64,000 nt of DNA, taken from contig CP075493.1 in the NCBI GenBank assembly GCA_021613535.1, positions 16,926,001-16,990,000 of the forward strand. The letters are read 5' to 3'. Shown here one piece after another: positions 1-64,000 of the stretch. Each line of letters opens with the position of its first letter. Positions within the stretch are counted from its first letter, which is position 1. This DNA is from Adineta vaga. Lineage: Eukaryota > Animalia > Rotifera. The notes beneath the pieces were generated by a model, which ran no database searches, had not been told where the DNA came from, and was given only the letters and a program-made list of their open reading frames with translations. The position numbers and the translations under genes were made by a program.

Positions 1-719
1 TAAAAGTGTCCACCAAATATTTCTGAAGGTGAGTGTAAGGGTAATGATCCACGTCTCTTTCTGGCCAGTGAACTCTTTGAACGACAAAACTATTCTTTGC
101 GATAGAAATCATACGAAATTATTGAATTATATATCATAAAATAATGAATATATATGAAATCACAGTAGTAAGTAAGCTGTCACAATTAGTTTTGCTCAAT
201 TACAAGAAACAGCGAACAAACGATGCACCCCGAATAGAAAAATTCGGAACAATGATAATTTTCACATCGATGCATAGGGTTTCATCAATATCTTATAATA
301 ATAAAATATTTTAACAGTAATACGAATGTTAAAATAATCGTGAGATTTCAAAGAAAATCTTCAATGGGCTCAAAACACATTTTAAGTACAAGATATTTTA
401 ATAAAATATAATACAAGATTTATCATGAACACGTCCAGCTATCGATTACTCTTGCATAGAGAAGGCTTGGAATCATGATGTTATAGAAAACCTTTTTTAC
501 TATAGAAAATTTAGTATTAAAATATTATTAAATCTGCTCCTGACATGAAGTTACTAGACTGACATAAGATTCCAACTACATTTTCGTCCATTCATCGATT
601 TCATCGATTTTCGCTTTGTAACTTTTCATTTTTGTTTGACGCGTGTAATTTTCTGTCAAATTCGAAAACGAAGATAAAAACAAACTAATCGATTTATAGA
701 AAACAACATAACATGTACA

Positions 720-1775
720 GGTCTTACAATAAGCTCTGAGACAGTTTGCGGTTTTTTTCATCCATCAACTTTTGTGCAAATAAAAATATATCGGTGTGAA
801 GCTAGTACGACGGAGCTAGCATGACGAAACAAAGATTTAGCTAAAACTTTTTTATAAAGTAAGTCCCATCCATAAAGACGAGTCCATTCGATGCAGAATT
901 TAATTCTGCATCGAATGGTGCTATAGGTTTTTTTCTCTTACATAAGAGGAAAATAAAGATGTAGGCAAAACTTTTCCCAAAGCTTGACCCGTGAATAAAA
1001 GTAGCACCATTCGATGCAGAATTAAATTCTGCATCGAATGGACTCGTCTTTATGGATGGGACTTACTTTATAAAAAAGTTTTAGCTAAATCTTTGTTTTG
1101 TCGTGCTAGCTTCACACCGATTAAAAAAAGTAGTACTGAAAAGCCAATAAAACCGAGTATAACTGATAGATCTTCGTGGTTACCATCGTGCAGAAGAAAT
1201 GCTTTCCACATGAAGATGTTTTGCTGAAAAATACTTTTGATCGTTAGAAAGATTTTTAGAGACTAGCAAAAAGACACAAGATATTGTTTTAAATCTAAAT
1301 AAATTTTGAAGAAGAGAAAGAACTGAACAAAATGAGACGTTCATGGGCGTTATAAACTCTTGTAGAAATGCGAGTTATAATAAAGAAGAAGAAGAAAAGC
1401 ATGTTTTATCTTCTTTTCACAAATAAAATAACTAAAAAAGTGTCAACCTGTATAGCTCTATTGTATACTACACTATTTTATACGCTATACAGTTCGTGAA
1501 CGTCTCATTTTGTTCAGTTCTTTCTCTTCTTCAAAATTTATTTAGATTTAAAACAATATCTTGTGTCTTTTTGCTAGTCTCTAAACATCTTTCTAACAAT
1601 CAAAAGTATTTTCCTGCAAAACGTCCTCATTTGGAAAGCATTTTATCTGCACAATCTTAATGACGAAGATGTATCAGTTATACTCAGTTTTTATGGGCTT
1701 TTCAATACTATTTTTATTCGCACAATAGTTGATGGATGGAAAAAACCGAAAACTGTCTCAGAAATTTTTGCAAGA
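720..1775. mobile_element. Foldback/MITE-like element with long TIRs, left TIR interrupted by a second MITE
   Basis: 1125-1343 is the reverse complement of 1497-1714 (inner ~85 bp identical, outer part diverged). 721-788 continues the match to 1715-1775. Confidence 0.7.
790..1121. mobile_element. MITE with ~120 bp TIRs (atcggtgtgaagctag... ends)
   Basis: 790-923 vs 1002-1121 are inverted; 831-923 matches 1002-1094 exactly. Each arm contains the near-palindrome attcgatgcagaatt(t/a)aattctgcatcgaat. Confidence 0.75.
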
Positions 1776-4310
1776 GGCGTTAAGTTGTAATTTATATTTC
1801 AACTAACGCGATACAATCCATTAAATCGGTTTTTCCTTGGAATCAGAGAATGTACGGTTCGAAGCTACTTAATAATCAGTATAAAGTTAGGCTTATATTT
1901 TGTTATTTTCGCTTGCTTTGGCGACAAAATTGTTAGTAATCATTTTAATTACAGATTTCCTACTAGCTTCCCGGTGAGAAATGAGTTTTGTCATTTTTCT
2001 CAACGAAAGACCGCTACATTTCTTGAAGTTTGGAAGCTAATGATGGCTTTCTACAGAATCAACTAAATTTTCTACATTTGCTTGATATGATGTTTATCGC
2101 TGTAGCTGATTTTGTACACACGTAAATTATTATCACGAGTAAATCTGCACTCACTCAGTTGAAAGTTTTCTATACAGTTCAGTTTTTTGTCGGCGGCTTC
2201 TATTACTTGCAACATACTCTCGGAATTTTGTCATTTGCATAGAATGTGCTAGTCATCCGTACGCATCTTCTAGTGTTTGGTAAGCGACAGCTAAACCAGT
2301 GAAATCAGCGACCTTATGCATATATTCTGAACTGAACTGATGATTTTCAACGGCTTGTTACTCGTCGTTATCTTCGATTTCGATACTATAGTTCGGACCA
2401 AAATCACTCACATCAGAAAATTAAATAGAATTATTTGCCTCTATCTGAAAACTGCCACTATTGGACACCTTCTTTTCTATACGATAAGCAGGTTGGCTCC
2501 GATCAATGCATCTTTTTCTGAGAAATTTATTCAATAAACACTTAACTTTTCTAATACCTTCTGATATATAAATATTGATGTAATAAAACTTGAAAGAACA
2601 AACTCGAAAATGTTCGAAAATGATAGAAGTATTTTGACATGAGAAAAGAACAGAAAAGAAAAAGGAAGAGATCGGAGTGGGATGTATTAGGAAATATGAA
2701 AAAAAACAACAAATATGTACATGAATCTATAGCAATAGAATATAGACAAGTATTTTTATTCTAATTCTTCAGTATAGTATTACACTATGATGTTATAACA
2801 GTAGGAAGTCTTGAAATATATTTGATTGAGAAGCACTGCAAGATGACAGATGCCATAATGAGGATGTTTTAATATGATGATTTGGGACTAAAATACTCTT
2901 TAAATCTAATGTTTCGAACAAATGTCTTAAGATTTATCTAAAACGAGGAAAATCATTATTAAGATTAATCGGTTTCTTTGAGCCAAAGATGTATGCAAGG
3001 GCGGTGGGAAGAGATAAAAAGCAGGGAAGTTATTTTGCAAAATGAGAGGAAATTTCAAACATCGCTTGTGAAATGAGGAACCACAACGATAATATATATA
3101 TATATACATAACAAAAAGGATTATATTATTTCACTTGTCCATTAGTGTATTTAATTAAAGGTATTTTTTGAAAAAACAAAAATATCTACAAGAACAGAAA
3201 TCAGCTAAATCCTACGACCAGTCTAAAATATACTTGCTATGAAATCGAACGAAATTAAAAATATACATCCTCATCAAAAGAGATCACGTTAGAGATCTTT
3301 TCTCTGAAAATGAGAAAAATTAATACCAGAAATGGCAGGAAAATACCACTTGAATTTTTTGAAAGCAGAAGCTCCCCTGTCTTCCCCTAGTCGTGCCGTT
3401 ACTGGACCGATGTATAAAAATGGAACATACCACGAGAATTATCTCTTCGAACTCTATAAACTGATCTTCATCTCATTTAAAACGGAGATTCCCACTTGGA
3501 TATCTTTTTCGTGAGTTTATGATGCCTACAGATAGAGAACTGCGTAGATTATGCGCAGACAACAAGACAAGTGCAACAACGTTTCTTATTGTTTTCAAAT
3601 AGAATCAGCCCGAAAACGTTTTGAACGCACTATATATAGCTTTGATTCATTTTGGCTTGAGCTATATTATATTAGTAGCCATCGTTATGCCTGAATTTTC
3701 TTGAATATTAGTATCACAGCTAATGTGTTACTCGTTTTTACTGATAAAATATTTTTTGTACACCTTTCTTTTGCTTCGTTCGTAATGTGCACATGCATTC
3801 ACTTTCGAAATTTTAGTTACACTTCACTGCTTTTCCTACGTTTAAAATCAACGTGTTGTACATAATTTCTATCGATATAACGACGATTGCAGTGTTATTT
3901 ATGCATACTTGCACTTTTTTTCTCATAATTTCATAGCTTCGATGGACAAATACGTTTCACGATTTGTTTAAAAAGAATAGTTATTGCCTCTACCATCATC
4001 GAATTCAATACAATAATTTAACATGCTGAATTCCAATAGAACAGCGAATCTGGGGCGGATTTGTTTTAAACAAACATGAATAACAATCAATATTTATCCA
4101 AAACGATGATAACAGAAGAAGAAAAAAAATACTATCGAACAAATGTGATTAATGTTCGAGAACCGACACTCGCCAAATAGATGTGTGTGTAAAAGGTATC
4201 AAGCACTAATCAAAGAACCGCCAAGAAACAACAACATTAACAATTTCAAAGATCATCTGAGCAAGAATGTTCTGAAATAGCGACACTTGCAGCTTCGAAT
4301 ATTCGTTGGA

Positions 4311-4635
4311 TATATCTAGTGTCCGTATATAGAATAGGTTGAAGACGGCACTGGCTACATCCGAGTGTCCGCACATAGAATAAGTTGAAGACGGCACTGG
4401 CTCCATCCGAGTGTCCGCACATAGATTGAGTTGAAGACGGCACTGGCTACATCCGAGTGTCCGCACATAGAATAAGTTGAAGACGGCACTGGCTACATCC
4501 GAGTGTCCGCACATAGAATAAGTTGAAGACGGCACTGGCTACATCCGAGTGTCCGCACATAGAATAAGTTGAAGACGGCACTGGCTACATCCGAGTGTCC
4601 GCACATAGATTGAGTTGACGACGGCACTAGATATA
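4311..4635. repeat. 46-bp minisatellite (~6.7 units) bounded by 11-bp inverted termini tatatctagtg/cactagatata
   Basis: Unit gtgtccgcacatagaataagttgaagacggcactggctacatccga repeated from 4319. Confidence 0.9.
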
Positions 4636-7600
4636 CTTCCATTCTTCTTCCAAATTGGTCGTGTTTATTGTGCTATGTTTATCACACACAATGTAAGTAG
4701 ATAATTTTATCATTGGTTATCCAATGTACCTCTTTATAGTACTGGGAAAGTCAATGTTGGTATCTCTTACATTTTGAATGAAACTCAAGTTGACATTCGT
4801 GGATACTCCTGGTATACAGATCATTACTGGAATATCGTGTGTTGTTGTTAGTTCTTAGATGACCAACATTTAATGCACGTCGGTGGTTTATTCTGAGAGA
4901 GGGTAAGTTCGTTTTCTTTATTTTGCTCTTGACATCTTTGGAACTGTTTTTGTCTGACGAAGAGAAAAGGAAAAACGTTGGTTGGAGTCTGTTTTTCGTT
5001 GTTCTAAAAATCCCACTTCATCCATCAAATATTGTATTCAATCGCATGAGTTCCGAATGATTATCCTTATTGCTGCGGAATTAAATATTTTTTTTGTTAG
5101 GTTACATCTGTTGAAGGATACGGAAGTTCACAAGCATTGACTGTATATTGCAGGTGAATACGAGAAGTGTGTGCATCGAAGACAAACTCTATTTTTTACA
5201 AATGTGAAAATAAACGGTGCTTTGTACACCGTAGATTAAGAGCATACTGTATTTTATCATCGTCTCAGATTCACGATATACTATCTTGCAATATACTATA
5301 CCGTCAGAACAGTTTTAGTGTTCTGAAAACGCAAGTGCACTCTAAAATCGGTCAGTATGTTTGGGCACCCGCCTGTTCACATGATAGCTCTTGAAAATAG
5401 AAACCCATTGCCACTAAACTTTACTGATCAGCTTTGTCTTTTCAATATCTTGATCGAGTTCGAAGATAAGAACAATCGGTCGTAAACTTGCTAACTTACA
5501 GAAAAAAAGTTCCCTATTTCCCTATATCTTTGCCCCATGGATAAAAGATCAAATATTAAAAAAACATATTTCCGAAGAAGCTAACTGTGAAGGTTTAATC
5601 GAAGATTTTACTATATACTGCAGTTGCCCTTGGATCGCCACGGGCTATACTATGGCGATAGTCTCACAATCCCCAGTGGTATACTTTAATAGTAATTTTG
5701 AGCTTCTCTTTCATTCTTAAGAGGCGAAGGCGCTTCTGTACGATAGGAGAAAGCTAGTCACACAAATAGAAACTATGGACCCTCAGTATACTCAGACTAT
5801 CGCTAAAAAATGGAACCTGCTTTCCTGGCCGAGATACAAAGTGCACTTTACGAATCTTATCCGATCTTTTAAAGGGCTGAAGAATACTTATTTTCATCTG
5901 AATTTTGCCTATAAGTAGACTGCATAATCGTCAACTCATTCTGAAACTTTTACGCAAAAGAAACGCTTCTTTCCTAAGATATTTGGCACGTAACAAAATC
6001 AACCAAATTGTGAAAAATTCTGTATCTCGAATAGGAAACGAACTTTGGTGCCGAAAATTTCAGGGCACTGTAAAGCCTATTACTCTATCTAATAATTGCT
6101 TAAAAATTAAATTTTTTTCCCAGTATAGTCTCCAAGATCCTCTTGATCCAGAAAAATATTGATTTTTTATTGCAATCATAACAATGCCCACTCTAATGAA
6201 CATTCGGCTTCCAAGGATTAAGTACTTGAGTGCTACAGAAGTGCATACTTAGAGATTATTGGGTTTTCATAAGCTGAAGTTTCGAAGAAAACAAAATTAT
6301 ATATATTAAGGCAATAAACGAGTGGATGAAACATTTATTACTAAACACCACTTTTTCATAAACGAACTATATTTTTGTGAAGTACGATGATATATAACTT
6401 GGGTTCGACAAGCAAAAGTGGTGTTTACCTGTGAAAGACTATTTAGCTCGACGGTCATCTTTTGGGCACATTCAAATACGCAGCGAGGTGTCATCCCGCA
6501 TGCAATTCAATCTTATTTTTCTAGAGAGTGCGAGGAAATTCAGTTTCAGATCAGATTACTTTCACTTTTTGAAGTATGCACAACACTTGAATTCTTATCG
6601 GAGTTTAGCACATTTTTATGGCCTATCAAAAATTATTTTAAAAATGTTCAATAATTGGTAGCATGCTCTGGAAACTGATAGAGGTTTTGACCAAACACAT
6701 ATAACATCATTAGCAAACTATGCTGAGTATAAGTTCACCTTCTTTGCCACTAAATCCTGATTCCATCACTAGAAAGCGTGAGTTTGAATAGATGAAGGCC
6801 AATGAGACACTCAGACCCACATCCTCACTGGCCACTTGCAGTCGGAGTTATCAACATCGGATAAGCAAAACAGGACATGCGATGGCTACAGATTCAAAAT
6901 CTCTAACCTCATTTCTCTATACATACCATATGCTACTGTACTTTGACATACGAAGTTCTCAATGTGGATGTTTATCAATCATTAGCGAGTATCTTCGCTA
7001 GTATACAATGAAACTTTTGGTGAGATACTTCATTGATCTCTGACCTCGTAAGACAGATATGAGTGGAAAAAGATATTATTTTGAGGGAACTAAGTAGACC
7101 CACAGTCGATCTCTTTCATGTTGGTGCTCAATAGAGCTATTGATCAGATAAATCTCGGCAAAAAAGTTTGATAACAATCAGTTTGTATTTTCGAGAGTAT
7201 TTATGTAAACGATCGGACATCCAAATTGATTTTAGAATCGGCCTCCTTTTCAACATACGAAAATGGCTAACGATATGTTAGATAACATGGTTTCATTTCT
7301 CTTTTTCCTTCGTTGCCCTCTATAGAAAGAAAAATGAAATATTTGATTGCGCGGACTGAAGAAATTGGAAAAATGAAATCGATGTGAAGCTAGCACGCCG
7401 AGAAAAACTATCCTATTGGTCATAAACAGATCGATAAAATATTCAAAATCATAAAACCTCATTATGGAAGTTAGGGAATGGATCTTCTTTCCCTAGCAAA
7501 ACTTCATAGAGAGGGAAAATGCTCACAAAAACTTAACATACTCTTGCCCATTTAATACTCGATGGATTTCTCTCGTATCCTTCAACCATAAGCAAATATG

Positions 7601-9763
7601 TCTTTGGCCGAGATAATAAATCATTCAATGCCGAATTCAATTCTCTATCGAACATTGTTACTCACAATCATCCGACAAACTACTCAACAGAGAAAAATTC
7701 GTATATTTTTTCTTGTATAACGTGTGCAAACGATATTCAATGACTGATTAGGAAAGACACTTTTCCCTTTATAGCGTCTTCCCATCGTCAACAACACTTT
7801 CACTCGATAGATAATTATATTCTGTATCGAATGAAGCTGTTGCGATGGACGGGAAAACATCTCATGCACATCTACCTTCCATTATTTCATTCATCTTGGT
7901 ACATATACGTATGTGTTCTGATGGATGATAAGGAAGAGGGAGAAAGAGAGAGAAAGTGTCTCTTCTCAGATTATATTTCTGTCGCTGACAGCACCTTTGA
8001 TTGATAGTGAATTTGATTTTGTATCTATTGATTGTACTCCTAATCAGGGGAGAACGTCAATAGAAAAGCAGAGATATTGTATTTTGTTTATATGAGATGG
8101 GAACGTGCAATGTGAAGTAATTGAATTGAAGAAAAATTTGAGTTTTAGAAGTTTTTCCGGTAATCTGATAGTGCTCAAAGCGATGAAGAATTGAATCGCG
8201 AATCGCCTGGAGTGTCATTTATGTGCTGATCGTACTCCGTTTGACTCTCTAAATCGATTTCAGTGAATCAGTAGTCGGATCAGGAAAGATTGGAGCGTTT
8301 GGGTTTGCACCAGGAATAGTATTTGGGTCTGATATTTCTGTGAGTTATTTCAGGAAACTGATTGAAATTAATAGGATAATGGTAGCTAAGAATTTTTGTT
8401 GGTATTCTATGGATTCGTTATGGTGAAATATGGATGCATTGCCATTGATCGATTGTTTTAGTAGATTCTGATTGATCATCGTGCTAGTTTCACATCGATC
8501 AAAAAGCATCAATATTTCAGTTATATCATAAGTTCGGCTGACGTAGTGTACAAGTTTTTCACTCTGTTCGCTTTCTTTTTGGCCACAAAATTGTATTCCC
8601 TCAAATATCCTGTCATATAGAGTAAAGCTTTCTTACAATTTAATCAATAATAAAAAAAATGAAGACGATTATTGATTTGTATCATTCTCATAGACAGGAT
8701 TTTTCTCTTTTTCTATCATTGTACTTTTTCAACAAACATACAGGCATACTTTAATACATACACTTTCTCTCTAGATGCAGTCAAAAATGAAGGTTATATG
8801 CAGCTCAACACTCACCCACACCCTCAACCAACATACGTATTTGTACGCAAGACACGTCTCTAGTTTTATGTACGTGTGCAACAGTGGTTTCGTATTATTT
8901 ATATTTTGAAGAATAAAGATAAATATGAGTGTGAGTGTGAGTGTGAGAACGTGGATTGCGAGTGCTCAATTACAGGTAAGTGCACTTCAGTCTGCGACTG
9001 ATGGCTCCACGAAAAAGTAGAAACATATATTTCTACTTTTAGTTGTAAAAGACATAGAGCACAGATTCCTTTAATGTTCTCTACCCATTCTACTTCTTTT
9101 CCTTCCTTTAATCCCATTATTCCTTTGAATCCTTTTGGTTCCGTTCTTCCCATTACTTCTTTTAGTCCGTTTAGCCAGTTAATAGACAAGCATCACCTTC
9201 ACATATGGAACTCTTCAGAGGGAAACACCGAAGGACGGGGCCGTCAATCGTCCCACTCACTTTTTGTCGTCGGAATCCTTTAGAAACTATATACACCGAT
9301 AGATTTCGATTCGGAGAACACTCCACAACGATTGTTGTTGTTTCCAACATACATATTTTAGCGCAAATTAGGTCTCACTTATATCTAGTGTTTCAGTGCA
9401 ATTTTCATAATTTTCCATATTCGATACTCGGCTTATGCATGCATATTTTGAAGGAATACTACTTGCACACTCACACAAAATTCAAAGAACAATGCCACCA
9501 TACACAATAATTCAGATTTGTCAGATTCTAAAGTAATACAAGTAAGTAACAGAGGTAGTTTCTCGAATTACCACCTCTTCATAGTCTCATAGGATGATTG
9601 ATAACCTAGCATTTGCACATTATCTCGAGAAAACAAAATACCTATTTCTGAAATTTCTACTGGAGTTACATCTCATATAGATCTTCAAACTCTGAAGAGG
9701 ATGTCACAGTCGACGAGGTTGGCCATTTGACATATAGTTGATTGTACTGTCTTTTAGACCATA

Positions 9764-10474
9764 CTAGCGGAGACACCCGCTGCAAAGAGGACGCAATTTA
9801 CGTTTTTCATCTACAACAGTGCTTTTCTCACCAAACAACGAACCTCTCCGTTGGTGTTTACCCGTCGTGTATCAGAAGATCCTCACACCCTCCTTTCCTG
9901 TCCTACCTTAGCTACTGTAATCCTTCAGGTCGCCATTCAGCGTGAGTTACCTGTCTTTCACATGTCTTTCTCCTCCGTACTGAAACCCTGCTATATCCCT
10001 TTTCGCGTCATGCGTCAGGTCTTTTTTTCAGAACTTTTCGCATCTCTTCATCAGTGCTTTCCTACTGGTCTTGCTTCGCTATACATACGACATACAGCTA
10101 TGTTCCTTTTAAATCTACACCCACTGTCCCGCTGCAACTACCACCTCTCGGTAGATCTACCTATTCTCAGACGCTCGCTGCAAGTCATTCTCTAGTTTAT
10201 AACCTTCGCTTCGACTCCACACAGGTAAAGTAGTCATTTCACTCCAGATTCAGTTTTTTCTGAGAACCCAAACCAGGCATTGCAGTTGTCCAGCTTGGAT
10301 GCAGACATCAACTACCCTCCCCTCATCCCTCGGTGACCATTCTAACCCCATGTCGACCTTTCTATGGACCTAGAGAAGCATTGTGGAAAGTCTGGGAATG
10401 TTATCTATTACAGGGACTGAATGCATCGCGAACAGACAGACAGACAAACAAACTTTCTTCTTTATATATAAAGA
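9764..10474 (-). mobile_element. Non-autonomous Helitron (711 bp)
   Basis: On the minus strand: A|TCtttatatataaag 5' end, (TGTC)n microsatellite, and a 3' hairpin agcgg-gtgtct-ccgct overlapping the terminal CTAG|T. Inserted at an AT site exactly where the 510-bp arm match stops. Confidence 0.8.
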
Positions 10475-10678
10475 TTTTGAAATGCTGCAATCCTACTGAT
10501 CAGTTTCATATATTGTCTGTAGCAAGCACAGGATTCATTGTTTTCGGAACAAAGTAGACGTCGACCTTCCCCTGGATGTAGAGACTATTTCTGGAAAGTT
10601 TCATTGCATTTGCTTGAACAGCCTTCAAATGCATAGCGAACATACAGAACAAGTAACGCTCGTTGGGCCGACTCACTG

Positions 10679-11292
10679 AACCCTCGACTGTGGAGGACGG
10701 GTATTTTCAGCTTGACTCAATAGTGAGATGAATTGATCTGGAAACTTAACCCTTTCTTGCCTTTGGCTAGACTTGACAGTTTGAAAGAGCAATTCGCATA
10801 GCAACATTAGCCTTCTGACCACCCATACTCGCTCGAAAAGTTTGAACCAGATCCGTCAAACGTCCATTTTAAGTATTCAACGAACACTAAAAACAATACT
10901 TTTATGATAAAAATAGGATTCAAATTATTGGTTTTAAGTCCACAATTGATAGGTTTTAAGTTGATATGAAATCGGTCTTTAAATGTCTCTTACTTCAAAA
11001 GAATCAAATTTTTATAAAGTGGACGCTATAGCGCCCAAAGGGCAGGAAAGGGTCAAAATACGAGAAATGGCTCTCATGTCATTTTTGAAATATGTATTAA
11101 CTCTCGAAAACAGAATATTCACTTTTTTTCGTTAAATCAATTTCACCCAACACCCATCTCTATACCCACATCCACGATTTCGGACGCCCTTTAACTGATT
11201 TCTTTTGTTGCCTTTGACCTTGACACAAACCCACAGACAAACAAACAAACAAACAAACTATTCTTTTTCATATGACTCTCCTTACAGTCGAC
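10679..11292 (-). mobile_element. DINE-1/HINE-like non-autonomous Helentron derivative
   Basis: One end reads tcgactgtaagga(g)..gtcatat followed by a (GTTT)n microsatellite. The other end has the inverted subterminal copy inside an accc...gggt hairpin. The same terminus occurs at 48557 and 51434. Confidence 0.55.
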
Positions 11293-11747
11293 GAACTATT
11301 AGACACATGTATTCAATATACACAAGGCATCGTGAACCATTTCCGATGAAGGCACGAAGAAACGAATGAGGCAGAAGTGCCGAATCTTCTGTGTGCGCTT
11401 ACCCTCGGCCGTGAAGGAAATTTCTCAAAAATTGGCTTACGTTAAGCAGGCAAATTCTTCGCCTCCAGTTCAACGTGAGCGAAAATCGCATAGAGTGAGT
11501 GAGACTGATGGTGTGAATGCAGGTGAGGGTAGCATATTTACATGTCAATCCCACCCATACCCTCAAAAAAACTTTTTTCCTAAACATAGCTGGATTCGTA
11601 ATGATTTATCCAATTCATACTCATAATTTTAATCAAGATTTTGTGAATGTATTCTTAGCAATAAAACACTTTCGAGTTCAGAAATTGCTAAAAAATAAGC
11701 AATGTGAGTTCCATACTTTAGCTCGAAAGGAGCTGCGCTCAGAAGCT

Positions 11748-12076
11748 TTTTGACAAGTTTTGACAGATTTCGGCCTACTTTGTCATACAAGTCCCATAAA
11801 CTAATAGCGTTCATTTCGACTTAGTTTTCATTACTAATCAAATCTGACTCAATTTTATCTTGCTTTCCACCATTCAATTCGAGTTTTATTCTAAATACGT
11901 TTCAGGCTGAGTCTTGAGGGGCAGCAAGTGGCAGTTTTTCTGCGAAAAACAAATATCGATAGCTGCACTTGTAACATAGTCAGATCGCCTCAGTTTTTAC
12001 TCTGATTTCATATACGCTATTAATTTAGAGGACTTGTATGACAAAGCAGGTCGAAATCTGTCCAAACTTGTTAAAA
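11748..12076. mobile_element. Small MITE with ~63 bp imperfect TIRs
   Basis: 11748-11810 is inverted relative to 12013-12076. Confidence 0.65.
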
Positions 12077-12683
12077 AAATATAGGAAATATGGTATAAAA
12101 AGTAGTACGATCAACTATATGTCAAGTAACTAAACCCGTAGACTATGACATCCTCTTCAGAGTTTGAAGATCTATATGAGATGTAACTCCAGTAGAAATT
12201 TCAGAAATAGGTATTTTGTTTTCTCGAGATAATATGCAAATGCTAGGTTATCAATCATCCTATGAGACTATGAAGAGGTGGTAATTCGAGAAACTACCTC
12301 TGTTACTTACTTGTATTACTTTAGAATCTGACAAATCTGAATTATTGTGTATGGTGGCATTGTTCTTTGAATTTTGTGTGAGTGTGCAAGTAGTATTCCT
12401 TCAAAATATGCATGCATAAGCCGAGTATCGAATATGGAAAATTATGAAAATTGCACTGAAACACTAGATATAAGTGAGACCTAATTTGCGCTAAAATATG
12501 TATGTTGGAAACAACAAAAATCATTGTGGAGTGTTCTCCGAATCGAAATCTATCGATGTATATAGTTTGTAAAGGATTCCGACGACAAAAAGTGAGTGGG
12601 CCGATTTACGGCCTTAAAGGTCTCTGTGCTTTGTTTTTGAACGTCATGAAATAGACGATAAAAGCGAACAAATTGACTGAGAG

Positions 12684-13486
12684 ATGTCTTTCCAATTGGA
12701 AGATCTCAAAGTTAATGAGTCATCTGGTATGATGAAAATTGAAGAAAAATCTTCCGAAATCTTTGAAGTAATTGATTCAAACTTAAGAAAGATTCTTGAT
12801 CACTTTCTTCGTGTACTTGATTTTAACAATATTAGAGAGACCAATCAAATTTTAAGTCAAGCTCGAATAATTGATGATTTAATTCAAAAATCACCATTTA
12901 TAACTATGCAAAATAAAGATCAATTCGTTCGGTTAGAATCAAGAGCAAAATATTCTACTCCAGCATTTGATTCAGTTTATGCTTGAACTGGTACGACTGC
13001 AGATGGGAATCGTTAATATAGTTCTCTTTCGATATACAATATTGGATCTGAAAAACTAATCCATTCGATCAGATTGTTGGCACTTGATGCAATGATGACG
13101 AATATTTCCGAACACATTCCAAATCATTGAACTATTCATTTGAAGAGCAGTTGAAAAGAATTGCTAAACATCCAACATGGGATAGAGAGGTTTAAATTCA
13201 TGCGCTTCCTATGGTTCTATCTTATCCTATCTATTCGTATATTGTTTAACAGCAATCCGAAAATAGACAATACATTTTATCGAATATTAGTCTACAAGAA
13301 TTAATCGATCGATTTAATAAAGGAACAGTAGGCGATCATTTAATATATATAGGATACAAATCCGACATAAATAAACTGGGACTTCGTGTTCATTACAACG
13401 GTACACATTATGATGCTCTTTTACCTTTACGAGATAATCCTCAACAGTTTGTACCGCACTTTGATATAGTTAACAAAAGTTTATAA
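12684..13486 (+). pseudogene. OTU-like cysteine protease pseudogene
   Basis: Reading through the stop gives YA*TGTTADGNR*YSSLSIYNIGSEKLIHSIRLLA (decayed GDGNCLY motif, catalytic Cys to Arg). HYNGTHYDALLP appears near 13391. Multiple stops and frameshifts. Confidence 0.7.
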
Positions 13487-14383
13487 GATTAAAAGATAAT
13501 AAAAGCTTTAAATAGAGATATAGAAAATTGGTAACAAAACAATTTTTTCGTTGATGCAAGTAATTAACTCTTCGGAACTAACTTCTCGCTGCGTCCTACG
13601 GGACAAAAGGAGGGCACCCGCAGAGCCTAACGGGTAGTTCTTTAGTGCGCTCCAGGATGAATTTGTACGGCATCTTGAAAAAGAATCAAACGTAGTTGCT
13701 GACAGACTGATCTCGGTCAACTGTCTTAAAGAATCAGTCCGGAATGTCAATACACATGAACTTTTCATAACTTTGAGAAGAATAACATTGCGAAAATCGG
13801 AAACGCAGCATAATTATCTCGTTGGTGATCCTCATTTTCTAGTTCCAAATAAGTTCAACCAACTCTCAAAAGCATTGATACGAATTCATTGGAAAAAACT
13901 GATGGTATTAACTACACCAGCACTGGTGTCAATATCCGACCCCAGATTTCACCCCACCCTCAAGAATCTTTTGATTGATGAATTTTCCCAATAAGAAAAA
14001 TTTTCTGAAGACGTTTATAATCGAATAAAAAACTATTTGTCACAAATAAAGATTTATCAGAAGTTGACTGATCAGAATTTGCATCTTTATTCTCTTTATG
14101 AACAAAAGCAGGATCCCATCACATCGCGATGATACATGTATATTGAAAGATCTATATGAACATTTCTATACAGTTGTTATAGAATCTCAATTTTGAGATA
14201 ACTTTTACTTGACGAAATCTAACCGTCCAGTTCAACATACTCAATTCATCAGACTCGATTGTAATGACACATATGTCAGCACTATTACAAAAACTCATAG
14301 AACAGATTTTTTTCTTTTTGAAACAATTTTTTAAAGAAGTCGAAGATATAAAAATATAAGGTGTAAAATGTCTCAGTCTTTTT

Positions 14384-15138
14384 TTAGGCATCGATGAGAA
14401 CAACAGCCAAATTTAGTCCATTTCCATTGTTCTGTAACCAAAAACTCACATCGTACGTTCGCCCACCAACAATGGGAAATGATTGAATTAAATAAGTCAG
14501 TCCACTTTGTGTTCCATCCGTATAATAACAATTACCCAAATGAGGAAAATCCCAACCGATTTGTGACAAAAATGGATAATTATTTTTATCCGTTGTTAGA
14601 CGACATTGTGAATAAGACATAGTTAGATTATTTGATTCAAAACTGCCATCTAAAATTGTTGAATCACTTGTTTTTGTATATGTATCAAAAGCAACAATGT
14701 CATCTAAACCCCAGAAATCGGATTGATGTTGAAAACCAAAAGCAAGTGTCAATTTTGTTGAAATCACACTAGAAATTATGGAATAACTGAATTGTCGATA
14801 GTCAAACATATCTTCATTTGTTAAAGTTAATAATAAAGTTGGATTTTGCATATTTGTTGTACATTGATTATAAATATACGCTAAAATATTCCGAGAGAAA
14901 TTAAAAGAACAAATTGGATTTCTATACCTGTTGAATCATTTGATGATAAAGCAGCTTGTGCTTGAAAAAAAATAGATAAAACTCTCTTAATGAAAATGAG
15001 AAACATACCTTGACGTTGTAAAACAGTATAAACGGCTGATATGATAATAACTACGATAATAACTATGATCATTGCCGCTCCAAGCACAATCTTTTCCGAA
15101 CGTTCCATCACTGAAGCAAATCTCTTCATAACTAACAT
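14384..15138 (-). CDS. Type II membrane protein with extracellular beta-sandwich, CBM/lectin-like domain (3 exons)
   Basis: Exons 15138-15009, 14960-14928, 14880-14384 with GT-AG introns in frame. N-terminal TM segment. Motifs DGSFE and YLIQSFPIVGGRTYDVSFWLQN. The lectin function is inferred. Confidence 0.7.
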
Positions 15139-15836
15139 GACTGTTACAAATCTTAACGAAAATGAAGAGTGATGTCATAATACCATTACACGGGATATTC
15201 CTTTTAAAACAGACGCATGCTTCCTCAGAAAGTTGAGAAATTTGAGTGAACTTGGTCTTTGCCCAATCAGTGCTGAGAAATTACCTCAAAGGTGTGGTTA
15301 ACTGAATGAATATGGTGAAGATATTATGAACAGAAAATCATGCTGTCTTTATGAGAGATGTCGAGTCTGAACGTGATAATATCCTATTCGTTACACCACT
15401 ACATAGCCTCGAAAGCACCTTCACTTTGACATGGTTTGGTTAACGAGATCATTCGACCAAATTTACTCAAATTTCTCAGGTTCTGAAGGACATGGTTTGG
15501 TTATCGGACAACGAGATTGTTTATCAATATAGTAATCGGCTCGTAAGGTAATAAAATTGATTTGGTTACCCCAGCGGATAATGAGATGTTTAACTTTGGA
15601 TGCCCACTGTAATAACATTATGACAGTTATGAAAATGAAAAGGCAAATGATGAAAAAAAACAACGTTTTTCGATAAATAATGTCAGCGAACATATTATTT
15701 ATTTCATGTTTTTCTCCCCCTACTAGTCATCACACTTGCGTGCATATTTCTTTTTCATCACTTCATTGAATATACTTCGCCATTTCGTAAAGAGCAATTG
15801 TTAATAAAAAACACTTTATCCTTATAACGAACAACT

Positions 15837-17043
15837 ATGGCCGATACAACAGAACCAGCGTATGTATTTCAAATTTCACTCAAACCTTCTAATCTCTATT
15901 GATTCTTTCATAGAGTAAAACGTCGATTTGTTTTAACATGGTCTGTTTTGCTTTCTTGGGGATGTGCTTTCTTGATCGCACTTGTCTCAGTCATTGTTAT
16001 CCCGATTTTGTATACAAATAAAAAATCCAATCAAGCTACAGACGGAGAAATTGTTCTTCGTTGGAATACGAAAGGTAGAATTGTTGCTGGTACTTTAAAT
16101 GAAGAAGGCTCGAGTGCTCGTCAACTTTTTCATCCGATTGGTTTAGCATTTGACTCATCCAACACACTTTATGTTGCTGATTATGAAAATAATCGAGTTC
16201 AAAAATGGTCAATTAATGCAACAAATGGTGGCACAACAGTTGCCGGACAAGCAAATGGAGCTATCGGGATCAATTCAACTATGTTTCATTATCCAGCTGA
16301 TGTACTTCTTCATCCAAATGGCGATCTGTACGTATCAGATCGTTATAATAATCGAGTTCAATTATGGGCAAATGGCGCAGTGGAAGGAACGACCATCGCG
16401 GGCACAGGTGAATAGAAAAAACTAAAACTAAATAATATTTATTGAAATATTTTTAGGCCGGGCAGGGACTGAAAATTATGAATTAAATAATCCATGGGGT
16501 CTTGCTTATAATTATGATACAAAAACACTGTTTATATCTGATTGTTACAATAATCGTGTAGTTGCATATAAAACAGGTTCTTCCAATGGTACAGTTGTAG
16601 CTGGTGGAAATAATCAAGGAAAAACATCGACACAATTATTTTTTCCTACTGGAATCTATTTTGATTCATTAACAAATAGTCTTATCATTGCTAATTGGGG
16701 TGGAAATAATATCGTTCGATGGGTATTAGGCGCAAGTAATTGGACTTTAATTGTTGGAAGTGCTATTGGAGAATCTGGCAGTTCATCATCTTTTCTCAAT
16801 GGGCCTTATGATGTTACACTTGATCCTTATCGTAATATTTATGTTGTTGATAATGCAAATTATCGCATACAAATGTTTAAAAGTAATGAAATTAATGGTA
16901 CAACTATTGCGGGTTCAACTGGAAGAACTGGAAATAGTTACGGATTATTAAATAATCCGTATGCATTACAATTTGATAGTCAACTTAATTTATATGTTGC
17001 GGACACTTTTAACAGCAGAGTTCTACGTTTTACACGATATTAA
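15837..17043 (+). CDS. Membrane-anchored NHL-repeat beta-propeller protein (3 exons)
   Basis: Exons 15837-15859, 15914-16407, 16457-17043. TM helix followed by repeats such as LFHPIGLAFDSSNTLYVADYENNRVQKW and LNNPWGLAY. Confidence 0.9.
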
Positions 17044-17111
17044 TTTTTTATTAATAAATTAATAAAGACAAAAAAAAATCTTAGTTCAGATATAGTTCAG
17101 ATATTTATGAG

Positions 17112-19238
17112 TTAATTTAAAGCTTTTGCACAACTATCGACAGTGCCATCTGCACTATTTCCCCACCAATGAGGAAAACCAGTTTTCTGATTGTTCAAAC
17201 CAATATTGATAATAATCAATGCAAGATTAACACCTAAATCCAATGCACCAGAAGTTAAATAAATATGTCGTTGACTCCACGTATATTTTCCATAAGTAAA
17301 ATAAACTGCAAAAGCAATAGCAAGCCACGTGAAAAGTGCTCCAGCTGATACAATGGCAGGCATCCAACCTATAGTAATTAAAATCAGCGGCCAATGCAAA
17401 TTTTTCATCCAAGATAATTTTGGCCAACGTGATAAATACCAACCCGGAATTGGTAAAATGGCTCCAGCAACAAAAGCCCAAAGTAAACCTTGATTTGCGG
17501 AATTTTTTCCACTAAAAAAACCGACATAATCATTTAATAAATTCCATCCAAGTTGTGTATTATTAAATAGTGACCAGTTTGTTCCCACTTTGCCTTTTTG
17601 AACATACATGTATCGTATACCAATACTAAATGTTGAACAAACAAAACCACCAAGACATTGAGCAGCAAAAAGTGGGCGCGGACCGATTTTAAGATAATGA
17701 GCTAATTTCATATCTTGAACCAAAGCAAGTGTTTGGACAAAAACAACATAACTCAGTGCTATGAATGTATAAATCTTTCTTGCCGATGTTCCGAAAGGTA
17801 ATGATTGAATTGTAAGAATACAAATATAATAAACTGATAAATTATGAAGAAGTTGTCCTGTTATTGATGAAACTAATCCAAATGGAAGAACAAAAACTGC
17901 GCCAATAAAAATTGAAAGTAATACCCAATACCAATTTAACCAACCAGCATGATCACAAGTGACACAAGCGACAATTAAAGCTGCGGCACATAATTCCAAA
18001 TAACACCAATCAGGTACAGGTGGATAAAGAGACATTAATCGAGCATGCATATCGTTACCCATATTTCCCAATTTTTTCGTTCGAAATTGATTCCAAATAT
18101 CAATCCCATGAAATAGAATCGCATGCATAAAAACAGCCGATACACAAGCAAACGAAGTAAATGCTGTTACAAGACTAACCGCTGTAAAATTTCGAGAAAC
18201 AACACCACCAATTGGTTTACTTCTTACATCACGAACATTTGCTCCATAAACAATTGGAATTATGATCCAAACAATTAAGATAAACCCAAATGCAATATTA
18301 AATATAGCCCAACTTGGTAAAATCAAAGGTGAACCAAGATATTGTGTTACTTCATACCAATCGAGTGTGAGACCACCACCAACTACAGCAAGACCACGAA
18401 CTGCTGTTAATTGAGCAAGAGCATTGTTTCCTGGACTAATCATACACATCCAGGAGAAATGACGTAAGATAGGCATTATGTATAATGGAAACCATTCGTA
18501 AATAAATACAACACCGACAATAACGAAGAAATAAAGTAATCGATTGTGACTGAAACGACTTCGCCAACTGCGAGTTTGAGAACTATTTTGAATTTTTTCC
18601 GATGCATTGATCTTGCGATCGTGTAAGGATCGTAAAAGAGCAATTAATGGAAAATTTTGTGGCCAAATGACATCTGCTGGCCAAACCAAAAATCGTCGAA
18701 GAACGCCTTTGAAGAAAACGAAATCCAAAGAATAAAAACTAATTTCTTATTTACCTGCAAGTCCAAAACCGAGAAATTGAAGTGCAAGTACAAAAAAGAA
18801 ATAATAAGGAAAGCTAAGATTATCTCTTTCCAATACTTTCAACGTCGTTAAAGTAGCATAAGTAAATACAGAATAATACATCCATGCTGTATTTGCCATA
18901 ACAAGAACAAATCCATGTTCTTTTACAGTAAATGGTTGAGATTTCGGTACAATTAATGTCCAAAGATGACCCAATGGAAAAACTAATACAATAACAAGTA
19001 TTGATGAAATATAAGATCCAGCAATTTGAACAGCTCCCCATTGATGAAAAAAAGACATACCAACAACAAATATTAAACCTAATACAACACTACGAACTGT
19101 ACAACATGCTTCATTAACATCATCTTTATTGGAACAGATTCCTCCAACTTCTTCAAATTGAGCCATTTCTGCTTCAATATAATCGTAAGATGTTGGAGGC
19201 TTATAATTAACATCTTTTTCAAAATTTGTGTTCACCAT
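17112..19238 (-). CDS. OPT-family oligopeptide transporter (2 exons)
   Basis: Intron 18754-18707 joins LQFLGFGLAG to VLRRFLVWPADVIWP. Motifs PFTVKEH, YLGSPLILP and DMKLAHYLKIGPR (the KLGHYMKIPPR signature). Many TM helices. Confidence 0.92.
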
Positions 19239-19458
19239 ATTTTCTAAATAAGATAAAAAGAAAAATAAAGCATATTTCTATCACTTGTTCGTATTTAATG
19301 ACATTTTTGTTTTTCTCTTTTCGAACTAGTAATCACTGTTTACGAAATGGCGAAGTATAGGTAAACGAAATGACGAGAAATACATAAAAAAATCACTCGT
19401 GCATTTTTTTTTGTCATTATTTATCAGTTATCATTTTGTGTCATTTGTCATTTAGAAA
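19239..19458. promoter_or_regulatory. Putative bidirectional promoter
   Basis: Only 220 bp separates the divergent ATGs of the OPT and ART-TPR genes. Confidence 0.4.
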
Positions 19459-21638
19459 ATGCTCGGTAATATTCGAACAGCATTCAAAGGAAGAATCGAA
19501 CTTAATACTCGAAAGACCACAAGAAATACACGGAATAGAACTGTACGTACTGCAGATCGTACGATACGTCAAGGTCGATCAACAGCAGATACTAGTCAAG
19601 AAGATGTTACAGTTATCTGGTTAACAAATGAAGTAGAAAATGAAGAAGTACATCCATTCGTTCAATCTCTTCGTGTTGTCAGTACAGTTGTTAAGGTAGA
19701 ATTAACAATTATTTGAGACCTATAATCATTTATTTTATGTCTTAGATTTATAAAACTATAGAAGAAGTTGTGTCATTTCTTCAATCAGCAAATGATGAAA
19801 AATTTTTTCTTATAATTCAAAGTGATGTTGATCATGTTCTCACTATTGTCGAACCATTTAAACAAATAGATTCGATATTTCTTTATACATCTGAAATACC
19901 TGATCGAATAGCAACACGTATCAAAGCACATTGTACAACTGAAACTGAATTGATAAATAATATAAAACAAGCACGTTTTGAACTTGGTAAACAAGCAGCT
20001 GCTTTTTCTGTTTATAATCAAGCAGAAAAGGCCACTCGTGATCTTACTCGTGAAACGGGTTCGTTTCTGTTTTTTCAATTATTCAAAACTGCTCTTTTAA
20101 GTATGATAAAAACTGAACAAGCAAAAACAACGATGATCTCGAAATGTCGTGATTATTATCGAGGAAATGAAGCTGAATTGGCGACAATTGCTGAATTTGA
20201 AGAAACATATGTATCAAGTGAAGCTATTCCATGGTATACAAGAGAGTCTTTTGTGTACAAACTGATCAACAAAGCACTACGAACAGAAGATGTCGATGCT
20301 CTTTATCATTTTCGGTATTATATTGTCGATTTATGTGTGGAATTAGATAAAAATTTTCAAGAACTTAAAGCTACACGAACAGATCCGATTTTACGTCTTT
20401 ATCGTGGTTTTAAAGCTTCACGACAAGAAATAACCAATTTTGAAAACAATATTGGAAATTTAATTTCAACAAATGGATTTTTATCAACAAGTAATGATCG
20501 AGAAGTTGCGTATGGATTTGCGACAAAACCAGTCAATCGACCAAATCTTCAAAGAGTTTTATTCGAATATAAAGTTGATTTAACCGTTGTCAAGAAAATC
20601 ATTGTTGCAGATATTAGAAAATACAGTGACTTTCCAGAAGAAGCGGAAATGCTTGTTGATTTAGGAGCGTCATTTCAAATTGATTCATGTACGTATAGTC
20701 CGGAAGAAGATTTATGGTTTGTCAATGCAAGTGCAACCGATAAAGGCGCGGCGGCTGCTCAAGAATACATCGAATATCAAAAGGCAAAAATGGCTGAATC
20801 AAATATGGTTCTTATGTTCGGTCATTTACTTGTCGAAATGGGTGAATATATTAAAGCAGAAAAATATTTCTATGCAATTTTATATTCATCAAATCCAAAT
20901 GATGAAGAAATTGCTTGTATTTATCATAACATTGGCCGAGCTCATCGTCGAAAAGGTGAATTTGATCGAGCACTTCAATGTTTTAATCGTGCTTATCAAA
21001 CACATTTAACAGCTCGACCACCTCGATTAATGAGTGCAGCAAAAACAATCAATGCTATTGGAATTCTTTATATCGAACAAGGTGATATTGATAAAGCAAA
21101 AGAATCATTTGAACGTGCATTGAAATTATATACAAGAACGGTTAATCGACATCATCCAGATATTGGTGGAACACTTATTAATTTAGGGAATATTTATTGT
21201 CAACAAAGTGATTATGATCAAGCATCAATTTATTTTAAAAAAGCGGATAAAATCTTTCAACGACGTTTACCACCTAATCATCCAAATCTTGCACTTAGTT
21301 TGAACAATTTTGGTAATTTACATTATCAAAAAAATGAGTATGAAGAAGCAATGAATGCTTTTAAAACAGCTCATGAATTGAAAGAAAAAATTTTACCACC
21401 AGATCATCCAGATTTAGCTGGAGGTGCTTATAATCTTGCTGTTCTTCATACAATCAATAGTGAACATGATCTTGCTGATCAATATTTCGAAAAATCAAAT
21501 AATTGTGCTTTACCTGAATCACATCCATTTAAACAAATGCTTAAAAATACAACAATTATACAAAAACCAACAATAGACAGTCAAATCGAAGACATTGAAG
21601 GCGAAGAACCTTCTGAATATCCAGTTATAAGATTGTAA
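19459..21638 (+). CDS. ADP-ribosyltransferase (R-S-E clade) with C-terminal TPR repeats (2 exons, ~700 aa)
   Basis: Intron 19696-19745 joins the 85-aa and 622-aa ORFs in frame. Motifs LYRG, FLSTS and EEAEML, followed by 42-aa TPR_12-type repeats (HPDIGGTLINLGNIY, HPNLALSLNNFGNLH). Confidence 0.92.
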
Positions 21639-21736
21639 ACAATTTTTTGTATAATAAGAATTTTTCAAATTCAATAAAATGTAAAACATGAAAACTATAA
21701 TACATTGAAATGGGCAAACAGATCCTGTTTGCCCAT

Positions 21737-22230
21737 TAAAGTCCGGCGGGACTGTTCCGATCCCTATTTTTCTTGAACCCCCCGGGATCAGGGTCGAGAC
21801 CGGGATGAACATTTTCGGGACCTACTTGATATTTCATATCGAAATATAACATTTTTTTTAATCTTTTTTATAATCTTCAGTAAAAAATAATATTAGAGAG
21901 AAAAAAACTTCTATCTGGATGATATGGACGTGAATAGTAATATGATTTCATCGTTAGGTATGTTGTTTTCAGTCATATGATCTCTTTCTTTCTTCACCAT
22001 ATTTATTCGTTCTTATTGACCTTGTCTTGTGCCTTTACTCTTGTTTCATTTGCGATATGTTACATACTAGAATGTATACATAAACGTCACATTTCCGTCA
22101 AAAAGTCATAGTAGCATGCAATGCTGTCGTATGATATCTCACTTGAAATGAGTTTAAAAAGTATGTATGATAGATTCGCAAAAACGGATTTAAACGGGAC
22201 CGGGATGGGAATCGTCCCGCCCGGACTCTA
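21737..22230. mobile_element. hAT-like MITE
   Basis: Termini taaagtccggcgggac and gtcccgcccggactcta, with GC-rich subterminal cgggat/cgggac repeats. No clear 8-bp TSD. Confidence 0.6.
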
Positions 22231-22528
22231 AAACAGAGACAGGCGCTGCTTAACCTTAAGGCATATAAAAATGTAATAAATACTGTTAACCTGAGAATAT
22301 TCAGATTGATAGAGAAGCCCCGCCAGACCCTAGTTTTTATTGAATTTTGGGATATGCAAAGTGAATTAACGTTACTCTGTCATTTATTAGCCTTTCAAAT
22401 TTGTGAAAATTTGCAAAAACAAAAGATTGAAATATTAGATTGACTGGAAATGCGACGTAAAGGTTCAAAAAATATATAGATATTGTATTTTTTTGATTTT
22501 TGAAAAGAAATACAGAAAATAGAAAAGT

Positions 22529-23080
22529 TTATGAATGTGTATTATTTGTTGATTTTGTATAATGTTTACGTGGTAATAAAACACATGATATATTTCCAGA
22601 TGAAAACGTAAATATTGGTTTATTCGAACTAATATAAGGATTTGATCCCGTTTGAAAATAAGTATATGTTACTTGTCCCGTACAAGTTGTTGAATTATTA
22701 TCATTAAAATCTAAATAATAATCATGACGAGATATACGATCCGTTGTTGGAAGAATTGCTGTTTCATCACTTTTAAAAAGATAGCCAACACTTCTCAAAT
22801 AAACTGAACTTTTATTTGCACATTGATATTGTCCTATATGTGTACTAACTTGTAAATCTAAACCAAGTTCAGCTTCATTCATTCCCATAGCAATATTTAA
22901 TACTTCATAAGATAAACCTTTTGGTAATAATGTTATCATACTATAAAATGATTTATAATTTGGAAATGTTGTTGTTACTTGATAAATATTATTTTCATAA
23001 GATATACAATTATTTACTTGACCATCAATAACAAATATAATGATGAACGTCATCAGAATAATTATGAAATAATTTATCAT
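22529..23080 (-). CDS. Secreted beta-rich protein of unknown family, paralog 1 (intronless)
   Basis: ATG at 23080, signal peptide, 4 Cys. Shares NxIYQV, GxYxC, GY(I/L)F(K/R) and TGxxP(F/Y) with its two neighbours. Confidence 0.85.
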   Translation of the reverse strand: MINYFIIILMTFIIIFVIDGQVNNCISYENNIYQVTTTFPNYKSFYSMITLLPKGLSYEVLNIAMGMNEAELGLDLQVSTHIGQYQCANKSSVYLRSVGYLFKSDETAILPTTDRISRHDYYLDFNDNNSTTCTGQVTYTYFQTGSNPYISSNKPIFTFSSGNISCVLLPRKHYTKSTNNTHS

Positions 23081-23439
23081 TTTGTTCTTCACGAATCCTT
23101 CAAATCTAAAATATATATTGATACTACTAAGTTTAACTTATAAAATTCAAAAGGGCTCGCATTCTTTCTGTTTTTTTTCTGCAATTATTTTTGACTTGCT
23201 AAAACGCATTATCTCAGTACTATTAAATAATATATTTACGAACTGAAAAAAAATGTAAAATGTCAATTAATAAAAATCAAGAATATATTGTCTGATTCGG
23301 AAGGGTAACGATAGTCGATAGAATATGATCATAGAAAAAAAAAACTACGAAAGAGAAAAACAAACGAACTAATAATGAAAAGACACTTTTGCGTTTGTAT
23401 TTACCTTTTTTTCTCCAAATATCATATCATTTATTTGTG

Positions 23440-23979
23440 ATGCGCATGCAACTGATAGTTTCGTTGCTTTTATCGTTTACAGTAACGATCGATGGAGGGA
23501 TTGTTAATTGTTCAGCATTTGAAAATATTATCTATCAAGTAACAACAGCTTTTCCTGATTTTAAACCATATTTTATGCTTTTAACTTTATTATCTGGTGG
23601 AGTTTTCTGTGAAGAAACAAATATACAAAATGGTCAAAGTTCAGCTGAGCTTGGTGTTCGTCTTGAATCTGGTACTCGTACTGGATATTATGAATGTATA
23701 GATGAAAATACTGTTGAATTAACTGACTTTGGTTACATATTTCGAAATAGTAAACTTCCAGCATTAGGAGGTAATGATGCTTTTATTATTCAAACATATC
23801 ATTTTTATTTTCAAAATGCTTCTTATGATAAATGTACGGGTTATATTCAATCAGCATATTTTACAACTGGTCAAGATCCATTTGACACTCGAAATGTGCC
23901 AATATATACAGAGGCTGATCGAAATTTAACATGTGAACTTTTAAGTGGAAGGCATTATCGTTGGCCACCCTCAAGTTAA
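23440..23979 (+). CDS. Secreted beta-rich protein of unknown family, paralog 2 (intronless)
   Basis: First ATG at 23440, signal peptide, same motifs as paralog 1. Confidence 0.85.
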   Translation: MRMQLIVSLLLSFTVTIDGGIVNCSAFENIIYQVTTAFPDFKPYFMLLTLLSGGVFCEETNIQNGQSSAELGVRLESGTRTGYYECIDENTVELTDFGYIFRNSKLPALGGNDAFIIQTYHFYFQNASYDKCTGYIQSAYFTTGQDPFDTRNVPIYTEADRNLTCELLSGRHYRWPPSS

Positions 23980-24098
23980 ACTGTGATTTATTAATAAAAT
24001 TTTCCAAACATTAATTTTTTTTTCAAGAAAAATAAAAGCGAATTTTAATTTTTTTTTCCAATTATTTTTATAGATATATATAAAGCATTCTTCTCATC

Positions 24099-24617
24099 AT
24101 GCAGAAATTCACAATAGTTTTATTAATATTCTCATTATGTGGAATTATTTTTTGTGATGATAATGAATGTGCATTATTTACAAATAAAATTTATCAAGTT
24201 AGAACTCGATTTTATACATATGCACCATTTTATTTTCTAATGTTATTTTTACCTGATGGAATTGTATACGAAATCAGTAATATTGCCAATGGGCTAAATG
24301 CTGATACACTTGGTCAAAATTTACAATTTGCACCTCATGTTGGATTTTATGAATGTTTAAATTCGACAACTGTTCATTTAACGGATTTTGGTTATATTTT
24401 TAAAAGTAATGAAGTCGAAGTTTTAACCAGTAATGGTCATTTCGCATTTCATGATTATTTTTTCAATTTTGAAAGTGGTACAAATGCGAATTGTGTTGGT
24501 ACACTTCGTTATAAATTTTATGAAACGGGAAAAAATCCATTCGATATCGCAAATCTTCCTGTTTTTACCAGCGCTCCTGGCCAAGTAACATGCAGTTTAG
24601 TGAGCACTGATGGTTAA
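24099..24617 (+). CDS. Secreted beta-rich protein of unknown family, paralog 3 (intronless)
   Basis: 172-aa ORF, signal peptide, same motifs as paralog 1. Confidence 0.85.
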   Translation: MQKFTIVLLIFSLCGIIFCDDNECALFTNKIYQVRTRFYTYAPFYFLMLFLPDGIVYEISNIANGLNADTLGQNLQFAPHVGFYECLNSTTVHLTDFGYIFKSNEVEVLTSNGHFAFHDYFFNFESGTNANCVGTLRYKFYETGKNPFDIANLPVFTSAPGQVTCSLVSTDG

Positions 24618-24722
24618 ATAAATAATCACAATATTATAAACTTCATTTTTTTTATAAATACAGAATAATTGATGATTTATTTAAAAAAATAATAAAAAGA
24701 TAAAAAGTCATAAGACAAGTCT

Positions 24723-26402
24723 TCAATAACGTAAGAATTTTTGTATTCGATAATTGCCTGAATCAGCAACATAAAGATTATATTGTTTGTCAAATGCTAA
24801 TGAGTATGGATAACTAAGTGCTGTTGGACTTGAATCAGAAACTCCAGTTATACCAGCAACTGTAGTGGCGTTTTTCGAACCGGAAAGAAAAAATTGAATT
24901 CGATGATTATAAGTATCAGCTACATAAACATTTCCCGAAGCGTCAAGTATAACATCAGATGGATAACGAAGTAAAGTAGATGTACTACCTGATTCTGCAG
25001 TGAGACTTCCAGCTATAAGTGTCCAACTATGATCACCAATTACCCAACGAACAATATTATTCGTAGCAAAATTACTTATATAAAGACTTTTTGTTGATGA
25101 ATCAAAATAAATTCCTCGAGGACAAAATAATTGTGTTATATCTTTTCCCGCACCATTTCCACCAGCAACTATTGTTCCATTTAATGATCCAGGTTGATAT
25201 TGTACTATACGATTATTATATTGATCTGCAATAAAAAATTTATTTGAATTTCCATCTAATGCAATTCCCCATGGAGTATTTAATTCATTAATTTCCGAAC
25301 CAATTGAACCTATAAATTTATTTTATATAAAATCGATCAATTCAATCTTTCTTACCTGTACCAGCTACCATTGTTAATGATGAATTATTTGGAGTCCATA
25401 ATAATACTCGATGGTTTTCACTGTCAACTACAAACATATTCCCAGTTGAATCAACAGCAACATCAGTTGGTAAATTCAATGTTTTTGAAGTATTGGTTGA
25501 ATTTGTTTGTGTTTGACCAACAATTGTCGCTGAATTTGGTGCATTGGAAATCTTTTTCTGTATACGATTATTTTCATAATCGGCAATGTATAATGTACCT
25601 GATGAATCAAATGTTATACCAATACAGAAAGAAAGTGCTCGAGCATCAGAATCAGGTTGACTTGATACACCGGCGGTACTTGTAGCTTTTGCACTCCAAT
25701 GGAGTGAAGATAAATCAACTAAACGAAAATTATATTAGATTCCAGGGTCTTTCTTTTACAAGAAATATTTCGTATTGTATTGTGCATATACATTATTTTT
25801 CTGAAAACTATGAAACAAAAAGAAGATACTCACTGGTGTCTGTTGCTGAATCATTGGTTGCTGTTTTGTTCACATTTTCTAAACAAATTTATAATACAGA
25901 TTTTCGTTTTTATACAATGTCAAATTAAAAGAGGCACATGTTTATGAACTTCCAAAAATAATTTAGTCGGTGAAAAATCCATTACAAAGTTTTGTCATAT
26001 ACCATGATTAGAAAAAGCATGATATACATTATTTTGAATGAGATGATAATGAAATAAATCCTACTTGGTTCTGTTAGACAAACAGTTGGAACGGAGATTG
26101 TGATAGCTATACTGGCAAGTAAGATAAGTCCCGCTGTTGCCCTAATAGTTTTCGGCACCGCTGACAAAGAATATTTCCTGATGAAAATCAATATGAATTT
26201 TTAATAATTTGACAATAAAATAGTCTCACCACCACTTTGATTTTGTTTTGGGTATTTGATTTTTATCATAGGGAGGTATGAGTGGACCTACAGACATCGA
26301 TGCACACAGAGTCGATATTGGATCTTGATGTCCTTCTCTGAATATTGACGCATCACTGTCGATATTTTCGACCGGCTTTTGATCAATATCTAAATTTGCC
26401 AT
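24723..26402 (-). CDS. Second membrane-anchored NHL-repeat protein (multi-exon; largely missed by the ORF track)
   Basis: Manual translation: ATG 26402, TM exon ~26177-26064, NHL exons 25718-25356 (GTLYIADYENNRIQK, LNLPTDVAVDSTGNMFVVD) and 25309-24723 ending NLYVADSGNYRIQKFLRY*. Confidence 0.85.
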
Positions 26403-26977
26403 CTCAATCTAAAAAATAATTTAATCTTATTACACTTAAGTGTTACTTGAAAAGAACGAAACTCGATATAATTACTACTAAAGATCCTATTACATATTAT
26501 AAAAACTCTTTTCATTTGTCTTCATATAGATTTATTGATGTAGAGTGACTTGATATCTTTTACCATTTGATTGTCATTCTTAAAAAACATTAGTTAGATT
26601 GTCTGAATTGAAAAAAAAACGTATAACTAGTCCATTATTTATTGACATGAAAAATATTTTCTATTCATAATCAAATATTACTTTCTAATCATTTGTTTAC
26701 TCTTTCTCCTATACACTTCGAGCACATTATTAGCTCTTCTCTTTCCTTTCATATACTGTTTTTCTCCTCAGTAGCGATGTAAAACTAACTTCGTAATTAT
26801 GAGGCCGTGCATTGAAGCGAATACCCAACATATTTTATACACTTAAACGCTACACAAAAGATATTAAACTCAATCGATGAAAGATGCGTTTCATTTCGTA
26901 CGAAATGGCATTCCAACAACAACTATTCACTATGTATATTATAATGAAAAAGCGTTCTAATTTCGCAAATAAAAAGT

Positions 26978-27540
26978 TTGACGAAGGGGGCATCGCCCAC
27001 CGAAACGTCACAAAATAATCATCTACGCAGAGAGAACGACAGCAATTGCTCGAAAATTAGAACAATTATATCAGAAAACAGTAAAACTTGAATAGCAAAT
27101 ACAGTTTTTAAATAAATGCAAGAGATACGATCTTATTCTACAAGGAATGAATTTAAAGAACGTAACGATGATAAACAAAAATCTACGAATTCTTCATAAT
27201 ACAACTATAAAAATAAGAAACAACACTCTTGAATTTAAGTATAAACAATTGAGATTTAACAATACAGGTATAATAACACCCGAGAAGATATTACAAATCT
27301 ACATGATGAGAAACAATCAGCATAGAAATCACCAACATGATTTAATTTGGATAAATACAAATGATCAATGTATCAAGGATAAAATCATAAGAAAAATAAG
27401 AGAAAGATTGCTGAATTAATACGAATGCAGCAACTAAAGTTAAAGACAAAAACAAATAATATGAACAAAACATCACATATAATTAATATGTCAGATGTAC
27501 AATTGAATAATATCCAAAGAAGAGTATTAGAAAAGGGTTA
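26978..27540 (+). mobile_element. Degenerate Penelope-like retroelement fragment with minimal hammerhead-like motif
   Basis: tTGACGA-stem-CGAAACgtc at 26978-27009, followed by an A-rich decayed ORF ending INMSDVQLNNIQRRVLEKGL, which resembles the pre-RT region of PLEs. Confidence 0.45.
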
Positions 27541-27576
27541 AAAGGACGGGAGCCTTTAAGGCCATAAATCGGCCCA

Positions 27577-28802
27577 CCCAGGTCCACCAATCCCATAATC
27601 GGATCCTATTAACTTTGTCCGATAATATCACATATCAAGGAACCGATCGAATCCTAGTAACGTGAACCCATGATTTCTAACGATTTCCACCATACACTCC
27701 GACAAAATCCAACGAATTCCGAAATAAATCTTAAAATGAATATTATGAACAACCCAAAATACGTATTAAATGAGCGTGAAACACTATTCAAACTATGTCG
27801 CGCTGTTTATGAATATATATTACCTAACTCCCAGTAAAATTCATATTTTTAAACCCTTCACATTTTAAGCAGACCGTATTTTTCTTATTTCATACCCCAT
27901 AACTCCATCAGAAAGTATCATAAGCAAAAATCTACGGCATCCACCACCTTGACAACTACAGTGACAGCAACAGCGATCGTTATACAAAAACTACACATAG
28001 CACAACAACAGATATTCTCTTTAGTCGTATTCGATAATTAGAAATCCCCACCAAAAACATCTGCGTAGCTAATATGGCTGCATGCTTCGTGCTTTCTTCA
28101 AAGCAACACTACCTACTGACGTACAAATACTTCTTATGAAACTAATTACCACTGTCAAACATTCCCAACAACTTAGAAAGACATGCCCAAAAGAAACACA
28201 AACATAAACTCACATTTCTACCTATATTTCCCGGAAAATGCTTAGTTTCCACCTACACACTCGGTTAATTCCCATCAAAACAACTTTGACATTGACTTTC
28301 TTTCCCACATCTCATCTCATACGATTCCGACACCCACAAAAATAATTCACATTCCTCCATCTCTTCTTTAAGCCACTATACAAACTACATAATGAGCTTT
28401 TCATCCTAAATCAGCCCAAACGAAATATACTCTAATCGAGCATATACGAAATATAAGTGACGGATTTTAAATCTAAAAGAAATCCACAAATATCCTACGA
28501 GACAGATATGAAATGAATAACTGAAGGATTTTCAATCCGAGAAAACCCCAAAGAAATTATGTATTTGCAGATTTTTTAATTCATCGGATGTTATCGGAAG
28601 TGTATTCAATTCCGTCGCCAGGAATCCTATAGAATTCTGTCGGATCATCAGTTCCGATCGGATCTGACATCGGATTGGTTGACCTCCCATGTCCCCAAAA
28701 TCACAATGATTTTAACGATTAATCACGATTAAATGGTCAAAATTGCGATAAATCTCACAATTAATAGCTCAAACCATGGCGATTTTGAGAAGATGTGCTG
28801 GG
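27577..28802. mobile_element. Compound CCC..GGG-ended (CACTA/EnSpm-like) non-autonomous insertion with CA target duplication
   Basis: ggccCA[cccag...ctggg]CActcact versus the empty site ggcccactcact in arm L (reverse complement of 12591-12602). Internal TIR aggtc.accaatcc near 27580 and 28672-28685. Confidence 0.65.
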
Positions 28803-30108
28803 CACTCACTTTTCGTCGGCGGAAACCTTTACAAACTATATACATCGATAGATTTCGATTCGGAGAACACTCCACAATGATTTTTGTTGTTTCCAACATA
28901 CATATTTTAGCGCAAATTAGGTCTCACTTATATCTAGTGTTTCAGTGCAATTTTCATAATTTTCCATATTCGATACTCGGCTTATGCATGCATATTTTGA
29001 AGGAATACTACTTGCACACTCACACAAAATTCAAAGAACAATGCCACCATACACAATAATTCAGATTTGTCAGATTCTAAAGTAATACAAGTAAGTAACA
29101 GAGGTAGTTTCTCGAATTACCACCTCTTCATAGTCTCATAGGATGATTGATAACCTAGCATTTGCATATTATCTCGAGAAAACAAAATACCTATTTCTGA
29201 AATTTCTACTGGAGTTACATCTCATATAGATCTTCAAACTCTGAAGAGGATGTCATAGTCTACGGGTTTAGTTACTTGACATATAGTTGATCGTACTACT
29301 TTTTATACCATATTTCCTATATTTTTTTAACAAGTTTGGACAGATTTCGACCTGCTTTGTCATACAAGTCCTCTAAATTAATAGCGTATATGAAATCAGA
29401 GTAAAAACTGAGGCGATCTGACTATGTTACAAGTGCAGCTATCGATATTTGTTTTTCGCAGAAAAACTGCCACTTGCTGCCCCTCAAGACTCAGCCTGAA
29501 ACGTATTTAGAATAAAACTCGAATTGAATGGTGGAAAGCAAGATAAAATTGAGTCAGATTTGATTAGTAATGAAAACTAAGTCGAAATGAACGCTATTAG
29601 TTTATGGGACTTGTATGACAAAGTAGGCCGAAATGTGTCAAAACTTGTCAAAAAGCTTCTGAGCGCAGCTCCTTTCGAGCTAAAGTATGGAACTCACATT
29701 GCTTATTTTTTAGCAATTTCTGAACTCGAAAGTGTTTTATTGCTAAGAATACATCCACAAAATCTTGATTAAAATTATGAGTATGAATTGGATAAATCAT
29801 TACGAATCCAGCTATGTTTAGGAAAAAAGTTTTTTTGAGGGTATGGGTGGGATTGACATGTAAATATGCTACCCTCACCTGCATTCACACCATCAGTCTC
29901 ACTCACTCTATGCGATTTTCGCTCACGTTGAACTGGAGGCGAAGAATTTGCCTGCTTAACGTAAGCCAATTTTTGAGAAATTTCCTTCACGGCCGAGGGT
30001 AAGCGCACACAGAAGATTCGGCACTTCTGCCTCACTCGTTTCTTCGTGCCTTCATCGGAAATGGTTCACGATGCCTTGTGTATATTGAATACATGTGTCT
30101 AATAGTTC

Positions 30109-30710
30109 GTCGACTGTAAGGAGGGTCATATAAAAAAGAATAGTTTGTTTGTCTGTGGGTTTGTGTCAAGGTCAAAGGCAACAAAAGAAATCAGTTAAAG
30201 GGCGTCCGAAATCGTGGATGTGGGTATAGAGATGGGTGTTGGGTGAAATTGATTTAACGAAAAAAAGTGAATATTCTGTTTTCGAGAGTTAATACATATT
30301 TCAAAAATGACATGAGAGCCATTTCTCGTATTTTGACCCTTTCCTGCCCTTTGGGCGCTATAGCGTCCACTTTATAAAAATTTGATTCTTTTGAAGTAAG
30401 AGACATTTAAAGACCGATTTCATATCAACTTAAAACCTATCAATTGTGGACTTAAAACCAATAATTTGAATCCTATTTTTATCATAAAAGTATTGTTTTT
30501 AGTGTTCGTTGAATACTTAAAATGGACGTTTGACGGATCTGGTTCAAACTTTTCGAGCGAGTATGGGTGGTCAGAAGGCTAATGTTGCTATGCGAATTGC
30601 TCTTTCAAACTGTCAAGTCTAGCCAAAGGCAAGAAAGGGTTAAGTTTCCAGATCAATTCATCTCACTATTGAGTCAAGCTGAAAATACCCGTCCTCCACA
30701 GTCGAGGGTT
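30109..30710 (+). mobile_element. HINE-like Helentron derivative (mirror copy)
   Basis: Mirror of 10679-11292. Confidence 0.55.
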
Positions 30711-30914
30711 CAGTGAGTCGGCCCAACGAGCGTTACTTGTTCTGTATGTTCGCTATGCATTTGAAGGCTGTTCAAGCAAATGCAATGAAACTTTCCAGAA
30801 ATAGTCTCTACATCCAGGGGAAGGTCGACGTCTACTTTGTTCCGAAAACAATGAATCCTGTGCTTGCTACAGACAATATATGAAACTGATCAGTAGGATT
30901 GCAGCATTTCAAAA

Positions 30915-31625
30915 TCTTTATATATAAAGAAGAAAGTTTGTTTGTCTGTCTGTCTGTTCGCGATGCATTCAGTCCCTGTAATAGATAACATTCCCAGACT
31001 TTCCACAATGCTTCTCTAGGTCCATAGAAAGGTCGACATGGGGTTAGAATGGTCACCGAGGGATGAGGGGAGGGTAGTTGATGTCTGCATCCAAGCTGGA
31101 CAACTGCAATGCCTGGTTTGGGTTCTCAGAAAAAACTGAATCTGGAGTGAAATGACTACTTTACCTGTGTGGAGTCGAAGCGAAGGTTATAAACTAGAGA
31201 ATGACTTGCAGCGAGCGTCTGAGAATAGGTAGATCTACCGAGAGGTGGTAGTTGCAGCGGGACAGTGGGTGTAGATTTAAAAGGAACATAGCTGTATGTC
31301 GTATGTATAGCGAAGCAAGACCAGTAGGAAAGCACTGATGAAGAGATGCGAAAAGTTCTGAAAAAAAGACCTGACGCATGACGCGAAAAGGGATATAGCA
31401 GGGTTTCAGTACGGAGGAGAAAGACATGTGAAAGACAGGTAACTCACGCTGAATGGCGACCTGAAGGATTACAGTAGCTAAGGTAGGACAGGAAAGGAGG
31501 GTGTGAGGATCTTCTGATACACGACGGGTAAACACCAACGGAGAGGTTCGTTGTTTGGTGAGAAAAGCACTGTTGTAGATGAAAAACGTAAATTGCGTCC
31601 TCTTTGCAGCGGGTGTCTCCGCTAG
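30915..31625 (+). mobile_element. Non-autonomous Helitron (mirror copy)
   Basis: A|TC ... hairpin-CTAG|T; mirror of 9764-10474. Confidence 0.8.
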
Positions 31626-34600
31626 TATGGTCTAAAAGACAGTACAATCAACTATATGTCAAATGGCCAACCTCGTCGACTGTGACATCCTCTTCAGAGT
31701 TTGAAGATCTATATGAGATGTAACTCCAGTAGAAATTTCAGAAATAGGTATTTTGTTTTCTCGAGATAATGTGCAAATGCTAGGTTATCAATCATCCTAT
31801 GAGACTATGAAGAGGTGGTAATTCGAGAAACTACCTCTGTTACTTACTTGTATTACTTTAGAATCTGACAAATCTGAATTATTGTGTATGGTGGCATTGT
31901 TCTTTGAATTTTGTGTGAGTGTGCAAGTAGTATTCCTTCAAAATATGCATGCATAAGCCGAGTATCGAATATGGAAAATTATGAAAATTGCACTGAAACA
32001 CTAGATATAAGTGAGACCTAATTTGCGCTAAAATATGTATGTTGGAAACAACAACAATCGTTGTGGAGTGTTCTCCGAATCGAAATCTATCGGTGTATAT
32101 AGTTTCTAAAGGATTCCGACGACAAAAAGTGAGTGGGACGATTGACGGCCCCGTCCTTCGGTGTTTCCCTCTGAAGAGTTCCATATGTGAAGGTGATGTT
32201 TGTCTATTAACTGGCTAAACGGACTAAAAGAAGTAATGGGAAGAACGGAACCAAAAGGATTCAAAGGAATAATGGGATTAAAGGAAGGAAAAGAAGTAGA
32301 ATGGGTAGAGAACATTAAAGGAATCTGTGCTCTATGTCTTTTACAACTAAAAGTAGAAATATATGTTTCTACTTTTTCGTGGAGCCATCAGTCGCAGACT
32401 GAAGTGCACTTACCTGTAATTGAGCACTCGCAATCCACTTTCTCACACTCACACTCACACTCATATTTATCTTTATTCTTCAAAATATAAATAATACGAA
32501 ACCACTGTTGCACACGTACATAAAACTAGAGACGTGTCTTGCGTACAAATACGTATGTTGGTTGAGGGTGTGGGTGAGTGTTGAGCTGCATATAACCTTC
32601 ATTTTTGACTGCATCTAGAGAGAAAGTGTATGTATTAAAGTATGCCTGTATGTTTGTTGAAAAAGTACAATGATAGAAAAAGAGAAAAATCCTGTGTATG
32701 AGAATGATACAAATCAATAATCGTCTTCATTTTTTTTATTATTGATTAAATTGTAAGAAAGCTTTACTCTATATGACAGGATATTTGAGGGAATACAATT
32801 TTGTGGCCAAAAAGAAAGCGAACAGAGTGAAAAACTTGTACACTACGTCAGCCGAACTTATGATATAACTGAAATATTGATGCTTTTTGATCGATGTGAA
32901 ACTAGCACGATGATCAATCAGAATCTACTAAAACAATCGATCAATGGCAATGCATCCATATTTCACCATAACGAATCCATAGAATACCAACAAAAATTCT
33001 TAGCTACCATTATCCTATTAATTTCAATCATTTTCTTGGAATAACTCACAGAAATATCAGACCCAAATACTATTCCTGGTGCAAACCCAAACGCTCCAAT
33101 CTTTCCTGATCCGACTACTGATTCACTGAAATCGATTTAGAGAGTCAAACGGAGTACGATCAGCACATAAATGACACTCCAGGCGATTCGCGATTCAATT
33201 CTTCATCGCTTTGAGCACTATCAGATTACCGGAAAAACTTCTAAAACTCAAATTTTTCTTCAATTCAATTACTTCACATTGCACGTTCCCATCTCATATA
33301 AACAAAATACAATATCTCTGCTTTTCTATTGACGTTCTCCCCTGATTAGGAGTACAATCAATAGATACAAAATCAAATTCACTATCAATCAAAGGTGCTG
33401 TCAGCGACAGAAATATAATCTGAGAAGAGACACTTTCTCTCTCTTTCTCCCTCTTCCTTATCATCCATCAGAACACATACGTATATGTACCAAGATGAAT
33501 GAAATAATGGAAGGTAGATGTGCATGAGATGTTTTCCCGTCCATCGCAACAGCTTCATTCGATACAGAATATAATTATCTATCGAGTGAAAGTGTTGTTG
33601 ACGATGGGAAGACGCTATAAAGGGAAAAGTGTCTTTCCTAATCAGTCATTGAATATCGTTTGTACACGTTATACAAGAAAAAATATACGAATTTTTCTCT
33701 GTTGAGTAGTTTGTCGGATGATTGTGAGTAACAATGTTCGATAGAGAATTGAATTCGGCATTGAATGATTTATTATCTCGGCCAAAGACATATTTGCTTA
33801 TGGTTGAAGGATACGAGAGAAATCCATCGAGTATTAAATGGGCAAGAGTATGTTAAGTTTTTGTGAGCATTTTCCCTCTCTATGAAGTTTTTCTAGGGAA
33901 AGAAGATCCATTCCCTAACTTCCATAATGAGGTTTTATGATTTTGAATATTTTATCGATCTGTTTATGACCAATAGGATAGTTTTTCTCGGCGTGCTAGC
34001 TTCACATCGATTTCATTTTTCCAATTTCTTCAGTCCGCGCAATCAAATATTTCATTTTTCTTTCTATAGAGGGCAACGAAGGAAAAAGAGAAATGAAACC
34101 ATGTTATCTAACATATCGTTAGTCATTTTCGTATGTTGAAAAGGAGGCCGATTCTAAAATCAATTTGGATGTCCGATCGTTTACATAAATACTCTCGAAA
34201 ATACAAACTGATTGTTATCAAACTTTTTTGCCGAGATTTATCTGATCAATAGCTCTATTGAGCACCAACATGAAAGAGATCGACTGTGGGTCTACTTAGT
34301 TCCCTCAAAATAATATCTTTTTCCACTCATATCTGTCTTACGAGGTCAGAGATCAATGAAGTATCTCACCAAAAGTTTCATTGTATACTAGCGAAGATAC
34401 TCGCTAATGATTGATAAACATCCACATTGAGAACTTCGTATGTCAAAGTACAGTAGCATATGGTATGTATAGAGAAATGAGGTTAGAGATTTTGAATCTG
34501 TAGCCATCGCATGTCCTGTTTTGCTTATCCGATGTTGATAACTCCGACTGCAAGTGGCCAGTGAGGATGTGGGTCTGAGTGTCTCATTGGCCTTCATCTA

Positions 34601-36753
34601 TTCAAACTCACGCTTTCTAGTGATGGAATCAGGATTTAGTGGCAAAGAAGGTGAACTTATACTCAGCATAGTTTGCTAATGATGTTATATGTGTTTGGTC
34701 AAAACCTCTATCAGTTTCCAGAGCATGCTACCAATTATTGAACATTTTTAAAATAATTTTTGATAGGCCATAAAAATGTGCTAAACTCCGATAAGAATTC
34801 AAGTGTTGTGCATACTTCAAAAAGTGAAAGTAATCTGATCTGAAACTGAATTTCCTCGCACTCTCTAGAAAAATAAGATTGAATTGCATGCGGGATGACA
34901 CCTCGCTGCGTATTTGAATGTGCCCAAAAGATGACCGTCGAGCTAAATAGTCTTTCACAGGTAAACACCACTTTTGCTTGTCGAACCCAAGTTATATATC
35001 ATCGTACTTCACAAAAATATAGTTCGTTTATGAAAAAGTGGTGTTTAGTAATAAATGTTTCATCCACTCGTTTATTACCTTAATATAAATGATCTTGTTT
35101 TTTTCGAAACTTCAACTTACGAAGACTTGAGAATCTCTAATTATGCACCTCTGTAGCACCCAAGTACTTAATCCTTGGGTGCCGAATGTTCATTGGAGTG
35201 GACATTGTTATGATTGCAATAAGAAATCAATATTTTTCTGGTTCAAAAGGATCTTGAAGACAATTCTGGGATCAAATTTTAATTCTTAAGCAATTATTAG
35301 ATAGAGTAATAGGCTTTACAGTGCCCTGAAATTTTCGGCACCAAAGTTCGTTTCCTATTCGAGATACAGAATTTTTCACAATTTGGTTGATTTTGTTACG
35401 TGCCAAATATCTTAGGAAAGAAGCGTTTCTTTTGCGTAAAAGTTTCAGAATGAGTTGACGATTATGCAGTCTACTTATAGGCAAAATTCAGATGAAAATA
35501 AGTATTCTTCAGCCCTTTAAAAGATCGGATAAGATTCGTAAAGTGCACTTTGTATCTCGGCCAGAAAAGCAGGTTCCATTTTTTAGCGATAGTCTGAGTA
35601 TACTGAGGGTCCATAGTTTCTATTTTTGTGACTAGCTTTCTCCTATCGTACAGAAGCGCCTTCGCCTCTTAAGAATGAAAGGGAAGCTCAAAATTACTAT
35701 TAAAGTATACCACTGGGGATTGTGAGACTATCGCCATAGTATAGCCTTTGGCGATCCAAGGGCAACTGCAGTATATAGTAAAATCTTCGATTAAACCTTC
35801 ACAGTTAGCTTCTTCGGAAATATGTTTTTTTAATATTTGATCTTTTATCCATGGGGCAAAGATATAGGGAAATAGGGAACTTTTTTTCTGTAAGTTAGCA
35901 AGTTTACGACCGATTGTTCTTATCTTCGAACTCGATCAAGATATTGAAAAGACAAAGCTGATCAGTAAAGTTTAGTGGCAATGGGTTTCTATTTTCAAGA
36001 GCTATCATGTGAACAGGCGGGTGCCCAAATATACTGACCGATTTTAGAGTGCACTTGCGTTTTCAGAACACTAAAACTGTTCTGACGGTATAGTATATTG
36101 CAAGATAGTATATCGTGAATCTGAGACGATGATAAAATACAGTATGCTCTTAATCTACGGTGTACAAAGCACCGTTTATTTTCACATTTGTAAAAAATAG
36201 AGTTTGTCTTCGATGCACACACTTCTCGTATTCACCTGCAATATACAGTCAATGCTTGTGAACTTCCGTATCCTTCAACAGATGTAACCTAACAAAAAAA
36301 ATATTTAATTCCGCAGCAATAAGGATAATCATTCGGAACTCATGCGATTGGATACAATATTTGATGGATGAAGTGGGATTTTTAGAACAACGAAAAACAG
36401 ACTCCAACCAACGTTTTTCCTTTTCTCTTCGTCAGACAAAAACAATTCCAAAGATGTCAAGAGCAAAATAAAGAAAACGAACTTACCCTCTCTCAGAATA
36501 AACCACCGACGTGCATTAAATGTTGGTCATCTAAGAACTAACAACAACACACGATATTCCAGTAATGATCTGTATACCAGGAGTATCCACGAATGTCAAC
36601 TTAAGTTTCATTCAAAATGTAAGAGATACCAACATTGACTTTCCCAGTACTATAAAGAGGTACATTGGATAACCAATGATAAAATTATCTACTTACATTG
36701 TGTGTGATAAACATAGCACAATAAACACGACCAATTTGGAAGAAGAATGGAAG

Positions 36754-36940
36754 TATATCTAGTGCCGTCGTCAACTCAATCTATGTGCGGACACTCGGAT
36801 GTAGCCAGTGCCGTCTTCAACTTATTCTATGTGCGGACACTCGGATGTAGCCAGTGCCGTCTTCAACTTATTCTATGTGCGGACACTCGGATGTAGCCAG
36901 TGCCGTCTTCAACCTATTCTATATACGGACACTAGATATA
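36754..36940. repeat. 46-bp minisatellite (~3.7 units), mirror copy
   Basis: Three units fewer than 4311-4635. Confidence 0.9.
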
Positions 36941-39178
36941 TCCAACGAATATTCGAAGCTGCAAGTGTTGCTATTTCAGAACATTCTTGCTCAGATGATC
37001 TTTGAAATTGTTAATGTTGTTGTTTCTTGGCGGTTGTTTGATTAGTGCTTGATACCTTTTACACACACATCTATTTGGCGAGTGTCGGTTCTCGAACATT
37101 AATCACATTTGTTCGATAGTATTTTTTTTCTTCTTCTGTTATCATCGTTTTGGATAAATATTGATTGTTATTCATGTTTGTTTAAAACAAATCCGCCCCA
37201 GATTCGCTGTTCTATTGGAATTCAGCATGTTAAATTATTGTATTGAATTCGATGATGGTAGAGGCAATAACTATTCTTTTTAAACAAATCGTGAAACGTA
37301 TTTGTCCATCGAAGCTATGAAATTATGAGAAAAAAAGTGCAAGTATGCATAAATAACACTGCAATCGTCGTTATATCGATAGAAATTATGTACAACACGT
37401 TGATTTTAAACGTAGGAAAAGCAGTGAAGTGTAACTAAAATTTCGAAAGTGAATGCATGTGCACATTACGAACGAAGCAAAAGAAAGGTGTACAAAAAAT
37501 ATTTTATCAGTAAAAACGAGTAACACATTAGCTGTGATACTAATATTCAAGAAAATTCAGGCTTAACGATGGCTACTAATATAATATAGCTCAAGCCAAA
37601 ATGAATCAAAGCTATATATAGTGCGTTCAAAACGTTTTCGGGCTGATTCTATTTGAAAACAATAAGAAACGTTGTTGCACTTGTCTTGTTGTCTGCGCAT
37701 AATCTACGCAGTTCTCTATCTGTAGGCATCATAAACTCACGAAAAAGATATCCAAGTGGGAATCTCAGTTTTAAATGAGATGAAGATCAGTTTATAGAGT
37801 TCGAAGAGATAATTCTCGTGGTATGTTCCATTTTTATACATCGGTCCAGTAACGGCACGACTAGGGGAAGACAGGGGAGCTTCTGCTTTCAAAAAATTCA
37901 AGTGGTATTTTCCTGCCATTTCTGGTATTAATTTCTCTCATTTTCAGAGAAAAGATCTCTAACGTGATCTCTTTTGATGAGGATGTATATTTTTAATTTC
38001 GTTCGATTTCATAGCAAGTATATTTTAGACTGGTCGTAGGATTTAGCTGATTTCTGTTCTTGTAGATATTTTTGTTTTTTCAAAAAATACCTTTAATTAA
38101 ATACACTAATGGACAAGTGAAATAATATAATCCTTTTTGTTATGTATATATATATATATTATCGTTGTGGTTCCTCATTTCACAAGCGATGTTTGAAATT
38201 TCCTCTCATTTTGCAAAATAACTTCCCTGCTTTTTATCTCTTCCCACCGCCCTTGCATACATCTTTGGCTCAAAGAAACCGATTAATCTTAATAATGATT
38301 TTCCTCGTTTTAGATAAATCTTAAGACATTTGTTCGAAACATTAGATTTAAAGAGTATTTTGGTCCCAAATCATCATATTAAAACATCCTCATTGTGGCA
38401 TCTGTCATCTTGCAGTGCTTCTCAATCAAATATATTTCAAGACTTCCTACTGTTATAACATCATAGTGTAATACTATACTGAAGAATTAGAATAAAAATA
38501 CTTGTCTATATTCTATTGCTATAGATTCATGTACATATTTGTTGTTTTTTTTCATATTTCCTAATACATCCCACTCCGATCTCTTCCTTTTTCTTTTCTG
38601 TTCTTTTCTCATGTCAAAATACTTCTATCATTTTCGAACATTTTCGAGTTTGTTCTTTCAAGTTTTATTACATCAATATTTATATATCAGAAGGTATTAG
38701 AAAAGTTAAGTGTTTATTGTATAAATTTCTCAGAAAAAGATGCATTGATCGGAGCCAACCTGCTTATCGTATAGAAAAGAAGGTGTCCAATAGTGGCAGT
38801 TTTCAGTTAGAGGCAAATAATTCTATTTAATTTTCTGATGTGAGTGATTTTGGTCCGAACTATAGTATCAAAATCGAAGATAACGACGAGTAACAAGCCG
38901 TTGAAAATCATCAGTTCAGTTCAGAATATATGCATAAGGTCGCTGATTTCACTCGTTTAGCTGTCGCTTACCAAACACTAGAAGATGCGTACGGATGACT
39001 AGCACATTCTATGCAAATGACAAAATTCCGAGAGTATGTTGCAAGTAATAGAAGCCGCCGACAAAAAACTGAACTGTATAGAAAACTTTCAACTGAGTGA
39101 GTGCAGATTTACTCGTGATATTAATTTACGTGTGTACGACATCAGCTACAGCGATAAACATCATCTCAAGCAAATATA

Positions 39179-39784
39179 GAGGGTGTGGGTGGGGTGTGAC
39201 GATTTTTTTCTCTTAGGAACCCTCTTCAAAAACTACATCATTCGATAGAGAATTAAATTCTGCAACCTACACAACCTTTTCGAAGACCACCACAAGTTTA
39301 TAGGGGAATCCTGACAAAAAATACTCGAATATGGTGCTAACTTTATCTACGTTATTGTTTGCGTCTTTTACTTTGATACAAATAAACTTAATTGAACTCG
39401 TAACGCTATATTTTATGTTAATCGATTACTAACATCTTTCTATCATATTTGATTAGAAAGAGATATAAGAAGAAATATTTCGTTACAGACAAAATATTAG
39501 TTTTGGTTCTAAACAACAAGAAACATACAATACCTTTTACATTTATGTAAAATAATATACCAATGTATACGAAAAGCGCGATATGTTTTCGAAAATGTAA
39601 AAAAAGCTAATATAAAATGGGCTCTTATGCTTCAGGAACGACATGATTGAGTAAGAAAAGTAGTAATATCCCTGTTTTCAAGCTAAACTGAAATCTATAA
39701 ACACTATTCTAACAATTTATCTTCATAATAACTAAAGTTTCATAAATGGAGAAAAAGAGCATTGTTTGAGTATTTGTTAATTTA
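39179..39784 (+). repeat. ~605 bp direct repeat, copy 1 (left part of a TIR element extending to ~40190)
   Basis: Matches 49209-49815 at offset ~10031. A diverged inverted copy lies at ~40060-40175 and a partial direct copy at 40198-40380. Confidence 0.9.
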
Positions 39785-41474
39785 TAGGGTGCGCACTTAA
39801 TTGAAATTTATTTACAAAAAGTAAATATTAAAGAATCAATCAATTGAAAAGATGACAGAAGAATTCAGAATATCAAATGCTCATCATCTACGACAAATGC
39901 ATCGCAAAAAAGCAATCGCTAAATCAAAATTTCTAAATATGAGCTCTATTAGGCATTTGATTCTATAAACTGCTTTGACGTAAGCGAAAGATAGTCGAGT
40001 CTCCTAGCATACTATTTTCCGAAAGCTGCACAAGAAAGTTATTTTATTATTCAAGTAAAGAAAGTTAGCACCATAGTCGAGTATTTTTTTATCAGGATTC
40101 GCTTGAGAACTTGTGCTGTGTCTAAGAATGGTTGTGTTGAATTCAGAATTTAATTTCCTATCAAATGATATAGATCTTAGGCAGTATTACCGCAGACGAG
40201 GATCTGAGTGTGAGTGTGACGATTTTTTTCTCTCGGTGATCCTCATCAAAAACTACATCATCTGATAGAGAATTAAATTCTGCATCCTACACAATCTTTT
40301 CGAAGACCAGCACATGTTTATAGGCGAATCCTGATAAAAAATACTCGACTATGGTGCTAAATTTACCTACGTTATTATTCCTCCTTTTATGTTTAAAACA
40401 TAAAAACGACCATATATTTATTAGTGATATTCTCACAATGCTGATAGATACACTACAGCTTGTTGTTCGATTGATAGAAATATTATTGAAAACGGAATAA
40501 TATTTACTAAAATGAATTATCCACAATATCCGTCATAGTGTCTGAAGTCCAATGAAACGTACTTTTGCAATTGTTGAAAATTCGTCCTCAAAGTCATTGT
40601 GACAAAGACTATGATGCATTTATTTAAAAAATATCACTGAATATTGTAATTATAAAGTAGAGAAACGAAAGATTTGTTGCAAAACACCATATTGATATTA
40701 TAATGAATAAAAATATTCTCATACAAGTATTCGTCAACAACGGATCCATCGAAAAGTATGATGCAGTAATTCTAAAGACTAGTATAACACAAAAAACTAC
40801 TCGAATATTCAGATGCAATAAAATATCAAAGGAAGTAATACGTAAAGGTATAAGCATTCAGCCGTCACGACGAACACAACGCAAAACAAACTAATCATAT
40901 AGAAAAACGTACGCAAAATACAGAAAAAATAACAGAGAGAGATGCGTAGGACTACGCAGTATATAATATCGAAACATTACTGCTATTTTCAAACAGCACA
41001 AACGCACAATTCGAGAAAAGGTAAGTACTGTATTACTTTGAAACTATTCAAGATACCTCAGTGATGTAACAAAATCAATACGACGTTAAAGTAGTCTTAA
41101 TAGTATTCATATTAAGTATTGATATAATCCAAACCATCTCTCAGTATAGTAGTACTTGTTCCCTTCCATTATAGCACCGCTATAAGCGATGTTCGCGACG
41201 GTGAAGATACCAAGCACAGATATTCTTGAGGTACAGGGATCTTAGTGGCTGAGTTGTTCTGATGTTGGATCATTGGACGGTCTAAACGCGTAACATTGCT
41301 ACACCTCTAGAAGATTAACGTCGTTATTGTTACGTCTCTATGTTCGATATTAATACCTAATAAGTTGGTTGGTATTGGTATCGGTAGTATCAATATTGTT
41401 ATATTTTTATTTCAATTATTCAATTAAAAAATCTTTCAGATAGTTAAAATTCAAGAGAAAATCAACAATAATTG

Positions 41475-44400
41475 ATGTCGTTTATCAGCAGATACGTCGA
41501 GCGTCTGATGGGTCATAGCAATCGTGATTCGCAACAAGCAAATAATCAGTATAAATATACAGTGATTGATTTTCATTATTCTTTTCATATCTTCTTTTCT
41601 TTAGAACATTAGCATCGTGGATACCTGTGTTGGCTATATGTTTCATTTTAATGGTTTTGGGAATCATTGCCGGAGTGATTGTTCTGTCATTACTTAGCTT
41701 ATATTTACCGAACAAGGCAGACGATATGGTCATCAATCACAACAGTAATGGTATGAAAATTACTTTTATCTATAATTCTTTTGCTCATGTTTCATTTTTT
41801 TCAAGTGATAAGAACCATAGACATGGCCCTTGCTACTAATCTGGATGTTAATAACATATTTAATATTGATAATTATGATTCAATCGGTAAACAAGTATGT
41901 ATCTTGCTTCATGACGATTGTGAAATGCATAGTCTCATTTTAGCTGGAACAATATCTTGGATATTCATCTTCAGTACTAAGTGTTCGATGGGCTGCTTTC
42001 AGTAGCAATACATTGACAGCTAGCACCAGTAAGAAGAGAAAACGAGAAATAAGGTTAGTTAATTTATTTGTATTTTTCTTAATTGAAAAGATATTCATTG
42101 TTATTTCTTTTGTTTAGTGATGTGCCTTCATGCATCAACGGCCTTACTGGAACGAACAACAGTGGGGAAAAAGTACTAATTTAGGTCTCACAATTCATAT
42201 AAACAAGTGCCCACAAAGTCATTGCAAAAGTGATCATTGTGTAGAAAAATGTTTACATGCCATAAAAGTTGATATTCAAAACAAACTTGGTTCAAATCCT
42301 TTCTCATTCAGTATCACAGCAGCTAATGGAAATGTTCATTCAGTTTCTAGTCAACTTTGCTCTTTTCAACGACCCGTTGCAGGTAGAGAAAAAACATTTT
42401 GTATCGAAAGAATTTTTGAAGTTGATAACTGTTGATTGAACTCACAATCAACGTAACCATTGGTTACAGAAAAATATTTTGTTGTAATATTTGAATTGAG
42501 TAATTCTTCTGTATAATAAGATTTGAAGTTACATATACATCGTTATATTATTTTCTTTGACGAGTACATCTGAATATTACTGTATCAAAATATGAACAGA
42601 AAAGTAAAATAGAAGGTAGTGTGTCATTAGAACATATAAATATATAATGAAACGTATATTATTATATGTTCCATAGTAGTTTCAATTTCATTTTTCTCTC
42701 AAAATTATCTTTATTTTTTTATTCATCAATTATAGCACCAGCAACTTGTTTTGATGGAATTCAAAATCAAGATGAAACTGATATAGATTGTGGAGGATTA
42801 ATTTGTCCACTACGATGTTCTACTAATCAAAAATGTCAAAGAATATCTGATTGCAGCAAAGCATCTTGTACTTGTGGTATATGTCAAAGTAAGTACAAAG
42901 AAATTTGACGGCATACAAGATGTATTTTATTTGAAATTAAATACTATACTATTCTTGTTTGATTAGTTCCTACATGCAGCGATGGTATTCGTAATCAAGA
43001 TGAATCAGGCATTGATTGTGGAGGAAAACTATGTAAAAACAAATGTGCGACAAATGTAAATTGCACGATAAACTCCGATTGTGAGTCATCTCTATGTGCC
43101 AGTAATAAATGCCAAGGTTAGTTTTAAATTACCTATTAGATTTACACTATTTCTATACCTGTTAACTGTTAGAGTAATTGAATATTTTATTGTATAGCTG
43201 TCATATAGTCTGTATATTTCTATCGAAACTGATTTGAATCTACTCTACAGTACACATATGTAAAAGCCTTAAGTTGAAGGAAAATTGTTTTTTAACCAAA
43301 ACCTAACAGTACCAATCGTCATAAAGAAAGATATTTACGCTTATTTTAGCACCACAGTGTAACGATTTTATACTCAATGGAGATGAAACTGGTATTGATT
43401 GTGGAGGCACGCTTTGTTCCAAATGTTCTGCTGGACAAAGCTGTAAAACAACTTCGGACTGTGGCTCTGGATTGTGTGTTGATGGTACATGCAAAAGTAA
43501 TAGCAATAACTCTAAGCAAACTCAAAAATATATAACCTGCTTTCACATAATATTCTAGGTCCAACATGTTGTGATGGTATCAAGAATGGTCTTGAGACAG
43601 ACGTTGATTGTGGTGGTCCCTCATGTAAACAATGTGCTGACAATATGTACTGTATGACAAAAACAGATTGCTCGAGTAAAAAGTGCACAAATAACATTTG
43701 TCAAGGTACAACTGGGAAAGTAAAAACTATTAAGTTAAAGCTTTTCCTCTTTATTTAGTACCAACCTGCTCTGATGGGATTGTTAATCGAGATGAAGCTG
43801 GCAAAGACTGTGGTGGAACTTTCTGCGCAGCGTGTCCAGAGGCTGCTCCATGTACTTTTACATCTGACTGTAACAATGTACTTTGTACAAATAGCGTCTG
43901 TCAAAGTATGTATAATATGAACAATCGAACGTATTTCATCTCCTGTCTTTTATTTTCCTTTCTCACAGCTGCCACGTGTCATGATGATTTGAGGAATGGA
44001 GCAGAGACAGACACCGATTGCGGAGGAACAACGTGTCCCAAATGTGATACTGATGGTGACTGTAAGGTTGATGCGGATTGTGCAAGTGGAAAGTGTGTTG
44101 GTCTCAAATGTCAAAGTAAAAAATGTTCAATGTGAAAAGAACAAACATTCTTCAGTGTTTCTTTTTCAGCTCCCAAAACCAATGATGGTGTGCAGAATGG
44201 AGATGAAACCGACGAAGATTGCGGAGGAACAAATCCAACCAAATGTGCTGTAACGAAAAAATGTAAAGTGACAGCAGATTGTGATAAAATGGCATGTCTA
44301 GAAGGAACTTGTGCAGGTAATGAACTTATAGTCTCTAAAAGGATACTATATCTTTCTTCTGAGTAGCTCCAACTTGTTCTGATAAAATCTTGAATGGTCT

Positions 44401-47400
44401 TGAGACAGATACCGATTGTGGAGGAACAACGTGTGGAAAATGTGCTGATAATGGTATCTGTAAAGTTGGAGCAGATTGCACCAGTGGAGTATGCCCTAGT
44501 GGAAAGTGTCTAGGTAAAAACATTCTTTGCAAAATGAACACACTCTTCTAAGCTCGTATTTTCAGCTGCTACAAACAGTGATAGTGTGAAGAATGGAGAT
44601 GAAACAGGTGTGGATTGCGGTGGAACAAGTGGAAAATACTGCGCTCAGGGAGTAAGCTGTAAAGTCACTGGTGATTGCGATAAGGCGGCATGCTTAGATG
44701 AAAAATGTGCAGGTAATGAACGTATAGCTTCTAGAAGCATACCATATCTTTCTTCGGAGTAGCTCCAACATGTTCCGATAGCATCATGAATGGTGCAGAA
44801 ACAGGCGTCGATTGTGGAGTAACATGTGGAAAATGTGCTGATAATGTTATCTGTAAGGTTGGAACAGATTGCACCAGTGGAGTGTGTGCTAGTGGCAAAT
44901 GTCTAGGTAAAAACATTCTTTGCAAAATGAACACACTCTTCTAAGCTCGTATTTTCAGCTGCTACAAATAGTGATAACGTAATGAATGGAGGTGAAACAG
45001 GTGTGGATTGCGGTGGAACAAGTGGAAAATACTGCGCTCAAGGCGTAAGCTGTAAAGTTAATGGTGATTGCGACAAAGCGGCATGTCTAGAAGGAACTTG
45101 TGCAGGTAATAAACTTATAGTCTCTAGAAGCATACCATATCTTTCTTCTGAGTAGCTCCAACTTGTTCTGATAAAATCTTGAATGGTCTTGAGACAGATG
45201 CCGATTGTGGAGGAGGAACATGTGGAAAATGTGCTGATAATGGTATCTGTAAGGTTGGAACAGATTGCACCAGTGGAGTGTGCTCTAGTGGCAAATGTCT
45301 AGGTAAACGAATTGTTAGTGAAAAGATCAGACTTTCTCAAGCTCATATTTTCAGCTGCCACAAACGGTGATGGTGTGAAGAATGGAGATGAAACAGGTGT
45401 GGATTGCGGTGGAACAAGTGGAAAATACTGCGCTCAGGGCGTAAGCTGTAAAGTCACTGGTGATTGCGACAAAGCGGCATGTCTAGAAGGAACTTGCGCA
45501 GGTAATGAACTTATAGCTTCTAGAAGCATACCATATCTTTCTTCTGAGTAGCTCCAACTTGTTCTGATAAAATCTTGAATGGTCTTGAGACAGATGCCGA
45601 TTGTGGAGGAGGAACATGTGGAAAATGTGCTGATAATGGTATCTGTAAGGTTGGAACAGATTGCACCAGTGGAGTATGTCCTAGTGGAAAGTGTCTAGGT
45701 AAAAACATTCTTTGCAAAATGAACACACTCTTCTAAGCTCGTATTTTCAGCTGCTACAAACAGTGATAGTGTGAAGAATGGAGATGAAACAGGTGTGGAT
45801 TGCGGTGGAACAAGTGGAAAATACTGCGCTCAGGGCGTAAGCTGTAAAGTCACTGGTGATTGCGATAAGGCGGCATGCTTAGATGAAAAATGTGCAGGTA
45901 ATGAACGTACAACTTCTAGAAGGATACTATATCTTTCTTCTGAATAGCTCCAACTTGTTTTGATAAAATCTTGAATGGTCTTGAGACAGATACCGATTGT
46001 GGTGGAGGAATATGTGGAAAATGTGCTGATAATGGTATCTGTAAGGTTGGAACAGATTGCACCAGTGGAGTATGTCCAAGTGACAAATGTCTAGGTAAAC
46101 GCATTGTTAGTGAAAAGAACAGACTTTCTCAAGCGCATATTTTCAGCTGCTACAAACAGTGATAGCGTGATGAATGGAGATGAAACAGATGTGGATTGCG
46201 GTGGAACAAGCGGAAAATACTGCGCTGTCAACAAAAAGTGTAAACTCACGGCCGATTGTAACAGTGGCGCGAATAATCTATTATGTGTTAATAATATTTG
46301 TGGCAGTAAGTTAGATGGATTTATTTACTTTTCGAGATCGCGTTAATCGTCGGAGGCTATAAAGCTGTTTTGTTTTGCTGTATTTCGAGGCTGTGGAAAT
46401 GTTTGTGAATGTAAGGTTAAATCAGTTGGACTATATGTATAGATGCAGTCTCACTATAGAATCATTAGAAAACGTAAGGGAACAGTTGTAAGTATTTTGA
46501 TTTTGTTTGAGTTGCGCAGCTGAAGGAAACATAGTCCTGAAAATATAGGAAAACTTGACGGTAGAATAAAATATGATTTTATTAATAGATTAATATCTAA
46601 AGAATTCGAGTCGATATTACTTACGTTATGTATGCTTCATGCGTATCATAGTTTTTACACGAAAGTAATCCTTCAGAGATTTAACATCGAGTCTAAATAC
46701 TTTGAAAAGTCAAGCATCATCATTAGCGACGTTTTTATTGTGCTGGATAAAAATTGCCCTATGAGTTTGGAACTAAATAATGATAGAGAATTAAAACTGG
46801 CATCTTTTTTGTTTAACTTTGGAAATCAAACAGTACTAAAAATATGATGCAGCTGTTCCAAAATTTTTTCGGCAACTTGCAAATATATTAGAGCTGTTGT
46901 GCCATGAAAATCTGGTAAGGACGAGCACGAACATTGAATAGAACGTCGAAAAGTGTTAATCCAATGAATTGCTAGAGCTTTTCAGTTAGATCATCCCGAC
47001 GGTATCTGACGCGATCACATAATAAATTCTAGTTAAAACTATTAATATTTGAGAGTAGAGTTGACAGGAAAAAGAGATCCACTCAATGTAACAGAATGAA
47101 CACGATAGAATGATAAAACTTGCGTGACAGTAATTTGGATGAATTTTTACAGAATATGATTTGCTGCTATTCAGAAATTTGCTCAGTACTCATTTATCTA
47201 GAGTGTGTTATATCCCATGAAGGAATGAAGTAACACTTTTCTCGGAACTTTTGTATCATCAGTTATACATTTAGTTGATTCAGAACTAGGAGAAACATGT
47301 GTTTTCGCGATTGCTTATTATGTTTTCGAAATTTTTACATGAATATTGTACATACGTATATAAAAGAAAATTTGAGGAGTGTTCACTATATAGTTTATTT

Positions 47401-48465
47401 GTCTTAGCACCATCTTGCCAAGTGCAGTTCACAGTGATCGATATTACAATAGATTCGCCAAGAGGACTGGCTATTGAAGACTTTAATCGCGATGGTAAAC
47501 TCGATCTCGCTGTGACTAACTATAATCAAAAACAAATCACAATTCTAACTGGAAATGGCGCTGGAGTTTTTACCGTAAAGACAACAGCGGCAAGCAGTGG
47601 CAATAATCCACAGAACATTAGAGCCGTTGATTTTGACAAAGATGATATAGTCGATCTTGTTGTTGAAAATTATGGAGGTTCTTCGCTGGATGTATTCAAG
47701 GGCGATGGTGCCGGGAACTTTCCTACCAAAACAACAATTTCAACTGGTGCTACACCAGAACCAATAGGTGTCGCTGACTTTAATATGGATGGTGCATTAG
47801 ATATTATTGTTGCTAGTTCCACCGAAAATAATGTGTGGACGGTACTTGGAAATGGTGCAGGAACTTATACACCTCAAACAAAATTTGCTACGGATAATAG
47901 TCCACAATCAATCGCTATTGGAGATTATAATCGTGATGGGAAACTAGATATCGCTGTTTGTAATCTTGGCAGCACAACTGTGAATGTACTGAAAGGAGAT
48001 GGCACTGGACTTTTCAGCTCCCTGACAACAGCAACAGCTGGTAATAATGCAGAAAATATCATTACAAACGATTTTAATCGTGATGGCATATTGGATCTAG
48101 CAGTTGTCAATGGAAATAGTAAAAATATTATTATTTCCACAGGAACTAGTACTGGAACTTTTACTACAACAGCGACTATTTCGTTAGGTACTTATCCAGT
48201 TGACGTCGTTGCAGCTGACGTGAATAACGATGGTCTATTAGATCTTGTTGTTGTTGATAACCACGGTACAAACTTACGATGGCTAAAAGGAGATGGAAAC
48301 GGAAATTTCGGTACGCCATCAACATTTAATTTCGGTATAGCTGGAGCAGAACAATGCGGAACCGCAGATTTGAATGATGATGGTCGAACAGATTTTATTA
48401 TTGGTTTCAAAGATCAAAATATCGTGAAAGTTGTTTTAAATACATGCGTATTTACCAACCCTTAA
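41475..48465 (+). CDS. Type II membrane protein: TM anchor, basic KKRKR site, 17 Cys-rich CxDGxxNGxETxxDCGG repeats, C-terminal FG-GAP/VCBS propeller; apparent frameshift near 42164-42172
   Basis: About 23 exons with consistent GT-AG phases. Repeat exons of ~147 bp run from 42736 to 46305. The last exon 47408-48465 has seven DFNRDGKLDLAV-type repeats. The start ATG is tentative. Confidence 0.85.
44170..46305 (+). repeat. Intragenic tandem array, ~395 bp unit (two exons plus two introns), ~5.5 units
   Basis: Units recur near 44367, 44763, 45156, 45552 and 45948 with near-identical introns. Confidence 0.9.
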
Positions 48466-48556
48466 TTATTGAACTTTAATATATTTACATTTCTTTTTTT
48501 CTCATTAATCATTCTATGGATTCACTGTTACTAACAACGCTCTTCGTTTATTTTCA

Positions 48557-49208
48557 CCTCGACTGTAAGGAGGGTTTTGTGGCAAAAAAAAGGCGGGTGA
48601 AAAACTAAAATTCTTTTGTAAAATACATGTGAAGCAAGATTCGAGTGAAAAATATATTTCGTTTTCCCAATGTCTATTCAAGAAGAATTGAACGGTGAGA
48701 CCAAATATCGTGTCCTGGTCTTCCAGAGTCCTTTCCTCGCCGAGCTATGGTGAACATACTGAGAGGGACCAAAAAAACACGTTTTCAAAAACTTGACTCC
48801 AGTTTTTGTTGTAGAAGGTTTCAAGCCTCGAGAGAATGTTTTCCTGATTCAGCATTGAAAACTGCATCTATCCATGTGACTTCCAGAGCGGTAGGACAAA
48901 AAAATGGATTTTTACGAGAACCAGAAAACTAAAACTTGAAAACCTTTTTTCGCAAATCTATCACAGGTTTCAGGAAAGCAGTTAGCCCTCTAATTGACAC
49001 ATGGTGAGATTCGCCGGAGGGTCTTCTTGAAATCTATGCTTGTAGTTTTTGGAAATCTTTTTTAGTTTTCGAGTTATTCGACTTTTACTGAGCACGATGA
49101 CTAAACGGCCAAGTACTTTTTCACTATTTTCGCGACTTTTTCTCTAAATGCAGTTTTGTCAACGCCGTATAGATTAAAAACCACGGAGAATACTATTGTC
49201 ACCATCTT
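48557..49208 (+). mobile_element. Fragment beginning with the HINE-like terminus cctcgactgtaaggagggt
   Basis: Same terminal hairpin as 30109 and 51434. The right end is uncertain. Confidence 0.4.
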
Positions 49209-49815
49209 GAGGATGTGGGTGTGGGTGCAACGATTCTTTTCTCTTAGGAACCCTCTTCAAAAACTACATCATTTGATAGAGAATTAAATTCTGCATCCTA
49301 CTCAATCTTTTCGAAGACCACCACAAGTTTATAGGGGAATCCTGACAAAAAATACTCGAATATGGTGCTAACTTTATCTACGTTATTGTTTGCGTCTTTT
49401 ACTTTGATACAAATAAACTTAATTGAACTCGTAACGCTATATTTTATGTTAATCGATTACTAACATCTTTCTATCATATTTGATTAGAAAGAGATATAAG
49501 AAGAAATATTTCGTTACAGACAAAATATTAGTTTTGGTTCTAAACAACAAGAAACATACAATACCTTTTACATTTATGTAAAATAATATACCAATGTATA
49601 CGAAAAGCGCGATATGTTTTCGAAAATGTAAAAAAAGCTAATATAAAATGGGCTCTTATGCTTCAGGAACGACATGATTGAGTAAGAAAAGTAGTAATAT
49701 CCCTGTTTTCAAGCTAAACTGAAATCTATAAACACTATTCTAACAATTTATCTTCATAATAACTAAAGTTTCATAAATGGAGAAAAAGAGCATTGTTTGA
49801 GTATTTGTTAATTTA
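49209..49815 (+). repeat. ~605 bp direct repeat, copy 2
   Basis: See 39179-39784. The last ~500 bp appear identical by eye. Confidence 0.9.
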
Positions 49816-50265
49816 CAAGCTGGCTGGTTAATGCTCCTCTTTTTCCTCCTTTTCCTCCTTTTTTGCAAAATGTATCCTCCTGCTCCTCTTTTTACGATAA
49901 ATCTCCTCCTATTCCTCCTTTTCCATTTGAATTCAAAAGTCGCTAAATTTTCGACATTACAAGTGTGATATAAGGGAATAATACATAACTTCTGACAGTG
50001 TGTCATGTTTTTTTTCTTTCTGTTCAGATATGGTTATTTCCAAATACATATTACATGTATATATAGGTGTCGTTCTATGAATGTGTTGTATATATACATA
50101 TTCTTGTATCTATGTTTTTTTTCTGTTCTCTCTGCAGCTGTGGTTTCTCTTCTTTCGCTCTATTCTTTGATAAAGATACCTTCCTCCTAAAGATCATATT
50201 TTAATGTACATTGAGACATACTAATAAGCTTGAAAGATTTTCAGATCATCATATTTTAACAACAA

Positions 50266-51410
50266 ATGCCTCTTTACTCAACTAGATTCCACACTTGTTG
50301 TTTAGAAAAATTGGATTCAGATGGTACTCCTGTTAAACGATGGCTCAAACAAGGTACAAACCCATCAACATTTATTTGTACTATATGTAAAACCGATAAA
50401 TTATCTTGTGGAAATAAAGGATGGCATTCAATTGAACAACATATGAGTAATAAGAAACATCGTGATAATTTAAAATTAATAAAACAAAATTCTACATTTA
50501 CTATTCAAAATGAATCATCTATTACCCATTTTCAGCAAAATCCATTGTCATCAACTATTTCAACAGTAACACTTACTCGTCCAAACAAGAATATGAGCTT
50601 TATGGATCAAGTGACACGTGCTGAAGCATTATGGGCTATTAATGCAGCACGTCATGGATACATTTATCGTTCTTGTGATGATCTAGGTGATTTATTCAGG
50701 ACTATGTTTCCGGATTCACGTATTGCAGAAAATTATAAAATGGAACGAACTAAATTATCATATGTTATATCATACGGTCTTGGTCCATTTTTTCATCACG
50801 ATCTTGTGCAAGACCTAAAAAAATGTGAACGTTTTGTTTTATGCTTTGATGAGCAAAAGAATTATCAAAACAGTAAGCAATTGGACCTATTATTAAAATA
50901 TTGGAGTGTTGAAAAACAGGGCGTAGTTACTCGTTATTATAAGTCTATTTTTCTTGGTCATGCTCCAGCTGAAACTGTTCGAGATGTTATTATCGATTCA
51001 TTTCGAACAGATGGACTTGATATTAAACGTTTATTGATGATTGGTCGTGATAATCCAAATGTAAATAAAGCAATTGAGAAACTTATTGATAAGCAATTAA
51101 AACAAGTTGGTGGAGAACTAATCAAGTTAGGTTCATGCAATATCCATGTGATTCATAACGCTTTTAAATCAGGTGAGAAAATATTAGATAATTGTTTAGT
51201 ATGAATATTGTTTTTTTAAGGTACAAAAACATCATGTTGGCACGTTGAAAATATTTGTATAGACTTATGGTCTTGGTTTCATCATTCACCTGCACGAAAA
51301 GAAGATTTGACTAAAATAACTGATGATATAAATGAAGCAGTTGAAAAAATATTCTTTATTTTGTTGCTACTCGTTGGGTATTACTTGGTAGAGTGATTGA
51401 TCGAGCTCTA
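50266..51410 (+). pseudogene. Truncated hAT-like transposase
   Basis: BED-like zinc finger CTIC...HMSNKKH, FVLCFDE, GRDNPNVN, CNIH (CxxH), ATRW. Intron ~51173-51220, a 1-bp frameshift in the A-run near 51345, and no C-terminal half after 51434. Confidence 0.8.
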
Positions 51411-51433
51411 GGTAAATTAATATCATTAATATT

Positions 51434-51760
51434 CCCTCGACTGAAAGGAGGGTCATATGAAAAAAAATAGTTTGTATGTTTGTGTCAGGGTCAAAGGTCA
51501 AAAAAACATATTTTTTGAAAATGCTCAAAACTTCATAAAACATCATTTTGGAGGGGTCTTGAGTCTTGATGTTGATTGGGAAGGGGGTCTTGACAAAGGT
51601 CAAAAAAACATATTTTTTGAAAATGGTCAAAACTTCATAAAACATCATTTTGGAGGGGTTAGGGCATATTACAAACCAATAACTGTTTGTAATTTCGAAA
51701 CAAATTTATGTTCTTGGCCAATTTCTACACTTCCTTTATAGAAGCAGCGTCCTCAGCTAG
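51434..51760 (+). mobile_element. Helentron/HINE-like terminus with internal 66-bp duplication (period 102)
   Basis: ccctcgactgaaaggagggtcatatgaaaaaaaatagtttg matches the element at 30109. Duplicated block starts at 51492 and 51594. Confidence 0.55.
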
Positions 51761-54700
51761 TCCAGAAACATATATGATTAAAGCCATATTTTTATAAAAA
51801 CGAACTAATTTCTCTCGTTCGACGTCTGTTATATGTACTCGACTGTACTGCAATAAATAAATTTTTTGAAGTTATTCCGTTTTTCAGCGCCATCTATTAT
51901 TGTGAGCAATAAGTTTTTTTCTAATGGCTAACGTGTTATCCCTATACTTGACCACATCATGTCTGAGTGAGTCATTATATACGAAGGAAAAGAAACATAC
52001 ACACCAGTATCTCTTTGAAGTGGTGAAAACAGAATATTAGTAGATGAACATCATAGACGACAAAATGATGCCGAAACGGAAACACTTGATGAATGAACAG
52101 TTAGATATGGTTATTGTCACTGATCTAAAGTATTGACAGAAAGTAGTCTAGACTAAACAAAAGATAAATCGATATGAATCACTGTCTTCAAGATGAATCA
52201 TTCTGATGTTGGACTATAAATAGCGACGCTCTTCATGTTTTCATTCATTCGACGTTTTCACTTCCTACGATCAACATCAACAGCGTTACTTCCACGGCAC
52301 AATACGCTACAATACATCTTGTTTTTTTTTGTACATCGTCCATCCGATCAGAAATATGGAACGTAGCCTATGATTTATCATCACTCATTTGCCATAAACT
52401 ATTTTGAAAAATAGCGACAGAATTCACGTACATGAGATGATCAAATTGTACAATTATATACAAAGGGTATTTAGAATCGATCCGTTGTGGAATCCGACCC
52501 TTTTCAGGGACTTTGATAAAAAAATATATGTTTAATCTCATTGAATGATGTTGAGATTTGTATTTTGAAATATAGGTAGATTTTTTATTGAAGGTTTGTT
52601 ACCATCAATCAACCAATCATGTGGTTTCAAAGATAATTATTTTTGCCGTATACAGAGCAACTGAATGTTTTTCTGTCTGTAATGTAAAATGCCATCAAAC
52701 TTTGATGAGATGTGATAAAACATAACAAAAACAAATTTCCCAAAAGAAATTCTAAATAAATCAGCATTTGTAATCGAAATACAAAGAAGTTATTCGGGTT
52801 TTCATTTCCCAAAACAATAACTGAATCAAACTCAAACATTTGATAAAACGATATCGATTTATCAATTGAAAAAATTAATTGAAAGGCACATTTGTTCAAC
52901 ATTGAGTGATAGTCAATTGTATAAAAATAGCAAGCCCGACATCATATCACACTCAATATAAACTCTTAAAAATTGGCTAATTTGGTTATAAGTCAAAAAA
53001 GAACGAAATCCATGATGAATTTCATCTTATATAAGTACCACATAATTGAAAATTATCAACAACAAAAATTCAATTATAGTTTCTCTGCAAGAACTTCATT
53101 ATTCAAATATTTTTGCGATATTGAGCAGTTCGAAAAGGAAATAAAGGGCAGAATAATGGGAGTTCATCCATAATCGTACTTAAAATAAACAAAATACCAT
53201 CACAAATATCTATCGTACATGTATGATCATTTTTCGAGACTAGATAAGGAGTAGAATGGGGAATAATCTTTATATTCAAACGTGATCATTCATTTTTTAA
53301 CATTGGAACTATTGTTCATCAATCTGAACTGAGATCACGCAGTATAATTTCAAAAAAGTTATTCAAAGCATGAAGAATCGAAGATAACTCGTGTTCTAAG
53401 ATTAAAGCTGCTATTATATCAAGTAAAGATATCATCTTTTATCAATTTCGATCATTTCATAGATAAATTTTCTATTTCTCGAAATAATAATTGTTATCTT
53501 GATAGTACAAAGGTAAGTCATGGTATTTTTATTCAAATCGGAGCAGATATCAATATAACTTAACGAATAGAGTAAGAGATATTCCATTTAAATAAACAAA
53601 AGATATCGTCTTCTGTTTCCTTATATTTTGTTTTGAGATAACTTTTTAAAAAAGCAATATCATTGATTGATATAATAACTTCATGAAATAAACATCCTAT
53701 GTTAGAAACAATTTTTGTCTGAAAATGATGATTCTTCTTATGCAAAATTTAAACAATGAGAAAATCAAATCATTTTCTAATGTATTCGATCATTCCTTTT
53801 ATTATCTCCCTTCGTTTTTATCATTTCTGCTATCTATTGATTAAAAATACTCATTGTTTTAACACAAGTATGAGTTTCTATCTTTAATTGTTGAGGTAAT
53901 TTATTCCATTATTATTTTTCATCTCATAACAACACAACAGATTAAGTTTTTTCTTTATTTCCGTCGTCTTTCTCTCATAACGTTAGTTTATTTTTATTGA
54001 TTCGAATGAAATATTCGATTAGATTCGTTTTAATATGAGATCAGTTAAACAATCTCAGGAGTTTCAGTATATATTTGTCGATCATATGTATGATTGCGTA
54101 TGAGATCGAATATGATTTTTTTGTATATGATCTCTATTATGGCATCATCATGTTAACATAGAAACTGAAAGATGAAAACATTAAAAAGTTAGTCTTTTTC
54201 GACAAATTAACATAATATAATGAATAACGATTTTCTGCTTCGCTTTTTTCGTACTGGAAAGAAGTTAACAAATGAGAAATTGAACGTTTCAATTCTTTTT
54301 CCTTTCTCTTACGTTCATTGACATCTATCGCTCATCTTTTTACACACTACTTGAATTTAATTTTGAGAAAAAGGATATTTGGAATATTTTAGTGGATAAA
54401 AACTCAGAACTAAATAAAAAAACTGAACAGCGTTATTTCATTATGCTTTCTTTTTCAAGATTGCTTTTGTTTGAATCTTAAGATTTCGATCATATTCAAA
54501 TCGAATTTTTTTAACACATGTTTCGCCATTCATTTTCACAGATCGATCGTTTGTCTTAATTTAAACATACGAAATGAACATAGATATAGCTGTATGGATC
54601 AATTTTTATGATAAAAAACTCTTTCTCGGAGAAAATGATCAAATATCATATTTTTTATTTGATTTAATTTGATTTCATTATTTCTGTTTCATTATTCATA

Positions 54701-55472
54701 TCGAAAAACGATAAGAGTTTTTTTTATAAAAAAATGAAAAGTTCTGTTCTTTTAAAATGAAAAATTCAACTGCGACATCTCATAGATAAAGAGATAGATA
54801 AGATGATATATGATTAATGATCATTACGTAATTCCTTGAATAAATTCATATTTCCATCCGATCATTCATAATAAATCACGTAGATAATCTTACAATAATC
54901 AGTTGTATTTGAAAAGATAAATCTATGACTTATCATTCAAACTCATCGATTGCATAATATTCTGACGTTTTTATTGTTTTGAAAAATTGGACTGACCGTT
55001 TTTTCCAAAAATTTTGAATTTTATCGCTCATATATATAGTTGAGAAAAATGATCATTCTGCTATTATTCTTCTTGTTTTTCAACATTGGACAACATGCTA
55101 TTTTTCCATGAGATTAAAAAAGAAAAAAACTCTCTCGAATATGGAAAAACACAAACAAAAATTCTAATTTGTTCATGCTACCTTTTATGATTTTCATTAT
55201 GAGATAGAATATTATGTAGATAAATTTCTACTTTCATATGATATTAAAATAAAGAAAATAAACGGAGAAATCAAGTGCTCAAATGAAAATCGAAAGGATA
55301 GATGATACTGTTTTTTAATTGTATTTATTGATTTTATAGTACATCAAATTTCTTCAACAACAATGTGCATACTTTATTCTTTAACAATATTTTTAAATAG
55401 AAATATTGAAGCATCTGATTTTCATAAAAGAATGCTATATTTTTTAGACTATCATATATATATATACGAAAT

Positions 55473-58400
55473 ATGAATAAACAATGCGTTTTTTGCACTA
55501 TTTTGTGCACAAGTTATTGTTGTACACGATGTAATCAAATGAGTCGTGGTTTAAAATTTGAACGTTTACTTCAGCGTTTAGAAACATGTTCTAACAGTGT
55601 CATGAACCGCGATGAAATCAATTCCCTTGTACAACAAATTAAACAAGTAAGTTCATTTGAATGATGATTAAATTAAAAATTAAAATTTTCTAGACGGATT
55701 CAATTATGAAACCATTTCAATTTTACCCGACTTATGTTTTTGATGAAACAAAGCATGCAGTAGACGTAGTCGCTAGGGAATATCTTGATAAAGCGACTGC
55801 TGATACACATCATCTTGTTCCTGCTGACGTTCCTGGTGATGGAAATTGTTTATATCATTCTATTGTTCTTCTAATGAACAATCCATTAGTGACGGCTAGT
55901 GAATTGCGAGGTATAAATTATTTTTCTTGATATTATCCTAAATTAAGATTTGAAAACTATTTTTAGTTCGAACTGTTATTGAACTTATAACTAATGAAAA
56001 CTATTACGATACCATGTATGCACGATATGCAGGAAATACCGATATTATTATTCAAGCAGCTTGCAGAAAGGGAAAGTATTCAGAAATACATGAAGTTGCT
56101 GCATTATGCAATGTACTACAATGCAACATACGAAGTGTTTATCCAAAAATTGATTTTGAATATTTTAAGGCAATTTGGGATAGCGTCTTTACACCTATTC
56201 CACCTGTTATTGGAAATTGTAATATTGTCGTCTTATGGTCCTGTATATTGCATGAAAAAGATGCTCGAGAAACATATAATGGCTTATGGAGACCAAATCA
56301 TTTCGTTTCACTTTTGCCACCACCTATTCTTAATGAGCTTAATAGTCAATCAATTTCACTTGTCGTCGTAAGTTAACGACATCTAAATAGTGAAATACGA
56401 ATATTGAGGCTTTTTTAGACTCCTGAAAAGAGAACGTTCAAAAACAATACTGTTACTCAAATAAGAATACCTGAATTTCAATCTTCTCCGAGTAGACGAT
56501 CACGAAACGAAGAGAACATCGGAAATGATTTCATCCAAACAGACGTTTCAACTGCAATGGAAACGGAAAAGAACGATAAGGAAGAAAGACGTCAAATTCA
56601 ACTTCAGAAGAAAAGAGAACGAAGCCGGTCTAGTCGAATGAACGAAACAGCACAACAACGAGAAATTCGTCTTCAGAAACAAAGAGAACGGACTCAGAGC
56701 AATAGAATGATTGAAACAGAAGAGAGACGAAAAATGCGTCTACAGGAAGATAGAGAACGAACTCAAACCAATAGAACCAATGAAACAGAAGAGGGACGAG
56801 AAATTCGTCTACAGAAAGAAAGAGAACGCACTCAAACTAATAGAATGAATGAAACAGAAGAACAGCAGAAAATCCGACTCGAGAAAATGAGTGAAAGAAA
56901 TCAATCGAGTCGAAAAAACGAATTAGAAAAGCAACGCCAAATTCGACTTGAAAAACAAAAGAAACGAAGTCAAGCAAATAGAACTAAAAAGAAGCATAAA
57001 AATGTTGGTAGTAGAGAAGAGTTTGTTCGCTCACCTTGGCCTGAACCAATTCCTCGTGATTTAAAAGACACTCGTTTGCAACAATTTCTGGAACAAATGT
57101 CCATGTCAAAATTGGCTGAAGCGACTTGTGCAGTTTGTAACATTCGCACTCCAGCAAAAGATTCCAAGAAAATACCCATCTCAAAAATTCCTAATATAGA
57201 TTTGCTAAAAGTTTCTGAAGATCTGAAAACTTTAATTAAAAATTCAATGGAAAATACTGCCACTCACACTGATGAAAACAATATACATACGACATCACAT
57301 ATTAAAAGTATGTAAAAATTAATTTGATTTAGAAAATTTACAGATTTGTTTTTTAGATCAATCAAATTCTGATTCGTCAGCTTTTTACTGTGAAAACGAT
57401 ATAGTTTTGTACAAAAGTGGCTTATTTCAAACAAACAGGGTGAAAATGTGTATTCTTTGCCAAAAATGCTATACTTCTCTTTCAAAAGAAAAAATACCGA
57501 AGTTTTCAGCTGCTAATAACATGTGGTTGGGTGATATACCTAAGAAATTACAAAGATTGACGATTCCAGAAGAAAAATTAATATCACTTTATCGTCACAA
57601 TAGTTGTATAATAAAACTTCAATCGCCTTTTCATTCAACTACAACTGCTCAAACAGCGTGAAAAGGAAATTGTATTACTTTTCTTCAAAATGTACCAAAT
57701 ATCGTAAATAGTTTACCACTTACACTTACCGATCTTTGCGGCACACTTAAAGTAATCTTTATCGGACCTCGACAACCTGATCGTCTTCATCTTAGAAAAG
57801 TTTTAACAGTACGCAAGAACAAAATTATTGAAGCATTACAATGGTTGAAAAAATATAACATACTTTATCAGAACATCAATATAAATCTTGATAATATTGC
57901 TCAATTACCAGAAGATGATGTACCAGAATGCATCATGTCAACTTTAGAACAAAAGATAGGTGATGAAGACGGTCAATCTGAAAGAACTGGATATGTTCCT
58001 GATCCATTAATGAATCCACAAGAACGCACTGCTGCAGATGTCATACCTATCAGTAACAGGTAAGAGGAATTAACAAATCAATGAATTCATATAGCTTCTC
58101 TCTTTTAGTGGTGTTCTTGATGTTAATGGCTCATCAGTATCATCAGATGAGATTACTAATTACTTTTTACAGAAAATAAAAACAAATGATCAAGCAGTTA
58201 CTGAAAACGTTTACTTAATTCCACATTCATCGAAACCTATCAACGAATATTTCAATCCAAAATTACTAACTGGCTTATATCCAACTTTATTCTGCTATGG
58301 ACATGGTGCACCTGAAGATCAATCACGTCCAATTGAGATCAAATTTAAAGAGCATATACGTTATCTGTTATCTTACAATGATCGTCGTTTCGAAACAAGT

Positions 58401-61400
58401 CACAGCTTCATATTTGTGGTCTTTAACTTATTGCAAAGACGTGATGCTTGCTTTCATGCTCAATTAATCGCAACAAAACCATATTTTCAAGCATCAGCTA
58501 ATGAAATTCAATCAATCAAAAGCAAAGATATTGAAGCGGCTCTTGACAACAATATCAAAAGAACATATAATACAGAAGCAAATAGTGCATTAAATAAACT
58601 TTTACAACATATTAAAACTGTTGGTGGTCGAGTTATGGGATCAGCATATTCTAAAACGGCCTTACGTACTCGTATACATGCACTTATTTTTAATCAAGGT
58701 TTACCGAGCATATTTCTTACCATAAATCCAGCCGACATTCATAGTCCTGTAGCATTATATTTTGCTGGTGTTCAACTCAATCTTGATCAAATTAAAGATG
58801 AACAGCTTATGGATACTTATCGAAGAGCCGAAATTATAGCATCTCATCCTGTTGCTACTGCCAAATTTTTCCATGTATTGATCAGCAATATCTTGGAAAC
58901 TATGATAATGGGTGGAGTTCTTGGACCAATAAAGGCTTATTTTGGTACAGTCGAAAGTCAAGGCCGAGGTTCACTTCACTTACATCTTCTTATTTGGCTT
59001 GATCATGATATGAAACCAGCTGATATGAAAGATAAAATTCTAGATGCTACTTTTCGTAACAAGCTAATAGCATATTTAGAAGATATCATCAAAGAAGATA
59101 TAGATGATTTCAAAGAGAAACAAGTCATCGAATCTTCCGATGGTATGAAATGTATTTATTTTATTCGACCATTCATCTTCCTTTATTTATAGTAGAACTA
59201 CCATCATCACAAAACAATATTTATGCTGCTTTACGTACTATTGATTTGACAGGCAGTGCAAAAAATACACATCCGTCGCCTCTCTTTTCAACGCCAACTA
59301 AACAGCATTTACTTTCTCAATCGATCCCATTTCGGTCACCATCAATTCCATATAGATCTCCAGTATCATCAAGCCCATTAACACAAACACCAACACATGG
59401 TCGATCTACACTTGGTACGTTACAATAATATTTTATAGAAATAAAAAATATTTATAAATATTTTCAGATATGAATGTGTCATCTAATCAATCGAAATTAG
59501 CTCCAGCCTGTTTACCCACTCCAAATCCATCCTCGCCTAATTTTCGATCAAAATTTTGTGCACATGTAGCACAAGTTGCTGAATCTAGCAATACTCATAG
59601 GCACTGTGATACATGCTATAAATACTGCAAGGGTGGTAAGAGGATTTGTCGATCGATTATGCCACGAAAAAAGGTACCAGTATCAACAATCGATCCAGAA
59701 ACTGGTTGTATTTCGATGAAACGATCGGATCCATGGATGAATAATTTCAATGACTATATTATCTCAGCTTGTCGATCCAATATGGATATTAAATTTATTT
59801 GGACAGGAAATGATACCAAAGCTTTAGTCTACTATATTACCGACTATGTCACAAAAATGAGTCTCTCATTTCATGATATATTTTCTCTTGTTCAAAAAAG
59901 TATTTCATCATTACAAAATCCAAACAACCCAACGGACACGGAAAATGTGATTGAAAAATCACGTAAACTCGTTTTACGTTGTTATAATGCACTTGCTTCA
60001 CAACAAGAATTATCTGGTGTGCAAGTTGCTTCTTATCTCATGAATTGGGACGACCATTATACAACACATAAGTTTCAAGGTCTTTATTTGATTCAAACCG
60101 AACGATTTTTACAAAGTGAATTAAATGAAATGCGTGCTAAACAAAATCTTCAATCAACATCGCAGGGTAAGTCTAATTAATTCCTTTTATATGCTTATTA
60201 TCTAATTGACTCTCGTACAGTGACAATCTTTTTTTCTTCTATATGTACAGCGTGAGAGACGCATAGAGAGAGGAGAGGAAGAGAGAAGAGAGAAGGAGAA
60301 AAAGAAAGAAGGAAGCGAAAAAGAAAAAGAAAGAGGAAGAAAAAGAGATAGCGATAGGCTCAATTGAACATAAGGAAAGTTGACCTATAGCAATTGATTA
60401 ACCGTGCACGCATATGTTAAGACAGAAAGGAAAGAGGAATGATAGAAAGAAGGATAACGTTCAATATACAAACAATCAATCTGTGAAAAATTAAAGGAAA
60501 AAGAAAAGGAAACAAGCAGCTTAATACATCTTTGAAGCGAAGTCATCAATAAGTCATGTTTGATGAGAAGGTGTTAATGTGATCTCAGTACTGTTTCTAT
60601 AGATAAATATCGAAAAGCAAGTTGAATTGTACGAATATGATTACTTATAGATATATGAAATGATGGAGCAATTCATTTAAGATAATTAAAAAATGTATGT
60701 TTTTTTCACATATAGATGTAATTGACGATGAAGATGTGTTTGATGATGAAGCAATTAACGATGAAAACAACGATGAAGAACATTTTCAAGTTCAACCGGC
60801 GGAAGATAAAAACAACTTTATTCTTGTTAATACACGCATTGATTATCAATATCGTTCAGACAAACTCAATAACACTTGTTTATATGATTTTGTCAATACA
60901 TTTTATAAGAAAAAAATTAATGAAACAGATTTAAGATATTTATCAAAATCTTCTACAGCACAAGAACGACAAGATAATCAAAGAGGTCGACCATGCAATG
61001 AACGATTTTCTTTTCAAAACGAACATCCTCAAACAACAACACATCTACTCATGAAATATAGTGAAGTTCATGTACCCGTTCTTTATGGTCCTCAAATTCC
61101 TCGACAAGATCGTGATGATACTCGAGAGCGATACAATCGTGCACTTCTCACACTTTTTGTACCATGGCGCAATGTAAACGATCTTTGTGACATCGATCAA
61201 ACATGGGAAGATGCATTCGAATCTCGAAAAGATCTTATTTTTGCTCATTCATGGAAGATTATAGAAAATATTCAACTTTTACATGAATGTAAAAAAGATC
61301 GTGATGAACATCTACTTCAAGTTATTGCCGAAGCACAAGTCGATAATGATTCGATTGAACCTACATTTTTACCATCAAATCAAGGTGCTGATGGTGAATA

Positions 61401-63657
61401 CGAAGTAGATGATATCGACGATTTGATTCAACTAATAGGCAGTGTAGATGAATTTACAGCTGCTGCAATTAATGCTACGAAAAAATCAACAGAAAATGTG
61501 TATATTCGAGAAACAGTTGATGCTGTCGAAAAAGTTGGACGTTTCAATCACATAAATCGTAAGTGCTAATTGTTTTATGACTCATATCCTTTAGAAAAAA
61601 ATATAAACTGTTTTAGAACAAGATCAACATGTTTCAAATACAGGTATTGATCGACAAATTGTACCGTTTATTTCTGCAACGTCTAATCTAATTAAACTTA
61701 ATTCAAAATGGCAAGATCAATTGAAGATTGAAAAAGAACGAATTAGACGCAGTTTGATTTCCGGCAAAGATAATAATGATGATGATATATTGAATTTTCA
61801 TGATGTGACTCACGCCGTTGTAACGGTAGTCAATCCATATGATAGTCGAACTGATTTCGAAAAAAATACATCAATTCCTCCAGTACTTGTAGTTAAAAAC
61901 AATTACTCAACTCAAAGTAGCATCATTGATGAATTTACATTGAACAAAGAACAAAAAGCTGCATTCTTGATAATAACAAGTCATCTCGATGGTGATAGTC
62001 GATGTCGTACAGGTATTTCCATGAAATAAATCATTACTTCTTTGATACAATAATCTATTTTAGGTGACAATAATGGTCAACTCATTATGTGTATACCTGG
62101 TTGTGGTGGAACAGGCAAATCACAATTGATTCGTGCTCTTACAAAATATTTTCTTGTTACAAAAAGAATGCAAATGATGCGAAAACTTGCACCTACTGGA
62201 ATTGCAGCTGCTGAAATTGATGGCATGACAATTCATTCATTTTTAGGTGAACAACGTAATTCACGAAAGCCACGTACCATCAAACCAGGTGATTCCAAAC
62301 TTGAAAACGAATGGAGACCTGTTGAATACCTTTTAATTGATGAAATGAGTATGGTTGGCTTAACATTATTAGGAAAACTCAATAGAATCATTTGCTCTGC
62401 CAAACATGTTGATGTTCAAGTTTCATTTGGTGGTGTGAACGTAATCTTCTTTGGTGATTATTTACAATATCGACCTGTTTATGATTCACCATTGCATACT
62501 GATTTTTCTTTACCATCAAGAGAGAAACAAGGCAAAGTACTATCTGAAAAAGATATACAACAACGCGTTGCACGCTCTTGCGTTCTCCAAATGAATTGTG
62601 TTGTCAAACTTAGTCAACAGATGCGAACAGAAGATTTACGATATCTTCAATTACTCGATCGGCTTCGTCAAGGTCAATGCATTTATGACGATTACGAATT
62701 ATTGCAAGCACGAGTTGTCGGACAACCATCAATAGAATCTCTACATGATTCACCATGGAACAAAGTAAACCAACTTTTTCATATAAAGGAAGAACTATTT
62801 TAATCTGTTTTTTTTAGGCTCCTATTCTTGTGTTTCGAAATGAAGTTCGCACACAATTAAACAACAAAGCTGCAATTCACAATGCAACACAAACAGGACA
62901 TCCACCGATGGTATGCGTCGCTCAAGACACATGTAAAGGCAAAGCAATCAAAGATCCAATGTTGCTTAAGAAATTATTAGAACTGTCTGACAGCAAGACA
63001 GAGCATTTACCTGGTCTATTACCTTTTGTACCAGGTATGCCTGTCATTTTAACGCAAAATATTGCTACTGAATTAGGTCTTATCAATGGTATTAACGGAA
63101 TATTTCGACAATTGGTATATCATGAAGATTCGGTATCAACAGGAAATTTATCAGAAATGTTTCCGAATAATACACAATATATTCGTCGACCAATATATGC
63201 TTTAATTGAGATTGTTAAATCGAAGATTGAATGCAAACTTCAAGATCTTCAACCAAAACTTATACCAATTCCACTCATAGAACAAACATTTCAGGTTGAC
63301 GTTGCTGATCTTATTCCAAAAGATAAGAAACCAAAATCAAATCAAAAGACAGTTTTATCAATTAAACGATCTGCATTACCACTTGTACCTGCTTATTGTA
63401 TTACAACACATAAAAGTCAAGGTCAAACATTGAGCAAAGTGGTTATCGATTTAAAATTACCAAATGAAACGGATGATATTGCAGCAGTGTACGTGCCATT
63501 ATCTCGTGTAAAACGTTTAGCCGATCTAGCTATTCTACGACCATTTGATTATAAAGTTTTGCTGATGAAACCATCTAAATCTCAAGTTACCGAAATGGAA
63601 AGACTGAATCAACTGTTTTTGAAAACACGATCACGTTTTCCGGAATGGTTTCAATAA
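55473..63657 (+). mobile_element. Helitron (Helentron/Helitron2-type) RepHel gene: OTU - STPR-like repeats - DUF6570-like - HUH Rep - PIF1 helicase; ~13 exons; one in-frame TGA
   Basis: OTU GDGNCLYHS...PNHF. Rep motifs FLTINP, VESQGRGSLHLHLLIW and YITDYVTK. Helicase motifs GCGGTGKS, IDEMSM, GDYLQYRPV, THKSQGQTL and YVPLSRV. Stop at 57659-57661. Confidence 0.93.
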
Positions 63658-64000
63658 ATCATACATTTAATAAGACAGCTCTTACTGATTTTATCAATTT
63701 GTACAATAGACAATTTGCATTTTCCATAAATTTCATTATCTTTCATTAAATTATGGAATTTCCACATTTTAATATTCTTTAAGATAAGATGATTGTACTT
63801 TCAGATTATGTTGTGCATATTTACATAGATATTGTTTTTTCTGTTCATTTTTCTTTGTTTCAATCACATATAAAATAAATTTTTGTTATGCAGTTGATTA
63901 AGACAGTTTTTGACAAACCTTCTCCACTGCAATTTGAATTAGAATATTTTTTTAAATTCCTACGAAATGACTTATACGATTACAAGCTTGAAAAGAACTG

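Follow-up and report, generated by a model that had tools for sequence, protein, structure and literature searches.

A 37-kb palindrome in the subtelomere of Adineta vaga chromosome 1 as a candidate repair-generated inverted duplication

A stretch of chromosome 1 in the Adineta vaga AV20 assembly, ~1.16 Mb from the right end, contains a 37-kb palindrome in which two gene-free inverted arms enclose a single-copy spacer that carries genes. We hold it probable, though only slightly so, that the locus arose during repair as an inverted duplication around a single-copy spacer, in the dynamic subtelomere of this chromosome. All coordinates refer to the window, the whole 64,000-nucleotide stretch that was analysed. 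The left arm (2071-12598, forward strand, 10,528 bp) is taken as the original copy and the right arm (28803-39180, reverse strand, 10,378 bp) as the derived, inverted one, with 16,204 bp of spacer between them (12599-28802). BLAST pairs 2071-12598 with 39180-28803 at 99.1% identity, counting gaps, and our own alignment of the two arms finds 71 substitutions in 10,390 aligned bases, or 99.3% identity. The initial annotation had proposed this geometry, and self-comparison by both methods reproduces its coordinates exactly. The window sequence contains no N.

As had also been proposed, the arms are non-coding. Their longest stop-free stretch, at 145 amino acids, falls within the range of composition-matched shuffles (mean 107, maximum 150), and a Pfam search of the ten longest such stretches returned nothing above chance. 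The outer 7.2 kb of the arm is present in just these two copies in the 100.8-Mb genome, and arm GC content is 0.365, against 0.32-0.33 in the surroundings. Two further statements of the annotation, that transposase and integrase genes are missing and that the outer ends carry no target-site duplication, hold up: neither domain, nor a reverse transcriptase, occurs in the scanned spacer ORFs, and no target-site duplication was found. Telomere-like matches at 8815, 28327 and 32563, in the arms and spacer, were set aside as single imperfect matches in ordinary sequence.

Divergence between the arms, 0.68% overall, is far from uniform, a feature that had gone unreported. One tract of 2,079 bp is without any difference (P = 0.003), mismatches are in excess at both arm edges (P = 5e-5 each), and a sharply bordered patch at 6104-6312 (forward strand; right-arm counterpart 35077-35285) holds 29 substitutions in 209 bp (14%) with no indels. 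A search of the assembly for a third copy or donor of this patch found none. The sole large indel, of 138 bp, reflects a 46-bp tandem repeat with 6.8 copies at 4318-4628 (forward strand) and 3.8 at 36761-36933; a second, of 12 bp, lies in a microsatellite at 11237. Judged from the alignment, such unevenness would fit gene conversion from arm to arm, and would equally fit an allelic origin of the second arm.

The two inner joints are not equivalent. A repeat family, not noted in the initial annotation, has copies on chromosomes 4 and 2 (C4 and C2) that align across the left inner joint (12598) as far as 12632-12633, whereas in the right arm the same alignment stops at 28802/28803, with the family member cut ~34 bp short. 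The left inner joint is therefore ancestral and the right one new. This new joint, where the right end of the spacer meets the inverted arm (28802|28803), is blunt, with 0 bp of inverted microhomology. Each arm also contains a nested 525-bp inverted repeat that had likewise escaped notice: an older inverted copy at 9239-9763 (forward strand) is 96% identical to 12089-12613, which in turn lies within a longer member of the family (11855-12632), found on C4 and C2 as well, and the right-arm counterparts lie at 31626-32150 and 28803-29312. A mini-palindrome of 15 nt (12599-12613, forward strand; 5-bp stem, 5-nt loop; DNA fold of -6.4 kcal/mol, z -2.66) fills the exact gap between the end of the large repeat at 12598 and the end of the nested repeat at 12613. 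At the inner edge the arms differ at three positions, and the right arm shares the base of the C4 copy at two of them; its edge differences are read as older states, the left copy having been changed by local conversion from the nested repeat. Fold-back through a third copy of the 525-bp repeat was considered and rejected, as over its full length the inner repeat of the right arm reproduces that of the left.

The right arm is followed immediately by an 18-nt degenerate, TGTGGG-like tract (39181-39198, forward strand), another feature new to this analysis. Its G strand runs toward the right end of the chromosome, the polarity expected of an end facing the right telomere, and TGTGGG is the telomere repeat of the A. 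vaga genome (PMC8494291). The tract is followed by a 'tip' unit of ~170 bp (39199-39353, forward strand) from a dispersed family with 60 matches, and the last two bases of the arm (GA, 39179-39180) overlap the start of the tip-family consensus. At eight other loci the tip follows telomeric hexamers of variable length, which themselves follow unrelated unique DNA. Beside three longer tip copies, neither a reverse transcriptase nor an adjoining retroelement body was found, and the window has no Rfam match to a hammerhead or any other known RNA in the seam. A second seam of the same orientation lies at 49211, where a 607-bp block (49209-49815, forward strand) likewise begins with telomeric hexamers and is 98.5% identical to 39179-39784; another same-orientation seam occurs at 40198. 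The interval 39179-49815 was considered as an LTR retrotransposon and rejected, since its 607-bp direct repeats enclose an FG-GAP gene and a 396-bp tandem array but no reverse transcriptase. Around five other seams (40 kb each) there are no inverted repeats of at least 400 bp, so inverted duplication is not a routine outcome of tip seams. On the opposite side, no repeat family was found to cross the left outer joint (2070|2071), and because homology to the left flank resumes nowhere in a genome-wide search, the structure is not a simple insertion.

The spacer holds two NHL genes (15903-17040, forward, and 24726-25734, reverse), an OPT gene (17115-19277, reverse) and an ART-TPR gene (19746-21635, forward), all identified by Pfam, together with four small unknown genes at 14387-14935 and 22532-23137 (reverse) and at 23335-23976 and 24084-24614 (forward). 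The ART-TPR ORF matches A. vaga protein I4U23_005482 at 100%. The earlier count of eight intact genes is about right; what looks like an in-frame stop within OPT falls in a GT..AG intron. Copies of transposable-element families lie at both spacer ends (12635-13664 and 27598-28685). Exact-protein look-ups of the spacer genes and of ORFs at or near the joints, directed at independent assemblies, found nothing on record. Positions 19256-26928 are collinear, at ~85% nucleotide identity, with a locus of A. ricciae (L001) that has no arms within 10 kb; collinearity is limited to this interval, and the flanks of that locus are not collinear with the window. The next A. ricciae gene past 26928 finds an 84% match 335 kb distal in A. 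vaga, but belongs to a multi-copy family, and with its surroundings also unlike, the 335-kb inversion that it hinted at was dropped.

Repair-generated inverted duplication was one of the options offered by the initial annotation, and the joints back it: one inner joint is ancestral, the other new, and the outer end is telomere-capped. The sequence of steps, the origin of the copy and the enzymes behind the capping are matters of inference, and the course that we favour is as follows. A break would have left a free chromosome end at the right edge of the spacer (28802). With no homology involved, head-to-head joining would have attached to this end an inverted copy of the region, beginning at 12598 and supplied by the sister chromatid, by the homologue, or by synthesis after fold-back. 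The inverted copy would have extended 10.4 kb in the direction of the centromere, as far as the point matching 2071, a limit set by dicentric breakage or by a stop in copying. The free end would then have received a cap made up of a small number of telomeric hexamers plus the tip (~170 nt) of a repeat associated with telomeres, with other DNA added later, and the arms would afterwards have exchanged sequence or kept allelic differences, giving the patchy divergence. The 0-bp joint would be better accounted for by blunt end-joining between two broken chromatids than by strict fold-back priming. Position 12598 adjoins the small hairpin-forming palindrome, which also marks the end of the older nested duplication. 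Several observations weigh against duplication: the supposed cap has ~1.16 Mb of chromosome on its distal side, requiring a later step of joining or capture; the new joint has no microhomology, unlike sequenced human fold-back junctions; the longer tip copies examined have no reverse transcriptase beside them; the five other seams lack long inverted repeats; and the edge mismatches and 14% patch also fit an allelic piece assembled twice. If the duplication reading is correct, the structure is a scar rather than a device, and its sole expected activity is homologous recombination between the arms, that is, conversion and possibly inversion of the spacer.

The last of these observations leads to an alternative that we consider unlikely but take seriously, in which only one arm is real and the second is an uncollapsed allelic segment of 10.4 kb that ended up inverted and 16 kb away in the haploid AV20 assembly. 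There is precedent, as the palindromes of the 2013 draft (AV13) were traced to phased haplotypes having been scaffolded wrongly, and subtelomeres are where uncollapsed haplotigs cluster (PMC8494291). The pattern of arm divergence, with its 2-kb identical tract and its divergent patch, resembles a mosaic allelic pair; the mismatch clusters at both arm ends could be consensus errors of contig ends; and with the second arm removed, the right end of the spacer would abut the telomere-tip seam, itself a typical seam. Random errors, however, would not give the right arm the C4 base at two of three inner-edge mismatches, and the 2-nt overlap of arm and tip consensus also speaks against an artefact. 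The window is free of Ns, no DpnII (GATC) or HinfI (GANTC) site was seen around the derived joints 28802|28803 and 39180|39181, and haplotypes differing in structure at both arm ends would have to be assumed all the same. A free 10-kb contig would be unusual for NextDenovo on 125x ONT reads, and purge_dups is built to remove such contigs. The latter program was run by the AV20 authors (PMC8494291); on this reasoning the pipeline is unlikely to have yielded a free contig of that size, and scaffolding is unable to create sequence.

Other histories would make both arms real. One is a staggered-break inversion of the spacer, beside which an arm already capped by the seam at 39181 would have lain in the opposite orientation; cuts 10.4 kb apart plus a cut at 2070 would have turned the spacer round and duplicated the arm at both of its ends. 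It accounts for inverted copies flanking a segment, predicts the same ancestral left and new right inner joints, and could draw on interstitial telomeric tracts as plausible fragile sites. We nonetheless judge it improbable: one nick must hit the arm-seam boundary exactly, a stagger of 10.4 kb is long for the model, 2070|2071 bears no mark of a new joint, and the A. ricciae synteny, covering 19256-26928 only, cannot orient the spacer relative to the flanks. We regard as very improbable an old, maintained invertible cassette, its arms kept near-identical by conversion and its gene block flipped by crossover. The non-uniform divergence, with its identical tract and edge excess, the relic-like patch lacking a donor elsewhere in the assembly, and the raised arm GC, as GC-biased conversion would give, all speak for it. 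Against it, the inner-edge cluster is accounted for by local conversion from the nested repeat, the genes are in the spacer and not in the arms, so that none of them is safeguarded by conversion, no arms lie within 10 kb at the A. ricciae locus, and nothing points to selection for flipping. There is a slim chance that AV20 holds a genuine, recombination-active palindrome, the second arm of which perhaps came from the homologue, making it a true 'allelic' palindrome born of mis-repaired breaks, with conversion and crossover homogenising the arms and flipping the 16-kb block. Lastly, the initial annotation had raised a giant non-autonomous cargo element, here a transposon with 10-kb terminal inverted repeats and host genes as cargo. 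Only the geometry and the TE-rich surroundings favour that reading, which is close to refuted by the want of a target-site duplication, of a transposase or reverse transcriptase in the scanned ORFs, and of any other arm copy in the genome, by inner arm ends of which one is continuous with a repeat-family member and the other truncated, and by the synteny between the spacer core and an ordinary locus of A. ricciae.

The closest parallel to the duplication reading comes from human inverted duplications with terminal deletion, together with the comparable products in yeast and in tumour breakage-fusion-bridge cycles. Human fold-back cases have spacers of 1.9-70 kb, their inversion-telomere junctions show microhomology of 1-4 bp, and their sequenced fold-back junctions carry homologous repeats, microhomology of 2-8 bp or inserted sequence (PMC3907307, Hermetz et al. 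2014). Like these, the rotifer locus has two inverted copies around a single-copy spacer (16.2 kb here), a proximal copy continuous with the spacer, a new junction between spacer and inverted copy, and telomere repeats attached where the inverted copy ends on its far side, the overlap being 2 nt here against 1-4 bp. Unlike these, its duplicated segment is 10.4 kb long and non-genic where human cases span megabases, its new junction has just a 15-nt hairpin nearby in place of inverted microhomology, and its cap, a short telomeric tract with a ~170-bp tip, now lies inside the chromosome, 1.16 Mb short of the end. Telomere-related ends are not foreign to bdelloids: A. vaga deletion breakpoints carry telomeric repeats and Athena fragments (PMC13564844), and in Athena copies the 3' end bears short telomeric repeats (PMC5537684). 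As far as these accounts describe neotelomeres and Athena capping (Gladyshev and Arkhipova 2007, as cited in PMC5537684; PMC13564844), the succession of unique DNA, TGTGGG-like repeats and the end of a telomere-associated repeat, in chromosome-end polarity, is shared with our locus, whereas here the capped end is that of an inverted duplicate and only the ~170-bp tip is present. A full-text literature search on bdelloids and inverted duplication returned no article whose title or abstract marks it as a bdelloid study. With plastid inverted repeats, herpesvirus isomers and Y-chromosome palindromes, the locus shares the layout of inverted repeats around a single-copy region, and its uneven divergence may be a sign of arm exchange, but its arms are non-coding, their identity of 99.3% is patchy rather than above 99.9%, and there is no hint of selection maintaining the structure.

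When the A. vaga genome appeared in 2013, palindromes served as a headline argument that its evolution was ameiotic; in 2021 they were withdrawn as artefacts. The 2013 palindromes were reportedly defined by collinear genes; gene-synteny screens would probably miss the AV20 structure because its arms hold no gene. Those of AV13, later called artefacts (PMC8494291), resemble the present locus in coming from the same species and in the near-allelic divergence between inverted copies on one scaffold; unlike them, the 37-kb structure is gapless and lies in a long-read assembly. If verified, it would show that such structures exist in A. vaga and escape gene-synteny screens, and an artefact at this locus would point to a kind of error still left in a reference that is widely used. 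Should the duplication reading be true, the joints would link a palindrome to the way rotifers handle broken ends, by blunt joining, telomere-repeat capping and re-joining; should the palindrome be recombination-active, it would serve as a naturally occurring reporter of recombination within the chromosomes of an asexual animal. Each arm is tagged by the 29-difference patch and the 138-bp difference in repeat length, and with long reads the locus could therefore measure rates of inter-repeat conversion and inversion in desiccated or irradiated lines.

The inverted repeat reported in the initial annotation was found at its place by both a seed-and-extend scan and self-BLAST, the left arm (2071-12598) matching the reverse complement of the right arm (28803-39180) with 99% identity over three collinear segments. 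Global alignment of the arms gives 71 substitutions over 10,390 aligned bases, a 138-bp indel that reflects the copy number of a 46-bp tandem repeat (6.8 versus 3.8 units), and a second indel of 12 bp in a microsatellite. GC content is 0.365 in the arms, higher than the 0.32-0.33 of the spacer and flanks. Coding signal is absent from the arms: the longest stop-free stretch is 145 aa, against a mean of 107 and a maximum of 150 for shuffled sequence, and a Pfam search with the ten longest such stretches returned zero matches above chance. The earlier description of the arms as nearly identical and non-coding, with the genes placed between them, is borne out. The single-copy spacer (12599-28802) carries two NHL-repeat genes, an OPT transporter gene, an ADP-ribosyltransferase-TPR (ART-TPR) gene whose ORF is a 100% match to Adineta vaga protein I4U23_005482, and several small ORFs without Pfam domains.

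The window covers positions 16,926,001-16,990,000 of chromosome 1 and lies in the right subtelomere, with ~1.16 Mb of chromosome to its right. The genome comprises 100.8 Mb in six pieces and has TGTGGG telomere repeats, and interstitial telomeric tracts are abundant in the zone around the locus. According to the authors of the AV20 assembly, subtelomeres hold most of the structural diversity and most of the uncollapsed haplotigs, and zero palindromes of the 2013 draft were recovered in AV20 (PMC8494291). Palindromes have a disputed history in A. vaga, which makes the present locus of interest.

Genome-wide, the outer 7.2 kb of each arm is found in the two arms described here and nowhere else. 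The inner 3.4 kb (9239-12613) is a small inverted structure in its own right, in which 9239-9763 is a 96% identical inverted copy of 12089-12613 (a nested repeat of 525 bp), with a dispersed repeat of more than 40 copies (9761-10475) between the halves. The copy at 12089-12613 is part of a longer member of a family that has single copies, 75-79% identical, on chromosomes 4 and 2. These copies align past 12598 in the left arm, reaching 12632-12633, whereas in the right arm their alignment ends at 28802/28803. This implies that the left arm-spacer joint is ancestral and the right spacer-arm joint new. The right joint truncates the family member by ~34 bp and shows no inverted microhomology; it corresponds to a site 15 bp short of the nested repeat's end, and the 15 intervening bases form a small stem-loop (-6.4 kcal/mol, z -2.66).

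The two outer ends are dissimilar. At the left, no feature marks 2070|2071 as a junction; the flank there holds two palindromic MITE-like elements, 790-1121 and 1123-1718, the former from a family with dozens of copies matching in either orientation. Directly after the last base of the right arm, 39180, stands an 18-nt degenerate telomeric tract with its G-rich strand directed to the right end of the chromosome, and next comes a ~170-bp member of a dispersed family (the tip unit); the consensus start of this family overlaps the last two bases of the arm. Homology to the left flank is not resumed beyond the tip unit, in the window or elsewhere in the genome, so this unit is not a simple insertion into a longer arm. 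At eight other loci, the tip unit is likewise preceded by telomeric hexamers of varying length and these by unrelated DNA, which is not the pattern of cut-and-paste insertion and is what would be expected for the capping of a free DNA end. Further seams of telomere-like tract and tip unit occur in the same orientation at 40198 and 49211. In the 200 kb beside five other seams, zero inverted repeats of at least 400 bp were found, so that large palindromes do not routinely accompany such seams.

With one inner joint ancestral, the other new and an outer end capped, the most likely reading, which we hold to be somewhat better than evenly supported, is a repair-generated inverted duplication, one of the options raised in the initial annotation. 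In this break-repair scar, a free end at 28802 would have undergone blunt joining to the adjacent 10.4 kb in inverted copy, the far end of that copy would then have been capped, and other DNA would have been added later. A dicentric intermediate may have been involved, the sister chromatid or the homologue may have supplied the copy, and the capping enzymes are a matter of inference. This reading is drawn from the fold-back layout together with human, A. vaga and Athena precedents. As in fold-back inverted duplications, the proximal copy is continuous with the single-copy spacer, there is a single new joint between spacer and inverted copy, and the inverted copy terminates in telomere repeats on the side away from the spacer. 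Sequenced human examples, inverted duplications accompanied by a terminal deletion, have spacers of 1.9-70 kb, and microhomology of 1-4 bp is present at half of their inversion-telomere junctions (PMC3907307). Deletion breakpoints in A. vaga carry telomeric repeats and Athena fragments, interpreted as neotelomeres (PMC13564844), and Athena copies are described as ending, on the 3' side, in short telomeric tracts (PMC5537684). On this reading, the locus is a known kind of rearrangement, of which the bdelloid instance is new.

Differences between the arms are very unevenly distributed. One sharply delimited patch of 209 bp (6104-6312, with its right-arm counterpart at 35077-35285), absent as a third copy from the assembly, holds 29 of them (14% of its positions), the outermost 60 bp hold five (P = 5e-5), the innermost 25 bp hold three (P = 5e-5), and one tract of 2,079 bp is free of differences (P = 0.003); divergence outside these features is 0.34%. 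At the inner edge, the left arm agrees with its nested partner and the right arm agrees with the chromosome 4 copy at two of the three positions, a cluster that is explained by a short conversion within the left arm. The remaining pattern would fit conversion between arms, a second arm of allelic origin, or an allelic piece assembled twice. The last of these, an assembly artefact, is the serious rival, and we consider it rather improbable. The window is gap-free, with no N anywhere in its 64 kb, and the bases shared with chromosome 4 make the inner-edge differences unlike random consensus errors. Judging from program behaviour, NextDenovo at 125x ONT would seldom leave a free duplicate contig of 10 kb, and duplicate contigs are what purge_dups, which the AV20 authors ran (PMC8494291), is designed to remove. 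A search for independent contigs of the locus returned no match.

An inversion between staggered breaks predicts the same inner joints and differs from the repair scar just in which outer joint is new; no evidence on that point was found. A maintained, flipping palindrome is possible but unsupported, as the genes are located in the spacer and the A. ricciae locus, which is collinear for 19256-26928 only, has no arms within 10 kb. The giant non-autonomous cargo element proposed earlier, a giant transposon, is all but ruled out: target-site duplications are lacking, no mobility gene turned up among the ORFs scanned, the arms have no further copy, and the inner ends are non-equivalent.

Within the spacer, 19256-26928 shares ~85% nucleotide identity with the A. 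ricciae locus (positions 9823-16100) across genes and intergenic DNA, the ART-TPR proteins of the two species are 91% identical, and collinearity is lost on both sides, within the spacer. The OPT oligopeptide-transporter gene (17115-19277, minus strand) has at least one short GT..AG intron, inside which falls the apparent in-frame stop of this gene; it is missing from the collinear A. ricciae locus, where a hAT/ZBED gene takes its place. The OPT family is chiefly one of fungi, plants and bacteria, so the gene may have been acquired from a foreign source and domesticated. The NHL-repeat genes, at 15903-17040 (plus) and 24726-25734 (minus), share ~72% nucleotide identity over 385 bp and give the impression of an older pair of inverted genes set within the single-copy region. 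Two distinct ~1-kb dispersed repeat families, with no recognisable coding domain, occupy the spacer ends (12635-13664 and 27598-28685) and have at least eight and at least 20 copies, respectively, at 74-87% identity.

Beyond the right arm, the seam at 49211 opens a 607-bp block (49209-49815) that is 98.5% identical to 39179-39784; these direct repeats are 10 kb apart and both start with telomeric hexamers. Past ~172 bp, the block is similar to the 3' flanking sequence of a chromosome 5 ART/NHL gene. A head-to-head pair of the tip unit occupies 40055-40376. A retroelement is a candidate source of the tip family; no reverse transcriptase is present beside the three longer copies checked. Between two of the seams, a tandem array of ~5.6 units of 396 bp at ~86% identity stands a short way upstream of an ORF containing six FG-GAP/VCBS-type repeats (43994-46226 and 47290-48462), and the two may form one large repeat-containing gene.
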